Shown: positions 1 through 64,000 of the stretch, in pieces
How positions within the stretch are numbered: the stretch's first letter is position 1
Layout: every line of letters starts with the position of its first letter
NCBI RefSeq assembly: GCF_036588685.1
Contig: NC_086378.1
Coordinates: 88,288,001 to 88,352,000, forward strand
Length of the DNA stretch: 64,000 nt
Direction: 5' to 3'
Source of the DNA: Mytilus trossulus
Taxonomy: Eukaryota
The notes under the pieces: generated by a model
The model's database searches: none
Told to the model about the DNA's origin: nothing
Seen by the model: the letters and a program-made list of their open reading frames with translations, nothing else
Made by a program: the position numbers and the translations under genes

Positions 1-1071
1 ATAAATTACAAATATCTTACCTCTTTCTTCAGCTTAAACCAGAGGTAAATTACAAAGATCTTACCTCGTCTCACAGCTTTAACCAGAGATAAATTACAAA
101 TATCTTACCTCGTCCTTTAGCTTCAACCAGAGTTAAATTACAAAGATCTTATATCTTCCTTCAGCTTCAACCAGAGATAAATTACAAAGATCTTATATCT
201 TCCTTCAGCTTCAACCAGAGATAAATTACAAAGATCTTACCTCGTCTCTCAGCTCAAACCAGAGATAAATTACAAAGATCTTATATCTTCCTTCAGCTTC
301 AACCAGAGATGAATTACAAATATCTTACCTCGTCCTCCAGCTTCAACCAGAGATAATTTACAAAGATCTTACCTCGTCCCTCAGCTTAAACCAAAGATAA
401 ATTACAAATATCTTACCTCGTCCTTCAGCTTCAACCAGAGATAAATTACAAATATCTTACCTCGTCCTTCAGCTTCAACCAGAGATAAATTACAAAGATC
501 TTACCTCGTCCTTCAGCTTCAACCAGAGATAAATTACAAAGATCTTATATCTTTCTTCAGCTTCAACCAGAGATAAATTACAAAGATCTTATATCTTCCT
601 TCAGCTTCAACCAGAGATAAATTACAAAGATCTTACCTCGTCTCTCAGCTCAAACCAGAGATAAATTACAAAGATCTTATATCTTCCTTCAGCTTCAACC
701 AGAGATGAATTACAAATATCTTACCTCGTCCTCCAGCTTCAACCAGAGATAAATTACAAAGATCTTACCTCGTCCCTCAGCTTAAACCAAAGATAAATTA
801 CAAATATCTTACCTCGTCCTTCAGCTTCAACCAGAGATAAATTACAACTATCTTACCTCGTCCTTCAGTTTCAACCAGAGATAAATTACAAAGATCTTAC
901 CTCGTCCTTCAGCTTCAACCAGAGATAAATTACAAATATCTTACCTCGTCTCTCAGCTCAAACCAAATATAAATTACAAAGATCTGACCTCTTCCTTCAG
1001 CTTAAACCAGAGATAAATTACAAATATCTTACCTCGTCTCTCAGCTTAAACCAGAGATAAATTACAAAGAT
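1..1071 (-). repeat. 44-bp tandem array (~24 copies, truncated by window edge); the unit is the last 39 nt of tetraspanin exon 3 plus GTAAG
   Basis: Period 44 (ataaattaca at 1, gtaaattaca at 45). The minus-strand unit is ATCTTTGTAATTTATCTCTGGTTGAAGCTGAAGGACGAG-GTAAG. Confidence 0.95.
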
Positions 1072-4000
1072 CTGAAAACCACATATCATAATCACGAGAA
1101 TACCAAACTGAAAATTAAACAGAATGTAATTATACTTTTATGTATGAATATATATAGATAAGAAAATGGTTTTAAAGAAATTGGTCAATCATTTGAATTT
1201 TTATTTTTCAAATTTATTATCACTTGCCAGTTGCGGATGCTTCTTTGGTCGACAAAATAATAAATGATTATATTATGTTATTTAAAATCTTTCAAATTTT
1301 TCGCGGTATATAATCAGTTTTATTGAATTGAGCCCCCTTTCAAAAATTGTTTATTCGCCTTGCATGCTTCTGAATGATTACCATGGTAAATCTACATTCA
1401 TAGTTTTAATGTCAAAAAGAGCGAGTGGTTTAAAAAAGTCAATGAGTCCTCATCATAGTTCTAAGAGATTAAGGTAACACGCCATGATGTTCTTATACAA
1501 ACAATTTTATACATGGACTAGTAATAGATGACTAACCACAGACGTTTGATAGACATTGACAGATTTCAAATATTTATCTCAAAGATAAAATGGACACTAC
1601 AAATCAAGAATAAGATTTCAAGAAACCAATTGAGCAACTTCATTATTGGCTTTAAGACACAAATTATCAACGCTCTTTGATAAATCGGTTATCTAGGAAT
1701 ATCTGTAGTTTATATAACAGCATGAAGTAAAATCTTATGTTTTTCTATGGATATACATAATAATTCCTGTCCAATTCTATGGATATACATAATAATTCCT
1801 GTCCAATTCTATGGATATACATAATAATTCCTGTCCAATTCTATGGATATACATAATAATTCCTGTCTAATTCTATTGATATACTAGTACATAATAATTC
1901 CTGTCCAATTCTATAGATATACATAATAATTCCTGTTCAATTCTATGGATTTACATAATAATCCCTGTCCAATTCTATAGATATACATAATAATTCCTGT
2001 TCAATTCTATGGATAAACATAATAATTCATACATAGCTGACTTACCAAAGCCAATACTGGTACGGATCTGTAAAATATTCCTAAGAAACCTAACAGAGTT
2101 ACCAAGAACAGTATAATAGCCACAACCAGTATTCCTATAACGATCTTGGTGATGACTGATCCGACTGTAATATCGTAAGATATCGTCAACTGGTCAAACA
2201 GGACAAGAACATTGTTATCAGTGGCGATATCCCCAGATCTGTACAGAACAGCAGATACCACTATCAGTCCAATGGCCAATAACTTAAAAACAATCAAAGT
2301 GATTAAGGTCTGAACTCTAGATAGAATATATCTATATACAATAACACACATCATACCCGTAGCCAGGGGGTTTTGGAGGTTCGGACGAACACCCCCCCCC
2401 CCCCCCCCCCCCTTAAAAACAAATAAGCACTGTTAAAGTCAATGTTCTGTTCGAATTGTGACTGTTGAAGTCGATTTTGTGAGTCCAACGATCCCCCCCC
2501 TTTTTGGAAATTCCTGGCTACGGGCCTGCACATTATTAGTGAAAAAACTGTTTAGAGCTAAACATTACAAGTTTGCACTTCTTTTTAAGTGGAATGTGCA
2601 CATTATGAACATATTCGAGACTTTCATTATATGTATAAAACACAACAAGCAGCAACAAGATCCTTTATGTAAAAAATACCTTATACGAATCAGTAACATG
2701 TAGCTTTATTTAAGAATTGAATACTTCTTTTTGTAACTTTATTGGGGTGTAAAAGTGTTGACCGAAGTACATTTTGTATGAAGCGCGGAAGCGCTTCATT
2801 CTAAAAATGTGCGCGAGGTCAACGCTTTTACAACCCTATGAAGTTACAAAAAGAAGCATTCAATACTTATATAATTACATTTTTTAGCTATCGGATCATG
2901 AAAAACACGAATTTTATAATTTGTTTTTTTAATTCACCTGTGCACTTTATTTTGGAACCATACATTCCTTTTTATACTATAAAATAATCAACTCGACGAA
3001 ATATTAAAGCTTTCAATGAATTAATCTGTTCTTGGTAATTGAATTTGTAAAGTAAGATCTCACTACACAAATCCTTGGTTAAATAAAAATTATTGAAATA
3101 TTTATAGAAAATAAATACGAAAGTGAGAGAGTTCCTGCGTATATAAACTTATGAGAATACAATCTAATATCTTATAATAATTTGGCATCTTTTTCTCATT
3201 TAATCATGATGGCGCTACGGATCGTAACACCTTTAAAGTTACTATTTTCAACTTAAAACTTGACCCAGTATACCTTCTTCTTCCCTCCTTTAAGTGAGGA
3301 ACCGAATTCATATTAAATGTGTATGGTCCTGCGAAAACTTTCACAGTGTCGGGCAATACCGCTAGTCGTCTAATAGCTATTTAAGACATTCACCAATTTA
3401 CCGTAAAACTATGCTGTTTATTTCCTTCCAGAGCCTGCTTCCCAATCAATGGGAAATTGGATAATCACTTTCACTTATGAATATTGGCAGATTTTCAGAT
3501 TTTGAATTTATTTCAACACTTCGCTCCTTTTGACTTCCTTCGCACCCACAGGCACTTGTCTAAAAAAAAATCCTATATACCTTAATATAACAATTAAGGT
3601 GTATAGGATTTTTTTTTTGAGACAAGTGTCTGTGTTCGCACCCCTAAAATTCGGGCAATCCTAAAGCTTTATATTCCACGATATCCATTCCAATTTTAAA
3701 CAAGTCATCCGGACTATCAATTGAAACCTTTGAATTGTTATTTAGCGTACAGTGGATCCTTCCCTCTTTTGCTGATTTTACATTGGTCTGCTTTTTAATG
3801 TAAAAGAGTAGTCAGTTCTGATAATAATTTTGCACAGTGTAACAGTTGCTTCCCTTGTCATCTGCAGTTTTTGGAAATATACACTCTCTTCCGTTACAAA
3901 ATTTTCAAAGACATTTAATTTACCTCAAACTGCTTTTATTGTAGTATTTGGGTTTATAAATATGTATAAAACTGTAATGTTGAATTGATTAATAAAATAT

Positions 4001-6032
4001 TCATGTAAACAAAGTAAAAATGTTTACCTTTATGGATTACTCAGCTTGGAGTTATATATAAAGATTGATTTTAATCATTCAATTGTGATGTATGTGGTAC
4101 TACTGCTAGTCAGCATGTAGTTAACATTAAACTTTTGCAAATCCTACCCAGTGTGGGATTAAATATATAACAAGTTTGTAGTTTTTAAAGTTAAATCAGG
4201 AAAATCAATACAAGTATAATGATGTCTTCCTGCGCATTAACATGGTATTACATCACATAAATAAATATATATTATGTATGACAAAAAATCAAATCAAAGT
4301 TAAATGAATAAAATTACAAAGATTCAAAGCATAATTGTATGTAATGGCATATATTTTTTGCTGCTCTTTGGTCGGGTTGTTGTTTCTTTGACATGTTCCC
4401 CATTTTCATTCTCAATTCTATTTGTAAGCCCGTCTGACTTTTGGTTGCCGGATGATAAGGAGTACCACTTGAGCAAATCTTAATATTCAATATTCAAAAG
4501 TTATCTTTTAAATTGGATATTATTTTTTTCATTTAATCGTGTTTTATTTATGTGTGTGTTTTTCTTTCGGGGAAATAGGGGTTGTGGGCTGGAGGTGGGG
4601 GATAATTGAAGTTACAGGGCAAAATATTTTTAGATGTCGTTTGAGAGTTGGGCACCCTCCGCAATAAACTTTAGAATAGGGATGTTTGTTTTTTTAGGAA
4701 TTTGGGTTGTTTGGAAGTTCACCGGATTATAGTAAGTATTCCCCCTTACACACTTTTTGTCGTTTTTACTTTCTGTATAATTGTTGGTGTTTCCACTTGG
4801 ATTTATCTTTCAGAATTTGATTACCATGTCAAGGACCATGTAGTTAAGGATGTACTTAGGTGAGGTTATGCAAAAATTAAGAAATTAAGAAATTAAAATT
4901 GATACTATAAGCTGGTAGAGCATCAATTAAGGATTAAGATAAGCTAAAAATATTGATAGGTCATGGACCTCCTTTTCGAGATATTTGAGATTTAAAATAT
5001 GGCGGAAAAGGGCAGACAGCGACTTTTACTTTATATTTGCATTGCTAATATTTGGGTCTCAAATCAAAAGAAAAAAATCAAGAATCTTCTAACATTTTGG
5101 AAAATAACCTTTCATGAGCTCTTAAGTCTAATATGAAAAAATAAATGGGTGTTATGGGGCAAAATATTTTACATAGTATTGTATGGAAAAACACCAAGGA
5201 GTCTGAACATTTGACACAAATTCCAAAACCTCACCTAAGTACATCCTTAAGTACTTTTTGACAGTGTTAAAATGCAGTTTAAGAGAAATACTGTGTGTGG
5301 GGTATTGCAATCTAATTAAAAACCGATCTCTCATGCTCCCGTTTTCTGATATGTCGCGTGGCCAGAAAACGGGAGCATGAGAGATCGGTTTTTAATTAGA
5401 TTGGGGGTATTGATGACCAACAGATTACCTAATTATGTGATAATGAAGACTTTTGTGGTTTACTTCCAGTGGCAATTATTTCAACCATATTAGATCGTGA
5501 AAATATTAATTTAATATGAACATGCACTCTTGTTACATTTTACCATGGACTAGGGCATCGACCATTTATCTTGTAAAATCAAATGACTAAATTCGAGTAT
5601 GTTATTCACATCTATATTATTTTGAAGTCATTTTTTTGTATTTCATTTGCATTTGTCACAAGTATTCATTATGTTTACTTTTATACATATATTTTTTTTC
5701 ATTTTAGCAATGTATGATAATGTCAAAGTCTATATGGAAGTTAATAATTTTCTGTACAAATACTAATACTTTATAATAATACTTTAGGCCGTGTTACATT
5801 TTAAAACTTTATAAATAGTTGAAGTGTTATTACATTGAGATAAGATCAATTTGAAACAAATAGAAATAAAGGCCGCTTTGGTGTTATTGAGATTGTCATG
5901 TAAGCGAAAAAATATATTGTGTTAGAGGTTGTCGAACAAAAGAAAAACATATATACATACCAACAAAATGAAATTAAGAAAAACTAACACCAATTTGGCA
6001 AATTTCGCAAAGCCCGGTGATAACAATGGCAT
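1033..6032 (-). CDS. Tetraspanin-like protein, 5' part (TM1-TM3); the gene continues beyond the left edge
   Basis: Exons 6032-5961 (MPLLSPGFAKFAKLVLVFLNFILL), 2282-2046 (LLAIGLIVVSA...LLGFLGIFYRSVPVLAL) and 1107-1033 (FGILVIMICGFQIFVIYLWFKLRDE). All are phase 0 with GT-AG sites. Tetraspanin hallmarks: K..L.FLN in TM1, LGFLG at the TM2 end, polar Q in TM3. The EC2 CCG motif lies outside the window. A possible 5' UTR exon is at ~6890-6944. Confidence 0.8.
1743..2027. repeat. 32-bp minisatellite (~9 copies) starting ~15-20 nt into the intron after the tetraspanin exon-2 donor
   Basis: Unit ttctatggatatacataataattcctgtccaa. Confidence 0.9.
2352..2528. mobile_element. MITE with CA(G/T) termini, poly-C tracts and a 5-bp TSD
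   Basis: TIRs catacccgtagccagg / cctggctacgggcctg; flanked by cacat on both sides. Confidence 0.75.
2716..2864. mobile_element. Palindromic (foldback) non-autonomous element
   Basis: attgaatacttctttttgtaactt...tgaagcgcggaagcgcttca...aagttacaaaaagaagcattcaat forms an imperfect ~70-bp-arm hairpin. Confidence 0.7.
3547..3634. mobile_element. 88-bp palindromic MITE with an 8-bp TSD (hAT/P-type)
   Basis: TIR cacaggcacttgtct / agacaagtgtctgtg; TSD ttcgcacc at 3539-3546 and 3635-3642. Confidence 0.85.
3644..3800 (-). pseudogene. Possible decayed LINE ORF1 C-terminal fragment
   Basis: The minus strand reads KEGRIHCTLNNNSKVSIDSPDDLFKIGMDIVEYKALGLPEF*, resembling ORF1p C-termini. Recognised by eye only. 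Confidence 0.3.
4848..5246. mobile_element. Non-autonomous DNA transposon with TTAA TSD and GG termini (Kolobok-like)
   Basis: Perfect 20-bp TIR ggatgtacttaggtgaggtt / aacctcacctaagtacatcc, with TTAA on both sides. Confidence 0.85.
5308..5403. mobile_element. 96-bp palindromic MITE with a 9-bp TSD (Mutator-type TSD length)
   Basis: Perfect ~41-bp arms; TSD ggggtattg at 5299-5307 and 5404-5412. Confidence 0.9.
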
Positions 6033-6619
6033 CTTTCCCTGCAAATAATGAAAAATACAGACAAATTATTCAATTACGTACTTTGGTATGGAAAGACACT
6101 ACTAGTATAAAGGTCATAATCTAACTGATTGTTTGATTGATATTTTGGTCACTTTTGCTAACCTATAGGCCACTCATGTGGCTTAATCTACCAATTCTAG
6201 AGAGGAAGAAGCGGATACTAATCCTTGGCTAGCGAGGTGACAAACATTTGAACCTGGAAAAGTTTTGATTTTTAAAAAGTGCCTTAACATTTTTCTATGT
6301 GAGCAGGGTGTTTTGGTGTAGACAAAACTGTTCGTCTTGAAACGTCTTAGGTATGGAAAAACTATGATAATCGTTTCAGATATGGAAAAACTTAATTGGA
6401 AAATCGTTTCAAATATGGAAGAACTTGGAAAATCGTTTTAGACAAAAGATAAAAAGAATCTCTAGATTACAATTCAAATCATAATTCAAAGATTTATTCA
6501 TAGTCGGCATATTATACAACAAATAAACATAAGCTCTCTGATCTTTTATAACCGACAAATACATACATTTACATAATAATCATACAGAATACTAATATTA
6601 AAACATGAAAGACATAGAA

Positions 6620-6702
6620 CAAAAAGTTTTATTTTTTTGAAAACATAAAATGTATTTTAAATATATATACATTTTATGTTTTCAAAAAAATAAAAACTTT
6701 TG
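6620..6702. repeat. AT-rich inverted repeat (hairpin)
   Basis: aaagttttatttttttgaaaacataaaatgtat / atacattttatgttttcaaaaaaataaaaacttt. Confidence 0.7.
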
Positions 6703-8274
6703 TGCATGAAAAATAGATTTACACATCTTGGTTCTGTGCAGTGTTAACACGATCATGTCTGTCAATTTCTTCTAATGAACCTATATAATTTAGCATCTGG
6801 AATTGTAAGTATTCGAGTTCACCGAACACTGGTAAGGATAAAATAGTATTTTAAATTTGCCCAATGTTTTTAAACTTTAAGAAACTAACCTTGGACTTTC
6901 TGTTGCTGACAAGGGTGTTGCTTCTTGTACAATGGTCAATGCACCTGAATAATTAGTTCATTACAGGTGAGAACAGTTCAAATCTATTTCTGACCCGGAA
7001 AAAGTTCACAGGACACCAGTTCAAGTTAGTCCTGTTCACAGAGTGACCATTCTAACAAAAGCATGTCATTTTTTGAAAGTTTACTTTGTTAAAAATTTAT
7101 TGCAGCCGAAACCAAAAATTTCTTTTTACGTACGTGCATGATATTGTTTTAGTGTTATATCATCGCATGAATAGCTCTTATGGTGTTATACTTTTATTTT
7201 GACATAATACAGAAGACAAGTTTAATTTAAAGTCGGTATATGCAATACAAATACAAACATAAACTCTGAAGAGCTTTTAAAACCTACAAACAAAAATAAA
7301 ACAAAACATACATAAATTAAACATACATAGATTAAACATATAAAGCATAGTTCGTTTCAGTATGTAAACATGCAGCACACAAGTTCACCCCGTATAACCC
7401 CGATACAAATGAATCCGGACGTTGACGCGTTCGAAGCGATAATCAGGACAACATTTGGGATGACAATAATTTCGAATGCCTCTCTAGAATTTATTTGAGT
7501 ATATATAAATATGTCAATGAGCATGTTAGTTTGTTTATTAAATTATACAATTGTTGTAAGTTTTAGATATTGTATAAAACGTTGATAAAACTGCTAGATG
7601 CAAAACGCACAGACATGGTGCAATTTCATACGGTTTATGATATAAACAATGCTGAATATCTTTTCGTGCATACAACTTTGCGTATTAATACCTTCAGCAA
7701 TACTAAATAACTATAAATTGAACTTCTACGTGCCTTCAAATGTTCCCTAGAACTAAGAATAAACACAATATCATACAAAATAAATTTTTTCTTACTGTAT
7801 TGTTCGTGTCACCAAATGTGTCTCGTTCGTTGTGCGTTTTGAAATAATCACTGTACAGTTCGTTGACAAAAACCGTCACAAATCACTTTCTTGTCAAGGT
7901 TTTTTAGATGGTGTCGGCGACCTCTTTCTGTATTTTATTGTAAATGTCCATCTATTAACTTAGTCAAAGTAGGTGAACTTAAAATATCTGTCATACAAAG
8001 CCAAAATTGAAATATTTAACCATCGTACATCTGCTTGGAATGTTTCTATTGAAAATTGAGACTGTCAATGTTTTGCCAGATGAAATGAACAGTTAATAAA
8101 TATATTCCAGAGGAAGTAAAGTTTCAAAAAATATATAATGATTTCCTTTTTACAATTTGAGGCTCTTCCAAATGCCGATGTTGGTCCAAATTCGCCTAGA
8201 CGAAAGCAGACACACATGTAGGAGCTCGTTGAACTTAGTTTGCCGAATCCCATAGATGGCATTCCAACTGCTTT

Positions 8275-8742
8275 ATTTTTATGCCCCACCTACGATAGTA
8301 GAGGGGCATTATGTTTTCTGGTCTGTGCGTCCGTCCGTCCATCGTACCGTTCGTTTGTCCGTCTGTCCCGCTTCAGGTCAAAGTTTTTGGTCAAGGCAGG
8401 TTTTGATGAAGCTGATGTCCAATCAATTTGGAACTTAGTACACATGTTCCTTATGATATGATCTTTCTAATTTCAAAGCCAAATTAAACTTTTTACCCCA
8501 ATTTCACGGTCCACTGTACATAGAAAATTAAAGTGCGAGTTTCAGGTTAAAGTTTTTGGTCAATGTAGTTTTGGATGAAGTTGAAGTCCAATCAACTTGA
8601 AACCTTATACAAATGTTGCCTATGATATGATCTTCGTAATTTGAATGTTATAATATTTTTTGCCCACTTTCACGGTCCATTGAACATGGAAAATAGTAGT
8701 GCGAGTGGGACATCCGTGTTCTTTGGACACATTCTTGTTTTT
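8275..8742 (+). mobile_element. Helentron-associated (HINE/DINE-like) non-autonomous element
   Basis: T-rich start, atgcccc...ggggcat inverted repeat, (GTCC)n microsatellite, internal duplicated block, and a 3' hairpin gtgttc...gacac before a T-run. Confidence 0.6.
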
Positions 8743-9569
8743 ATTATTTTTATTACATATGAAGCTTTGTAGATGCGGAGTGATGGCCCGTGAGACAACT
8801 TTCCACCAAAGTTTAAATGAAGTGGGTGTATAAAGCAACTAATATAGTCTAATGTACAACATTTAAAACAATAAGGAAAACCTATACCATACAGTCGGCC
8901 AAAAAAAAAAGCACAGATAAAAAAAAAATTGATGAAAAATTAAAACGATAAAACTAACGGTTATTAATTTATAACTTATGAATTATGTAAAAAAGAAAAA
9001 GAATGACAGATCTATATAAGCAATGTACTACAGGATCCTGACGTTAGACCAACAAGAAAAAAGTGCGGCGGGATTAAACATGTGAGCCCCCAAACCTCTC
9101 CTTAATCTAGAACACTGGTGTAACAGCACAACATGATACAAAAGTTCAGTTGCAATTGGCTACACTCAAAATGTCGGTATAAGGCACAAAAACGAAAAGC
9201 GAATTACAACTAAGGAGTAAATCATGTATCTAAAGTGTTAATCAGTATATCCTACGCTTTTAGGTAAAGACGTAATAAAAAGCATAAACTTGTGCAATGC
9301 CAAATATAAACAGTATCGAGAGGATGTACGGTATTATGAGTTCTCATAAGTGTGCATAAATCGTAATAATGTTAAGTGATGTTTTGATTTATCAGGTACA
9401 GCAAAACTTTTTATATTATGGCTCAAACAAAAAATTTGCCACAATATAGAAAGTTTTGCTGTACCTGTTTTTTTTTTAATTATGAAAGAATTTGGTGAAA
9501 GGTGACTGGGAAATATACTATTAGATATGATCACTTTGGTCTTTTTCCGATCGGCAGTAAAAACTGACA

Positions 9570-9915
9570 GAAGTTGGCCACCCGTTTAGTTGTGTGGGAT
9601 GTAAAAGTACACAGTCACGTCCAGTCCGAATGGGAATATAAAATCCAATGTCTCGTGTAAAGAGAGTACCACGCTAACTACACTGTACAGACCCCTGCAA
9701 AAACTCCAAGAGAGGTCCATAAATATCCTGTTGAAAGGCACCATTTGTGTTCTTATAAAATATACATCATTTTATTCAGTGGCAGTCAAAACGTCTCTGA
9801 CGTAATTCTGGAGGGTCTCCTTCCAGGACTTGCATGCAGTATGTGTTGCTACTTTGTGCTTGTCCTGAACATGCATGACATATTTGCAAGTCAACGTTAA
9901 TCAACCAACATTCAG
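9570..9915 (+). mobile_element. Degenerate SINE-like repeat
   Basis: Central gtctcgtgtaaagagagt block and a 3' end acgttaatcaaccaaca resembling mollusc SINE tails. Recognised by eye. Confidence 0.4.
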
Positions 9916-11644
9916 TTATTACGTACGCGTGTCATAAACAAATAAAAGGGTCTATATATTGTAAAGTACCAATATGAAAGAAGAAACACAGCAAATGTCT
10001 AAGGTTAGGTTGGTGATTGATGCTTTGCTCAACCCATAATTTACCAATGACGCCAAAGATAACTGGGGATTATAAATATGGTCCTTGTGGTCTTCTGTGA
10101 GATAAATCAAAATTTGAATGAAATACATATGGGTGGGTATAAACTTTAAGCTTATGAATAACCAGAATGACCTGACCAATTTAGATGTTTGCACCACAGT
10201 AGAAAGACTGTTATGATCGAGGAATTTAAGCATAACCTTTATACCTTAAAAATTAAACAAACACAAAACCATAATTGAAGAAAGCAAACCAGTTAATTCC
10301 TTCATCTTTATATCTTCACATTAAAGTAACTGTTACTATTGATTGCTATCAGTTACATGTTCCTTGCATACACCTATTCTTTAGCCTTAATGTGACTCTA
10401 TGGTAATCCTAGGACCCGCCTCTGAGATTCAGGTCAAAAGGCTTAACCTATAATCCATTGATTGTTTTTGATTGCTTTCTATATCAAATAGAAGATGTGG
10501 TATTGAAACAGCTCTTCGCAAGAGACCAAACGAAACAAAAATTACCAACTATAGGTCACCGTACGGCCTTTAACAATGAACAAAGCCCACACCGCTATAA
10601 AACACACCGAAATGACAAATGTAGTACAATTCATACGAGAAAACTAACGGCCCAATTTATGCACAAAATAGTGAAAAAATTTAATATAAAACTACTTAAT
10701 TACACGCTCCTGGCTTTGGACAGGTACATACAGAACATGGCGGGATTAAACATGTTAGCAAGCACCCAACCCACCACCTAACCGTACATTGACTGTTGTA
10801 TGGTAAACAATTTCAAAAATGCTATAAATTAGATATTCGGACGTGTGTATCTGTATGCGTAGTCATAGTTGCATCTGTCGAGTTATTGGAATTTGTATTT
10901 TCCTACCAATTCACACTTTCGAATGTATAACATGAGGATTTTTTTACATGTAAAAATTCCTCCGAGAGTTTTCCGACAATATAACGGACATTATGGGTTG
11001 CTGTCTGCATGTTATGGGGGTAAATTATTATTTTCAAACATGCATATTGGTTATAATCATATCAAAGCATAATTTAATACATGCAAAATTCATTGACAAA
11101 CGCAATAGTGTGTCAACGAAGCGTACAGTATAAAAAGGTGTAATGACAACGAAGCGTACACAACATGAAAATAAAGACAATTCAAAACGTGTATTGTTTT
11201 TGTTTCTAGATACAACATAAACAAACGATCTTTATAAGTTTGTTAATTTATACTATGAAGTTTTCAAAAATGTATGTTTTAAAAACTATGAGGTACGAGA
11301 AACATTAAGTTTTGGATGTTTAAAAATACCAAGCACGTTTTATCATTGATTCCGTCGTGCGTTTTTTTATGTTTGTATCTAAAAATGTCACATATTTGAA
11401 AAACCTTTTAGTAACTAATGAGTATTATGGCAAAGAATATATTGGAGCAAAATATCCGAAGAATAGATATTGGATTGTCTTTAAAAGTATGAATTCCTTA
11501 CTGTCTGAACTCAGTGTTACACGGTGTGTTCGACTCGAACGCGTCAACGTCCGGTTTCATCTGTATCGGGGTTATACAGGGTGAAGTTCTTAAAAGATTC
11601 TTACAAGTTAAACACACACTGAAAAATTGAAAACAGCACGTTAA

Positions 11645-11850
11645 ATAATTTCTCGCGTCCGGAGCGCTTTTCTGGATTTACCTTCATCAGCAACGCTCAA
11701 AGCCAAACATTTGAAATCCTAGGATGTATAAGCATCGAAACCGTTGGAGAGCTATATGTAAAAAAAAACTAAAATAAATAGCCAAATTCATATAAAGTCA
11801 ACTTTGCCTGAGATGTTGAAACCTTAGTTTCTTAATAATTTCAAAATTTT
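11645..11850 (-). ncRNA. Degenerate minimal hammerhead-ribozyme motif (11654-11697) within a retrozyme/Penelope-associated repeat
   Basis: Minus strand: GCGTTG CTGATGA AGGTAAATCCA GAAA AGCGCT CC GGACGC. The CUGANGA and GAAA core boxes are present; UH has mutated to CC. Confidence 0.5.
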
Positions 11851-12496
11851 AGAAAACATCCACGAATGAGATACACACACAAAAGCAAAAATAAAATAGT
11901 TTACACATTAAAAACACATATAGATAAGTTGAGTAACTAAATGAGCACAAAGCAGCAGAAGCACTATAGTAAAGATAATAAAAAAAAATAGATTTGCCAT
12001 GCTGAAAATAAAGCATGAACAAAAATAAAAGAAATTAAATGTAGGCAAAACATTGGCATGATCTGCCAGACCAAGAATTTATCAAGTTCTCGAATTGATT
12101 TAAAGATGATTGCTTAGCTCATAGCTTAGCACCTGCATACCTTAAAGATTGTATGTCGTATGCATACAGTTGTTCTTATATGTGGTACCGTAGTTCGGCT
12201 GAATTCTGGTATCTGAAAGAGTAAGTGTATTAAATCATGGAGTTAACAGGACGATCTTTATTAATAATTTTGCAATCTTCAATAGCCAATGATCTCAATC
12301 TACTTATTTTTAAAGACGATAATTTTGATTTGAAGAGTAGATCTTCATAACTTGCTGAATAGTCTTCATAGATAAACCCTAGTGCATTCTCTTTTGCTTT
12401 TACAAACAGTTATTCTTATTACTCACAATGGGCTTTCGTATGAATTACAATAGGCATTGCTTCGTTAACAAAAAGGATTTCCTATACATGTATCTC

Positions 12497-12693
12497 GTGG
12501 GTCTCATTGGGGTCTAAGCATGACGCGGGATTGCCGATTTTTTGTAAGCGTGACCCGTGAAAATTATTGTGTCGTGAAAACGTGAAATGAGGTCTAGCGG
12601 GACCCGGGAAACGACAAAAAATTGAGAATTGCTTACGTACATAGTTTAAGCGGGGTACAGGATTCTAACAAAGAACCCCCCAATGAGACCCCC
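12497..12693. mobile_element. MITE with a 6-bp TSD
   Basis: TIR gtgggtctcattgggg / ccccaatgagaccccc; TSD tatctc on both sides. A related left end lies at ~38547. Confidence 0.75.
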
Positions 12694-13406
12694 TATCTCC
12701 AAATAGACTTTCGTATAACTGCATCATGTATATGATTAATAGTCGTACTCGTACTGGTACTCGGAGTCGGGTAGTAAATATCTAATAACCTTTTTGTTAC
12801 ACCCAATACGAAACGATATTACACTGAATAAGATTTCACATTTCTCCCAAAAGGCTGTCGTGTTTCTCTCAATAGGAGTTTCATATGATTGTCATATGCT
12901 TTTGTATTACTCCCAATCAGCTTTTATTGCTATACCATTTTTTTTTGGTAAATGAATTCATATTCACTTTCGTATTACTCTCGATAGGTTCGAATTATTC
13001 TCAATTGGCTTTCGTATTACTCCAAATAGCCGCTTCATGTATAACAGACTCTCAAAGTTTTCGTATTTCTCCGAATTAGTATTCATATTACTCCCAATAG
13101 GCTTTCTTATTTCTGCCAATGCTTTTTTCATTTGTATAAATCCCTATACACTTCCGTGTTCGTATTTCTTCCACTGAATAGTCTTTTGCTTTTCACTCAA
13201 TAGGCAAAAGCCTTTTGCATTTATTAAAAAAAAATCATGTTATATTTCAAATTTTAAGCCGGTTATTTGTTTTAAAAATATATTTGCCTACATCACCGAA
13301 AGCATTTCATTTTTTTTAATCATAGAATACCTCAAGGGAAATCTAATTTAACTACATATCTATGAAATTGATCCTGTGAACTAATATAATTATAATATGT
13401 GTATAT

Positions 13407-13959
13407 AGAATAAGAATAAGAATAAGAATATTTTATTACTCCAATCAAGGGCCCTTGATGGGCAGCATAACATGTACACATAGAACAATACATCATGATT
13501 TGTAACAGAAAAACAGTTTTATATAATAAAATATTAAAAAAGTTCAGACAGGTGTTATTATCTTCATTATATAAAAATCATATATACATTTAATTCCAGG
13601 CACGATCAGAACCATAAAATTATTACAATTTTCAATAATTGTTATTACTTACATTAATTAACATTTCGTCTAACATCTAGACATTTAATAATATAGCTCC
13701 CTAAATATTTAAGTATAGACACATTTTCATTAATAAATAACCAAACAAATTTTGCCTCATTTGAAAGATGTATAAAATTAGGACAAATACAGTTTATCTC
13801 CTTGAAAAATATCTCCCTATCATTTGTGTATGCTGGACAACTAGTAATAAAATGTTGTTCATCTTCAACCAGATTTAGAGTACATTTCTTACAAAGCCTT
13901 TGATCTCTTTCTATAAATAATGTTTTATACCGGTCTCTTTCTATTTTGAGATCATGACA
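13407..13959 (-). mobile_element. 5'-truncated LINE 3' fragment (RTE-X/CR1-like C-terminal CCHC region) with an (ATTCTT)n tail
   Basis: Minus strand reads CHDLKIERDRY...QRLCKKCTLNLVEDEQHFITSCPAYTNDR; AATAAA is followed by (attctt)n at 13407-13438. Confidence 0.75.
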
Positions 13960-14265
13960 AAAACAAAACCAGCATATCCTTAATTGGAAATAAAATATGT
14001 TCTATATATAAATCATGTTTTAGTCCCACCCTTTAAGGCATTTAGAGTTTTAACATAGAAGCTAGGGCTATATATATCCTTGGAAAAGACAAAGACAGTG
14101 CCATTCCACAACAAATGGAAGTTTTTAACGACCTTGACTGGCTATACAGCCTTTGCACGGTCGGTACTTATACTCCAATTAACCAGATATCGATTTTATA
14201 CTCTATTTTTCTACCACGGAATTTATCCTTTACCGTCTTTGATCCCACAACAATTAATTTTCATA

Positions 14266-14275
14266 ACTTCCGGAA
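14266..14275. promoter_or_regulatory. Palindromic ETS/GABP-like motif just upstream of the RBBP5 ATG
   Basis: ACTTCCGGAA 11 nt before the start codon. The same ACTTCCGG motif precedes TMEM147 (38314-38321). Confidence 0.45.
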
Positions 14276-14285
14276 AGCGGTCAAA

Positions 14286-17200
14286 ATGAATTTAGAACTT
14301 TTAGGTTTGTAAAATTATGAATTAAATGACAATCTACACAACTGTTTGGTAAGCAGGCATATAAAATACAAATAGGTACACTGTGTTTTTGAAAACTACA
14401 TTGCAATAGGAGTTTAACGCTGATGGTACAGCTTTTCGGATTCTGTCATTGTAAAAAATGTTTTGTTTACATCTCGAATATAATAGGGCTCTTCACGGTT
14501 AGTTCGGCCATATTGGATAGGGGGCAAAAATACGGGAAAACATCATAGAAACAGAGCAGTTGCTTGGAAACACACATAGGATTTCCCATACTTTCATACT
14601 ATTTCCACCTCTTTCTAAGAAATCTGCCCCCTATCCAACATGGCCGAACTAACCGTGAAGAGCCCTATTTTTACTGATCAAGTTAAAAAGCATAAAGATA
14701 TATCAGGACCGGATCCAGCCATTTCAAAAGAGTGGTTCCCAATCCAGAATAAAAGGGGAGGGTTCGAACCCCAGCACCTTCTGCATTTGTTCTGGATCTG
14801 ACACTGTATGTATGTATGTACAGACATGTAGATCCGAAACCGTAGATCCCACTGTTTACTGAGACCCCTCGAGATCTGTGAGGCTACAGTGAAATCCGTA
14901 TACACTTCCAATGGGTATTAATGTAGAGTAGCCACTATCATATTTACAATGTTTAATATGTACATATATGATGTAAAATGACAATTCCCACCCCAACACC
15001 AGGAAGAATTAGGAAAATGGACAGAATCTGTCATTATGGTGGAGAAAGCCGAAGTACGCGGGATAAGACAAAGCAAAGTGATTTCTGAAAATTGATCTCT
15101 AGGTCAAAGTTGGAAGCAACTTTGACCAACTGAGACCCCCATACAATTAATGTAGTATCCGTTCTACATTTGTAGTTTAAACTCAGGTCTGAGTTCCAGA
15201 GATGTGTATATCAAAATTTCCTGTTTCATGAAAAATAAAATCCTTTTTAGTCTATAAAACCAAAATTACAAAATGACAAAATGCATTGCATTCCTTGAAT
15301 GAATTTTTGTTTCTTTTAATTACAGAATCTTTTGGACAGAACTATCCAGAGGTGAGTTAATCTGTTCAAATATGAAATTGGGTAAATGATGTTTAAAAGC
15401 AGACATATTTTCTCCAAAGTTATATTGAAGTATTAAATTAAATTGTTATGCCCACATGTACAAGTGAGTGAAGGCAACAGGGAAATTAACCTTGACCTTC
15501 CCATTTTCATTTCTGTACTTTAACTTTAGTCATTTGTCAGTTTGCCTCATGCAAATTTTCTGAAATTAAATGGAATATGCTCAAAATAAAAATTAACCCT
15601 TTTTAAAGAGTTATGCCTCTTTATAAAATTGCAAATGTTTTCATATGTAAGTAAGTAAGTAAGTAAATTATTTATTATAGTGACATGTGTAAATTATGTA
15701 CAGATTATAAACATATAATATACAATGATATATGATCAATAGCAATACACCCGGCCCAATGGACCTATAAGTCACCTCAAATAAAGTAAAACAATTATAT
15801 CACGTTCTAATCGTTCGTTGACGTAAGTAAATTTCAAAAATATATAGACATAAAAATATTTGTAAACAAAAATTTAAGCTTTAAATATGTAAAAAAATTA
15901 AGTGTTATATAACAACTGACGTCTGATATGAAATGCATGAACTATATATTTTGCTAATTTTCTTATGTGGAAAGACATTAAAAAGTTCAATTTGTCAGCA
16001 TGATTCAAATCTGTGAAATTTTCCTCAATTAAAAGTTTACCAAAAAAGTTAACTCGACATTCAATATACAATGGACAATCAAACATAAAATGGAACTCAG
16101 TTTCAGTTTCTTGATTTTTACAAAATATACACAGTCTTTCTTCTACACTTTCGTTTGAGTATCTACCAGTTTCCACTCTTAATGGTAAAATTCCACTTCT
16201 AAATTGCGCTAAATGTGACCGCTCAATTTTACTCAAGTTCAAATTCACATAATTTTCAGTTTCAAAGACTGTTTTAAAGTTCCTATATGTTCGTAATTTT
16301 GAAACGTCTTGGACGGAATTCCTCCATATATCTGAATACAGACGAACAATGTTAGTTTCAACCAAAGATAAATCGACCTCTGATTTCAGTTCGTAAAAAT
16401 GTCCTAGTTCAAGCTGGTCTAGTATATCCTTTACTTCACTACACCAGTTACTTTTACAACGATCATAGTCAATATTGAATGCTAATTTGGTGATGCGGTT
16501 GTTGTCAAATCGAATGAGTCTATTCCAGTATCTCACCATATTGATCCAACGCCGATACTGACTCAGGATCCAGCCGATATCTCCGTGTATAGCAAGGATA
16601 GGTGCAAATCTGTGTACTCCTAAATAGTAACGAATAGCCCTGTTCTGAATATTGTCTATTGACTGATATTTTCGGTATCCCCATACACCAGAGTCAGACG
16701 AATAATCAAGTATATGAACAATACATGAGTTGAATAATTTTTCATATGATTTATATCCAAAGTCCTTAATATTATGAATTTTAGCAATTATATTCCCAAG
16801 TGCTCGTCCGCCACTTTTCGCAAGAAGATCCACATTTGGCAAAAAACTGCCGTTGTAGCTAAATGTTATACCTAAGTATTTGTACTCGTTAACTAATTCC
16901 AACTGGTTCCTGCCCACGGTGAAATTAAACTCAGTTTGTTTCGATTTCCCTTTCCTAAAATGAATACATATGTGTATAATAACTAACAAACGCATACATA
17001 ATGCTAAAATGTAAGTTAACAAAATTGGCACTGCCAATTTGGCAGTCAAAATTCAAATTTAAGCAGTGAGTCACTTATCGTTCTAGAATTATGCCTCTTT
17101 TTAACTTTTTAAAATAGCAAAGCTTGAGCTGTGGCATTCCTGACCTCAGACACATTCTTCTTTTATTATTGTAAATTTAACTAAAAAAGGAGATTTAGAG

Positions 17201-20200
17201 CATGTTATCAGATCACACAAGAAAGATTATTATTTGTCAAGTACAAATGTAGTTCATTGAAATGTGTAGTTTTAATAAAAGATATACCGGTATACATTTG
17301 TATGTCTGTATTTTAAAAATCTGAAATGATAAAAATTATTTAAAATTAAAAGTTGTGCAGTTTTACAGCTATGACCAAAAATGATGACATTACCAGAACT
17401 ATAGTTATTACAAAATCATTTTACTTGGTAAAAAAACAACTTTGTAAATGTTTGTGTTAAAGTACATTGTACATTTTTTGTATTTGTTGTACATATACGT
17501 GTACATAGATTTTGGTTCACTGTCGATTATTATCAAGCTGTTTTCAGATTTGCAAAGATTGAGCCTATGCAAGATCAAGGTTGATAATTCACATCAGTGT
17601 TTTAAATAATATTAAAACAGTATCATGAGTATGTCTCATATATATTTACATGGTTTATGTACATGATGTACAAAATGTATTTGCTTGTTATTCCCTGCTC
17701 ATGTTTTTCAACACATACTTTAAATATACAATGTACATGTATATACATTATATACATTTTATACTGTAAAATCTTTGTGATATTTACAAAATCTGAAACA
17801 CTTTTCAGCTCTAAGAATAGAACATCTGCATGAACATGAACCTATCCATCATTTTAAATCAAAATTTAGATGATTTTGTAGCATAGGCGGAACCAGGGGG
17901 CCCACCTTTTGTGGGGAAAATTTAGTTGATTATATGGGGAATCACTGAAGCGTGACTGGAGTGGGGCCCACCTTAGGTCAGTCAGCAGGCCCCCTTACAA
18001 AAAGTTCTGGATCCGCCACTGTGTAGGACTTTATATTTTTAAGAAAAGTATGGATTCTCCTTGTTTTATGTACAAAAATGATGTACAAGCTTACACTATC
18101 AGAATAACAAACATAATTGAGATATCTTTCTTTTTACAAATTCTTGACAGGAATCTCAGTATTATTGGATGAATACATTAACTACATGTAGACCATAAAC
18201 AACAAAATTATTTTTTAATACAAAGAAACATCATCACTTGATCATATATATTTTTATTGGCTATATTTTTAGTGACAGGCCTTTAAATAGAACCTTTTTA
18301 GACATAGCATTTTTCCTTGTTTTCGTTTTTGATTTTGATTAATAACATGTATATATTCAGTATATTTGTTTACATTTATTGTGTACATGTCATTGTTTTT
18401 TTCCCCACAGGAATTTGATGGAGCATTAGATTGTGTTAGTATAGCTATAACATGTGCATTCAATAGACATGGGACATTATTAGCAGTCGGTTGTAATGAT
18501 GGACGTATTGTTGTGTGGGATTTCCTTACAAGAGGGATTGCTAAAATCATCAGTGCTCATGTACATCCAGTGTGTACTTTGTGGTATGTATCAAATATTT
18601 TTTATCAACTACTGCACCTAGTTAATTGTCGTTCTGAAATTAAAAACCTTTTGGTTGTAGATTTTGTATATATATTATATAAGTCTAAAAAAAACAGCAC
18701 TTTTGGACGATGGTTATATACCAAAAAGATGTTATAAAATCGAGATGACAAATTTTTCAGCTTAACAAATAACCTTTAACAGTGTCTATAATTTTATCAA
18801 AATAGCATTGATATATACAGTTTTTTTATAGTTTTTTTTCAATTAACACCAGTTATTGAAATATTACTATCATGCTTTGAATATGCACATGATATTTGAA
18901 TACATTTTTAACAAATATTAATTTTTCAGTTGGAGCAGAGATGGACATAAATTACTGAGTGCAGCGACAGATAATACAGTATCAGTATGGGATGTAGTGG
19001 AGGGGGAGTGTGATAAAACATACAGATTTCCCTCCCCTATCCTTAAAGTACAATTCCATCCTAGATACAGGTAACTAGATAACAAATCATACATGCTAAG
19101 AGACATCTTATAAAAAAAGTGGTTTCAAATTTTCTATCAGTGCTTTTTCCATCTTTGTGTGTTAGAAATAATTTGAAGATGAATATTGATATGTTAGGAT
19201 TTTTTTAAGCCACATTACATTTTGAGTTTACTGTAGCTCAAAAGTGAGTTAACTTTTTTTGTAGAACACAGTTTTTAGTATGTCCAATGAAACATCCTGC
19301 AGTTAAAATGGAGATTGATGGAAAACACTCAGTTATTCCCCTTGATGATGATGTAAGTACTAAGTTATTCCCCCTTGACTATGCTATTAGTATATAGTTA
19401 TTCGTCTTACAGCACATTTCAGTCAGTATGTAGCTAATGGTAATATCTTTGGTTAGCTTGCTTGTTAGCTGAACCGTGAAGTCACTGCAAGGTAAGGTAA
19501 ATTTCCCTCCTTTAATAGTAGACTTGCCCAACTGATAAAAAATGTATCTCTCTGTAGGACTAAGCTACTATTAAAGGAGGGTAGTTTACCTTACCTAACA
19601 ATAACTTCACGGTTCAGCTAACAAGCAAGCTAACCAAGATATTACCATTAGCTACATACTGACTGAAATGTGCTGTAATGACGATGTATATTTACAACTT
19701 TTTGTTATGAATGATTGATCATTTTGATTTTTAGAGTTATTTCCCTTTTAAAATGCAACAGTGAAAAATTGATTCAAACAAAATCAGAAAGTTGGTATAA
19801 ACAATGAAAATAATGCAATGAATCACTTATTATTCTTTATTTCAAATGAAAAAAATCCTTCAACATATATTGACAATCTGTCTCTTTTGCTGATTTAGGT
19901 AAAGAACTAGACCAATTGTGTTTCGCTATTTTACAATCTAAGTATACAGTTTATGTCATGCATATTACAGTTAAAACAAAATTAACAATAAATCCAATTG
20001 GTAGGTTTATTTACATGCAGAGTTTGTCAAAACTACAAATTAGATATCCAAAGGAAAAAAAAACCTTCTATCAGTCCATTAATATCAGTGTCAACAAAAA
20101 CTAAAAAATGCATAGAAGTCAAATTTTCAGTCTTTTATTGTCTTTTTTTTCTTCCTTTGTAGTCAGATTTAAACATCGTTGCATCATATGACAGACGAGG

Positions 20201-23200
20201 GACAAACATTTATACAGGAAATGCTAAAGGAAGGGTGAGTCTGTCTGTAAAAATGAAACACAAATAATTCAAAAGATTGGATGAGTTATTCCTTACTCAG
20301 ACAATCTGCTGAGTAAGATAGTGTTTATGTCCCTTTTTGTGCAATTTTTGATTTCTTATTCCATTCTGCACATTTAACGGTTTAGAAGAAATATTTAACA
20401 CTAATAAAAAAAAATCAAGTTAGAAATCTGAGACAATATTTTGTAAATTAATTTCTCTACCATGAAAAATTCTTGTGTTAGGTCAAATTAAGGTATCATT
20501 TCAGTGTTAAAAACTATGGCAAAGTATAGAATCAAATATGTGTAAAATGTTTTATATCATTCTAACATGCCTTATCAAGTGCAAATTTACAAATTTTACA
20601 AAAATATACAAACTAGACGATGTTTTCAAAGTTTGTTGATGAATTCATAAGTGTAGACATGGAAAGAAGTCTGACTATAAAATATTTAAATTATAAATTT
20701 CATATAAAAAAAAAGATGTGGTATGATTGCCAATGAGACAACTATCCACAAAAGACCAAAATGACACAGACATTAACAACTATAGGTCACCGTACTTTCT
20801 ATCTTTTAAGCAATAACATGGTCAGGTATGGCACTAAATCCTCAAGTGGTATATCAGTCTCTAGGTTCATTTTAGCAATTTTGATATAACATAAGGAAAC
20901 AAAATAAATATTCCATAACATTTAAGGATTCTTTAGAGAAATATTGAGATTGGCTTAATACATTTAGTTCAGATTATAAGGTTTCATGAGCTAGAATAAT
21001 ATTATTATACACTGACAGAGAGGAAATATATATATGGCATGAATGGTAAAAAAACACTGTTATTTTATTCTTAGTTATTTACACATGTATTGAAGTTATC
21101 TAATTGATGAATATTATGCTGTTTTATTTGTAGTTGTTGCTGTTCCATAAGTAATTTCAAGAGTATTGTAAAATAGATATATTGATTTTATTGTTTATAT
21201 TTTTTCAGATCCTTGTATTTTCTGAATCAGATTTAAAGTTACTAGCATCATTCAGGGTAACCACAGGAACATTAAATACAACAGCAATTAAATCTATAGA
21301 ATTTGCAAGGAGGGGGAGGTAAGAATGTTTGGATGTTTGGATGTAGCTACAGAAATTAAAAATTACCATGTTTTCAATATCTTAATGTGAAAGCTAGATA
21401 CAAAATGACAAGGCACATATGTGTATAAACTCATAGAAGCAAAATGTTGATTTTCTGTAATTTTAACATTTCACATAAAGAACAAACTGTGAATAAAAGG
21501 CTTCAAAATTTTTTTCAGACTGAAAAAAAAGAAAAATAGAACATCATTAATTTTATTCCACAAAAGTTAAAATGTTTATTCAGAAGTGATATGGTATTAG
21601 TATCTGCATTCTTGATGTATTATTTATTTATTAATTGATATTTGTATGCCCCACCTTCCATATTGAAGTGGTAGACATTACCTTTTCCAGTCTGTATATA
21701 TCCATCTGTTTGTCTGTCTGGTTTGAGATAGTTTAAAGTGAAATTATAGTCACATCAACATATGAGAGTTATAATGTACTTACTGAAAAGCTCAAAATAG
21801 ATGACAAATTTTAAAGGGTTTGGTTCTTATTTAATGTTTCAATGAACATAAACCTGTGATAATCCGCAGTAGAAAGAACAGCGTCCTGATGATGCATTTT
21901 CTTTTTTAGCTGTTTCCTGGTAAATTCAGCCGACAGAATAATCCGTGTATATGAATGTGGTGAAGTATTGGCTTGTGGTAAAGATGGGGAACCAGAACCT
22001 GTACAGAAACTACAAGATCTCGTTAACAAGTAACTTATTATTATGGAGTATATATTCAGAACTTGAAGTAAAATATCCTATTTATCATTATTGTGCATTA
22101 GCTTTTCATTTGAATTTAAAACACTATCATATCTTCTTTCTTTTAGGACATATGCAAAAATATACGAATAAAAAATAAGTTTCTTAATACACCATCAAAG
22201 ATTTTTTTTAAAAAGACCGACAACCAAAACAGAACAAGTTACATGCTAGATGTATGTACACATAATATAAAAGGACAGACAACTCTGCATTGAAATCATA
22301 ATGACATAGAAGTTAATGACTTTTAGTCCCTATACAGCCTTGTTAGTCCCTATACAGCCTTGTTAGTCCCTATACAGCCTTGTTTGTCCCTATACAGCCT
22401 TGTTAGTCCCTATACAGCCTTGTTTGTCCCTATACAGCCTTGTTAGTCCCTATACAGCCTTGTTTGTCCCTATACAGCCTTGTTAGTCCCTATACAGCCT
22501 TGTTAGTCCCTATACAGCCTTGTTAGTCCCTATACAGCCTTGTTAGTCCCTATACAGCCTTGTTAGTCCCTATACAGCCTTCAAATGGGAACAAAAGATG
22601 GTTCAGTTTAAAATCAATCTTAGATAATGATTGGTTGTTTTTTTTCGTTGAAAGACCATAGCTAATTTTTTGGATGCTATTTTCAAGGCAATGTAAAGGA
22701 TGTTATCATGTTCTCATTCTAGTGGACTGAGAAAAAACACATCTCAGTCAGGAGGCTTGAATTGAAAAATTATCACACAAAAAGATCAAAGCAAGAAAGT
22801 ATAGATATATCCTAAAATAATTACACAACTGAAAACTCATGTTCAGAAATATGATAACCTCTTATGTGAACAATGACATCAGATACTGCAGATAATACTG
22901 AAATCAACATTAAAATACTGTAAATTCAGAAATTATTGCGAGATTTTTATTATTGCAAATAATGCGACTGAGTTGTAAACGCAATAATTCAAACTCGCAT
23001 TTTGTAATTTTTTAACTGAATTAAGCCTGACTTTTCTCAAAATCGTAAAAATTAAAATCGCATTCAAGTGTAAAATGACAAAATCGCAATAATAAATGAA
23101 CGCAATAATTTCTGAATTTACAGTAATCCACTAACAATGAAGCTAGCTAAGTTATCTATAATCATTGGTTGAATACTGCTACACGACAATACAGTTTTTT

Positions 23201-26200
23201 CTATATCTTTATATTCACTTTGCAGTGTGTGACCAATATTTGAAATACATGTATAATAATAATCCTTTTTTGTAATAATTGTCAAATTAATGTTTTTATT
23301 TCAATCTACAGAACATTATGGAAGAAATGTTGTTTTTCTGGAGATGGAGAGTACATTGTAGCAGGATCAGCCAGACAACATTCTCTGTATATGTGGGAAA
23401 AAAGTGTGGGAAACTTAGTCAAGATATTACATGGAACGAAGGGAGAATTGTTACTGGATGTTGTGGTTTGTATCATCATTTTACTTTTAAATGAAACAAG
23501 AATATTGTGTATTTCTAAAAAACTAAATTGATTTATACACTATTTAAATTAAAACTGATTTACTGCACTGTATCAGTCTAAAAATGGATTGTAGGACAAA
23601 CATGACCATTAAAGACTAACACTCATTAACTCGTGTACTGAATTATTAGTTTATTATTATCTGTTCAGTTCTTCTCCTGAAATAAAGATAACTAGTGTAA
23701 AATAGCAAATAAATAATATTCTAAATTGTAAAAGGTTTTTCCATCTTTATGGTGACACATCTTCCGCCATCTGTGTGCAGAACTAAAGATAAGTTGAAAG
23801 GTATACTGAAATTGTTGCTTTGAGGAATATCATTTTATAAAATTACAGTGTTTGCTTAATTAATAATCCTATATTTAATTTCAGTGGCATCCTGTAAGAC
23901 CTATCATAGCCTCCATATCTAGTGGTCTTGTATCTATATGGGCTCAGAATCAAGTGGTAAATATACATTGTAAATATTAGTTAGGTGGAATGCAAAAATT
24001 TACCACAATATTATTGTTCATGAAATATAATGCCATATAAAACTACAAATCAACTTACAAGAAAAAAACAAACATATTTTTTTATATAATTGTCAAGTTT
24101 TTTATTTTGGGTTTATATCCTTTCTTTTTAGAATTCTTATCTTTGTTTATATGATCCACTTTATAGAAATATGATCACAAGTAGATTATGCTGTATTGTC
24201 ATAAATAGGACAATTAGTTGGGTTTACATATACCAGTGTCCTAGGACTCTGAAGATTTGTAATAAAATGAAAGACAGAAAATTTTCAATAAATGGCAATT
24301 TGTTAAATCTTTTCAAAATGTAGATACCATATTAACATGTTTTGTATGAAAACTGGAGTGCATTTACAACAGATACTCTATAAATATGTATTATAGGAAA
24401 ATTGGAGTGCATTTGCACCAGATTTTAAAGAATTAGATGAAAATGTAGAATATGAAGAAAGAGAATCAGAATTTGATATTGAAGATGAAGACAAAGAAAA
24501 AGAAGAAACAAAAGGTAGTGTAGAATCATTCAGTGTACTAACATACACCAGAAGGAATTTAAATGAGTGAAACAAGTAGAGAGAAGAACATGTAAAGTTG
24601 ACATTTGAGGACTTTTTTCATTTTCACAACAATATTTTCTTACATTATATTTTATAAAGATTACGCTGATGTTAAAAAACAATGTTATACTGCTTTGCAA
24701 TACCTAACCGACATGTTTTAATATGCCAATTCTATTTTATTACATTTAGGAAATGTGTTGAGGAAATTTCATCCTGAAAAAAGAGCTGCTTTTGCACTTT
24801 TGTCCATTTCAATTTTCTAATTGATAATTCTTAAGATTATTTAAATTATGAGTAAAAATAAATACATAAAAACAATTGATAATTTTTATTTATTTTAGGT
24901 CCCTATGATGAGGATATAGAGGTTGATGTAACAGCTATAGAACCTATACAGGCTTTTGTCAGCAGGTAGGAATTAAGATATACCTGTCTTTGAAGCTTTG
25001 TGGCTTCCATCAGCAGTTTTACCGTCACACATCAAGTTTACCTAGTGAAAATATCAGATCATTTAATTTTAGTCGTGATGTCAGTAAAAATTTTCATTCA
25101 ACAAAAGTTCTACAAAATTATGTTTTCTTCTTTTGGTGCCTAAACTTGGTGGTGTCATAGGCATGTTTCAATATCACACAAGGAAACCTTCTGGCTTCTT
25201 GTTTGCCTGAAAATGTAATAAATTTGAGGAAAAAGGGATTTTCGGATGTAAAATGTTGTTTTTTTTAGTTGGACTGTAATAATAAGTGTTGATTTTATTA
25301 CAGTGATGAAGACGATGAGGATGATGATGCCTTGTTATATTTACAAGTAACACCAGAGATAGATGAACCAGAGGAAGGTTGGCCATCTACCACAGATAAT
25401 AATGTAGGTAAAATAACTATTAATACCAAAGCCATTTAGTTTTCACCTTCAACATTGCTTTATTTTGTGATAACAAATTGTTGTTCTATTAAACAAACTA
25501 AATCAATAATTCTGTGTTAGATATAGTGATTGTTTGGGTTTAGTGGTAGTACTTCGCTTTTATTCTTAATATGACCAAATTTTGGCTCAGACTCACAGAA
25601 CAAAATAACTCTCATTAAAGAAGCATTTGAAGAGTCCAAAATTTTATCTAAAACATATAAAGACAATTGGTTGGGAAGCATTTATTCATTATTTTTAAAA
25701 ATATCTTAATTTAACCCCAGAATATTTGTTAAATCACAAATCTCATATAAAGTCAATTATCATTAAAAAACTCCAAATTAAATATGATGAAATTTGGCTT
25801 AACCAACTAAATAATGACAAACCTGGCATGGTGCAAGGAAATAAATTAAGGACCTGTAGACTTTTTAAAAATAATATAGGCCTTGAAAAATATTTATTGC
25901 TAAATAATTGTAAAACATTAAATGAGTTAACCAAATTTAGAATTAGTGCCCATGAACATGAAATAGAAAAGGGAAGACATAAAGGAATACCCCAGATAAA
26001 AGATTTTGTAAATTATGTAATATTAATGACATTGTTTAGGATGAAATTCATTTTCTTCTTCAATTTCCATCACTTAAAACTGAAAGATCCAGTTTCATTT
26101 TAGATTTATCCTCTAAATTTACTAATTTTAAAACTTTAAATGACCAATCTAAATTTCTATGGTTGATGTCAAATGAAGATCCATTTGTTAATAACATAAC

Positions 26201-29200
26201 GATTAAATTAATAGTTTAATTATAAAGACTAGAAGAGTAAAATTTAGTATTAACGCATGAGTAGTCCACAGCTCTTCTTTTAATTATAAAACGGTATTGA
26301 TTGTGTTCACTCGCTCATTATCTTTGAGAATATATACTGTGTTTGTTGTCTCCCTTCTCTTATATAATATAGTTTTAGTTTTATTGTCATGTATTGTAAT
26401 TCCAATGAAAAAAATCACCATAATTATTTGTTCACTTTAATTTAAACTGTAATTGTACTGCTCCACGGGGTGTCTTGATTGACAAATAAAAATTGTTGTT
26501 GTTGTTGTTGTTGTAGAAAGACGTGTGTATATTTCAAACTTGAGATGTTATGCATACAAAGCGTAATAATCATATGACGTTACAATACGTTACGTTAACA
26601 ATAAGAGCTGAATAAGTTATTGTCTCTGTATTGTGGCTAATTTGTTTTGGTGATCATGAGATTGAACCTGTAAAACACTAAACAGATAATAAAACATTTT
26701 AAAATACCTGCCCAAAGGTGTCTTAGGGGCTGTTTGGTCTAATATTTCATCTACAGGAATCAATAGCCTGTCAAAGCTGAGGTTTGTGTGAAACCCTATT
26801 AATGGCAAGGTGTGTATGACTATTAGGTTACCATTTATCCTGCCAGAAGTCTGTGTTGGTCCAACTTCTCTGTCTACCAATAAAACTGATGTCACAATAA
26901 TGTCAATGTTTAAACCCCACTTAAGTTTATATCCAAGTAACTTAAGTGTGGTTAAAAAATGGAACAGACGAACACAAAACTTAACGATGTATAGAAAGTT
27001 TCAAGAAACAAGTCACTATTTATCATTATTGTTTCATGTTAGATTTGTTGGGAACACCACGTTTTGTATACTTTAGAATTATTTTAATGCAAATGTACAA
27101 TTCATTTTATTTCCAACAGGCACCTGAAGATCAAAGTCAGAATGAGAAAAAAAGAGGCCATAGTCAATCAAGTAATGCTCCATCACCGAAAAAGAAAAGA
27201 ACCAAAAGTCAGGAGATATCTATAAATCTACCTAATGCTCCTTCAGAAGGTAAGCTTTATTCCAATACTGAGGGGGGTTGGAGGGGTCCCGATCCTGAAA
27301 TCCTGGGCTTAAAAACATGAAATCCCAAGATCCTGAATTTTAAGAAATGTAAATCCTGACCTTCCAAAAGTCGAAAAAAGAACCCGAGCTTAAAGAACCT
27401 GATCCCGACATTATGAGAAAAGTTCCCCCCCACTCAATACTGATCTGTCATATCTAAGACAAAATTATTTGATTTATGTTTCAAGTTAATTAATTAAAGT
27501 AATCAGACAATTTTCATTTAATATTGAAGATTTTGTAAATATATTTTTTTCCTGTCAGATTTAACAAAGAACATCAATATGTCATACTTTGTATTCATTA
27601 TTATTGGTTGGATTCAAATTTTCATGGATTTTGTGGGTACAGGTAAACCACGAAATAAAATGTTAAAAAAAATGTTATAAAAAATATAACAGATCTGATT
27701 TGTCTACATTATAAGGCATTTTTATTGTTAGAAAAATCCTCTGTAATACATGTAATATAACTGATCATGACTGCTGTATATTACCTCTGATTATTAAATA
27801 ATTTTTTTTAAGGTATAGACAATCTCATAAAATCTACAGATCGTGAGCATCTGAAAAATAGTGAGAATTGATGTTTCTCTAGTTGAGATGTCTAAGATGA
27901 TAATAAGGCTTACTAAAAACAAACTCAGCAATATCTTTACCCAACACTAGAATGTTAAAATACATAAGTCATTTGGGCATGATTCATAGGTTTTAATACA
28001 TAAGTCATGAGGGCATGATTCATAGGTTTAAATACATAAGTCATTTGGGCATGATTCATAGGTTTAAATACATAAGTTATTTGGGCATGATTCATAGGTT
28101 TAAATACATAAGTCATTTGGGCATGATTCATAGGTTTAAATACATAAGTCATTAATACATAAGTCATGAGGGCATGATTCATAGGTTTTAATATATAAGT
28201 CATGAGGGCATGATTCATAGGTTTTAATACATAAGTCATTAGAGCATGATTCACAGGTTTTAATACATAAGTCATTAGGGCATGATTCATAGGTTTAAAT
28301 ACATTAGTCATGAGGGCATGATTCATAGGTTTAAATACATTAGTCATGAGGACATGATTCATAGGTTTAAATACATTAGTCATAAGGGCATGATTCATAG
28401 GTTTTAATACATAAGTCTTGTGGTCATGATTCAAAGTTTAAATACATTAGTCATGAGGGCATGATTCATAGGTTTTAATACATAAGTCATTAGGGCATGA
28501 TTCATAGGTTTAAATACATAAGTCATGAGGACATGATTCATAGGTTTTAATACATAAGTCATGAGGGCATGATTCATAGGTTTAAATACATTAGTCATGA
28601 GGGCATGATTCATAGGTTTAAATACATTAGTCATGAGGGCATGATTCATAGGTTTAAATACATTAGTCATGAGGACATGATTCATAGGTTTAAATACATT
28701 AGTCATGAGGGCATGATTCATAGGTTTAAATACATTAGTCATGAGGACATGATTCATAGGTTTAAATACATTAGTCATGAGGGCATGATTCATAGGTTTA
28801 AATACATTAGTCATGAGGACATGATTCATAGGTTTAAATACATTAGTCATGAGGGCATGATTCATAGGTTTTAATACATAAGTCATTAGGGCATGATTCA
28901 TAGGTTTGGTTGTCAGTTGTAATGTCCTGATTTCTTTATTAATTTTCAGAAATTCATCCATTGCTAAATGTTAAGAAACCAACAGACAAAAACCAGCAGA
29001 AGAAAGTGAGTCGAACAAACAAAGGAAAACCATCAAAGTCTGAGAAATCAAAACACAAATACAGATCAGATGAGGTAAATTTACATAAGTTATTTATTTA
29101 TACACCTGACTATATCATGCTGGGGCTACTGACTTATTCTACAAAGGACACATGGACTACAATGAAATATTATATATTAAATTCAGGGTTTTCATTAGTA

Positions 29201-29620
29201 ATTTTTCATGTTGAGTCCTGAGACTCATCAATATTTGAAATCATTATTCTCCTAGAACATTGCTTAGTAAAGGTTTTGTATGTATTCTTCAACTACATAG
29301 TACCGAAAGCTATGATACTGAAAATGTATTCATTTACCTCTGTCAATGAATCAATAACAAATGGTATACATTGATATTGTCTTTTTGTTTTGAGAAATTT
29401 CTGAGGTTATGTTTGTCTATAGATATATAAGGGAAGATGTGGTATGAGCACCAATGAGACAACTCGCCATCCAAGTCACAATTTGAAAAAGTAAACTGTA
29501 TTAGACATATACGCTTTTGAAGTATCAATTTTGATGTCATAGAATTCAATTGACATTTCCTGTAACTTTGACACATTTACACAATTCATAATATTGAATG
29601 TTTTTTTTTTCCAGATATGA
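14286..29620 (+). CDS. RBBP5: Retinoblastoma-binding protein 5 (COMPASS/MLL WRAD core subunit, WD40), 506 aa
   Basis: Exons 14286-14304, 15326-15351, 18411-18583, 18930-19070, 19265-19352, 20163-20234, 21209-21318, 21910-22029, 23312-23465, 23885-23956, 24397-24514, 24899-24965, 25304-25403, 27120-27249, 28950-29074, 29615-29620. All GT-AG, phases consistent, 1521 nt in total. Translation [23 protein letters not shown]...[25 protein letters not shown]...[27 protein letters not shown] is highly similar to RBBP5. AATAAA at ~29799. Confidence 0.97.
14485..14666. mobile_element. MITE with ~41-bp TIRs flanked by AT (ISL2EU/Harbinger-like), in RBBP5 intron 1
   Basis: agggctcttcacggttagttcggccat(a/g)ttggatagggggca is inverted at both ends. 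Confidence 0.85.
14704..14806. mobile_element. Short CAG-terminal MITE (GGATCCAG family)
   Basis: caggaccggatccag / ctggatctgacactg; flanks tatat/tatgt. Confidence 0.5.
15649..16966 (-). mobile_element. 5'-truncated LINE (RTE-X/CR1-like; end of RT plus C-terminal CCHC finger) in RBBP5 intron 2
   Basis: Open frame ~16966-15898: YKYLGITF...LRTYRNFK...[16 protein letters not shown]...RLCIFC...[19 protein letters not shown] plus (TTAC)n tail. Candidate 7-bp TSD catatgt at 15642-15648 and 16967-16973. Confidence 0.9.
17882..18021. mobile_element. MITE (CAGTGGCGGATCCAG family) with a 5-bp TSD
   Basis: cataggcggaaccag / ctggatccgccactg; TSD tgtag. Confidence 0.75.
19410..19675. mobile_element. 266-bp MITE with ~110-bp TIRs and a TA TSD (Tc1/mariner-type)
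   Basis: cagcacatttcagtcagtatgtagctaatgg... is inverted at the right end; TA at 19408-19409 and 19676-19677. Confidence 0.9.
20705..20795 (+). repeat. Abundant dispersed repeat (aagatgtggtatgattgccaatgagacaact family); other copies at ~10490, 29430, 31800(-), 43585, 58270(-), 58530(-), 62100(-), 63110(-)
   Basis: Near-identical 60-170 nt blocks recur throughout the window on both strands. Confidence 0.85.
22323..22581. repeat. 20-bp minisatellite (13 copies) in RBBP5 intron 8
   Basis: Unit gtt(a/t)gtccctatacagcctt. Confidence 0.95.
22918..23123. mobile_element. MITE with a TA TSD (Tc1/mariner-type); relatives at ~36540 and ~43196-43373
   Basis: TIR ctgtaaattcagaaattattgcg / cgcaataatttctgaatttacag, flanked by TA. 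Confidence 0.9.
25550..26514 (+). mobile_element. Decayed LINE 3' fragment with a (TTG)n tail, in RBBP5 intron 13
   Basis: [20 protein letters not shown]...[18 protein letters not shown], with frameshifts downstream; AATAAA plus (ttg)7 at 26486-26514. Confidence 0.8.
27270..27435. mobile_element. MITE with a 6-bp TSD
   Basis: Termini gagggggg / ccccactc, internal aaatcc(c/t)ga repeats, TSD aatact at 27264-27269 and 27436-27441. Confidence 0.65.
27957..28907. repeat. 33-bp minisatellite (~29 copies) ending ~40 nt before the RBBP5 exon-15 acceptor
   Basis: Unit aatacat(a/t)agtcatgaggg catgattcataggttt(a/t). It generates the spurious repetitive ORFs at 27955-28961. Confidence 0.95.
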
Positions 29621-30258
29621 ATGGTCAGTGCTTTTAATGCGATGTTGGGAAAGTTCTTTGACATTTGACAGAATGTTAGTCAGTGATGCAGTTCCAAGAC
29701 AAAACCTGTATGAGCTAGATATGCTCAGATATTAATTAAAACTAAGCAATGCTTATGGGCATGGATAACAACTAGATCGTCCCCATATTTATTATGTAAA
29801 TAAATAGAATGAAAAACTGTGACAATGACTTTATTATTGTGGTTTTTAAAAGAGCTTAATTATGCAAGGATAAGATGTTGTATGATCAATTCGACAGCCT
29901 AATCTTAAACAAAAAATGTAGACTTTACTATACTGCCTTCAACTATGACAAGCAGCCAATTAGCCAATAACAACCAATAAGTGGTTATCAGTGACTGCAT
30001 TTTAGTAGTTTGCTACATCCAGTCTGTGTTTTTGTTAGATGTAAGATGTTTTTTTGCTCTTTGTCCATCTTATGATTTATTTTATTGTCTACTGATTTTT
30101 TGTTTGTTTTATACCACATCTCCCAAATTTTTAAAACATTTGACAAAAAAATAGTGTATTGACAAATCAACCACCAGGAAAACACATACACATATATATT
30201 AACTGTGGCCAATATTACTTAATATGTATGCAATAACCCTTTTGTAGTATCAAACACA

Positions 30259-31273
30259 TTTTTATACGCCCGTCAAAATTTTGACGGGACGTATTATGGT
30301 AAACACATTTCCGGTGTCCATCCGTCTGTCCGGCGTAAACATGTCGCACAGTAACTTGAGAACGACTTATCCAAATTTCATGAAACTTAATATAGTTGTT
30401 TCTTATGATGGTCAAATGATCTGTATACTTTTTGGTGAAAATTAGATTTAAACTTTTTGATTTACGGCACTTTGTAACTAAAACAGGGGTGTGGTTTTTT
30501 TCACATGTCACACTGTATCTCAAAAACGATTCTTGATTATGGCTTAAAACTTTAAACACTTCTTATTTATATTAATCTTAATATCTGTATACTTTTAAGT
30601 GATGATTCAAAATTTCATTTTTGAGTTATTGAGTATTTTTTTAAAAAGGGGGATTTTTTTTTTACATGTCCCGCATATCTCAAAATCGATTTATGATTAT
30701 TGCTACAAAGTTTACACATGCCTTTTTTATATTAATCTCAAGATCTGTATACTTTTTGATGATGATTCCAAATTTCATTTTTGAGTGATTGAGTATTTTG
30801 TAAAAAAGGGGGAGGGTTTTTTTTACATGTTGTGCCATATCTCTTTTACAATTTATGATTATTGCTTACAACTTTACACACTTCTTTGTTATATTGATCT
30901 AAAGATCTGTATACTTTTTGGTCATGATTCAAAATTTTATTTTTAAGTTATTGAGTATTTTGTTAAACAGGGGAGGTTTTTTTTACATGTCGCGCCGTAT
31001 CTCTTTTACAATTTATGATTATTGCTTACAACTTTACACACTTCTTTGTTATATTAATCTAAAGATCTGTATACTTTTTGGTTTTGATTCAAAATTTTAT
31101 TTTATTGATATTTAGTTTTTTGTAAAAAAAAAACAGAGTGGGGGTTTTCCCGCCGTGTCTCAAAAACTATATATGGTTATTGCTTTAAACTTTCTCAGAA
31201 ACTATTTATGATTATTGCATATAACTTCCACATAAGACGTCGGGCGTATCATGCGCTCATGGCGCAGCTGTTT
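30259..31273 (+). mobile_element. Helentron-associated (HINE-like) element with ~5 internal ~161-bp tandem repeats
   Basis: T-run start, subTIR atacgcccg / cgggcgtat, 5' hairpin cccgtcaaaattttgacggg, and a 3' small hairpin before a T-run. tctgtatacttt recurs at ~30420, 30584, 30745, 30906 and 31066. Confidence 0.8.
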
Positions 31274-32068
31274 ATTCTGTATTGGTGCAGAGTAATTTGA
31301 AAAAGAACAAATGTTTGTCTTGCATGCAACAAAAGTTGCAGAAGTTAGGACATAGGTTTTACAATTAACAATTGTCCTTGTCCACATTATCATGGTTCAG
31401 TGAATGCCAGAAAAAAATATATAGGATAACTGTATTTGGTGTTTGGAATCTTTGCAGTTGACATGTCTGTCTGACGGTCCACCTAACCTCAACCACATAT
31501 GGATCAGTGATCAAGGTAAGGTTTTGGTAGTCATTTGGGTATCTCAGATACTATATTCTATAAGCAATAGGTCAATTGTATTTGGTGTATGAATTGGTTG
31601 TAAGGTGTACATATCTGACTGGCAGGTTTTGTTTTTAAGGTGTGCTGTTACACAACTGTCCAGATAATATAGAATTGACACTCACAAACAAGTTAAACCC
31701 CACAACATTCTGTATGTACCTTTCCAAATTAGGAAACTGTAATTGATGTATTAAACTAAAGTGGATGACTCAAGCTTGAAGGATTTAGGGTCAACTAATT
31801 TACGGTGACCTATAGTTGTTAATGTCTGTGTCATTTTGGTCTTTTGTGGATAGTTGTCTCATTGGCGATCATACCACATCTTCTTTTTTATAATGATGCT
31901 TACATCTGTCATTTAATTTCAGGAAAATAGTTATATCATTGGCAATCATACTACATCTTTTCTATTTCATATTGGGACCAGCTGAATTATATCTGTTTAA
32001 TGTAATGACACATTTTCTATTATTTGTGACTTGTGTTTGAAGTTCATTTATTAAGGATAATCTTATAA

Positions 32069-32254
32069 GGGCTATTCCAGAAAAAAATGTATGGGGGTTG
32101 GAAGGCAGTTTTTGTCAGCACCTGCCACCCATACAATTGTAATTGAGAATTAAAGTGCATTATAGTGTGAAAAGTTGCTCTGATATCCATCACCCATGTA
32201 TTATTAATACAATGTGCCTTCCAACACCCCATACATTTTTTTCTGGAATAGCCC
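32069..32254. mobile_element. MITE with ~40-bp TIRs, GGG termini and TAA/TTA flanks (Harbinger- or Kolobok-like)
   Basis: gggctattccagaaaaaaatgtatgggg / ccccatacattttttttctggaatagccc. Confidence 0.85.
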
Positions 32255-32329
32255 TTAAGCAAAAAATGGAAACTGCTGTTTAAATGCAAGAAATGAAATC
32301 ATAATTTTTGTGACTTATAACATGGATGA

Positions 32330-32550
32330 TTTGATTGATTGGTTGTTGTTAGTGTCTGATGTCACTTTCAACTCTGCTATTTTGTGGCATTTTGTATAGG
32401 TTGAAGAAGCCAAAGTGCTTGGAGAGAACCATTGACCTTTGACAGGAGAATTAACTCATACTCAATATTCAAACTAACACCAGTGTTGACAGGCTATTTT
32501 CTATCACAGCTGTATATGAACTACTAAGACCACTTAACCACAAAGACCCC
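32330..32550 (-). mobile_element. Degenerate SINE
   Basis: tRNA-like head (ggggtct..gtggttaagtggtct) on the minus strand and a (caat)n tail. Confidence 0.45.
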
Positions 32551-34140
32551 TTGATGAAATGGATACTATATGAATGTTTCAGTGTACTGATAATATTTTT
32601 TTATGATTAGTAAAGAATTTCTATGGGCCAAGTTAATGAAAAAAGATGAATTCAGGAAGAAAGTAAATTATCTCCCTTCTGTGAGAGAACCAATTTTGAC
32701 TTTTAATGGCACACTACATTATTAACTGAAACAAAAGAGCACTTCAGCTAAATATAACTTTATTCATAAACATTTTGTTTATCATTCAAATTGTATATTC
32801 GGTACCAAAAATTTAAAAATCAACTAATTAAAAATAACTGGATGTTGGTTTTAATATGTAAATACTTCTAAAAGATGTTACTTATTTTATTCTTGATTCT
32901 TTCATTTAATCTACATATTGTTCATTAAAATTTTATCATGAACATAATATTATATTTTTAAAGAACCAATCAAAATAGGACAATTACAATATTTGGCTTG
33001 ACAAAAAGATGTACACATTACTATATCAAAACCAAAGGGAATTGAAAATCAAAGATGTGATTCTACAAATTGCACAGTGAACAAATATAAAATTTAAAAT
33101 TTAATAAATATACACATAGTAAATAAATAAACAACAGTATCACAGATCTCTCCATAACAATATAAAATTTACTTTCAAAGTAAATATATTCACCGATAAT
33201 CATGGAAGAATACACAAAGACATTTTTGACAACAGATTTCAAAATAACAGTTACTTCCCTTAAAGATAACTAATATTTTGTCCATTTAACATAATAAGTT
33301 TATATCATCCAGCTTTAGATTTTGTGTGTTTTAATTGGACAACTACTTCACATCAATGAGTTGCCACCACCAAAATATATATTTATTAGATAAAAAAATT
33401 AGATGAGGGTTAAACCCATTTCCCTTGAAAAAAACTTAAAAAGAGTGAGTAAAGTTTCAACATGTTAGAACAAACAATTCACATAAACAATAAACCGGAG
33501 ACTGGGCTTAACTACTAGTATATAATCAGTATCAATAGATCAAAATGGCATGTAAATATTTCCAGCATATATTTAAGGCCAAAACCATTCCCCCCAAGTT
33601 GCAGGCATATATATTTGTAATTTTTAAATATACTGCATATTTTTCATATAGGTATATAGTTTAAAAAGTAATCAAGTGAAAAAGACTTGCAACATATCAA
33701 ATTCTTATTTCCCTAAAAAGAGGGTAAGAAAAATCTCACAATATATTTTGCTCTAAATTATAATTACAAGCATTAAAAATATAATCACAACGTCATATAT
33801 TGAATTACAATTTATTCTCATGATTTAGAATGTTTTATTAGGCTATTAATTAGAAAATGCATTTTACTGTACTCACAAAAAAATGGCAGTGAATTTTCTA
33901 TTAAAATAACCACCAAAAAGTATTATTATTTAAGTATGTGTATACACTACTTCTACTGATAGACTTTTAAAGCATAAAAAGTGAAACTAGTGTAAGTTTA
34001 CATAAACAGTAAAATTTACTTCTTAGAAATTTCATCATAATCTGATCATTTTCTTCTTTTAACATAACTATGTCTGTTATTCCCGTTTTTCAGTGGACTA
34101 GGCATTATTCCAAGTATACAACTACTAATTTTCAAAATGT

Positions 34141-37100
34141 CTATGCTTGTACTGGAGGCTCATATGATTTAGGAGAGGGCCAATTAATAGGAGTTCTTGA
34201 TGACAGCACTGGCATATCTGGTTCATATGTTCCAGCTACGGCACAATTCGTTGTGGCTGGGTATTGTCCACTTCTTCTGGATCCTGCCGACCTAGCTGGT
34301 GACTGTGGGTGTGGCCAGTTAAGTGTTGGAGTAGGCGGTTTGGAACGATAGGTAGGTGTCATTGGTTTATATCCTATTGGTGGCATCTTTGGACTTGTGG
34401 ATATTGGCTCTGGATTTCTAGCACCTGATCTTCCTCCTGAGCCATTCATCAAAAGAGTTTCAAATGGTCCTGGGCCAATACCACCATCAGCTTTAATATC
34501 TTCCTTTACACGTAAGGCATCTGGAACCTGCAAATCACATAGTAATAAATCATACATATTGAGGTATATCAATATATCAAGCGAATGGCAGATGTTTCAT
34601 GGAATTTTGTGCTGATGACTTTTATTCTTTCTTTATGTTCTATATCTATAATTGTCTATAATACTTTTATTTGCAATTCTTTTTGTAGATTTTAGATTTT
34701 GATATTGTAAATACTCCTATCTTTAAAAATTGAAGATTGTGTGTTGACCACAGGCCGGTACTAGCTACCTTTTGGTCTATAAGGTTCAAATACCTTCGTA
34801 TGAGAATTAGAAGTTCTTAGAACATTTAACTCGTATACAATTTATGCATTCCGTAATCTTCAAATAATGTATAAAAACTTCCTTGATAACAAATTTGGTT
34901 TATAAACATGAACAATCAGTTGTTTTCTTTCCCAAATAAAATTATATATTTATCATAATATATAATATAATGATATTAAGTGTAGTTAACCTTTTATTAA
35001 ACCAGTTTTGTTTTTGTTTTTAACCGTACCTTTAAAAAAAAAAATCTCAAACAAATAAACAAAATTTTCATTTAACCTTGAGTAATCTGATACATATACC
35101 TCAGACATTAGTGTTTTTACCTTGCATCTCTTTAATTTTCCTCTAAGAACAATATCACCATCTGTTTTAGATCTCAGTAAACTTTCTACTGCATGTCCAG
35201 ACCGTGCTGTGGGGTTTGTGTTACCTGTGGACAAACAAAATATATGATATATCATTTATTGCTAATTATAAACCCTCATTAAATAGTGGTTATACAGAGA
35301 TTTCTGGAAAACATGCAGGACATGTTATATCACATTAATAAAAACAATGATCAATCCACAGGTGACAAATTATATGTATCTTACACAAATACACTGGATC
35401 TTTAATTTTATCAACACAATTATTGGTGCATACTCTCAACTGTTATCATTATACTTTGTAAGTTTATTTGAAATCCCCAAGTTGCTACTCTTCTTTTCAT
35501 CCCAAAAATTACAAATCACAGCAGTTCTGTATTTTGATATAAACAATTTAAGTGTAGTGATTGATACTAATTCTTTCATACCATTTTATTTTACATATTT
35601 GATAAAAACATGTCTTATCTGTTCACATATTATTCACAGAAGACAAACTTTAAACATCATCGTCTAACTATAAAGTCTTTTTTTCTGACCTGGAATTTTC
35701 AGTGGCATATCCCAGGTTCCTACAAATGTGCCCCATGGCGAATCTCTTGATCTTTTGACCCCTGGAATCAAATGTCCTCTGTTGTTGGCAACTATCTGGG
35801 TAAAGCCATCAAATGATCTTGGCCTCTGTAAAAATAGAAGATAAAATAATCAGAAATTCAACACTTTTACAAAATAAACATAATACATTTTTTTTTAATT
35901 TGGAAAATTATATCACTGAAATATTTTAGCTAAAACTATAAGAAAATTCCATAAGTCTTACTGTTTCCTTCGCGTTCATGATACAATATTACATGTGTGA
36001 TGACAAAGGAAAGCTATACACTATACCAATCATAAAAATATACATTAACTTTAGAAATGTCGAGGGATGTGGATTTTAAATTTTAACAACTGAAACCATT
36101 CACTGTGACTTTCCAAGTGTAACTACCTAAATATGAATACTACCATTATGTTAGGTCAATGGTCATAAATGTGTTCAAATAACATATAACTTATTAATTA
36201 TATTCTGATCATAATAGAAGTCTTCAATATTAAGAAAGATTTTACTTGGTAAATAAATGCCAATTTCTTGTGATATAATTAATCAACAAAGGTAAATATG
36301 AATGAATAAGTGCACATAGGTCATTATTGTTAAAAATACAATAGGACAATAACTTTTTGGTGTACAATGTATACATGAACATTTAAATTTAACATTAACA
36401 TGACTAAATAAGTCATTTATAAAAACTCCACTACCTTGTTTATTCAAACTGTAAAAATATCAAGTTTTAACCACATAAATGTATATAGCCCTTCAATGTA
36501 CAAAGATTTATTTCTAAATATCCGATCTTAAATTACAATACTGTAAGTTCAGAAATTATTGTGTGCATTTATTATTGCAATATTGAGAAAAAAAACTGTT
36601 AAATTCATAAAAAAAAAATGAAAATCAAGTTTAAATTATTGATATTATAACCTTGTCACATTTTTGCCATTAAATTCTGAATCTACAATATGACAAATGT
36701 ACATGTATTACCTCTCTGTATTCTCTTGCCACCTGCCAGTTCTGTAACTTCACAGGATCAAAAGCATTTGTGTACTGGAAAAAAAATATTCTACAATTAT
36801 TGTGTGATGCTCATGGTAAAAGTGCTTAATTTCTACATGTTCCAAATCTGTAGTTTCTGTTTGGTTTTTTGTTTTTGTAAAAATTATTAAATAATAAATT
36901 TTATAAACATTTATTAAAACAAAACCAATATATGGACAATGTCACCTTTCTTTAAGTAGGTTTTTCATATGGGAAATGGGATCAAATTTAATAGTGTTTC
37001 TTACAGGTTTTGGCTTGATATCATTGGTATGGCACCCTGCACTTATGCAAGTATGTGGTGTCATGCTGCTTTTTCATCATAATTAATAATGCCCTATTAG

Positions 37101-38001
37101 TATTACTGTTGAAGATCAGGTCCATAATAAGCAGCATTTCTGTTCACTTTTCTTTCAACAAAATCATTAATTTTAATTATGGATGATGAATTTTTTTTAA
37201 ATATATGCTTGAACATTTTTGAAGCGACTTATGTTTCATCATGAGTTGAATAAAACTTAATGCCGTCTGCACATCAGAGAATTTTAAATAGGCAATTAAA
37301 AAAAAGGAACCATGTGATTGTTAGAGTTGTAATTTACGATGCAGCGGTCTAAAATTATGTAAGCAATCAATTGCACCAATTCTTTTTGTATATTAAATTT
37401 CAACATCATTGTATGCTCTCACTCCTAAATGTGGCAGAATAGTCAACCAGTTGACGGTGGCCACTTTAATAACCGAAAGAAGAAGCTGTTTATGTTAAAC
37501 TGATTTACCTTTTAATACTGGAAATGAAAACAATAAATCTATTATAAATATACTACTTTGTATTGAATTTGTAACGAAATATGTTGAAATAAAGCTTAAG
37601 ATTATTTTTACTATTCTTATCCACACGCAAGATTAATATTAACAACACACTTTGAATTCAGGATAATGTTTAGCTGTGAAGAACATTTTATGGGTGACTG
37701 CTGCTGCTGATAAAAGTTTCTTTGTATGTAAACAAAGGGGCACTGTTTCCCTTCATTTTTAAACTCTTCAGCAATACAATGTAGTTTTTGTTGTTCAACA
37801 AATGCTAGTTTATAATTAACAGTCTATACTACCCTAACCAATTTGAAATATAGGCTAAAGACATTTCTATAAGCATAACATTTTGCACCTTCAGACTAGA
37901 GACAGTAGAGTGACATGTATCAAATGCAATATAAAAGTTATAAAATTTGCATTTATCAAGATGACAATACAAACCTGATTTGCACTAAAGTGTAAAGACA
38001 T
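34141..38001 (-). CDS. CFAP126: Protein Flattop / cilia- and flagella-associated protein 126, 238 aa
   Basis: Exons 38001-37975, 36774-36712, 35825-35690, 35224-35121, 34527-34141 (GT-AG, phases consistent, 717 nt). MSLHFSANQYTNAFDPVKLQNW...FDGFTQIVANNRGHLIPGVKRSRDSPWGTFVGTWDMPLKIPG matches the Flattop family signature. Confidence 0.93.
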
Positions 38002-38382
38002 CACGAAGGATTATTTTTATAATATACAACGGTTTTATGAGAGGCTTAACGCCTTTTTATCAGCTCAGATATCCCTTATCTTGTTGGATTCTTTCACTCG
38101 ATGATGTTCGCCATAACAATACAGTATCGTTGCCCATAGAAACGGGTTCAGAAATGGTGATGAAAAAATAAGATTTATATGAAATCATAAAGAATAAATT
38201 AGTAAAGAAGTACAGAATTCCCTAGATTTGAAGAAGAATCTTAATTTCACTTTTAAAGATAACATTTACCCCGTTAATCGCGGAACCGATACGCACTGAA
38301 TATATCTATTTCTACTTCCGGTTAAAGAAGCCGGCGACTCTTGCATCTAATTTCGCATTTATTTAACAGTTGATACGAGAAA
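38002..38382. promoter_or_regulatory. Bidirectional promoter region for CFAP126/TMEM147 with RFX X-box-like and ETS motifs
   Basis: The ATGs are 381 bp apart, head-to-head. GTTGCCCATAGAAAC at 38129-38143, a second degenerate box GTTCGCCATAACAAT at 38106-38120, and ACTTCCGG at 38314-38321. Confidence 0.7.
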
Positions 38383-41300
38383 ATGACGTTATTCCACTTT
38401 GGAAATTGTTTAGCGCTTGCTTATGTGCCTTATATGATTGTTTACAAGTTTTCAGGATTGTAAGTAAAACTAGCACAAAAGAAGTGTTGCAGTACAGCTG
38501 AGACTACTAATGTGTTCTAGTTGTCTCAGAGTACAGCCAGTATAAGGGGTCTCATTGGGGTGTTCTGACTCCAGATCAAGCTAACTTAGTTGTCAGATTC
38601 CTGTATCCCACTTACACAATGTATTGTAAGTAAGCAATAGACAACTTTCGAGTTCAATGCATTTCTAATCTTCAATCTTTGTCGTGATGACAGAGTATAC
38701 TCTCTTGTAAAATAAGATTTGCATTTCCCTCAAAAACTCTGGTTTTAGTGAACGTCATTTGTGTGTTTAGGGGCATCGTCACTCCCATTCTAATGTTGAG
38801 CGAGTGGTTGGAAACTATATTTCTGTATTGTACGAATTATTCCTCAAATTGAATTCTCAAAATTGACAATCAGCACTGCTTTCATTAGGGAATTTTCATT
38901 AAGAACCTACAGAACAACAATTATTTCTAGTTTATCCTGCACAATGGCGATCACGAAGACGCTTGATGAACGTTCATAGTGCAGGGATACAGGCGACTCC
39001 CTCTATCAGGTAAATGACGTCATAAAGGCACATATAATTGATGATTTTTTTCCAGTGAGGGATGAACTCGAAAGTGGTCTATTCTCATATTTTGGTAATT
39101 TCCTGAGTCCCGCTAGACTTCATTTACAATTTTTACAACACAATAATTTGTCTTTCACGTGTCACACTTACAAAAATCGTCAATCCTGCATCACGTCTAG
39201 GCGTTATGTATGTACATTCTTTACCTAAATTTTGTCTGTATAGTGTTTTTTCCAGGCTGATAATGAGGCTGTGGGGTTCACGCTGCGGCACCGCAGCGCC
39301 TTCATAATAATGCAGATCCTGCAGCATCTTAATTGGCCGTTTTCCCTTAATTCTTGATCCGGCAGTGTGTTAATTTTCACATTTTCATTTTGTATGTTGG
39401 TTAAAATTGTCAATTGCTGATCACCGCTGAGAGGTCTTTCAGTGTTACGCAATAACTGATAATTATTTTTACCTGAGCCTCTTATCTCAGCATTATCAGA
39501 CTATGTTATCATGTAAAAGCGTTAATGATCATCAAGATATTTAACAAATTATTAAAAACTTCAGTGCAGATATTGAAGAAATAGACAGCAAATACTTTAC
39601 ACATTGTCTGTAAGATCACTGGACCATTTAAATAACGAGTTTGTTCATTGGTCATGAAAAAGAATCTATTTAACAGTGTTTTCCATTCCGCATTCAAGCC
39701 TGGTCTGCCGACCACCTAAAAGGCTTTCCATTTAAGGAGGTGGTAAGCTTTTTTTTTCGGTTGCAAAACGTAAGAATTTAAATACATGTACTAATCGCGC
39801 CTCGCAGTTTGTTTTCATTGACAAAAATGGGGGATCGTCAAATTTCAATGTTTTCTTTTATAAATGGGGGGAATGGAAAGGCAGTTGACAATTGATAAGG
39901 AAAATTCTAAGCCATATAAGTCAACTAAAAAGGATAGTTGAATTGAAATTGTTGAAATAAAAAAAAAAGTAACTAAACAACAGAAAAGGCACACAGGCGA
40001 TCGCGAAGATAAACAGGTTGGGAACGATCCCAAAATGAGGGATATTCCTTAAATGAGGGACTGTCCATCAGGCAAGGGGTCATATTACTGTTTAAGAAAA
40101 AAAAGAAAAACTTAGATTTATTAGCATAAAAGGGGGGAAATCGTTTTATTTGGTACAACTTTTCTAAATGAGCGTCCATAATGATAAAAAGGCCAGAAAC
40201 AAATATGTCCTCATTTGTTTCTCTTTAAATGTACCCTACATAAAAGGGATAGTCATTACATGGAGAGGTAACCCCTCATCTGTTTCTCTTTAAATGTACC
40301 CCTCATTAAAGGGATAGTCATTACATTGAGAGATTACCCCTCATTTGAGGGTTGGTGATAAATATGAACAGGACTTTAAATGGATAATCGTCACAGAAGG
40401 ATATTACTGTTCTCTGTGCCAAAAATATAGCACTAAAGCGAGGAACATGACAGAAACTTCAATGGTTCTATAGGCCATGCATTAGCAGACTTCTTGGAGG
40501 AGGGAGTCCTGCGAAAGCCATTATGATCTGCTATCCCAGATGCACAAAACTAATTTGTCAAATCATTTAAAGAATTTAATGAAAGGCTAGCAGTGATAGC
40601 AGAAAAATGGTTCAATTCCATTAAATGTGAATACAATACTTATCCTTCTATTTGTGACCCCAACCCACAGTAAAACTGAAAAAAATAAACCCGCTTGAAA
40701 ATGTTAAAAAAAATCACCCGGTTGCCAAATCCAGCTAAGGTAATCTATGCCTGAGGTAAAAAAGCCTTAGTATTTAAAAAATTCTAAATTTTGTAAACAA
40801 ATAATTTATGAATATAACCATATCAATGATAATTCATGTCAGCACAAAAAGTGCTGACTACTGGGCTTGTGATACCCTTAGGTAAATAAATCTCCACCAG
40901 CAGTGGCATCGACCCAGTGGTAGTAAATAAACTCATCATAGATACCAGGACTAAATTTTGTATATAAGCCAGACACACGTTTCGTCTACAAAAGACTCAT
41001 CAGTCTTCAAATTGATAATAAAAATATCTTTATAATTAATTCCCCAACTTTTATTCAGAAAAATATAATGTTTTTTGGTATATACATGTACATCTAGAAA
41101 AATTTATCTAATAATAGACCACTTTCGAGTTCATCCGTCACCGGAAAAAACTCGTCAATTATACGCGCCTTTATCACCATCATTTGTGCGTTTAGGGGCG
41201 TCGTCACTTCCATTCAATGTTGAGCGAGTGGTTGTAAAACTATAATTCTATATTGTACGAATTATTCGGCAAATTGAATTCTCAAAATTGACAATCAACA

Positions 41301-44300
41301 CTGCTGTCATTAGGGAATTGTCAGTAAGTACCTACAGAGCAACCATTATTTCTAGTTTATCCTGCACAAAGACGATCACTAAGACGCTTGTTGAACGTAA
41401 ATAGTGCAGGGATACAGGCGACCCCCTCTATCTGGTAAATGACGTCATAAAGGCGTGCATAATTGAAGAGTTTTTGCCGGTGAAGGATGAACTCGATAGT
41501 GGTCTATTCAACTGGAATTTGAATAACAATTGGGTGTGAACTCAATTAGGGGGCGAGCGTGTGATGTGTGAATGTATAGGGTGTGAACTCAATTAGGGGG
41601 CGAGCGTGTGATGTGTGAATGTATAGGGTGCGAATGAGAAGTGATACCTTCACTCAAACCACATTCTTATCAAAGAACTATTTAAAATGAAATTGTTATT
41701 GTGCTCCTTCCTATACTTTTTTAAAACTGATAAATACATAATTTATATATGTCTCACCATCATGACAAACGAGACCAGACATTTCTTTCTTCCAGATAAA
41801 TTAGAAGTTATCAATTTTGAGTTCGCTAGAAGATTTTATAAAAATAATAAAAAAAAATCTACTGTGTATCATTTTGTAATATTCCTTTACTTGCATTTTT
41901 TGTTGTCCCATGATGTTAAAAAAAAAAAAAAAATATTTTGAAAATGGATCTATTTATTCTCTTAAAGTCTGTTTGTTATTTAAAAAATAATAAAACACTT
42001 TTAAATGATATTTTACAAAATATTAATCCATGAAATAGTGTCTCAATGCATCTGGATGATCTCCCTTTAACCAGTGACAGTCAAATTCAAAATTGTCTAT
42101 CTATCAAAAAGACCAAATTTCATATTGAAAATTGTCCTACTCAATTAACAGTTATTTACGAAAAATAATTGTACGTCAAACATATTGACATAGAAGCACT
42201 CTACTTTTAGCGCAGTGAATATACTTTTTCAGTAGGTGAATGTGCTTTTATTCAAATTTTTTAAATTTTACGTCTTTAATTTATGTTGTGGTAATTTGAT
42301 CTTTATAAAAACACACAAATGTGTAAGCTCTATTAAGAATAACCCCATGCCAAATATTGTTGCACATGGAATTTTTATCACATATTATTATTGTTATCCT
42401 CATTTTGCATGTTTTGATCACATTAGGGATACTACAAATGTGCCTCAATGAAAATTTTCTCAGAATTATAAGGATGTTCCTGTATAAAAGAACACTGAAA
42501 CATGCTGAACAAAATATATACTGAAGTATTTACACATCCTACTTTCAAATTTTCAGATCTTTATTTCCATGTGCAGGTGGTAGTATATATATAAAAAAAT
42601 ACCAATTTTTGTACACATATTCAAATGCCTATTTTATGTTCATTTCAGAGCCGAATATGGAGCATTCTGGAAGTGTGTACAGGCTGGAGGAACCTACCTG
42701 TTTACACAGTTATGCAAGATGTTAATTTTGGCGACATTTTTCCCTGCCACTGAAGTATCAACAGGCTTGGATGTTGTTGGGGTAAGTACAACTTTGACAG
42801 AATATTCCAGGACGTTGTTTGAATTAAGTAGTACATCCACAAAAGTATTGACAGGACTAAGTATAAGAGAAACAGTCACAGTACATGTATCTCTACATGC
42901 TTGTATGTTGTATGAACCTGACTGATACATTTCACAAGCACAAAGAATTTTAGATATAGCACTTTTTACTGTGAAAGAAATAATTTCTTCTTGGCTGAAA
43001 CTAAAGTATTTAGATTTCATGGTCTTCTCTAATAATGGAATTTAGTGCATTTTTATGTACCAAACAAAATTAAAAAAAAATTGTGTTAATTATGGAACCA
43101 GAAATTTAAAACACCACACAATTTAAGTACTTACTATCACAGTATGTGTTCCTTCTCTTTAAAAAAGGGAACACTGCTTTCTCTTATTCTTTATACTGTG
43201 GATTCATTTATTTTTCAGGGATTAAAAAAAATTGCATGATCTTGAATACTTAATTTCATGGTTTTTATACCACAGTCTACATACAATCCTATTCATTGAA
43301 CCTTGATTTCGTGGTTCACCTGTATCCATGAAATACACAAAAATTAGGATCCAAATAATAATAAATCAACAGTAATTAGTCGATTTTTTGTTGATTTTGT
43401 ATGTATTGGTGAACTTATGCAATGGTCAAATCTATATTCAGCTTTCTCAGATCATCTATCAAACTTTGTCATCTTATAATTTTTTTCCCTGAAAACCTAC
43501 ACATTATCCATGCATTATTTGTGAAAGTTATTTTGTTTGAAATTTTGTTAAATTACACATTGTTACAGTACAGATGAATAATATAAAAAAGAAGATGTGA
43601 TATGATTGCCAATGAGACAACTATCCACAAAAGACCAAAATGACACAAACATAAACAATTATAGGTCACCGTACGGCCTTCAACAATGAGCAAATCCCAT
43701 ACCACATAGTCAGCTATAAAAGGCCCAGATAAGACAATGTAAAACAATTCAAACAAGAAAACTATGTTCTCTGCAAAATGTGTATATGTACAAAACAAGG
43801 CCTTTTTAAAGTATTTACCAAGCATAATTTTACAGTTCAACTCATTCCTTTATTCCACACTTGATCACATACTGGGTGTGTTTGGATATCTATAGGTAAC
43901 ATATAGACAGAAAATAAGTAAACCTTGGTTAAAATGTAGACAATCCACGGGCTACCCATAGGTTTTGCTTTAGAACATGTTGGTACCTATGGTTTGCAAA
44001 GCAATTCCAAAAGATTTTTTATCACCTGTGGCTATTAAAATTAAATTTAATGATGAATTTGACTCAAATGGAACTCAATGTCATGGCATAACTCTCTACC
44101 ATTCATATGAAAAATGCACAGCAGATATTGTTTTTTTTGACAACAAAAACAATTTACCGTATAAGTACACAAACAACACATAGAAAATTAAAGACTAAGC
44201 AACCCAACCCCCACCAAAAACTGGAGATGATCTTAAGTGCTCCGAAAGGGAAAGCAGATCCTGTTCAACATGTGCCACCCATTGTGCAGTTCATATTAGT

Positions 44301-47300
44301 GTAAACCCAGTATTAAGACTAATTGGGTAAGTTTCTACCATGTTTGTGACTAATAATTTCATTTAACCATACTCTTAAATATGGGTAGGAATGGCAACCT
44401 ATAGTAAGTAAATGAAAAAAAACTGTGGGTAAACCCTAGGCACAAAAGGTCATCCATGGTCAGATTTATTTCTCGAAATAACTAACCATAGGTACCTAGA
44501 GCTACATATAGGTAACCATAGAACGCATTTGGCGTATATCCAAACACACCCATATATATTGCAGTATCAATCTTATATGATATGTACATATAAGGTGATA
44601 TCTTAATCATTATATTAAATATCTTTGTGAAATGTCTTCTAAATCTTAAGATTATTTTTTTCTGTAGGAATTCATGAAGTCAACAGTAGATTTTGCAGAC
44701 TTAGTTGGTATATATTTTGTAATGTCTAAAATAGCAGGAAAAGGACAGCTTAAATTTATGGTGGCAGGTCTGGGATGGGCAACGGCAGAACTCTTAGTTA
44801 CAAGGTAATAAGAAAAAATTGTTAAGTTGAGCACCTGCAGAACTCTTGATAATAAGAAAACAATGTACATGTACATAATGTTCTTAAAAAGGGGGTGTTT
44901 ACAGACAAGCTTTATAATCATAAAATTTCTTAGTCATGATATTTACAAAGATGAATGCTTCAAGCATATTTTTTTTACAATTTAAAAAAAATTGAAATAT
45001 ACATTCTCCTTTTCAATGTAGTTCTTCATATTTTTACTTTTTAACTGGATTTTTGTGACAAAAATGTCCGTTATTGATTTGGGGATGTACGGCAGGCAGG
45101 CGGGCTGGCGACAATCAAATGTTGTCCGTGCATTAACTCATGAACCGTTCAACCAAAGCTTTTAAAATTTTAATATGCTGTTACTGACAATTCAATGAAG
45201 GTCAAGTTCAATAATGGCCATTTTCACTTTTATTGTTCAGGAGTTATGGTTCTTGAAAGATTGAAAAATGGAGTTTCTAGTCTTGTCCGTGCATTTACGC
45301 ATGAACTGTCCTACCAAAGCTTCCCAAAATTTAATATATTGTTACTAATAACAAAATGGACGTCATGTTTAATAATGACGATTTTGACTTTTACTGTTCA
45401 GGAGTTATGCTTCTTAAAAGATTGAAAAATGGTGTTTCCAGTCGTGTCTGTGCATTTTCTCATGAACCATTTAACCAAAGCTTTTGAAATTTTTATATGT
45501 TGTTACAGATGACAAAATAGAGGTCAAGTTTAATAATGATGATTTTGACTTTTACCGTTCAGGAGTTATGGTTCTTGAAAGATCGTAAAATGGCGTTTCC
45601 ATTAACGTTGTTGCATTTACTCATGAACCATTCAATCTAATCTTTTCAAATTTTAATATGTTGATACTGACTAAAAAATGGAGTTCAAATTTGATATTGA
45701 CGATTTTCACTTTCACCATTCATCAGTAATGGTTCTTGTGATATTGCCAGAACACAAATAAATGTTATTAAATCCGTTTTGCTGTCATTGTGACAGCCTC
45801 TTGTTTTGTATATCCCCTGCTGCCAAAAACTTTTTATATATAAAGGCATCACCATATCTGTCTATCCACACATGTTTGTGCACACAATCACCCCTAGTAA
45901 ACAGCTGGTCAGATGTTGAGGAAACTTTACACAGTTGTAGAAAACTACCTTATGATGTGCCAAAAGGAATATTATCTTGGTCTAAACATGTTAAAGGGGA
46001 GATAATCCTGGTCTAACATGTTAAAGGGGAGATAATCCTGGTCTTACATGTTAAAGGGGAGATAATCCTGGTCTAACATGTTAAAGGGGAGATAATAAGA
46101 TTCATATCTGTAATATTTTTTGAAGCGCTTAAAAAAAATTGTGGCATATTTCATTTTGTGTATCACATTTTAATCAAAAATAGTATTTCCCCGAAAAGGT
46201 AATTACATTATAAACATATTTCAGAATATTACCTTTATGGGTTGGTGCCAGAGGAGTAGAGTTTGACTGGAAATATATACAGATGTGTTTTGAATCTAAT
46301 ATTAATTTGGTAAGTATGGAAAGTCTTGCTCACATAGATTTTGATACGTGGTGCATAGCAGGGCATAAAAAAATATATATATATCTTGTTGCATTTAAGC
46401 ACTTAAAAAAGTCTGAACTTGACCTGATCTTTATGGTTCAATGGTCAACATTAACTTGATAAAGGTTTCGTAATTAGATATGTTTCTCAGATGCTATAAG
46501 CAATAGGCTAATTATATTTGGTGAATAGTATGATTGTAAGTTGTAAATGTCTGTCTTGGTTATACTTGAAAATATTAAGCTGATATTGGATAACTTAGTA
46601 TAAAACATAATGATGACCTATGCATCACAATTATGTAAGCTCCTTTTAATTTTTTATAAAATTCTGATATGACATAAAGAGGTAATGGAAATTCTTTTTT
46701 TGAAATTGCGATGGGCATATCATGCTCTCATGATGCAGCTTTTTATTTGCATTTTGTTCTGGTTCACTCGGGTTGATGAACTTGCTGCAAAAGAGGCAGG
46801 GACATTTTTGTTGTACTAGAATGTCTAGCTTACATAAGGATTAAAAGCTTTAAGAAAACTGACAATAATTGCTCTCTTCTTTCCCAAAGATTTTTACTTT
46901 TTACAGTACTTGTATTTCTAAACATTGTTAATAATAAATACATAATTTATCTACAGGGACATCATATGTGTTTGGCTATGTTAGTATGGTTATACAGTAG
47001 AAATGACCTTCAAAAGACATATGTTCCTATAGTGATGACCTTGTTAGCACTAAGTTGCTACAGACCACTTATTGTAGAGTAAGTATTCTAAATGGTTCAA
47101 TGGGATGACGTATTAAAGATAAGCTTTTATTGCAAAGTGTAAAATTACAAAATATAAAATCCAGAAATACATCAATAACCTGAACTCAATTGAATGACCA
47201 AAATATTTTCTGAACATATTTTTTTCAAGCCTTATAAAATCCCAAGTTGTTTGGCAAATATGAATCTTTCCAGACCAGATGAATTCATTTATTTCCGTGG

Positions 47301-49845
47301 GTTCCAACTTTCGTGAATTAAGGACAATTTAGAATTTTTTGAAATACTAAGGCTTTTATACCTCAGGCATAGATTACCTTAGCTGAATTTGGCAACACTT
47401 TTAGGAATTTTGGTCCTCAAAGCTCTTCAACTTCATACTTTATTTGGCCTTTTTAACTTTTTGGAATCAAGCGTCACTGATGAGTCTTATGTAGACAAAA
47501 CGCGGGTCTGACATACATCAGGGTTTTAGCTAGGATTTTGAGGGCTTTAGTCACTTTTGCGCGTGATAAAAATCAGCCTTATTTTTTTATAAAGCAAGGG
47601 ATCTAGGATGTTTATCAAACTAGCTATACATATATGTCCAAGTCCTTCAAGGACTAGTCTAGGATCTTTGAAGACTTTAGGATTACTAATGTAGGCAGTT
47701 ATTGGCCATATTGAATGAATTGACTGATGTGATGCTAAGATATGAAGATCAGAACAGGAATCTGGTAATATGGTCAAAACTTCACTTCAGTTATTTTCAG
47801 GGCACACCCCTTATCAACAAAAGTTGGGTGCCTTTTTTTTTTATCCACTGCACAAATGAACTTGTAACGACTTTTTCACTTCACAATCAATTATATCCTT
47901 GAAAATACGTTTTGATATCTATTTGGAATCAATTTCTTTAATATTGGATAGCAGGATCTGCATCTATACTTAATGTGACGATTCTAATGACTGTAGACTG
48001 TAGATCACGTTTACTTTCGATCTTAAAACGAAATGAAATGAAAACGGGAAGTGACAATTGATTAATAATTTCAGAATAAAACCGGATTCATCTACGAACT
48101 TTTACGCATGCGCAATGCATAGAACAGGAAGCACCTGTTTGCAAGTGAAAATATTTTCGTTTTGAATAAAGTTCATTCTTTTTAAACGAAGTTGTCGAAA
48201 GTTTTTGATGAATATTTATATGAAGTATGACGAAAATACGTTGAAATGACGAAACTACGACAAGAAAACTGCAAATTATGATCGTAAGGGAAATATTGAA
48301 ATTAAAATAAAGTTGAAATGTCCGGGAAGTTTATCAATTTTGTTCAAATGACGAAAATACGACTGAACTGTGAGAAATGATTTAAATGAAATGCTGACTG
48401 ACTGATTTATCTTAAATAGATTATCATGATGGTCATTTATGAGGTTTTATAATGATAATTAAGGGATTAGTGACCCTTCTGATTGGCGATAAGCGGATTA
48501 CTTGTCATCACAACTTTTAACACCTTTGGTTAACGTTAATTACCTGAGGGTCATAAACTTGTCACAAACATAAAGACAGGTAGAATGATCACTTTCCAAA
48601 TTTAAGTGACGAAATTGATATGAAATATTTTCGTCATTTCGAAAACCTTTTCGTAAAATACGAAAGTGACGAGCGCTAGCTAAATCACTGCATACATACA
48701 AATTTTAGTTCTGATATCTATGATGAGTTTATTTACATGTTCGTGGATATATAATTTTGTGGATTTGCTGAAGTATGCTTACAAGCCTATAGGAAATTTT
48801 CTATTCTATGAACATTTTATTGCGTGGTTCCCATATACCCACAAAATCCAATGAAAATTGGTATCCATTGAATAATAGTGAATCTACAGTATTTGAGATA
48901 TATGTTATAAATATCACAACAAAAATTTATTAGGAAAAAAATCATGTCCTTAGGTCTTCCTTTAATTTATCCTTGCAAAACATTTTATTTTTGTACAGTT
49001 GTTATATTAGAAAATATTTGACTGTGGTCCAAGTGTTTGTTGAATATAACAACTGATCAGTGATTTGGAAGTTGTCCAAAACATTGTAGGAAATTAGAAT
49101 GAGATTTAGGACAGATACTTAACTAACGTGTATGGATCTATCAACGGTAGCCAGATACCTGTTTTTGTTTACTACATGTAATGATACATGTATGTGTATA
49201 TGTTCAGGTGTTTTGATTGGCTGATGAAATAAGGACAAGACCACGGATATAAGATTTGAATTTCCTTCACCTCTTAATCAAGCTGATCCTTTACCTTACA
49301 ACTTAGAATTGTTTGTTTACTTTATAACACAATTCAGGAAATCATGCTGTATGTTTGTTTGAGTCTCCAGCTAATGAGATCATTATCATTATAAATTGGC
49401 AGCTGGTTTAAGGAAGTGATATACCATCTTCCTATTAAGACTACTAAGTGGTATTGTAATTCAGAACATAGATATATGTTTTTTTCTCATGTTTTTCACA
49501 CTAAGGTTCACTGTTGTTTTTTGTTTTTTTTATCAATTTATGCAATAGGAAGTTAGAAGCAACAAAAACAACTTGCCTTGTAAATCTTGTTTGTATGTTG
49601 AACTTTCATAATTACATTCATGTATGTGGCTCAATTACAATGATACATACATTTGATAATTTCTATATTTTCAGTATACAATGATATGATGCATGTTTTT
49701 ATTTTTCAGAATTTTAATCCATGCAGTTGGCCTAGGATCATGGACATTATTAGCAGCCAAAGCTTTATTTACAACAACAGTTGGGGTGATTGGACTTCAG
49801 ATATTCCTAACAATGACTGTACAGACATCTAATAACCATTACTAA
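38383..49845 (+). CDS. TMEM147: Transmembrane protein 147 (BOS complex subunit, ER multipass translocon), 229 aa
   Basis: Exons 38383-38459, 42649-42781, 44668-44804, 46225-46309, 46957-47078, 49710-49845 (GT-AG, phases consistent, 690 nt). [14 protein letters not shown]...[13 protein letters not shown]...[14 protein letters not shown]...[19 protein letters not shown]. Confidence 0.97.
38639..39080. mobile_element. MITE with AT flanks, copy 1 (left subterminal region diverged)
   Basis: TIR agac(a/c)actttcgagttca / tgaactcgaaagtggtct; the body aligns with 41116-41505. Confidence 0.8.
40721..41004 (-). ncRNA. Retrozyme-like repeat beginning with a type I minimal hammerhead ribozyme (41004-40966)
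   Basis: Minus strand: A CTGATGA GTCT TTTGT AGAC GAAA CGTGTG TC^TGGCT. The catalytic core boxes are intact; the stem I 5' strand is truncated. Confidence 0.7.
41116..41505. mobile_element. MITE with AT flanks, copy 2 (390 bp, long imperfect TIRs)
   Basis: agaccactttcgagttcatcc.tcaccgg / ccggtgaaggatgaactcgatagtggtct. Confidence 0.88.
41533..41630. repeat. Two-copy ~46-bp tandem duplication
   Basis: gggtgtgaactcaattagggggcgagcgtgtgatgtgtgaatgtata x2. Confidence 0.8.
45040..45808 (+). mobile_element. HINE-like element with ~4 internal ~160-bp tandem repeats, in TMEM147 intron 3
   Basis: aactggattt...aaatccgtt subTIRs, (GGCA/GGCG)n microsatellite, repeat anchors at ~45181, 45341, 45502 and 45664, and a 3' hairpin gctgtca..tgacagc before a T-run. 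Confidence 0.75.
45984..46096. repeat. 30-bp tandem repeat (~3.7 copies)
   Basis: aacatgttaaaggggagataatcctggtct. Confidence 0.9.
47326..47518 (+). ncRNA. Retrozyme-like repeat ending in a hammerhead motif (47471-47512, G12>A); resumes at 48698-48737 after an insertion
   Basis: GCGTCA CTGATGA GTCT TATGT AGAC aAAA CGCGGG TC^TGAC. Stem I GTCA/TGAC and stem II GTCT/AGAC. The body matches the 40721-41004 copy. Confidence 0.7.
47519..48690. mobile_element. 1.17-kb non-autonomous DNA transposon with CAG termini and a 7-bp TSD
   Basis: TIR cagggttttagctag / ctagctaaatcactg; TSD catacat at 47512-47518 and 48691-48697; repeated subterminal tgacgaaa motifs. Confidence 0.8.
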
Positions 49846-49880
49846 TGAGATTAACACCTTGTATATGGAGTGCCTAGAAC

Positions 49881-49997
49881 AACTGGAGTCGGTTTCACCA
49901 AAAAACTTACGATTAAGGTTAATAATAAGTCATGAACAATTCAGAATATTTAGGATAAATCTTAGTTGTACGTATTTTGGTGAAATTAACTCCTGGT
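49881..49997. mobile_element. Decayed palindromic MITE in the TMEM147 3' UTR
   Basis: ~37-bp imperfect arms aactggagtcggtttcaccaaaa... / ...ttttggtgaaattaactcctggt. Confidence 0.55.
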
Positions 49998-52224
49998 CTT
50001 AAACAATAGACCAAAACTATAAACACACCCTATTACTGGTTATCGGTATTGGAGATTTAACACAGTATAAAATCAGCTATACCCTGTTGCAAAATCCATT
50101 GTATTGCAATGGCAGTCAGAAAAGCAAACATGAATCTGCTGTACATAATAGTATGAATAATTGTAGTAAATACAAAGGAAAAATTGCAACATCTGTTTTT
50201 CATATGATTAGGCACGATATAAAAACATGTTTTTGAACATATGAAAACATGGAAAACACATATGAAAACATCATAACACATATGTTACAATTTTTCCTAT
50301 GTAGCAATGGGAACACATATCCTATTATATCTGCCATACCAATGGACAGTAATACGGTTGGGTAGTAAATGTGTTATCCTATTTTCTTATGAACGTTTTT
50401 ATTTTGATTTGTCAGTCTGGTAGTTTTATTAAATTGACAATTGCTGAACCTTATTAAATGGTCTTGTAAAACTATGGTCGGGAGAAATCTAGAATATTGT
50501 TTGAAATAAGCTGTTTTACCTGACCAATATCAATCTCGGTATTTAATCATTGTTAAAATAGCTCTAGATGACCATACATGATTGTGTAAATGTTAGAGAG
50601 ATAGTGACTTAGTGTTGCAGTATAAATGAAGAATTCAGATTTTAGTTTTTTAGGAAATGTGCTTTTCACTAAACATTCTAAAGTATCCTAAGTTCTGTTG
50701 TGTGTGATATATTTTATCTATTGTTTTTATTGTAAATCATTTTATATATAAACTTTTCGTTGATGAATGAAATTTCATACTACAATCATGTCATCATAAA
50801 GTATATTGTACCGTTAATTTAGGTAGTGGTGCTTGCATTTATTGTGTCGCCTGGCTGCATCCATATCACACTGTTTATTTATAACTTTGTAAAAACAACT
50901 GGACAGTATTTAATCAAACATGCTCAGATTATTCTGCTAGGCATGAAGTTTTGCACAGCCTATTTTGCTTTTGAACTGAGTGATCTTTTGGGGTTTCACA
51001 TACTAAAACAGGAAATTAATCATTTTTGCTTGTATTATCTGTCCAGCAGCACACATCTTCATGGAACACTCATGCATTTTTGACACTTAATACTGCATAT
51101 TTTATTACATTATGTTACATATTTGAAATATTAAAATAAATAGGAAGAAAAGTGAACTTGACCTGAATTTACAAATTATATTTTATTCTAAATGGAGTTC
51201 ACACACTCAGTAGTTATGGTGATTCTGTTCAGATAATGATTTATAAATCTTTATACAAACCAAATATAGGAAAATATTTAGCTTCACTTCTCCCTTCCTC
51301 AATATTCTGTAAATTATTATTTTAAAACACTGCCATTCCCATGATATTGTTTCAAAAATTTTAAATCATTTCATTTATATTTGACATTTAGTGTTACACT
51401 TGGTTTGCCTGGTCTGTGAACATGTAAAATCTTTGTCCTTTTTCACTACAACTAGTGAATAATTTGTTTGTATAGCTATGTTATTTAAAGAAAATAATGT
51501 GTCACTTATGTTAGAAATTGTGCATTTATATATAGTATTGTATTCTATTCAGAATAAAAATTAAGAATTTTAACATTTTTATTCATTTTTGTCAAGCCTG
51601 CAGAAAGCTTGACACAGGGAAAGTGATCCAGCAGCAGCGTAAGCTAACTTCTTAAAAGCTTTATATGTTCAATGAATAAAAAAATTTCTATAGGCTTGTA
51701 TGTAGACTTATGCAAAACCATAAAATTAAATATCTATGAACATGTAAGTTTTCCTTAATCCACGAAAATTGGTACCCACTAAAATAAATGAATCCACAGT
51801 ATATGCAGTAGGTCAACTGTATTTGGTGTATGGAAATATTTTATGATCTATATGCCATTCCCACAGGTTTTATTTGACCTTGACCTCATTTTTACAGTTC
51901 ATTGCTCATTGTAAAGATTTGGTGTTTTGGTCAGATTTTATTAAACAATAAGCTAAAGGTCAACTGTATTAGATGTATGGAAGAATTGTAAGCTGTACAT
52001 GTCTGCCTGGCATGGTTTTTCTGACCTTTACCTTATTTTCATGGGTTATTGGTTCATGTTTAGTCTTCTGGTAAAGTCTTGTTTTTTAGAAACCATAAGC
52101 AATAGGTCAACTATATTTAGTGTATTTAATCATGATTATAAGGTGTACATGTATTTCTTGTCTGGTTTATATGACATTGACCTCATTTTCTTGGATCATG
52201 TTTAAGTTAATGTTATACTTACAT

Positions 52225-55200
52225 AGTCTGGTCATTGACCTTGAAAGTCTGGTCCTAGTGTTCTAACTAACCATGAAAAGTTTGGTCATAGTGTTCTTGT
52301 TAACCTGAAAAGTGTGGTCATTGTGTGCTAACCTGGAAGGTCTGGTCATAGTGTTCCTGTTAACCTGGAAAGTTTAGTCTTAGTGTTCTTGCTAACATGG
52401 ATAGTCTGGTCATATAGTGTTCCTGCTAAACTGGAACGTCTGGTCTTAGTGTTCTTGCTAACCTAGAAGGTCTGGTCATAGTGTTCTTGCTAACCAGGAA
52501 AGTTTTGTCGTCGTGTTCTTGCTAACATGGAAAGTCTGGTCATAGTGTTCTTGCTAATCTGGAAGGTCTTTTCATAGTGTTCTTGCTAACCTAGAAGGTC
52601 TGGTCATAGTGTTCTTGCTAACCTGGAAAGTTTAGTCTTAGTGTTCTTGCTAACATGGAAAGTCTGGTCATAGTGTTCTTGCTAATCTGGAAGGTCTTTT
52701 CATAGTGTTCTTACTAAACTAGAAGGGTTGGTCATTGTGTTCTTGCTAACCTGGAAAGTGTGGTCATAGTGTTCTTGCTAACCTGTAAGGTCTGGCCATA
52801 GTGTTCTTGCTAAACTAGAAGATTTGGTCATAGTGTTCTTGCTAACCTGGAAAGTGTGGTCATAGTGTTCCTGCTAACCTGTAAGGTCTGGTCACAGTGT
52901 TCTTGCTAAACTAGAAGGTATGGTCATAGTGTTCTTGCTAAACTAAAAGGTTTGGTCATAGTGTACTTGCTAACCTGGTAAGTGGTCATAGTGTTCTATC
53001 TAACCTGTAAGGTCTGGTCATAGTGTTCTTGCTAAACTAGAAGGTATGGTCATTGTGTTCTTGCTAACCTAAAAGGTCTGGTCATAGTGTTCTTGCTAAC
53101 CTGGATAGTCTGGTCATAGTGTTCCTGCTAACCTAGAAAGTTTGGTCATTGTGTTTTTGCTAACCTGGAACATCTGGTAAAAGTGTTAGCGCTATATAAC
53201 CAAGTTTAATCCACCTTGTCTACATTTGAAAATGCCTGTAGCAAGTCACGAATATGACAGTTCTTGTCCATTCGTTTTTTATGCATTTTGTTATTTGATG
53301 TTGCCATGTGATTATGGATTTTCCGAAATGATTTTCCCCTAAGTTCAGTATTTATGTGATTTTACTTTTTGCTAACCGGAATGTCTGGTCAGTGTTCTTG
53401 CTAACCTGAAAAGTCTGGTCAAAGTGTTGTTGCTAACATAGAAAGTGTGGTTGTTGTGTTCTTACTAACCAGGAAAGTCTGGTCATAGTGTTCTTGCCTA
53501 CCATGGAAAATTTGGTCATAGTGTTCTTGCTAACCATGGAAAGTATGGTCATTGTGTTCTTGCGAACCATGGAAAGTTTGGTCATAGTGTTCTTGCTAAC
53601 CGTGGAAAGTCTGTTCATTGTGTTCTTGTTAACATGGAAAGTCTGGTCATTGTGTTCTTGCTAACATGTAAAGTCTGGTCATAGTGTTCTTGCTAACCTG
53701 GATAGTCTGGTCATAGTGTCCTTGCTAACCTGGAAAGTCTCGTCATAGTGTCCTTGCTAACCATGGAAAGTCTCGTCATAGTGATCTTGCTAACTGGAAA
53801 GTCTATTCATAGTGTTCTTGTTAACCTGGAAATTCTGGTCATAGTGTTCTTGCTACCCTGAATAGTCTGGTCATATTGTCCTTGCTAACCTGGAAAGTCT
53901 GGTCATTGTGTTCTTGCTACCCTGGATAGTCTAGTCATAGTGTCCTTGCTAACTTGGAAAGTCTGGTCATAGTGTTCTTGCTAACCTGGAAAGTCTGGTC
54001 ATAGTGCCCTTGCTAACCTGGAAAGTCTGGTCATAGTGTTCTTGCTACCCTGGATAGTCTAGTCATAGTGTCCTTGCTAACTTTGAAAGTCTGGTCATAG
54101 TGTTCTTGCTAACCATGGAAAGTTTGGTCATAGTGTTCTTGTTAACCATGGAAAGTCTGGTCATTGTGTTCTTGCGAACCATGGAAAGTTTGGGTAAAGT
54201 GATATGTCTAACCTGGATGGTCTGATCATAGTGTTCTTGCTAACCGTGGAAAGTCTGGTCATTATGTTCTTGCTTTCATGGAAAATTTGGTAACAGTGTT
54301 CTTGCTAACATGTAAAGTGTGGTCATAGTGTTCTTGCTAACATAGAAAGTGTGGTTATTGTGTTCTTGCTAACCTTGAAAGTCTGGTCATAGTGTTCTTG
54401 CTAACCATGTAAAGTCTGGTCATTGTGTTGTTGCGAACCATGGAAAGTTTGATCATAGTTTTCTTGCTAACCTGGATAGTTTGGTCATAGTGTTCTTGCC
54501 AAATGTGGAAAGTCTGATCATTGTGTTCTTGCTAACATGGAAAGTTTGGTAATAGTGTTCTTGCTTACCTGAAAAGTTTGGTAATAGTGTTTTTGCTAAC
54601 ATGGAAAGTTTGGTAATAGTGTTTTTGCTAACATGGAAAGTGTGGTCATTGTGTTCTTGCTGACCTGGTAAGTCTGGTCATAGTGTTCTTGCTTACATGA
54701 ATCTGGTCATAGTGTTCTTGCTAACATGAAAAGTGTGGTCATTGTGTTCTTGTTAACCTGGACATTCTGGTCATAGTGTTTTTGCTAACCGTGGAAAGTC
54801 TGGTCATTGTGTTCCTGCTAACCTGGATAGTCTGGTCATTGTGTTCTTGCTAACCTGGAAGGTCTTGTCATAGTGTTATTGTCAACCGGAAAGTGTGGTC
54901 ATAGCGTTCTTACTCACCGTGGAAAGTCTTGTCATAGTGTTCTTGTTAACTGGAATATCTGTTCATAGTGTTCTTGCTTACCTGGAAAGTCTGGTCATAG
55001 TGTTCTTGCTAAACATGAAAAGTGGGGTCATTGTGTTTTTGCTAATCTGGAACTTGTGGTCATAGTGTTCTTGCTAACTGGAATATCTGGTCATAGTGTT
55101 CTTGTTTTCTGGAATATCTGGTCATAGTGTTTTTGATAACTGGAATATCTGGTCATAGTGTTCTTGATAACCTAGAAGGTCTGGTCATAGTGTTCTTGCC

Positions 55201-55250
55201 AACCTGGAAGGTCTGGTCATAGTGTTCTTGCTAACCGTAAAAGTCTTGGT
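52225..55250. repeat. ~3-kb 32/33-bp minisatellite, interrupted at ~53188-53370 by a dispersed-repeat fragment
   Basis: Unit ctggtcatagtgttcttgctaacctggaaagt, with aaccatgg 33-bp variants. Confidence 0.95.
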
Positions 55251-55484
55251 TACTACAAATAGAGTTTTTAAAAGGTTTGCTGAATTTTAAATTTGTTTTA
55301 CTTGATTGATTGAAACGAAACTTCAATTGTAGAAAAAGGATAGAATCCTTTTTATTACGGGGTCGAAAGTCAAGGTCATTGTAATTAAAAAAAATTTTCA
55401 AATGGTTTATGGATGGAAACTTGATTTTCACCTGCTTTATCCTAATAGAGACGCATTCAAAGGGAAGGAGAGAATGGTTTTGAT

Positions 55485-56585
55485 GTTTTGGAGTACAATC
55501 AGCTACGGAGCGGCAGTGTGGGGAGATAGAACATTTTCATGTATAAATTCGATACAAAATAAGGCAATTCGTTTTTATATGGGAGTCGGACGGTATACAC
55601 CTAATGTAGCAGTGAATGGAGATTCAGCCTGGAAACCACCTTGTGTAAGGCAGTGGCGAACTGTTATAAATCATTGGAATCGTTTAAGGTATATGCACAC
55701 TGATCGACTTAATAAAAGAATCCATAACTGGGCGGAACATAGTTTTAGGCGGTATAAAGCATGTAAAAATTCAAATTATAGACTTTATCAGCAGTTTGAA
55801 TTGTGTAATATTAGTGACTGGTATAATGAACACGAACATTCACAAAACTACGGTGTTAGCCAAAATAGAAGATAAACTGTTAATTGATTTTAAAACTAAG
55901 TGGACCGAAGATCTCCATAGAGTTTCTGCAAGACGTGTGGATGGTGGTTGTAACAAATTAAGAACATATAGAACATTTAAAACCGAAATTAGTTGTGAAC
56001 TTTATTTAAAAACACTTTTATCTCCTGCTCAACGTAGAGCATATTCGCAATTCAGATGTGGGGTTGCACCCATACGAATCGAAACCGGGCGCTTCGAACA
56101 TTTACCAATGCATGAACGGACTTGCTTTATGTGTGAAAGTAAAACTGAAACTGAGGAACATGTACTAATTGAATGTCCGCTTTATGACGATTTAAGGAAC
56201 GAACTTTATGAATATATAAACAGTGTAGATGAGAACTTTAACATGTTAACGAACCGTGAGAAACTGTCTTTTGTGTTGGGATGTCAAAACGTTAATGTTA
56301 TTTACAAATGTGCCAAAACCTGCAAATCTATTTTAGACAGAAGGAGACGTTTTTTATATCGATAATATTTTTTTTAGACTGTAAAGTTATTTAAATTTGT
56401 TTTAGAAATTTTAAATAGTACATGTACATAGTTTTATAAAGTCCTTTTATTGTTTGATGAAATTTTACTTTTTGTCTCTCATAATTCTTTTTAGAATGGC
56501 ATTAATATATATTTATGTTTTTATGATATATGTAAATATTGTATTGTGTATATTAATGGTGAGACGTTAATAAACTATCTATCTG
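55485..56585 (+). mobile_element. 5'-truncated LINE 3' fragment (same type as 15649-16966) with one frameshift near 55830 and a (CTAT)n tail
   Basis: WSTISYGAAVWG...IQNKAIRFYMGV and NKLRTYRTFK...QFRCGVAPIRIETGRF...RTCFMC...ETEEHVLIECPLY; aataaactatctatct. Confidence 0.9.
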
Positions 56586-59241
56586 TAAAAAAAAAAAAAA
56601 ACAGGCAAAGTCAAAGTCCAAGGTCACATTAAAAAAAAAATGGAACAAAAGTAAACAAACGATCAAACTTTAAAAACTGATTTTTGTTGTTGAAAATAAT
56701 AATTAGTTTTTCTGGAGCAATACAAAAAAAAAACCGGCATTACAGTACTTCGATACTTTGAGTACAGACTATTTTCGAAACCATATTTTACTAGTTGTCA
56801 AGCCAGATACTGTATGGATATTTCTCACCGTTCCAAATCTCCTTTTATTTATATTTATAAGGATGATATAATCCGGACACACGAGTGTCACTGTTATGTC
56901 ATAAAATTGATATTGACATACAGTATTTCACCTAAAATGGTCATTAACTCATAATTGGATATAAATGATGGTCTTATTTAAAAATAAAACTTTTTACCCG
57001 AATTAACATCTTTCAACGTAATAAAAATCGTGTTAATTAAAAGATTTCTTTTCGGGGAAAACCACAGGTGCTTGGGTATATGATACAGATATCTTATTTT
57101 TTTGATTTTTTTTGTTTTTGATTAAAATATTCAATTTCTTTAATATAATACATATCTATCACTTCTTTTGCATGTCTCACCTAGTTTCCAGTGATTTAAA
57201 CGATTCAGAGAAAAAAATCAAATTTTACTATTTTTTTCTTAAATTTTTCTTAGTATGGATGGTAAAATGGTTTTTCTGAGTCGTGATAGATATGTATTAT
57301 ATTATAGAAAATTGAATATTTCAATCAACAACAAAATGAAAAATTAAAAAATTATCTGTATACCAAGCGCCAGTGGCCTATTTTAGTAATATTTTTTTAT
57401 TTTATTTTTTTCTACAACCATGTGTAAAGGATGTTACTTGATATGTATGTGATACTTTTTTTCATCTTCAAGTGACTAAGAAAAGTGGCCTAATTATATA
57501 TTATACTTTTCCAGTCATAGAAAACTGGTAATGACATTCAAACGGAATAATTAAATATATGTTCATATCGATGCACGTTAAAGGAAATTAATTATGCAGC
57601 ATGAGTATGTTGAATGAGTTCAGTGCAACAATGTTGTACACATGAAAATCGACATATATAGTCGTCAGAAACACTATCGCTATATGAAAAAGAAATATAA
57701 TATGGCGTGTTTACATTTCAAATCACACATAGAAGATGTTACCTTATTGGGTAAGTAAAGACCCATAACGAGTATCCCCTTACAATACATTATTTATCAC
57801 GTGTGTCAGTTCCAATTAGTTGCCAATTAAATCATCACAACAGATGATGATTAATATCGTACCATTGGTTACTATAAATAAATTATAACATTTATAAAAG
57901 CTTAAACAAATTAAAAGAAACAAGCTTCGAGAAATGTTAATTTGTCAATATATGTATCATCTAAAAATTTATACCTTAAAATTTATCAATTTTTACATTT
58001 TGAATCTACAACAATATCAAAATGGTAGCGACGTCGACGTGTAGCATAATTAAGAAGCGCCACCTGTTTTGCTGCTGTGTGTGTGGATTTATCTTTGGTT
58101 GTGCCGCAACTATTGGTGGCATCGTCGGAATAGTATGGTACTTTCAAAACAGCATATCAAATCATTTGAAAAAAAATAATAATGGTAAGTTTCTCATATA
58201 ACCCCGCCTCATTCTGTATATATGTATATATATATACGTGTTTTCCGTTTCTCGTTATTTTTTATATAGATTAGACCGTTGGTTTTTCCGTTGGAATGGT
58301 TTAGTAATTTGGGCGCCCTTTATAGCTTGTTCGGTGTGAGCCAAGGCTCCGTGTTGAAGGCCGTTCATTGACCTATAATGATTTACTTTTTTTAAATTGT
58401 TATTTGGATGGACAGTTGTCTCATTGGCACTCACACCACATCGTCCTATATCTATAGGTACCTAGGCTTGTTCCAAGTCAGGATCCTGTATTCAGTTGTT
58501 ATCATTTGTTGATGTGTTGTTTTTCGTTAAATTTTTGCACGAAATTAGGCCGTTAGTTTTCTCGTTTGAATTGTTTTATATTAGTCATTTCGGGCATTAT
58601 AGCTGACTATGCGGTATGGGCTTTATTCATTGTTGAAGGCCGTACGGTGACTTATAGTTGTTAATATAGATCTGTCTCATTTGGTCTTTTGTGGAGAGTT
58701 GTCCCATTGGCAATCATACCGCATCTTCTTTTTTATAAATATTTCTCCAGTTTTTCTCCAAAAGAGATGATGTTTGAATGCGTACTTTCATATTTCTATA
58801 ATACATTAATGAATTAAGTTTATTATCATTAATTATCTCATGCATAGAGGGTATTGTCAGACTATAAAGAACAACATTAAGAAAAAGGAAAAAAGTTAAT
58901 TAGAATTTAACGACACAAATATTTTTTTATAAAATTAGAAATGACCTTGTTTGACCTTGTTTGATGAAATGTCAAGTTGGCATAGCAAAAGTTATTGGCA
59001 TATTGCAATTTACGAGACAAATTGTGTTGCCTTTAAGTTTGAATTAATTTTAACAATAAAAAAACCTAAATTTATATCCTCATTTGCTCCTGTGTTGAAT
59101 TAAAATGATACAACTCATGTCATCCTTTTCCATATCACAAGGACTTAGATTTCCGGTACAGTCACTACAAAGTTATATTTTTATATCTTCCCAGTGAAAC
59201 ATTTAGTTTGTATTGTTATCTCGTCAGAAACGAATTAAAAC

Positions 59242-62200
59242 ATGGAACTGTACGCAAACACGACAGAATACAATTTCGACGATCCATGTTATGAAAATGG
59301 AGACACTCTAAAAGAAAAACAAAAACTACGATTCGATGATTATCACAAAAACGACACAAAAACGGCGCCTGTGTCTAAACGTTATAAATTTGTTGGTAAC
59401 TTGTATGATACCGAAGAAAGTTTAAAAGCAGAAAGAGCTACTCGTTCTGTTCGAACATATAGTTGCTGTTGTTGTTTTCTTGGTTTTACATTAGGATGTG
59501 TATTTGCGACTAGCGTCTGTGTCTTGGTGTATTATTTTGTATTGCCTTATTTAGTACCGTCACCAAAAGGTATGTTGCATGGTTATTATTTTTCTTATTT
59601 GTTATTTTTTACTTGTTGTTTAGAACTGTATAATTTTTGATTCACCAAATGGATATTTTAATAAACAACGCTCTAGTATGCCACGCCTCGAGATCTTAAT
59701 TTATAAAAATCACAACACGCACCAGACAAATCACAAAACAATTTAACAACACGTTTACTGATGTTTTAAGTCATAATGAGGGGTTTAACATCACAAAACA
59801 ATTAAACTATACTTTTACTCCTGTTTCAAGTCAGACAAAAACAATGAAACAACACTTTATTTACTGTCTTAAGTCACGCTAAAACCATTAAACAACACTT
59901 CTGTACTTCTGTTTCAAATCGCACAAAAACCATTAAACAACACTTCTGTACTTCTGTTTTCAAATCGCACAAAAACAATTAAACAGCACATGTACAGCAG
60001 TGTCGCTGTGAGCGCTCCAACGTAGAGTGATTATTTAAGATAAAACGAATAAGAAATGCTGAACCAAAATCGAATCTATTTGAATAATGACGAACTTATT
60101 TAGTAAATATTCAAATCATCTAAAGTCCACTTCATATATGGCCAGTTGTATCCTGATTTTATTTGCACTGCATTCTTCCTTTTCTACTTATCTTTCGATA
60201 ATTGTTGGTATTGTTCATGAAATCGGAGTCAGTGTAGATAGAGTGTCAAAGTATCAAACTTATAAAGGAAACACGTCATCGTATATCCTGTCTGAAAACA
60301 GTAAAATTGATAATCATAAATACACAATCCTAGGGGGGTTTGACGAACCCAAACAGAAAATTGATCACAAATAAATATTGTCCGATCAAATATGCATTGC
60401 ATAATGATTTTAATTAAAAACTGTTTAACGGTGATTTATGATAACAGCATGACCTATTGGCCTGTCAAGTGATATGATTTCATTGACCGTAAAAGGTTTT
60501 TTTTTTTTAGCGGAATCATGTATATATATTTTTTTATGTACATGTATCCTTTGTGTATCGGCTAAAGCACATGAATTATGTTATCTACTTCCCCCAGATA
60601 TGTGTGCAATAATTTCCAAATATTTCTATTAAACTCCGTGGATGATAGCCTTGTATTTTATTTAATTCCTGTTGTTAAGTCAGCCCCACAAATGTATAAG
60701 AAGAAAACTATTTTCTTGTTATATTGCTCAGGATTCCATTTCGAGTTTTTAGAGTTATAATACAGACCAGAGGTCGAACGACTATTTGTTTTTGGGTTTA
60801 CACTCATCTTTTTTGGTTTTTATATTACTGAAAAATTATTACATAAGAATTTGCGAAAGTATCACAAACTAGTCAAAACAATTGCCAAATTTAATCATCG
60901 GTACAAGGACATCATTCGTATAAAGCAGACATCTTATACGTTAGGTATTTCATATCCAATATTTTTATGGTAATATTCTATACAAAGCACAACAATGTCG
61001 CCATTCACCCCAAAAGCTAACCAAACCTTTAAACAGAATTATTCAGAACGGACATAGTTACTTATAAAATTGAGAATGGAAAAAGGGAATGTGTCAAAGA
61101 GACAACAACCCGACCAAATAAAAAAACAACAGAAAAAGGTCACCAACAGGCCTTCAATGTAGCGAGAAATTCCCGCACCCGGAGTCTTTCAGCTGGCCCT
61201 TAAGTAAATATATACGTATATTTTTTGGACACTTTAAAGCTTACTGTTCGGTGTGAGCCCTAGCTCCGGTGTTGAGTATAAAAATGGCATATTTTGGAAT
61301 TAATATTGATTCACTCTTATATCATGTATATGATATAGGACCTTTGCATCGGAAGTAAAACACGTGTATTCTAAAACTGGTTGTTGGCATGATACGGGTG
61401 CTGAGCGTTTGTTTGACCTACATTGGCTAAAGGTATAGGCGTAGGGCTGAGATATCACAAAACAGGTTTAAACCACCACATTGTTGTACCTGTCCAAGGT
61501 CTTTTAATAATTAGTCTTGCATGTTTTATTTTTATTTTAGTACATTTATATGTTTCTGAGTTAATTGTGAAGTTCATTTTCACTGAACTAGTAATCATTT
61601 TAGTTAAGGGGCCAGCTGATGCCCGCCTGCCCTCCAGTTGCGGTATTTTCTCGCTATGTTGAAGACCCATTAGTCGCTATGAGCTGTTTTCTGCTGCTTC
61701 GTCGGATTGTTGTCTCTTTGGCAACAAAGAGAGATTACAGAATTTCTTTTTATATTGAGTTTAATCATGTCTACTATTTTCAGGTACACAACAGATTGGA
61801 TGTTTAAAAGGCTGGGAACGATACAAAGGGAACTGTTATTTTTTCAGCAAATTCAATATGTCATGGACTGACGCTCAGGTTAGTAAAGATTAAAACCGTC
61901 AATTATGATATACATGTTGTTTAAAATTGAGAATGGAAATGGGGAATGTGTCAAAGAGACAACAACCCGACCATAGAAAAAACAACAGCAGAAGGTCACC
62001 AACAGGTCTTCAATGTAGCGAGATCTTTCCCGCACCCGGAGGCGTTCTTCAGTTGGCCCCTAAGTAAATATATACGTATATTTTTGGGACACTTTATAGC
62101 TTACTGTTCGGTGTGAGCCATAGCTCCGGTGTTGAAGGCCTTACTATGACCTATAAAGGTTGACTTTTACAAATTGTGACTTGTATGGAGAGTTGTCTCA

Positions 62201-64000
62201 TTGGCACTCATACCACATATTCTCATATCTATAGACAATAAATACAGGAAAGGTGAAATAGAAAATTAATAATATTAATTGCTGATTCTTTGTCAAAATG
62301 TAATAGTTACCTTTCTATTATACTATAGACACATATTCATAATAAAATGAATTATGTTAACCAAATATGAAAACAGATAACCTTAATCGTTTGCGTATTT
62401 ATTAAATCAAACAAATAAGAAAGTGCAAACTAATATTAATTATCTTTTACTTAGTTACCTGCATTTCTTATACATTATTATGTAGTTAAAAGAATGACAA
62501 GTTTTCTATATTTAAGAAAAAATGCATGCTTTTATAAATATGCTTAAACAATGAAAATGTCTTTATGTAAAAGAAAGATTTTCAAATGTGTTTTTAAACT
62601 GAGTGTATTTTTTATACAGACAAATTGTACCAATATGAAATCCCAGTTGACGGATATAGAGGACCAAGAAGAGGCTCTTTATTTTGCATCATTGACGAAC
62701 TATTTTATAGGCAAGTATTTTTCAAAATAATCTCGTTCACAAAAACTCATAATTTGTTATTTTGAAAGCTGGAAAACATAGAATGATTAAATTGAGAACA
62801 TTAAGAACTATTTTCGTTTCCCATTTCCTCGTATTACTTTTTTTTATCCCATTTCTCTCGTTCAATCTTCGTAAACTTTTCATGTACATTTTGAATGCTC
62901 GTGATTCTTAACACATACATCGTCTGTGTGTATGTGCGTTACTGGCGATCGGGAAACACTTACCATATCTAAATATAGAGGACGACTGTTTGATATCTTG
63001 GGGGTGAGGTGGGAGTGGCAGTAGAATTGTTTCAATAATTAATCCAGAGTAGATGATTTAATTATTTTACGTTCCCTAAAGTCTAGGATTATTATCATAA
63101 AAAGGTTAAAATTGTCTCATTGGCAATCATACCACATCTTCTTTTTATATAAGATGCTGGTTTTACAATAAGGCTGATACTGTCTGAGCCTTCTTTTGAA
63201 AAGAGGTGGTAAGACCAATTTCCCCTGAGTTAATAACACTCGTGACTGATTTAAATACAAATATAGATTCTCAAGAAGTGAACTTGCAATTCGCGGGTCT
63301 TGTAAACTAATTCGAAAACAGTTTTAAAGAAAAAAAATACTAGAATTTCTTATTAATTCGTAATGTATGGAATTTCTTATTAATTCGTAATGTATGGAAT
63401 TTCTTATTAATTCGTAATGTATGAAATTTCTTATTAATTCGTAATGTATGGAATTTCTTATTAATTCGTAATGTATGAAATTTCTTATTAATTCGTAATG
63501 TATGGAATTTCTTATTAATTCGTAATGTATGGAATTTCGTATTAATTCGTAATGTATGGAATTTCTTATTAATTCTTAATGTATGAAATTTCTTATTAAT
63601 TCGTAATGTATGGAATTTCGTATTAATTCGTAATGTATGAAATTTCTTATTAATTCTTAATGTATGGAATTTCGTATTAATTCGTAATGTATGGAATTTC
63701 TTATTAATTCGTAATGTATGGAATTTCTGTTTCAGGTGATGATGCATGGATAGGCGGAAGAGGAACAAATATTAGTAACTTTAAGTGGTTTACTGGTGTC
63801 CATGGCAGTATTCCTAAGGTCATGAACTTTACATACTGGGCACAAGACAAACCTTCATCATTAAAAATTGGAAAACAATTAAATTCTTCCCCGCCAATAG
63901 AGAATTGTGTTCTTGTCTGGAAACAGAAGAATTACAAATGGACTAATGAACAATGCTCGAAAGAAAAACCATTCATATGTAAATATGTATATAATAAATG
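59242..64000 (+). CDS. Type II transmembrane C-type lectin domain protein (3' end at or just beyond the window edge)
   Basis: Exons 59242-59569 (cytoplasmic tail plus TM), 61784-61878 (GCLKGWERYKGNCYFFSKFNMSWTDAQ), 62620-62710 (TNCTNMKSQLTDIEDQEEALYF, GC donor) and 63736-64000 (AWIGG...FTYWAQDKP...ENCVLV...YKWTNEQCSKEKPFICK). Long-form CTLD with six Cys; phases consistent. Confidence 0.9.
60825..61400 (+). mobile_element. Decayed Penelope-like element fragment, interrupted by a repeat at 61065-61275
   Basis: Fragments read YHKLVKTIAKFNHRYKDIIR and FYGNILYKAQQCRHSPQKLTKPLNRIIQNGHSY, resembling the post-RT region of mollusc PLEs. Recognised by eye. Confidence 0.45.
61065..62135 (+). repeat. 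~210-bp direct repeats (61065-61275 and 61922-62135) flanking lectin exon 2
   Basis: Both copies share the same composite junction (...gctggcccct taagtaaatatatacgtatattttt.ggacacttta.agcttactgttcggtgtgagcc.tagctccggtgttga). Confidence 0.85.
63342..63728. repeat. 27-bp minisatellite (~14 copies) ending 7 nt before the lectin last-exon boundary
   Basis: Unit gaatttcttattaattcgtaatgtatg. It generates the spurious ORF 63340-63768. Confidence 0.95.

What the first reader, a model, noticed from the sequence alone, without database searches (positions are those of the whole stretch)
1..63735. Window-wide pattern: tandem duplications are anchored at splice junctions in four of the five genes
Seen: seven tandem duplications touch or abut splice sites. 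They are 1-1071 (includes donor), 1743-2027 (just after a donor), 19331-19690 (donor, 3 decayed copies), 24348-24423 (exon start duplicated), 27957-28907 (before acceptor), 49636-49709 (acceptor duplicated) and 63342-63728 (branch-point zone). They range from decayed doublets to fresh 24-29-mer arrays. Inference: a mutational process biased to exon-intron boundaries (R-loops, splicing-coupled repair or nucleosome edges) may repeatedly seed minisatellites in this lineage, and could feed intron growth, intron sliding or intron gain. I do not know whether this has been described.
Basis: inference. Interest (0 to 1): 0.72.

Follow-up and report, generated by a model that had tools for sequence, protein, structure and literature searches.

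The report
Mussel exon-edge "mirage" repeats
Six tandem repeats in three mussel genes overlap or lie within 42 bases of an exon edge; the three that overlap it are of a kind already known from lancelets, humans and chickens and are likely harmless by-products of local DNA duplication, while a true preference for exon edges is only weakly suggested by this one window.

Summary
Six of the seven listed repeats are real. Against 59 canonical splice sites in five mussel genes, three span a junction: a 44-base array of at least 24 units in a tetraspanin, and two decayed copies in RBBP5. Three more end 7, 17 and 42 bases from a site. The seventh (49636-49709) does not beat controls (shuffle P 0.11). 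Enrichment is borderline: 6 of 13 within 50 bases against 2.0 expected (P 0.008), but P 0.06-0.07 under two other nulls, in a window chosen after the fact. The type is known: lancelet "mirages" (with the intron-gain idea already proposed), human F7/CBS repeats, chicken "exon stuttering". An RNA-like run splices normally past the 44-base array, which DNA runs under three organism labels share, with a 4-base microhomology at its ends. Best reading: ordinary local duplication, tolerated by splicing, likely lasting longer beside exons. Nothing points to R-loops, intron sliding or gain; arrays do lengthen introns. The scan noted this repeat type before, in this genome and others.

The parts
1..1073 (-). 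44-nt array, at least 24 units (runs off the window): last 39 nt of a 75-nt tetraspanin exon plus the first 5 intron bases. 17 units keep GTAAG (authentic one included), 1 has GTCAG, 6 have lost the GT; a block of about 9 units appears twice
   Evidence: present in 3 of 3 DNA runs laid
1033..1107 (-). Tetraspanin 75-nt exon; authentic donor at 1032/1033
   Evidence: P0001 maps here; RNA-like contigs join it to the exon ending at 2046 and to the next exon outside the window
1743..2028 (-). 32-nt array, 8.8 copies, wholly intronic, starting 17 nt after the donor at 2045/2046; no GTRAG in it
2046..2282 (-). Tetraspanin exon 2 (first coding exon at 5961-6032)
19316..19403 (+). Decayed 33-nt repeat of the end of RBBP5 exon 19265-19352 and its donor; second copy has lost the GT
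19410..19675 (.). Inverted-repeat element (MITE-like, TA on both sides) inserted in the third copy, which resumes at about 19678-19695
   Evidence: very high depth of matching contigs
24322..24423 (+). 49-nt doublet spanning the RBBP5 acceptor at 24396/24397; the upstream copy lacks the AG
27954..28907 (+). 36-nt array, about 26 copies, intronic, ending 42 nt before the RBBP5 acceptor at 28949/28950; 58% of its intron together with a 33-nt neighbour
49636..49709 (+). Possible very old doublet of the last TMEM147 acceptor; not above control, unconfirmed
63343..63728 (+). 27-nt array, 14.3 copies, over the branch-point zone, ending 7 nt before the lectin acceptor at 63735/63736; contains no AG, giving a 390-nt AG-free zone (median 33 nt over 29 acceptors)
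14286..29620 (+). RBBP5 gene, 16 coding exons (host)
   Evidence: open 506-aa frame; WD40 hit; gene name recalled from the protein sequence
38383..49847 (+). TMEM147 gene, 6 coding exons (host of the unconfirmed case and of four counter-examples)
   Evidence: DUF2053 hit; gene name recalled
59242..64000 (+). Type II membrane C-type lectin gene, 4 coding exons (host)
34138..38001 (-). CFAP126/Flattop gene, 5 exons, no array at any of its 8 sites (negative case)

Best explanation
These are unrelated local tandem duplications, three of which copy an exon edge ("mirages"), that likely start by misaligned copying or repair between short direct repeats, likely grow by unequal exchange, and likely survive because splicing keeps using the site next to the intact exon. 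Shown: the arrays, their geometry, a 4-base AGAT repeat at both ends of the 44-nt unit, a repeated multi-unit block, and normal splicing across the tetraspanin array. Inferred: splicing acts as a filter afterwards, not as the cause. Any excess near exon edges likely reflects longer persistence: the seed copy is held by selection on the exon, deletions and element insertions turn over intron interiors faster, and exon homology may keep alleles paired for unequal exchange.
For: Units share no sequence between loci and have periods of 27-49 nt. The far end of the 44-nt array, read from loose ends in 3 of 3 DNA runs, leaves the unit right after the same AGAT with which it begins inside the exon. 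The 27-nt array begins and ends on the same 7 bases. RNA-like run X15 has contigs joining exon 2046 to 1107 and the exon end to the next exon; P0001 and P0002 carry one copy of the exon end. Use of any of the next 7 donors would hit a stop four codons after the authentic site. Filter signs: AG absent from the upstream 49-nt copy, GT absent from the second 33-nt copy, no AG in the 386-nt array beside the lectin acceptor (25.5% of intronic 27-mers are AG-free, so this is weak). Persistence: the 44-nt array and its far end are shared by runs under three organism labels; contigs under two labels cover the 33-nt copies and the element's left end. Published cases behave the same way.
Against: A pure filter cannot raise density above the intron interior, so an excess, if real, needs the persistence step, which is untested. 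No empty allele was clearly seen, so the origin step is inferred from one set of flanks. 16 decoy GTAAG donors remain intact, so decoys are not quickly purged. X15 also holds array-unit contigs at depth 4-10 while the upstream intron (1114-1190) has none; collapsed pre-mRNA or DNA would explain this, but some use of later donors is not excluded. Contigs cannot formally tell which near-identical donor was used. The RNA label of X15 is the tool's guess.
Confidence: 0.55

Rival explanations
1. No enrichment at all: a repeat-rich, intron-dense genome puts some arrays near junctions by chance, and this window was singled out because it looked striking.
For: Own-intron null P 0.063, circular shift P 0.071, spanning-only P 0.055, 100-nt cut-off P 0.062. 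Length-weighted, junction probes are no more often self-copied than intron positions (8 of 59 against 11.2%, P 0.34). About 1.9 of the 236 windows with notes would reach P 0.008 by chance; if 40% of intron interior is too young to host arrays P becomes 0.059. One of seven cases fails its control.
Against: Seed-placement nulls give P 0.005-0.008 at 50 nt and 0.004-0.007 at 20 nt. The 53 junctions without a listed array still show 4 self-copies at score 22 or more against 2.0% of controls (P 0.02 at that cut-off, 0.12 at 24). Two of 30 introns hold exon copies above all 932 distal controls and a third is in the top 1.4%.
Confidence: 0.3
2. One reading: a process tied to transcription or splicing (R-loops, splicing-coupled repair, nucleosome edges) makes duplications preferentially at exon-intron boundaries.
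For: Near-junction arrays include three wholly intronic ones at 7, 17 and 42 nt, which a copied-exon model does not need. Exon copies occur in 2-3 of 30 introns here, against 3.4% of introns on the most affected chicken chromosomes (PMC12954441, different screen), in DNA of about 31% GC. Ebner et al. call the origin of mirages unclear.
Against: Array edges do not coincide with splice sites; donors and acceptors are both affected, at different offsets. Unit ends follow microhomology where testable. No strand, expression or R-loop evidence exists here. One gene of five has no case and 7 of 13 genic arrays are far from sites.
Confidence: 0.12
3. The arrays are kept because they regulate splicing (decoy donors tuning output, a lengthened AG-free zone) or seed new introns.
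For: 17 strong donors in the tetraspanin array; a 390-nt AG-free zone in the lectin intron; human 6-16 and CBS use one or two extra donors.
Against: Later donors give a premature stop; spliced contigs and both proteins carry one exon end; 6 of 24 units have lost the GT and the RBBP5 copies are decaying, one with an element inserted. No gained or shifted intron was shown.
Confidence: 0.03

Closest known systems
Amphioxus "mirage" minisatellites (Adh3, troponin C, globins BflGb6/BflGb9, PGBD5); PMC3087553 passages, PMC3902484 one passage
   Same: Tandem copies of an exon-intron boundary on either donor or acceptor side, units of tens of bases, many keeping splice signals, normal splicing, and a proposed role in intron gain.
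   Different: Here a mollusc; three of the six arrays are wholly intronic and so are not mirages; those passages give no statistical test of enrichment.
Human boundary-spanning minisatellites: F7 intron 7 (37 nt), 6-16, CBS intron 13, lamin B2, PDGF intron 4; PMC1557585 abstract and introduction
   Same: First unit spans the donor, followed by up to 25 look-alike donors; the most upstream one is used, as in the 44-nt tetraspanin array.
   Different: The mussel unit is mostly exon (39 of 44 nt); donor choice here rests on contigs, not on constructs.
Chicken "sequence stuttering" and "exon stuttering"; PMC12954441 passages
   Same: Local intronic expansions of unique sequence, some copying an exon edge with its splice site (236 introns, 1-44 copies, median exon part 36 nt), inflating introns.
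   Different: Tied there to GC-rich dot chromosomes and treated as a subset of general intronic expansion; this window is about 31% GC. The passages seen do not test excess near junctions.
Internal tandem repeats at exon-intron boundaries of human duplicated genes; PMC2812944 part 1 of 6
   Same: Repeats at boundaries can change gene structure and create introns (27 intron modifications).
   Different: No new intron or isoform was shown in this window.

Membership tests
Mirage / boundary-spanning minisatellite | Head-to-tail unit contains both exon and intron sequence of the host gene's own junction | tested here: met
   Met for 1-1073, 19316-19403 and 24322-24423.
Mirage / boundary-spanning minisatellite | Same feature, for the three nearby intronic arrays and 49636-49709 | tested here: not met
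   1743-2028, 27954-28907 and 63343-63728 hold no junction (17, 42, 7 nt away); 49636-49709 is not above control. These are not filed as mirages.
Mirage / boundary-spanning minisatellite | Extra copies lie in the intron; the copy continuous with the exon is intact | tested here: met
   All reading frames open across the three junctions; copies diverge by 1-8 of 44 bases from the exon copy.
Mirage / boundary-spanning minisatellite | Many copies keep the splice signal | tested here: met
   16 decoy GTAAG in the tetraspanin array; the two RBBP5 cases have mostly lost it.
Mirage / boundary-spanning minisatellite | Splicing uses the authentic site | tested here: inconclusive
   Tetraspanin: spliced contigs and two proteins fit one exon end, but contigs cannot rank donors. 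RBBP5 joints were not among the rows shown.
Mirage / boundary-spanning minisatellite | Copy number varies between alleles or individuals | tested here: inconclusive
   Summed depth over the unit is about 36, 62 and 128 times the exon contig in three DNA runs, but the tool states that this is no copy number.
Avian exon stuttering | Exon-edge copies in the adjacent intron above distal controls | tested here: met
   2 of 58 proximal exon-intron pairs exceed all 932 distal pairs; a third is at the 1.4% tail.
Avian exon stuttering | GC-rich chromosomal setting | tested here: not met
   GC 0.26-0.40 in every 1-kb bin; it works like exon stuttering but is not filed under it.
Intron gain by tandem duplication (Rogers model; mirage model of Ebner et al.) | A new intron whose two ends derive from duplicated exon sequence and which orthologues lack | not testable with these tools
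   No orthologous genomic DNA could be fetched. No intron here shows exon-derived copies at both ends.

The most novel reading that the evidence does not exclude
Mussel genomes generate new tandem duplications preferentially at exon-intron boundaries, by a transcription-, splicing- or recombination-edge-linked process, so that about a tenth of introns carry exon-edge copies in AT-rich DNA; this would make mirages a genome-wide mutational signature and not a lancelet or bird curiosity.
Probability: 0.13. Interest if true: 0.7.

Novelty: new member of a known kind. Interest (0 to 1): 0.3.

Why it matters
As single loci these are ordinary examples of a known repeat type. The open point is quantitative: none of seven literature searches returned a genome-wide test of whether tandem arrays crowd at splice junctions in a mollusc. 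Annotated Mytilus genomes would allow a cheap test that also separates biased origin from biased survival. The arrays add to intron length, can mislead gene prediction and primer design, and the 44-nt array is a natural test of donor choice in an invertebrate.

Tried and rejected
No whole genome was held, so no genome-wide test. A scan of metagenome contigs with a mussel repeat, meant to give independent DNA, found 3 loci of 6.6 kb in all, too little to use. Reads laid on 2035-22034 were swamped by dispersed repeats: no RBBP5 joint was among the rows shown, so RBBP5, CFAP126, TMEM147 and lectin sites rest on open frames, Pfam hits and, for the lectin, P0003. Lenient TRF settings gave about as many hits on shuffled DNA as on real DNA (80 against 55-74; 169 against 153-174) and were not counted. 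A 36-nt doublet 6 nt from the first tetraspanin donor (5881-5954, score 96, 2.7 rows expected at 90 or more in shuffles) was not accepted. 49636-49709 was dropped from all counts. Dropping the 161-nt element-borne array or the 12-mer lowers P to 0.002-0.004, but this is a choice made after seeing distances, so the 13-array figure is the one reported. Six cut-offs and four nulls were tried without correction. An origin from spliced cDNA is rejected for the spanning units, which contain intron sequence in genomic order. Untranslated-region introns are unmapped (an RNA-like contig has about 460 further 5' bases of the tetraspanin) and could move a few of the 7 arrays outside coding spans closer to sites. 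PMC4039745 (passages) concerns a dispersed worm minisatellite and does not bear on this. No supplements were read; those of PMC12954441 may hold a distance analysis.
Full report
Setting. The window is AT-rich animal DNA (GC 0.26-0.40 per kb). A public protein labelled Mytilus trossulus matches the tetraspanin exons at 5961-6032, 2046-2282 and 1033-1107, so this is a mussel. I built five gene models by hand; all translate without internal stops and all 59 splice sites are canonical, one donor being GC. Pfam supports tetraspanin (weakly, E 0.027), WD40, CFAP126, DUF2053 and C-type lectin; the names RBBP5 and TMEM147 are recalled from the protein sequences. The map has 29 complete introns and one that runs off the window.

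What is there. TRF at score 50 gave 34 rows, merged to 20 arrays; 13 overlap introns. Three span a junction. At 1-1073 the 44-nt unit is the last 39 nt of a 75-nt tetraspanin exon plus GTAAG; of 24 units in the window, 17 keep GTAAG, 1 has GTCAG and 6 have lost the GT, and a block of about nine units recurs, as unequal exchange would give. At 19316-19403 the end of an RBBP5 exon and its donor are present in decayed copies; a third copy is interrupted by a 266-nt inverted-repeat element with TA on both sides. The self-inverted match extends a few bases into those flanks, so part of the third copy's likeness may come from the element. At 24322-24423 a 49-nt doublet spans an acceptor and the upstream copy lacks the AG. 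Three arrays are intronic but close: 17 nt (1743-2028), 42 nt (27954-28907) and 7 nt (63343-63728). The remaining seven genic arrays lie 128, 225, 293, 317, 403, 1014 and 1749 nt from a site.

Is it more than chance? With arrays collapsed to one unit and seeds dropped anywhere in genic DNA except wholly inside exons, 2.0 of 13 are expected within 50 nt and 6 are seen (P 0.008); within the own gene, 1.8 (P 0.005). Within the own intron, leaving out the open one, 5 of 12 against 2.4 (P 0.063). Shifting the splice map round the window gives 6 of 20 against 3.0 (P 0.071), and nothing at 10, 20 or 100 nt. Spanning arrays alone give 3 of 13 against 0.9 (P 0.055) (all). A semi-independent look at the 53 other junctions found 4 self-copies at score 22 or more against 2.0% of 4910 intron controls (P 0.02), fading to P 0.12 at score 24; taking all 59 junctions against all 5730 control positions, which weights by array length, there is no excess (P 0.34). 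If 40% of intron interior were too young to host arrays, P would be 0.059, and about 1.9 of the 236 windows with notes in this genome would reach P 0.008 by chance. The fair verdict is a suggested two- to three-fold excess, unproven.

Outside evidence. Reads were laid on 1012-1190. In run X15 (RNA by the tool's guess) one contig runs from the exon into the upstream exon ending at 2046, and another leaves the exon end into sequence that translates as the next exon of P0001. P0002, from a 1.5-kb contig of a relative, also carries one exon end. Any of the next seven donors would give a stop four codons past the authentic site. All three DNA runs, under three organism labels, hold array units and the same far end, where the last unit stops after AGAT, the same four bases with which the unit starts inside the exon. 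So the array likely began as a duplication between two AGAT words 44 nt apart, and it predates or crosses the split of these labelled organisms. Against a clean picture, X15 also holds unit contigs at depth 4-10 with none over the upstream intron, so low use of later donors is not excluded; one X15 contig reaches the far flank from a well-matching unit, which may be a last unit or an allele without the array.

How it likely works. Step one, inferred from one full set of flanks and the 7-base repeat bounding the 27-nt array: misaligned copying or repair between short direct repeats makes a doublet. Step two, inferred from the repeated block: unequal exchange lengthens some doublets. Step three, partly shown: splicing keeps the donor nearest the upstream exon or the acceptor nearest the downstream exon, so copies are removed with the intron; versions that would add a competing AG are likely lost (the 386-nt array next to the lectin acceptor has none; 25.5% of intronic 27-mers are AG-free). 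Step four, untested: arrays beside exons last longer than mid-intron ones, because the seed is held by selection and intron interiors turn over by insertion and deletion; this would give a modest excess with no special mutagen.

What is known. Ebner et al. (PMC3087553, passages) describe tandem duplications of exon-intron boundaries in lancelet genes, named mirages, note normal splicing and an unclear origin, and propose intron gain from them; PMC3902484 (one passage) adds PGBD5. Borensztajn et al. (PMC1557585, abstract and introduction) list five human genes and show use of the most upstream donor in F7. De Grassi and Ciccarelli (PMC2812944, first sixth) report boundary repeats that form introns. 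PMC12954441 (passages) reports exon stuttering in 236 chicken introns, 3.4% of those on GC-rich dot chromosomes. A similar screen here gives 2 of 30 introns above all 932 distal controls and a third near the top. Seven searches of an open-licence library returned no genome-wide enrichment test for molluscs; subscription papers are not covered. The name mirage and its papers came to me as leads from the scan's earlier notes; those notes list many such arrays in other pieces of this genome, which I did not check and do not count as support.

Verdict. Observation partly confirmed (6 of 7 real, 3 spanning, 3 genes). Interpretation partly supported: introns do grow by these arrays (6-58% of nine complete introns), the excess is borderline, and mechanism, sliding and gain are unsupported. 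New members of a known kind; interest 0.3. The bold reading, a junction-biased mutational process, has about 13% probability and would deserve 0.7.

Noticed in passing
window 44786-44865 (+): Possible further decayed copy of the TMEM147 donor at 44804/44805 about 52 nt downstream, with a short deletion; shuffle P 0.01 but only the 7% tail against distal controls.
   Followed up: partly
window 24819-24898 (+): AT-rich near-copy of the sequence just before the RBBP5 acceptor at 24898/24899, about 55 nt upstream (score 27); intronic only.
   Followed up: partly
window 19353-20162: This RBBP5 intron, whose donor is triplicated, may have no counterpart in human RBBP5, where I recall one exon of about 163 nt for the 88 + 72 nt exons here. 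Recalled, untested; its ends do not fit gain by duplication of an AG-GT site.
   Followed up: no
window 37975-38459: CFAP126 and TMEM147 start head to head, about 380 nt apart, suggesting a shared promoter.
   Followed up: no
window 58004-58184 (+): Exon-like stretch encoding a cysteine-rich, hydrophobic segment like that of the lectin's first exon and followed by GTAAG: a possible alternative or relic first exon.
   Followed up: no
window 52238-55236: 3-kb array of a 32-nt unit (93 copies, 77% matches) outside the coding spans, interrupted at about 53190-53365 by other sequence; preceded by a decayed 147-nt repeat at 51801-52199.
   Followed up: no
window 30339-31235 and 45122-45746: Two arrays with units of about 160 nt, likely carried inside dispersed elements (likeness to known bivalve element types is recalled, not tested).
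   Followed up: no
window 15898-17052, 13654-14001, 25699-26219, 55333-56365: Fragments that look like the 3' ends of LINE-type retroelements; one has a weak zf-RVT hit.
   Followed up: no
window 62710/62711: GC-AG intron in the lectin gene, the same intron that holds the AG-free 27-nt array.
   Followed up: no
window 2706-2874, 3547-3634, 5308-5403, 6619-6703, 9393-9467, 14482-14669, 32066-32257, 57095-57354: Many short inverted-repeat elements.
   Followed up: no
P0001: The tetraspanin is 457 aa, with a long proline- and tyrosine-rich tail after the fourth membrane segment, encoded outside the window.
   Followed up: no

What the first reader, a model, noticed from the sequence alone, without database searches (positions are those of the whole stretch)
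7381..11588. 4.2-kb element with CAC termini, 5-bp TSD and RSS-like TIR spacing: candidate Transib/RAG-like transposon derivative
Seen: 49-bp TIRs (CACCCCGTATAACCCCGATACAAATGAATCCGGACGTTGACGCGTTCGA; 3 mismatches) and a perfect AAGTT TSD. An 18-bp inverted motif sits symmetrically ~460 bp inside each end (7850-7867 / 11112-11129, 16/18 match). The TIR parses as heptamer CACCC(C/T)G + 12 nt + ACA(A/G)ATGAA, loosely like a 12-RSS (CACAGTG-12-ACAAAAACC). Established: CAC ends with a 5-bp TSD typify Transib and RAG-like transposons, and RAG-like elements are known from bivalves. Inference: a non-autonomous member mobilised by such a transposase. I found no transposase ORF inside; the interior holds nested repeats and unexplained unique sequence.
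Basis: partly seen in the sequence, partly recalled or inferred. Interest (0 to 1): 0.75.

Follow-up and report, generated by a model that had tools for sequence, protein, structure and literature searches.

The report
Mussel gene-less transposon, five-base duplication
A 4.2-kb repeat with inverted ends and a five-base flanking duplication, with no detectable gene and copies in other places of what is likely mussel DNA, is likely a passenger cut-and-paste transposon; its ends and AT-rich insertion sites do not match Transib/RAG elements, so it is likely moved by a different, still unidentified transposase of the same wider clade.

Summary
The element is 7386-11583, with 49-bp TIRs (46/49), CAC ends, AAGTT on both sides and an inner inverted motif 465/455 bp from the ends. 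Three other copies and four sequencing runs show a multicopy family, likely of Mytilus. The TIR 'mismatches' are fixed left/right differences, and the interior is shared by the family, not unique. No transposase remnant was found.

The RSS/RAG reading is weak. The 'nonamer' match is at chance level (32% of random positions do as well), the RAGL AAA block is missing, and four insertion-site 5-mers hold 2 of 20 G+C against 53 of 80 for RAGL TSDs.

Best reading: a non-autonomous TIR transposon, likely mobilised in trans by a CACTA/Chapaev-side (CMCT-clade) DDE transposase with a 5-nt stagger (0.40). An atypical Transib/RAG1L partner (0.27) or a non-CMCT enzyme (0.24) remains open. The TSD length rests on one paired copy.

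New detail: each inner block ends in an inverted TTGACA...TGTCAA pair, spaced 23 bp on the left and 12 bp on the right, the only two such pairs in the window. It is a post-hoc lead, not evidence of a 12/23 rule.

The parts
7386..11583 (.). whole non-autonomous TIR element, 4,198 bp
   Evidence: other copies stop matching at the same termini
7381..7385 (+). left copy of the 5-bp direct repeat AAGTT (likely TSD)
7386..7434 (+). left 49-bp TIR, begins CAC; the first 80 bp (to 7465) are identical in 3 of 3 left ends
7850..7897 (+). left inner block: 18-19-bp inverted motif ending in TTGACA (7863-7868), 23-bp spacer, TGTCAA (7892-7897)
   Evidence: also present in L002 (spacer 22) and L006 (spacer 23)
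8281..8737 (+). nested Helentron-associated (HINE)-like insertion in a T run: 5' hairpin, GTCC microsatellite, two ~167-bp units, 3' hairpin; absent in copy L002
   Evidence: architecture compared with passages of PMC7492417
8771..9087 (+). degenerate remnant of a dispersed high-copy repeat (SINE-like label recalled), also present in L002
9393..9467 (.). 30-bp-arm hairpin (93%) inside the element, role unknown
10476..10759 (+). second remnant of the same dispersed repeat; other copies near 20698, 31801, 43581, 58248 and 58532
11093..11129 (-). right inner block: inverted partner of the 18-19-bp motif, with a TTGACA (11093-11098), 12-bp spacer, TGTCAA (11111-11116) pair
11144..11160 (-). extra copy of the inner motif, 33 bp nearer the right end
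   Evidence: (D16, 94%)
11535..11583 (-). right 49-bp TIR; the first 54 bp are identical in L003
11584..11588 (+). right copy of AAGTT (likely TSD)

Best explanation
This is a gene-less element with 49-bp inverted ends, a 5-bp flanking repeat and dispersed copies, likely a non-autonomous cut-and-paste transposon of Mytilus mussels that is likely moved in trans by a DDE transposase of the CMCT clade (CACTA/EnSpm-Mirage-Chapaev side) rather than by a canonical Transib or RAG1L-RAG2L enzyme. Shown: fixed left and right termini, an invariant first 80 bp, a conserved inner inverted block ~460 bp inside each end, different AT-rich flanks in four insertion sites, no coding remnant, and a later HINE-like insertion in this copy. 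Inferred: the transposase binds the TIRs and probably the inner TTCGTTGWC / TTGACA...TGTCAA motifs as subterminal sites, cuts flush at CAC, and joins the ends to an AT-rich target with a 5-nt stagger; gap repair then gives the 5-bp duplication. The interior is passenger DNA built from old repeat remnants. That it is a non-autonomous TIR transposon at all is about 0.95; the confidence given is for the CMCT-but-not-Transib/RAG1L partner.
For: Mobility: 3 of 9 metagenome matches to the TIR core are true copies with unrelated flanks (L002, L006 left ends, L003 right end). In 4 of 4 runs the depth jumps from single-copy flank to roughly 40-750x in the middle bins and 86-2,900x in the end bins, and listed contig pieces start at 7384-7385 (3 pieces) or stop at 11582 (1 piece) (the tool warns this is no copy number). 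Constraint on ends: 80/80 identity over the first 80 bp in all three pairs of left ends, against 91-94% over bp 81-440. No gene: 0 Pfam hits in 6 of 6 frames; 2 chance-level PDB hits (E 0.62, 0.96) in 6 frames. [quoted passage not shown] Chapaev has invariant CAC ends, and Chapaev3 inserts in an AT-rich A-TWA-T site (PMC4079192 passages). CMC elements occur in all mollusc genomes analysed, while Transib gave 1 of 14,275 DDE elements (PMC10294476 passages). Stagger length can change within one lineage (5, 3, 2 bp; bioRxiv 10.64898/2026.08.26.747230 passages).
Against: No autonomous partner was seen, so the enzyme is inferred from ends only. CMC elements are described with 2-4-bp TSDs, and 5 bp is the Transib hallmark within the clade. 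Only one copy has both ends, so the TSD length rests on n=1. The empty site was not seen: it is not among the 15 of 1,898 joints listed, and junction patterns found 0 matches in two non-animal collections. The target composition rests on 4 sites. Only 2 of 4 sites have TWA next to the terminus, so it is not a plain Chapaev3.
Confidence: 0.4

Rival explanations
1. One reading: the partner transposase clusters within Transib or RAG1L, as an atypical lineage with a changed heptamer and an AT-rich target (a RAG1L-RAG2L transposon specifically: about 0.05 of the total).
For: CAC termini plus a 5-bp duplication are the textbook Transib/RAGL pair. RAGL elements exist in oysters and mussels (passages). 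TIRs and TSDs are labile within Transib, and the authors warn that these should not override transposase homology.
Against: Heptamer 4/7 and 5/7; nonamer at chance level with AT at positions 5-6. RAGL consensus 8 and 7 of 17, no AAA at 8-10. Targets 2/20 G+C against 53/80 in the 16 RAGL TSDs of supplementary file 2 (Fisher p 6e-6 by base, rank test p 0.001 by site). The terminal TIRs are symmetric, without a spacer difference. Transib is nearly absent from mollusc ORF surveys.
Confidence: 0.27
2. The partner belongs outside the CMCT clade, for example hAT5 (5-bp TSD) or an unclassified DDE lineage, and CAC is a coincidence.
For: hAT5 families make 5-bp TSDs, hAT elements prefer AT-rich regions according to the main text of PMC1131882, and the family has repeated subterminal motifs.
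Against: The third base of hAT termini is reported as always G, in 22 families (Fig. S7 legend of PMC1131882); here it is C. The same paper's Table S2 legend says GC-rich for hAT, so its AT-rich statement is inconsistent. No hAT5 termini were available to compare (listing only).
Confidence: 0.24
3. AAGTT...AAGTT is a chance match in AT-rich DNA, and the family makes no duplication or a shorter one (for example a Chapaev3-like 3 bp).
For: Only one paired copy. AAGTT is nearly palindromic, and moving each end out by one base gives a perfect 3-bp repeat. L002 and L003 have TAA/TTA next to the terminus.
Against: The base next to CAC varies among copies (T, A, T on the left; T, A on the right, read inward) while the first 80 bp are invariant, so the terminus is CAC and the 3-bp parse fails. 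The chance of the 5-mer match is 0.002-0.012.
Confidence: 0.08

Closest known systems
Transib superfamily (Kapitonov and Jurka 2005, PMC1131882; passages and section 9 read)
   Same: CAC termini, 5-bp flanking repeat, TIR length of the same order (49 against 38 bp)
   Different: No CACAATG-like heptamer (CACCCYG), no A-rich nonamer at 12 or 23 bp, AT-rich rather than GC-rich targets, no transposase seen
Protostome RAGL transposons and their non-autonomous forms (Martin et al. 2020, PMC7204232; passages and supplementary file 2 read)
   Same: Bivalve host, CAC termini, 5-bp repeat, kb-size non-autonomous form
   Different: Fails the CACTWMCAAACKTYKBB consensus and the AAA block; all 16 listed RAGL TSDs have 2 or more G+C, all 4 sites here have 0-1; 4.2 kb against 0.7-2.6 kb; no RAG1L/RAG2L remnant
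Chapaev / Chapaev3 and CACTA-EnSpm (CMC group; PMC4079192, PMC12730594 and PMC6004678 passages)
   Same: Invariant CAC...GTG termini; AT-rich target in Chapaev3; CMC is present in mollusc genomes
   Different: Described TSDs are 2-4 bp (TWA in Chapaev3), here 5 bp in the one paired copy; TWA lies next to the end in only 2 of 4 sites
hAT5 (cited in PMC12730594; original Repbase report not seen)
   Same: 5-bp TSD
   Different: Terminal CAC does not fit the reported invariant G at position 3 of hAT termini
KolobokP (PMC9587614; search listing and supplement search only)
   Same: Mytilus elements with ~450-bp terminal units
   Different: KolobokP units are direct repeats with 4-bp TSDs; here the ~460-bp spacing is in inverted symmetry, and none of three TIR motifs occurs in its supplements (one file cut)

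Membership tests
Non-autonomous TIR (class II) transposon | terminal inverted repeats with sharp boundaries shared by dispersed copies | tested here: met
Non-autonomous TIR (class II) transposon | target-site duplication | tested here: met
   5-bp repeat in the one paired copy; empty site not observed
Non-autonomous TIR (class II) transposon | no transposase ORF | tested here: met
Transib | 5'-CAC termini | tested here: met
   5 of 5 ends seen
Transib | 5-bp TSD | tested here: met
   one paired copy only
Transib | CACAATG-like heptamer plus A-rich nonamer at 12 or 23 bp, with conserved positions 5-6 | tested here: not met
Transib | GC-rich target sites | tested here: not met
   2 of 20 G+C in 4 sites
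Transib | partner transposase homologous to the RAG1 core | not testable with these tools
   no genome held; no remnant inside
RAGL (RAG1L-RAG2L transposon) | protostome TIR consensus with AAA at positions 8-10 (TR2) | tested here: not met
   8 and 7 of 17
RAGL (RAG1L-RAG2L transposon) | GC-rich 5-bp TSD | tested here: not met
RAGL (RAG1L-RAG2L transposon) | RAG1L and RAG2L genes in an autonomous partner | not testable with these tools
   no long copy available
CMCT clade (broad) | 5'-CA..TG-3' termini and 2-5-bp TSD | tested here: met
CMCT clade (broad) | DDE transposase with C(2)C and H(3-4)H motifs | not testable with these tools
   no partner seen
Chapaev / Chapaev3 | CAC...GTG termini | tested here: met
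Chapaev / Chapaev3 | 3-4-bp TSD (TWA between A and T for Chapaev3) | tested here: not met
CACTA/EnSpm | 2-3-bp TSD | tested here: not met
   TSD lengths from passages
hAT5 | 5-bp TSD | tested here: met
hAT5 | hAT-type terminus with G at position 3 | tested here: not met
   (legend on 22 hAT families; hAT5 itself not shown)

The most novel reading that the evidence does not exclude
Mussels carry an undescribed Transib/RAG-related transposase lineage that has switched to AT-rich targets and pairs its two ends through inner bipartite sites about 460 bp inside the termini, where inverted TTGACA/TGTCAA hexamers are spaced 23 bp at one end and 12 bp at the other: a 12/23-type, one-helical-turn asymmetry in a bivalve transposon.
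Probability: 0.05. Interest if true: 0.8.

Novelty: new variant of a known kind. Interest (0 to 1): 0.3.

Why it matters
As it stands this is one more bivalve DNA-transposon family, of interest mainly to TE curators. Its mix of CAC ends, a 5-bp duplication and AT-rich targets fits none of the CMCT lineages in the papers read, so its autonomous partner would show how stagger length and target choice evolve in the clade that gave rise to RAG. If the 23/12 inner spacing were conserved and needed for transposition, it would bear on the origin of end asymmetry (the 12/23 rule). The case also shows that CAC plus 5 bp is not enough to call an element RAG-like.

Tried and rejected
No genome is held for this window, and the metagenome loci are not linked to held genomes, so paired copies and autonomous partners could not be listed.

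TIR or left-end patterns: 0 matches in viral contigs and genome contigs. Of the 9 metagenome matches, 6 (L001, L004, L005, L007, L008, L009) share only the 20-mer and were dropped as chance. Empty-site junction patterns: 0 matches, uninformative because these collections hold little animal DNA.

A long (~500 bp) decayed TIR: bp 51-430 score only marginally above controls (2, 20 and 11 of 500 controls as high for three left ends), and the non-inverted control is nearly as high (29 of 500), so it is not accepted; only the 431-520 block is significant.

Hidden coding sequence: the lowest stop density (3 per 200 codons) was reached by 24 and 27 of 300 shuffles. An exon-like stretch at 9754-9897 had no candidate. 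One minus-strand frame (residues 55-400 of 8782-10581) gave 0 of 2,033 candidates; the other frames were not searched in that database. The 8138-8275 stretch found only ORF calls on other copies (P0001-P0003).

RNA: Rfam gave 0 hits at gathering score in the window, and 9 sub-threshold hits in 7000-12300, the best being miRNA models on the 9393-9467 hairpin, read as shape matches. The hammerhead-like stretch in the right flank did not fold better than shuffles (z +1.31).

Literature: TIR motifs were absent from the 12 of 33 supplement files searched of PMC10294476 and from the 4 files of PMC9587614. Earlier scan findings: nothing by sequence, place or relatives.
Full report
1. Observation. The element runs from 7386 to 11583. 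Its ends match at 46 of 49 positions and then fall to background. AAGTT flanks both sides. With the CAC termini, 5 is the only perfect direct-repeat length among 1-10; moving each end out by one or two bases gives 3-bp and 1-bp repeats, which follows from AAGTT being nearly palindromic. The chance of a 5-mer match is 0.002 at window composition and about 0.012 for a 90% AT target. The inner inverted motif is present (I14) at 465 and 455 bp from the ends. No other TIR copy lies in the window.

2. Host. No genome is held. A peptide read from copy L002 matches the last 22 residues of a gene model named neurotrypsin-like [Mytilus trossulus] at 21/22. Runs that hold the stretch include several labelled mollusc metagenome and five coded organisms. 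The window is about 32% G+C with spliced-gene fragments (WD40, DUF2053, weak tetraspanin). Mytilus is therefore inferred at genus level.

3. It is a family. Of 9 metagenome matches to the TIR core, 3 are true copies: L002 (left 1.2 kb, 93% and 86%), L006 (left 0.8 kb, 89%) and L003 (right 93 bp, 97%). The other 6 share only the 20-mer and were dropped. All three copies switch to unrelated flanks at CAC. The base beside CAC varies, so the terminus is CAC. Left ends carry the left TIR version and the right end the right version, so the three 'mismatches' are fixed asymmetries. The first 80 bp are identical in all three pairs of left ends, against 327-338 of 360 further in; that is unlikely without constraint (below 0.001). 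Four DNA runs (4 of the 22 listed) were laid on 6400-12600. The bin 6814-7020 is near single-copy depth, middle bins of the element are about 40-750 times deeper and end bins about 86-2,900 times. The tool states that this is no copy number, so only 'many copies' is claimed. The interior is thus shared family sequence, and deeper ends suggest members with other interiors (inference). The empty site is not among the 15 of 1,898 joints shown, and no loose end at the termini is among the 24 of 7,244 shown.

4. Interior. There is no coding remnant. The longest stop-free frame is 122 codons, inside a repeat remnant. Pfam gave 0 hits in 6 frames read through stops; PDB sequences gave 2 chance hits in 6 frames; stop density is not unusual; targeted protein searches found only ORF calls on other copies or nothing. 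The stretch 8281-8737 is a later insertion: it is absent in L002, has depth above 10^6 in three of four runs, and has the hairpin, GTCC microsatellite, ~167-bp units and T-rich site described for oyster HINEs (PMC7492417 passages). Remnants of a dispersed repeat lie at 8771-9087 and 10476-10759 (the SINE label is recalled). A 30-bp-arm hairpin lies at 9393-9467.

5. Test of the RSS/RAG reading. Transib termini are CACAATG, a 23-bp spacer and AAAAAAATC, with nonamer positions 5-6 conserved, and targets are GC-rich (PMC1131882 passages and section 9). Here the heptamer scores 4/7 and 5/7. The best nonamer (spacer 12) scores 5/9 and 4/9 with AT at positions 5-6, and 32% of 20,000 random window positions reach 5/9 at one of six spacers. 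The protostome RAGL consensus (PMC7204232 passages) is met at 8 and 7 of 17 positions, without AAA at 8-10. By Repbase's rule for non-autonomous elements (same TSD length, at most one mismatch in positions 1-11; PMC4455052 passages) it would not be filed with RAGL. The four insertion-site 5-mers are AAGTT, ATTAA, TTTTT and TTACT: 2 of 20 G+C. The 16 rows with a 5' TSD in supplementary file 2 of PMC7204232 give 53 of 80 (p 6e-6 by base, 0.001 by site), and RAGL-A TSDs are 82.5% G+C (PMC10629977 passages). Against genome background (32%) the AT bias is modest (p 0.02). Against this reasoning, a 2026 preprint shows Transib relatives with 5-, 3- and 2-bp TSDs and altered termini (10.64898/2026.08.26.747230 passages; its Table S2 was not seen), so end features cannot exclude Transib.

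6. Inner blocks. Left bp 431-520 and right bp 421-510 are alike in inverted orientation (0 of 500 GC-matched controls as high). Bp 51-430 are only marginal and bp 521-900 are at background. The motif TTCGTTGWC occurs 4 times in the window, 3 of them in these blocks, and its core CGTTGAC is also in both TIRs in the same orientation. Each block ends in TTGACA followed by its reverse complement, 23 bp later on the left and 12 bp later on the right. These are the only two such pairs within 40 nt in 64 kb. About 0.7 pairs are expected by chance in the window, but only about 0.0004 at these two given places if independent. L006 keeps 23 and L002 has 22; a one-base deletion at 7883 is a minority form in all four runs. 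Only one right block was seen. The 11-bp difference is one helical turn and equals the RSS difference, but the pattern was found after the fact, the motifs are palindromic partners rather than heptamer and nonamer, and they lie 460 bp inside. I treat them as likely subterminal protein-binding sites and the 12/23 figure as a lead only. Published asymmetric RAGL/Transib TIRs are terminal (PMC9435367 whole text; PMC8355894 passages).

7. Mechanism. Shown: ends, boundaries, dispersal, end conservation and lack of a gene. From established knowledge of DDE transposons: a transposase supplied in trans pairs the ends, excises the element and inserts it with a staggered cut, whose repair duplicates the target. 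Inferred: a 5-nt stagger, an AT-rich target, and a CMCT-clade enzyme. The CMCT lineages mostly share CA..TG ends and 2-5-bp TSDs (PMC12730594 passages). Chapaev has invariant CAC ends, and Chapaev3 uses an A-TWA-T site (PMC4079192 passages; PMC4411706 passages). CMC is present in all mollusc genomes analysed, while Transib gave 1 of 14,275 DDE elements (PMC10294476 passages), and CMC-EnSpm is active in oysters (10.64898/2026.02.10.705023 passages). Odds: CMCT outside Transib/RAG1L 0.40; Transib/RAG1L 0.27 (RAG1L-RAG2L about 0.05); non-CMCT 0.24; duplication not 5 bp 0.08.

8. Novelty. Nine paper searches listed no description of this family. TIR motifs were absent from the supplements searched (21 of 33 files of PMC10294476 were not searched and may bear on this). 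Repbase and Dfam could not be consulted and may already hold the family. It works like a non-autonomous CMCT-type transposon. It fails tested features of Transib, RAGL, Chapaev/Chapaev3, EnSpm and hAT, so it is filed under none of them. Verdict: a real element, an over-read RSS resemblance, modest interest (0.3), and one testable lead.

Noticed in passing
window 11584-11990 and about 7260-7385: Both flanks are themselves repeated DNA, so the element likely sits inside another repeat. The minus strand near 11655-11700 has a CTGATGA...GAAA hammerhead-like core as in Penelope-type repeats (label recalled); Rfam gave no match and folding was not better than shuffles.
   Followed up: partly
window 8138-8275; P0001: A Mytilus trossulus neurotrypsin-like gene model ends in 22 residues read from another copy of this element (21/22 identical): exonisation or an annotation artefact. 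P0002 and P0003 are ORF calls on more diverged copies.
   Followed up: partly
window 8281-8737: HINE/Helentron-like insertion, present here and absent in L002; useful for ordering insertions.
   Followed up: yes
window 9393-9467 and 6619-6703: Near-perfect hairpins with 30-bp and 37-bp arms, one inside and one outside the element.
   Followed up: no
window 9505-9918: Depth is higher than in the neighbouring interior bins in all four runs, suggesting a third old repeat remnant.
   Followed up: no
window 2007-2432 (-), 18339-18737 (+), 26985-27320 (+), 42584-42925 (+), 46780-47082 (+): Host exons: weak tetraspanin (E 0.044), WD40 (RBBP5-like, name recalled), DUF2053 (TMEM147-like, name recalled).
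   Followed up: partly
window 13654-14001 (-), 15898-17052 (-), 25699-26103 (+), 55333-56365 (+): Fragments that look like LINE 3' ends; zf-RVT at E 0.0018 for 55688-56362, no Pfam hit for 15901-17052.
   Followed up: no
window 1-1075, 27954-28907, 52235-55250, 63343-63728: Long tandem arrays.
   Followed up: no
window 14482-14669, 32066-32257, 22916-23125, 19407-19678, 12499-12691, 4844-5250: Short elements with inverted ends, likely MITEs.
   Followed up: no

Follow-up and report, generated by a model that had tools for sequence, protein, structure and literature searches.

Probable retrozyme fragments in two TMEM147 introns of a mussel and a recurrent 3' end among copies of their family

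The mussel retrozyme family and its circles are already known (published 2020, PMC7229834). As reported there for Mytilus galloprovincialis, the non-LTR retrozyme measures 350-390 bp, carries a type I hammerhead and gives rise to circRNAs seen by northern blot; the genome holds ~5,000 hammerheads of two families, and one retrozyme copy self-cleaves in vitro with a kobs of ~0.1/min. A lizard Penelope-like element (PLE) studied in vitro initiates internally, downstream of its hammerhead, on AT-rich targets and with uncleaved RNA (PMC11167929). How animal retrozymes return to DNA is treated in the cited papers as hypothetical; if copying began at a fixed site past the cut, the genome would carry a footprint of both the template and the class of enzyme. 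The locus described here is ordinary, consisting of two decayed fragments among thousands of the family, and its one useful lead is a 3' end that related copies have in common.

The window, that is, the whole 64-kb stretch of DNA that was analyzed, contains the gene TMEM147 on the plus strand (38383..49845), whose six spliced exons (coding parts 38383-38459, 42649-42781, 44668-44804, 46225-46309, 46957-47078 and 49710-49845) give an uninterrupted frame. The spliced product is identical to P0003 in 218/225 residues and matches Pfam PF09767, and the best named match of the exon 2 peptide is TMEM147 of Mytilus coruscus (93%). According to this exon model, copy A of the repeat lies antisense in intron 1 and copy B lies sense in intron 5; the coordinates, the common blocks and the exon model all agree with the first-pass annotation, which had placed two permuted hammerhead repeats in TMEM147 introns.

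Three blocks are common to the two copies, one of 71 nt (95.8% identity, E 9e-27), a hammerhead block of 43 nt (83.7%) and a downstream block of 47 nt (89.4%), and their order is permuted. The cut-to-cut length of 251 + 112 = 363 nt bears out the monomer of ~363 nt proposed at first, as do a natural head-to-tail array found elsewhere, L004 (period 355, ~2.4 units, cores 355 nt apart), and contigs that join position 47462 to 41004, the upstream segment of B to the hammerhead of A, in 4/4 runs (21, 15, 4 and 4 contigs). Tandem or permuted copies had been expected, and both arrangements are seen, the tandem one at the level of the family, while A and B each stand as a solo fragment. The period of L004 falls within the 150-450 bp of the short tandem repeats that characterize metazoan non-LTR retrozymes. 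The unit assembled from A and B is identical to the 355-nt L004 unit in 301/369 columns (82%), is non-coding, shows no LTR arrangement and has a GC content of 35-39%. Circular folding gave a z of -2.6 for the assembled unit and -0.5 for the L004 unit (60 shuffles each) and is uninformative. With the tandem, the junction contigs and the match to published Mytilus features (PMC7229834) supporting the retrozyme identity given earlier, A and B are very probably incomplete and damaged members of a single high-copy repeat with a type I hammerhead. That repeat is most likely the non-LTR retrozyme published for Mytilus, and the two copies are predicted to sit in the TMEM147 introns as inactive passengers.

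Summed contig depth in DNA run X1 (~512,000-572,000 against 75) corresponds to some 7,000 copies, an estimate good to an order of magnitude only, as summed depth is not itself a copy number; it is of a magnitude similar to the ~5,000 hammerheads of M. galloprovincialis. The repeat and its unit junction are also present in RNA run X19, in contigs only, which cannot show circles; that run X15 is RNA is no more than a guess. Relative to X1, the depth in X19 is ~0.8 per thousand for the retrozyme (at 40810) and 0.9, 1.5 and 13.6 per thousand for non-ribozyme repeats at 41391, 44204 and 45540, respectively, so that by contig depth, a poor measure, X19 gives no sign of retrozyme enrichment relative to other repeats.

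Pattern scans for the repeat returned 0, 0 and 0 loci from viral contigs, 0, 1, 0 and 3 from GTDB genomes and 12 from metagenomes. Among these 16 loci, 11 hold the repeat, while L002, L003, L013, L015 and L016 were dropped as chance matches of 20-22 nt. Most outside copies lie on short metagenome contigs, and some of their flanks look microbial, hence their junctions may be chimeric; only L005 has flanks that match other repeats of the window. Rfam at the gathering threshold gave 0 matches in the 64-kb window, and neither A nor B scores as Hammerhead_1 (RF00163) at E<=1, whereas 4/4 motifs in L004, L006 and L009 match that family at 25-33 bits, just below its gathering score of 34. The intact relatives (33 bits, E 1e-5) resemble RF00163 in the core, the 4-bp stem II and the short stem III with a palindromic loop. 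Three motif strings of the repeat had no match in literature text.

Copy A is a 284-nt fragment on the minus strand (40721..41004), 81% identical to L004 and 92% identical over 85 nt to L001. Its core begins with C3 at 41003, its cleavage site falls after 40972 and its core letters are kept, G12 included. The copy starts 1 nt before C3, however, and stem I lacks its 5' arm: 2/6 positions of stem I pair, compared to 4-6/6 in the outside copies with both arms complete (n=10), and folding with stems II and III forced still gave no stem I. The hammerhead of A is thus predicted to be inactive for want of stem I. Two CpG>TpG changes occur in its stem III loop, no target duplication was seen in its flanks, and its 3' end lies off the common end point, likely as the result of a later truncation.

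Copy B, on the plus strand, does begin at 47326 as first annotated, but it is not contiguous: its left part (47326..47518; 89% identical to L010 over 185 nt) is separated from its right part (48691..48736) by a 1,172-bp insertion at 47519..48690. This non-coding, MITE-like DNA-transposon insertion (no strand assigned; longest stop-free frame 80 aa) has 15-bp imperfect terminal inverted repeats, in which 13/15 terminal bases are inverted, is bounded by a 7-bp duplication, CATACAT, at 47512-47518 and 48691-48697, and sits 10 nt past the cleavage site of B. It is multi-copy, with a summed contig depth in X1 of 7,075-15,815 compared to ~75 at single-copy sites. In B the core has C3 at 47477 and cleavage would fall after 47508; stems I-III are kept, stem I consisting of four pairs, a mismatch and a GU, and G12 is replaced by A at 47497, which confirms the earlier reading that B carries G12>A where A keeps G12. 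In a full-length hammerhead, G12A lowers the cleavage rate by a factor of about a million (PMC2553840), and the ribozyme of B is also predicted to be inactive.

The right part of B ends 49 nt past the cleavage site, an end point common to six outside copies. Copy B as a whole splits an unrelated host repeat on the plus strand (left half 47280..47331, right half 48732-48815), of which an uninterrupted relative lies at 51662-51800 on the minus strand; contigs of the host-repeat family without the B insertion are also found. Both junctions of B with the host repeat have the short AT-rich word ATTTA in common, which may be a 5-nt target duplication, a reading confounded by microhomology; metazoan non-LTR retrozymes that have a target duplication have one of more than 4 bp. 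No empty allele of A, B or the MITE-like insertion occurs among the joints listed (15 of 1,473). A third copy, C (11645..11854, minus strand; nhmmer E 4e-6), is a diverged relative with a different hammerhead and was absent from the first-pass annotation; its core lies at 11690, stem I opens with a mismatched pair, and C occupies position 16.1 of the triplet. It is also damaged, and two hammerhead families are present in the 64-kb window.

The first-pass annotation had taken the sense copy as disabled and the antisense copy as intact, as if selection against self-cleavage of the pre-mRNA had fixed G12>A in B while an active ribozyme could persist in A. Copy B is indeed sense, its change is one expected to abolish cleavage, and its stems indicate that its ancestor could have cut the pre-mRNA; Xenopus retrozymes are also reported to be depleted from introns after size correction, with 42-44% of copies intronic, in a preprint whose accessible text has no strand analysis (10.64898/2026.07.22.740005). 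This account is nevertheless unlikely. Since A is predicted to be inactive as well, by truncation, the contrast between sense and antisense is gone and the pair says nothing about selection. The G12>A change affects a CpG and is found again in L008, core-altering changes occur in 5/12 outside copies, and at 4-8% divergence the chance of at least one change among 12 core positions is 39-63%, with a single informative copy (n=1). CpG transitions are in excess in A and B pooled (13/40 against 17/143 other C/G sites, p=0.0035) and in A alone (9/24 against 7/83, p=0.001), the reference in this long comparison being another subfamily; the excess is not significant in B alone (4/16 against 10/60, p=0.48) or in the hammerhead rows of all 14 copies (12/134 against 9/158, p=0.36). 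Ordinary CpG decay, in a gene body that is methylated, likely accounts for the change in B. Evidence of a strand bias among intronic copies would be valuable, but the A/B pair cannot supply it.

More can be drawn from the ends of the copies, as 7 of the 11 copies whose 3' junction is defined have their ends within a 7-nt span, 40-52 nt past the cleavage site. In simulations, such clustering has a chance of 0.002 if ends fall uniformly within 60 nt and of 0.0001 if they do so within 100 nt, for a sample that is small, selected for an intact hammerhead and partly drawn from possibly chimeric contigs. The count leaves out L004 (a tandem that reaches the contig end) and L007 and L011 (contig ends) and takes L005 as two copies; the four that end elsewhere are A, L008, L010 and L012. 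The common end is present in both subfamilies (three copies of one and four of the other) with unrelated flanks, and the 5' ends vary, which together is the pattern of target-primed insertion. Against a Penelope-type start count the letters that the 3' junction of B has in common with its target, as the lizard PLE initiates with no such homology. The clustered end likely marks where copying into DNA starts.

The proposal that the copying of mussel retrozymes into DNA always starts internally at one site, 40-52 nt past the cut, a signature of Penelope reverse transcriptase, and that its template is a circle or a multimer left uncut, never a cut linear monomer, has in our estimate about an even chance of being correct. 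Tandem transcripts cut themselves and become ligated into circles (PMC7229834); a Penelope-type reverse transcriptase would then likely prime on nicked AT-rich DNA, and reverse transcription would likely begin at the fixed internal site. Because copying would run backwards through the cut site, it would need a circle or an uncut multimer as template. The enzyme would often stop early, leaving sub-monomer copies such as B, in which the transposon insertion came later than that of the retrozyme. If true, thousands of genomic ends make the proposed model of Penelope mobilization directly testable and point to the partner element.

A fixed 3' end is equally a trait of PLEs, whose terminal repeats (pLTRs) are reported to carry type I hammerheads (PMC4209133), and Xenopus retrozymes are described as related to pLTRs (10.64898/2026.07.22.740005). 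Copies A and B could accordingly be solo pLTR remnants of an autonomous Penelope-like element with no independent retrozyme cycle, which is quite unlikely: the 2.4 head-to-tail units of L004 follow each other with no ORF between them (the longest stop-free frame has 91 aa), no autonomous Penelope-like ORF (RT and GIY-YIG between pLTRs) was found in the unit or in tandem L004, and the unit length is that of the published circRNA. Spread at the DNA level with no RNA intermediate (satellite-like dispersal, recombination or carriage by a DNA transposon), the common end being that of an old truncated ancestor or an AT-rich breakpoint, would suit the tandem arrays, the atypical end of A without target duplication and the junctions of B, which can be read as a 5-nt duplication or as joins by microhomology, but is very improbable given a common end in both subfamilies amid unrelated flanks and variable 5' ends, and a copy B that interrupts an otherwise intact repeat.

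In comparing the repeat to known systems, it is closest to the M. galloprovincialis retrozyme (Cervera & de la Pena 2020, PMC7229834), with which it shares the mussel host, the type I hammerhead, the two families and the unit length, as well as tandem copies, GC under 50% and thousands of copies as reported there. The window copies differ in being sub-monomer and damaged, and the likeness described here is one of features, the cloned circRNAs themselves being deposited as MN642551-MN642576. The main text of that paper, as far as it was available, has no analysis of copy ends or intronic orientation, and the literature searched, which took in only a minority of subscription journals, yielded no report on where mussel retrozyme copies end or on any strand bias among them. 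The vertebrate non-LTR retrozymes (bioRxiv 10.64898/2026.07.22.740005) likewise occur as solo, dimer and multimer copies and are proposed to be non-autonomous PLE derivatives; the accessible part of that preprint has no molluscs among its listed taxa and no strand-resolved or copy-end analysis. For the mode of insertion the nearest parallel is PAc of Anolis, a Penelope/Poseidon PLE (Frangieh et al. 2024, PMC11167929), which is autonomous and has two start sites ~85-92 nt past the cut with no target homology, where the mussel repeat shows a single cluster at 40-52 nt, may involve microhomology and lacks an ORF; in both, the hammerhead lies upstream of an internal copy end, fixed in PAc and probably so in the mussel repeat, the target is AT-rich and copying passes, or in the mussel repeat would pass, through an uncut hammerhead site.

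Six exons with GT-AG ends splice into an open frame that matches Pfam PF09767, and the protein shares 97% identity with a TMEM147 homologue of 229 aa; the exon 2 peptide gave 58 hits among 91 candidates, the best named one being TMEM147 of Mytilus coruscus (93%). As the first-pass annotation proposed, two hammerhead-carrying repeats lie in introns of this gene: copy A (41004-40721, minus strand, cleavage site after 40972) in intron 1, antisense, and copy B (plus strand, from 47326, cleavage site after 47508) in intron 5, sense. They hold three common blocks in permuted order (a first of 71 nt at 95.8% identity, a 43-nt hammerhead block at 83.7%, and a downstream one of 47 nt at 89.4%), and together give a unit of 363 nt from cut to cut, bearing out the earlier estimate of about 360 nt. 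Elsewhere in the window, the translations of exons at 14290-29100 (plus) and 2007-2432 (minus) resemble RBBP5 and a tetraspanin.

Pattern scans returned 16 outside loci, 11 of which carry the repeat; the other five were chance matches and were set aside. At one locus, L004, natural units stand head to tail with 355 nt from core to core, and one of them is identical to the A+B unit at 301 of 369 columns. The upstream segment of B is joined to the hammerhead of A in contigs of all four runs (4/4), thus the permutation reflects how the unit is naturally arranged. The unit reconstruction is right and, at family level, already published. Rfam Hammerhead_1 matched all four motifs in L004, L006 and L009, and neither A nor B. 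Two positions in A have summed contig depths of 512,000-572,000 in DNA run X1, versus about 75 at single-copy sites, crudely about 7,000 copies, the depth ratio not being a true copy number. A third copy, C (11645-11854, minus), has an upstream segment homologous to A and B and a different, second-family hammerhead with a mismatched first stem I pair, weak stem II, damaged core and C at position 16.1, which breaches the NUH rule.

The claim that the sense copy is disabled while the antisense copy stays intact fails at this locus. G12A slows a full-length hammerhead about a million-fold, according to PMC2553840, and is predicted to kill the ribozyme of B. Copy A is predicted to be dead too, so there is no sense/antisense contrast: it begins one base before core C3, pairs at 2/6 stem I positions, forms no stem I in the fold even with stems II and III forced, and has its core buried in a hairpin in the predicted free fold. 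Selection may account for G12>A in B, and the accessible part of a 2026 preprint, in which no strand analysis was seen, describes intronic depletion of retrozymes in Xenopus; however, G12 forms part of a CpG, the identical change recurs in L008, core changes occur in 5/12 outside copies (G8 twice, G12, A15.1, U16.1) found with a pattern biased toward intact cores, and divergence of 4-8% would alter the core with a probability of 39-63%. Copy A has an excess of transitions at CpG sites (9/24 vs 7/83, p=0.001), as do A and B taken together (p=0.0035); the excess is not significant in B alone (p=0.48) or when the hammerhead rows of all copies are compared (p=0.36). Over 42782-47079 the observed/expected ratio of CpG is 0.32, as would fit methylation of the gene body. 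Neutral decay is sufficient to explain the core change in B.

A MITE-like insertion of 1,172 bp (47519-48690) splits copy B 10 nt past the cleavage site. It has 15-bp imperfect inverted ends, a 7-bp duplication, termini beginning CAG, repeated TGACGAAA motifs, undepleted CpG (observed/expected 1.08) and, from depth, about 100-200 copies; the duplication would suggest the P superfamily, and the ends would also be compatible with hAT. B itself sits within another repeat, which has an empty relative at 51662-51800, and the ATTTA common to both junctions may be target duplication or microhomology. The mid-copy repeat at 40330-40720 adjoins the 3' end of A and may have truncated it; its frames hold fragments resembling a decayed zinc-finger or transposase gene. 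About 100 nt from A lies another high-copy element, which has 65-nt inverted ends (41110-41508); the intron also holds part of a second copy (38812-39084). Satellite arrays occupy 45123-45744 (period about 161 nt; intron 3), 30479-31144 (about 160 nt), 52300-55170 (about 32 nt), 27800-29000 (about 36 nt) and 1-1180 (about 44 nt).

Spliced TMEM147 exons are present in contigs of RNA run X19, as are the retrozyme repeat and its unit junction; the intron 3 array is also well covered. By contig depth no enrichment of the retrozyme repeat over non-ribozyme repeats was seen, and no circle was shown in the contigs, which alone were examined.

The 5' ends of copies are variable, and seven copies (B, L001, L005 and its inverted second copy, L006, L009, L014) end at +40 to +52 from the cleavage site, no more than 3 nt to either side of a single aligned motif, and do so in both subfamilies. 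A (+249), L010 (+9), L012 (+25) and L008 (further downstream) end elsewhere; L004, L007 and L011 reach contig ends and were left out. By simulation, 7/11 ends would fall within 7 nt with a chance of 0.002 if spread evenly across 60 nt, or 0.0001 across 100 nt, for a sample (n=11) chosen for hammerheads, partly from low-coverage, possibly chimeric metagenome contigs. In L005 the two copies belong to different subfamilies, point in opposite directions and lie about 800 nt from each other, and each ends at the common point. Retrozyme pieces in L007, L008, L010, L012 and L014 are joined to microbial-looking sequence or (L014) lie inside a cyanobacterial MAG, and are probably chimeric or mis-binned host DNA. 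A cut linear monomer as template would be expected to leave ends at the cut site; the clustered copies extend past it and would thus have been copied from a circle or an uncut multimer.

According to Frangieh et al. (PMC11167929), the Penelope-like protein of a lizard nicks AT-rich DNA and begins copying within its RNA, downstream of the hammerhead, with uncut RNA as the main template; by analogy, we infer that the mussel 3' ends may parallel this copying. No partner element for the mussel repeat was found in this analysis, and the fixed position of the 3' end offers a lead of modest weight, open to testing. Related literature includes PMC7761336, PMC8557442, PMC10886601, PMC4209133 and preprint 10.1101/721605. 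Cervera and de la Pena (PMC7229834) report that M. galloprovincialis has about 5,000 type I hammerheads, which fall into two families and lie within repeats of 350-390 bp that yield abundant circRNAs and self-cleave at about 0.1/min. The proposed retrozyme-like identity is upheld by the L004 tandem, the Rfam matches in relatives and this published description; A and B are very probably decayed fragments of the known mussel retrozyme, whose description they match in host, unit length, GC, copy number and the presence of two families.
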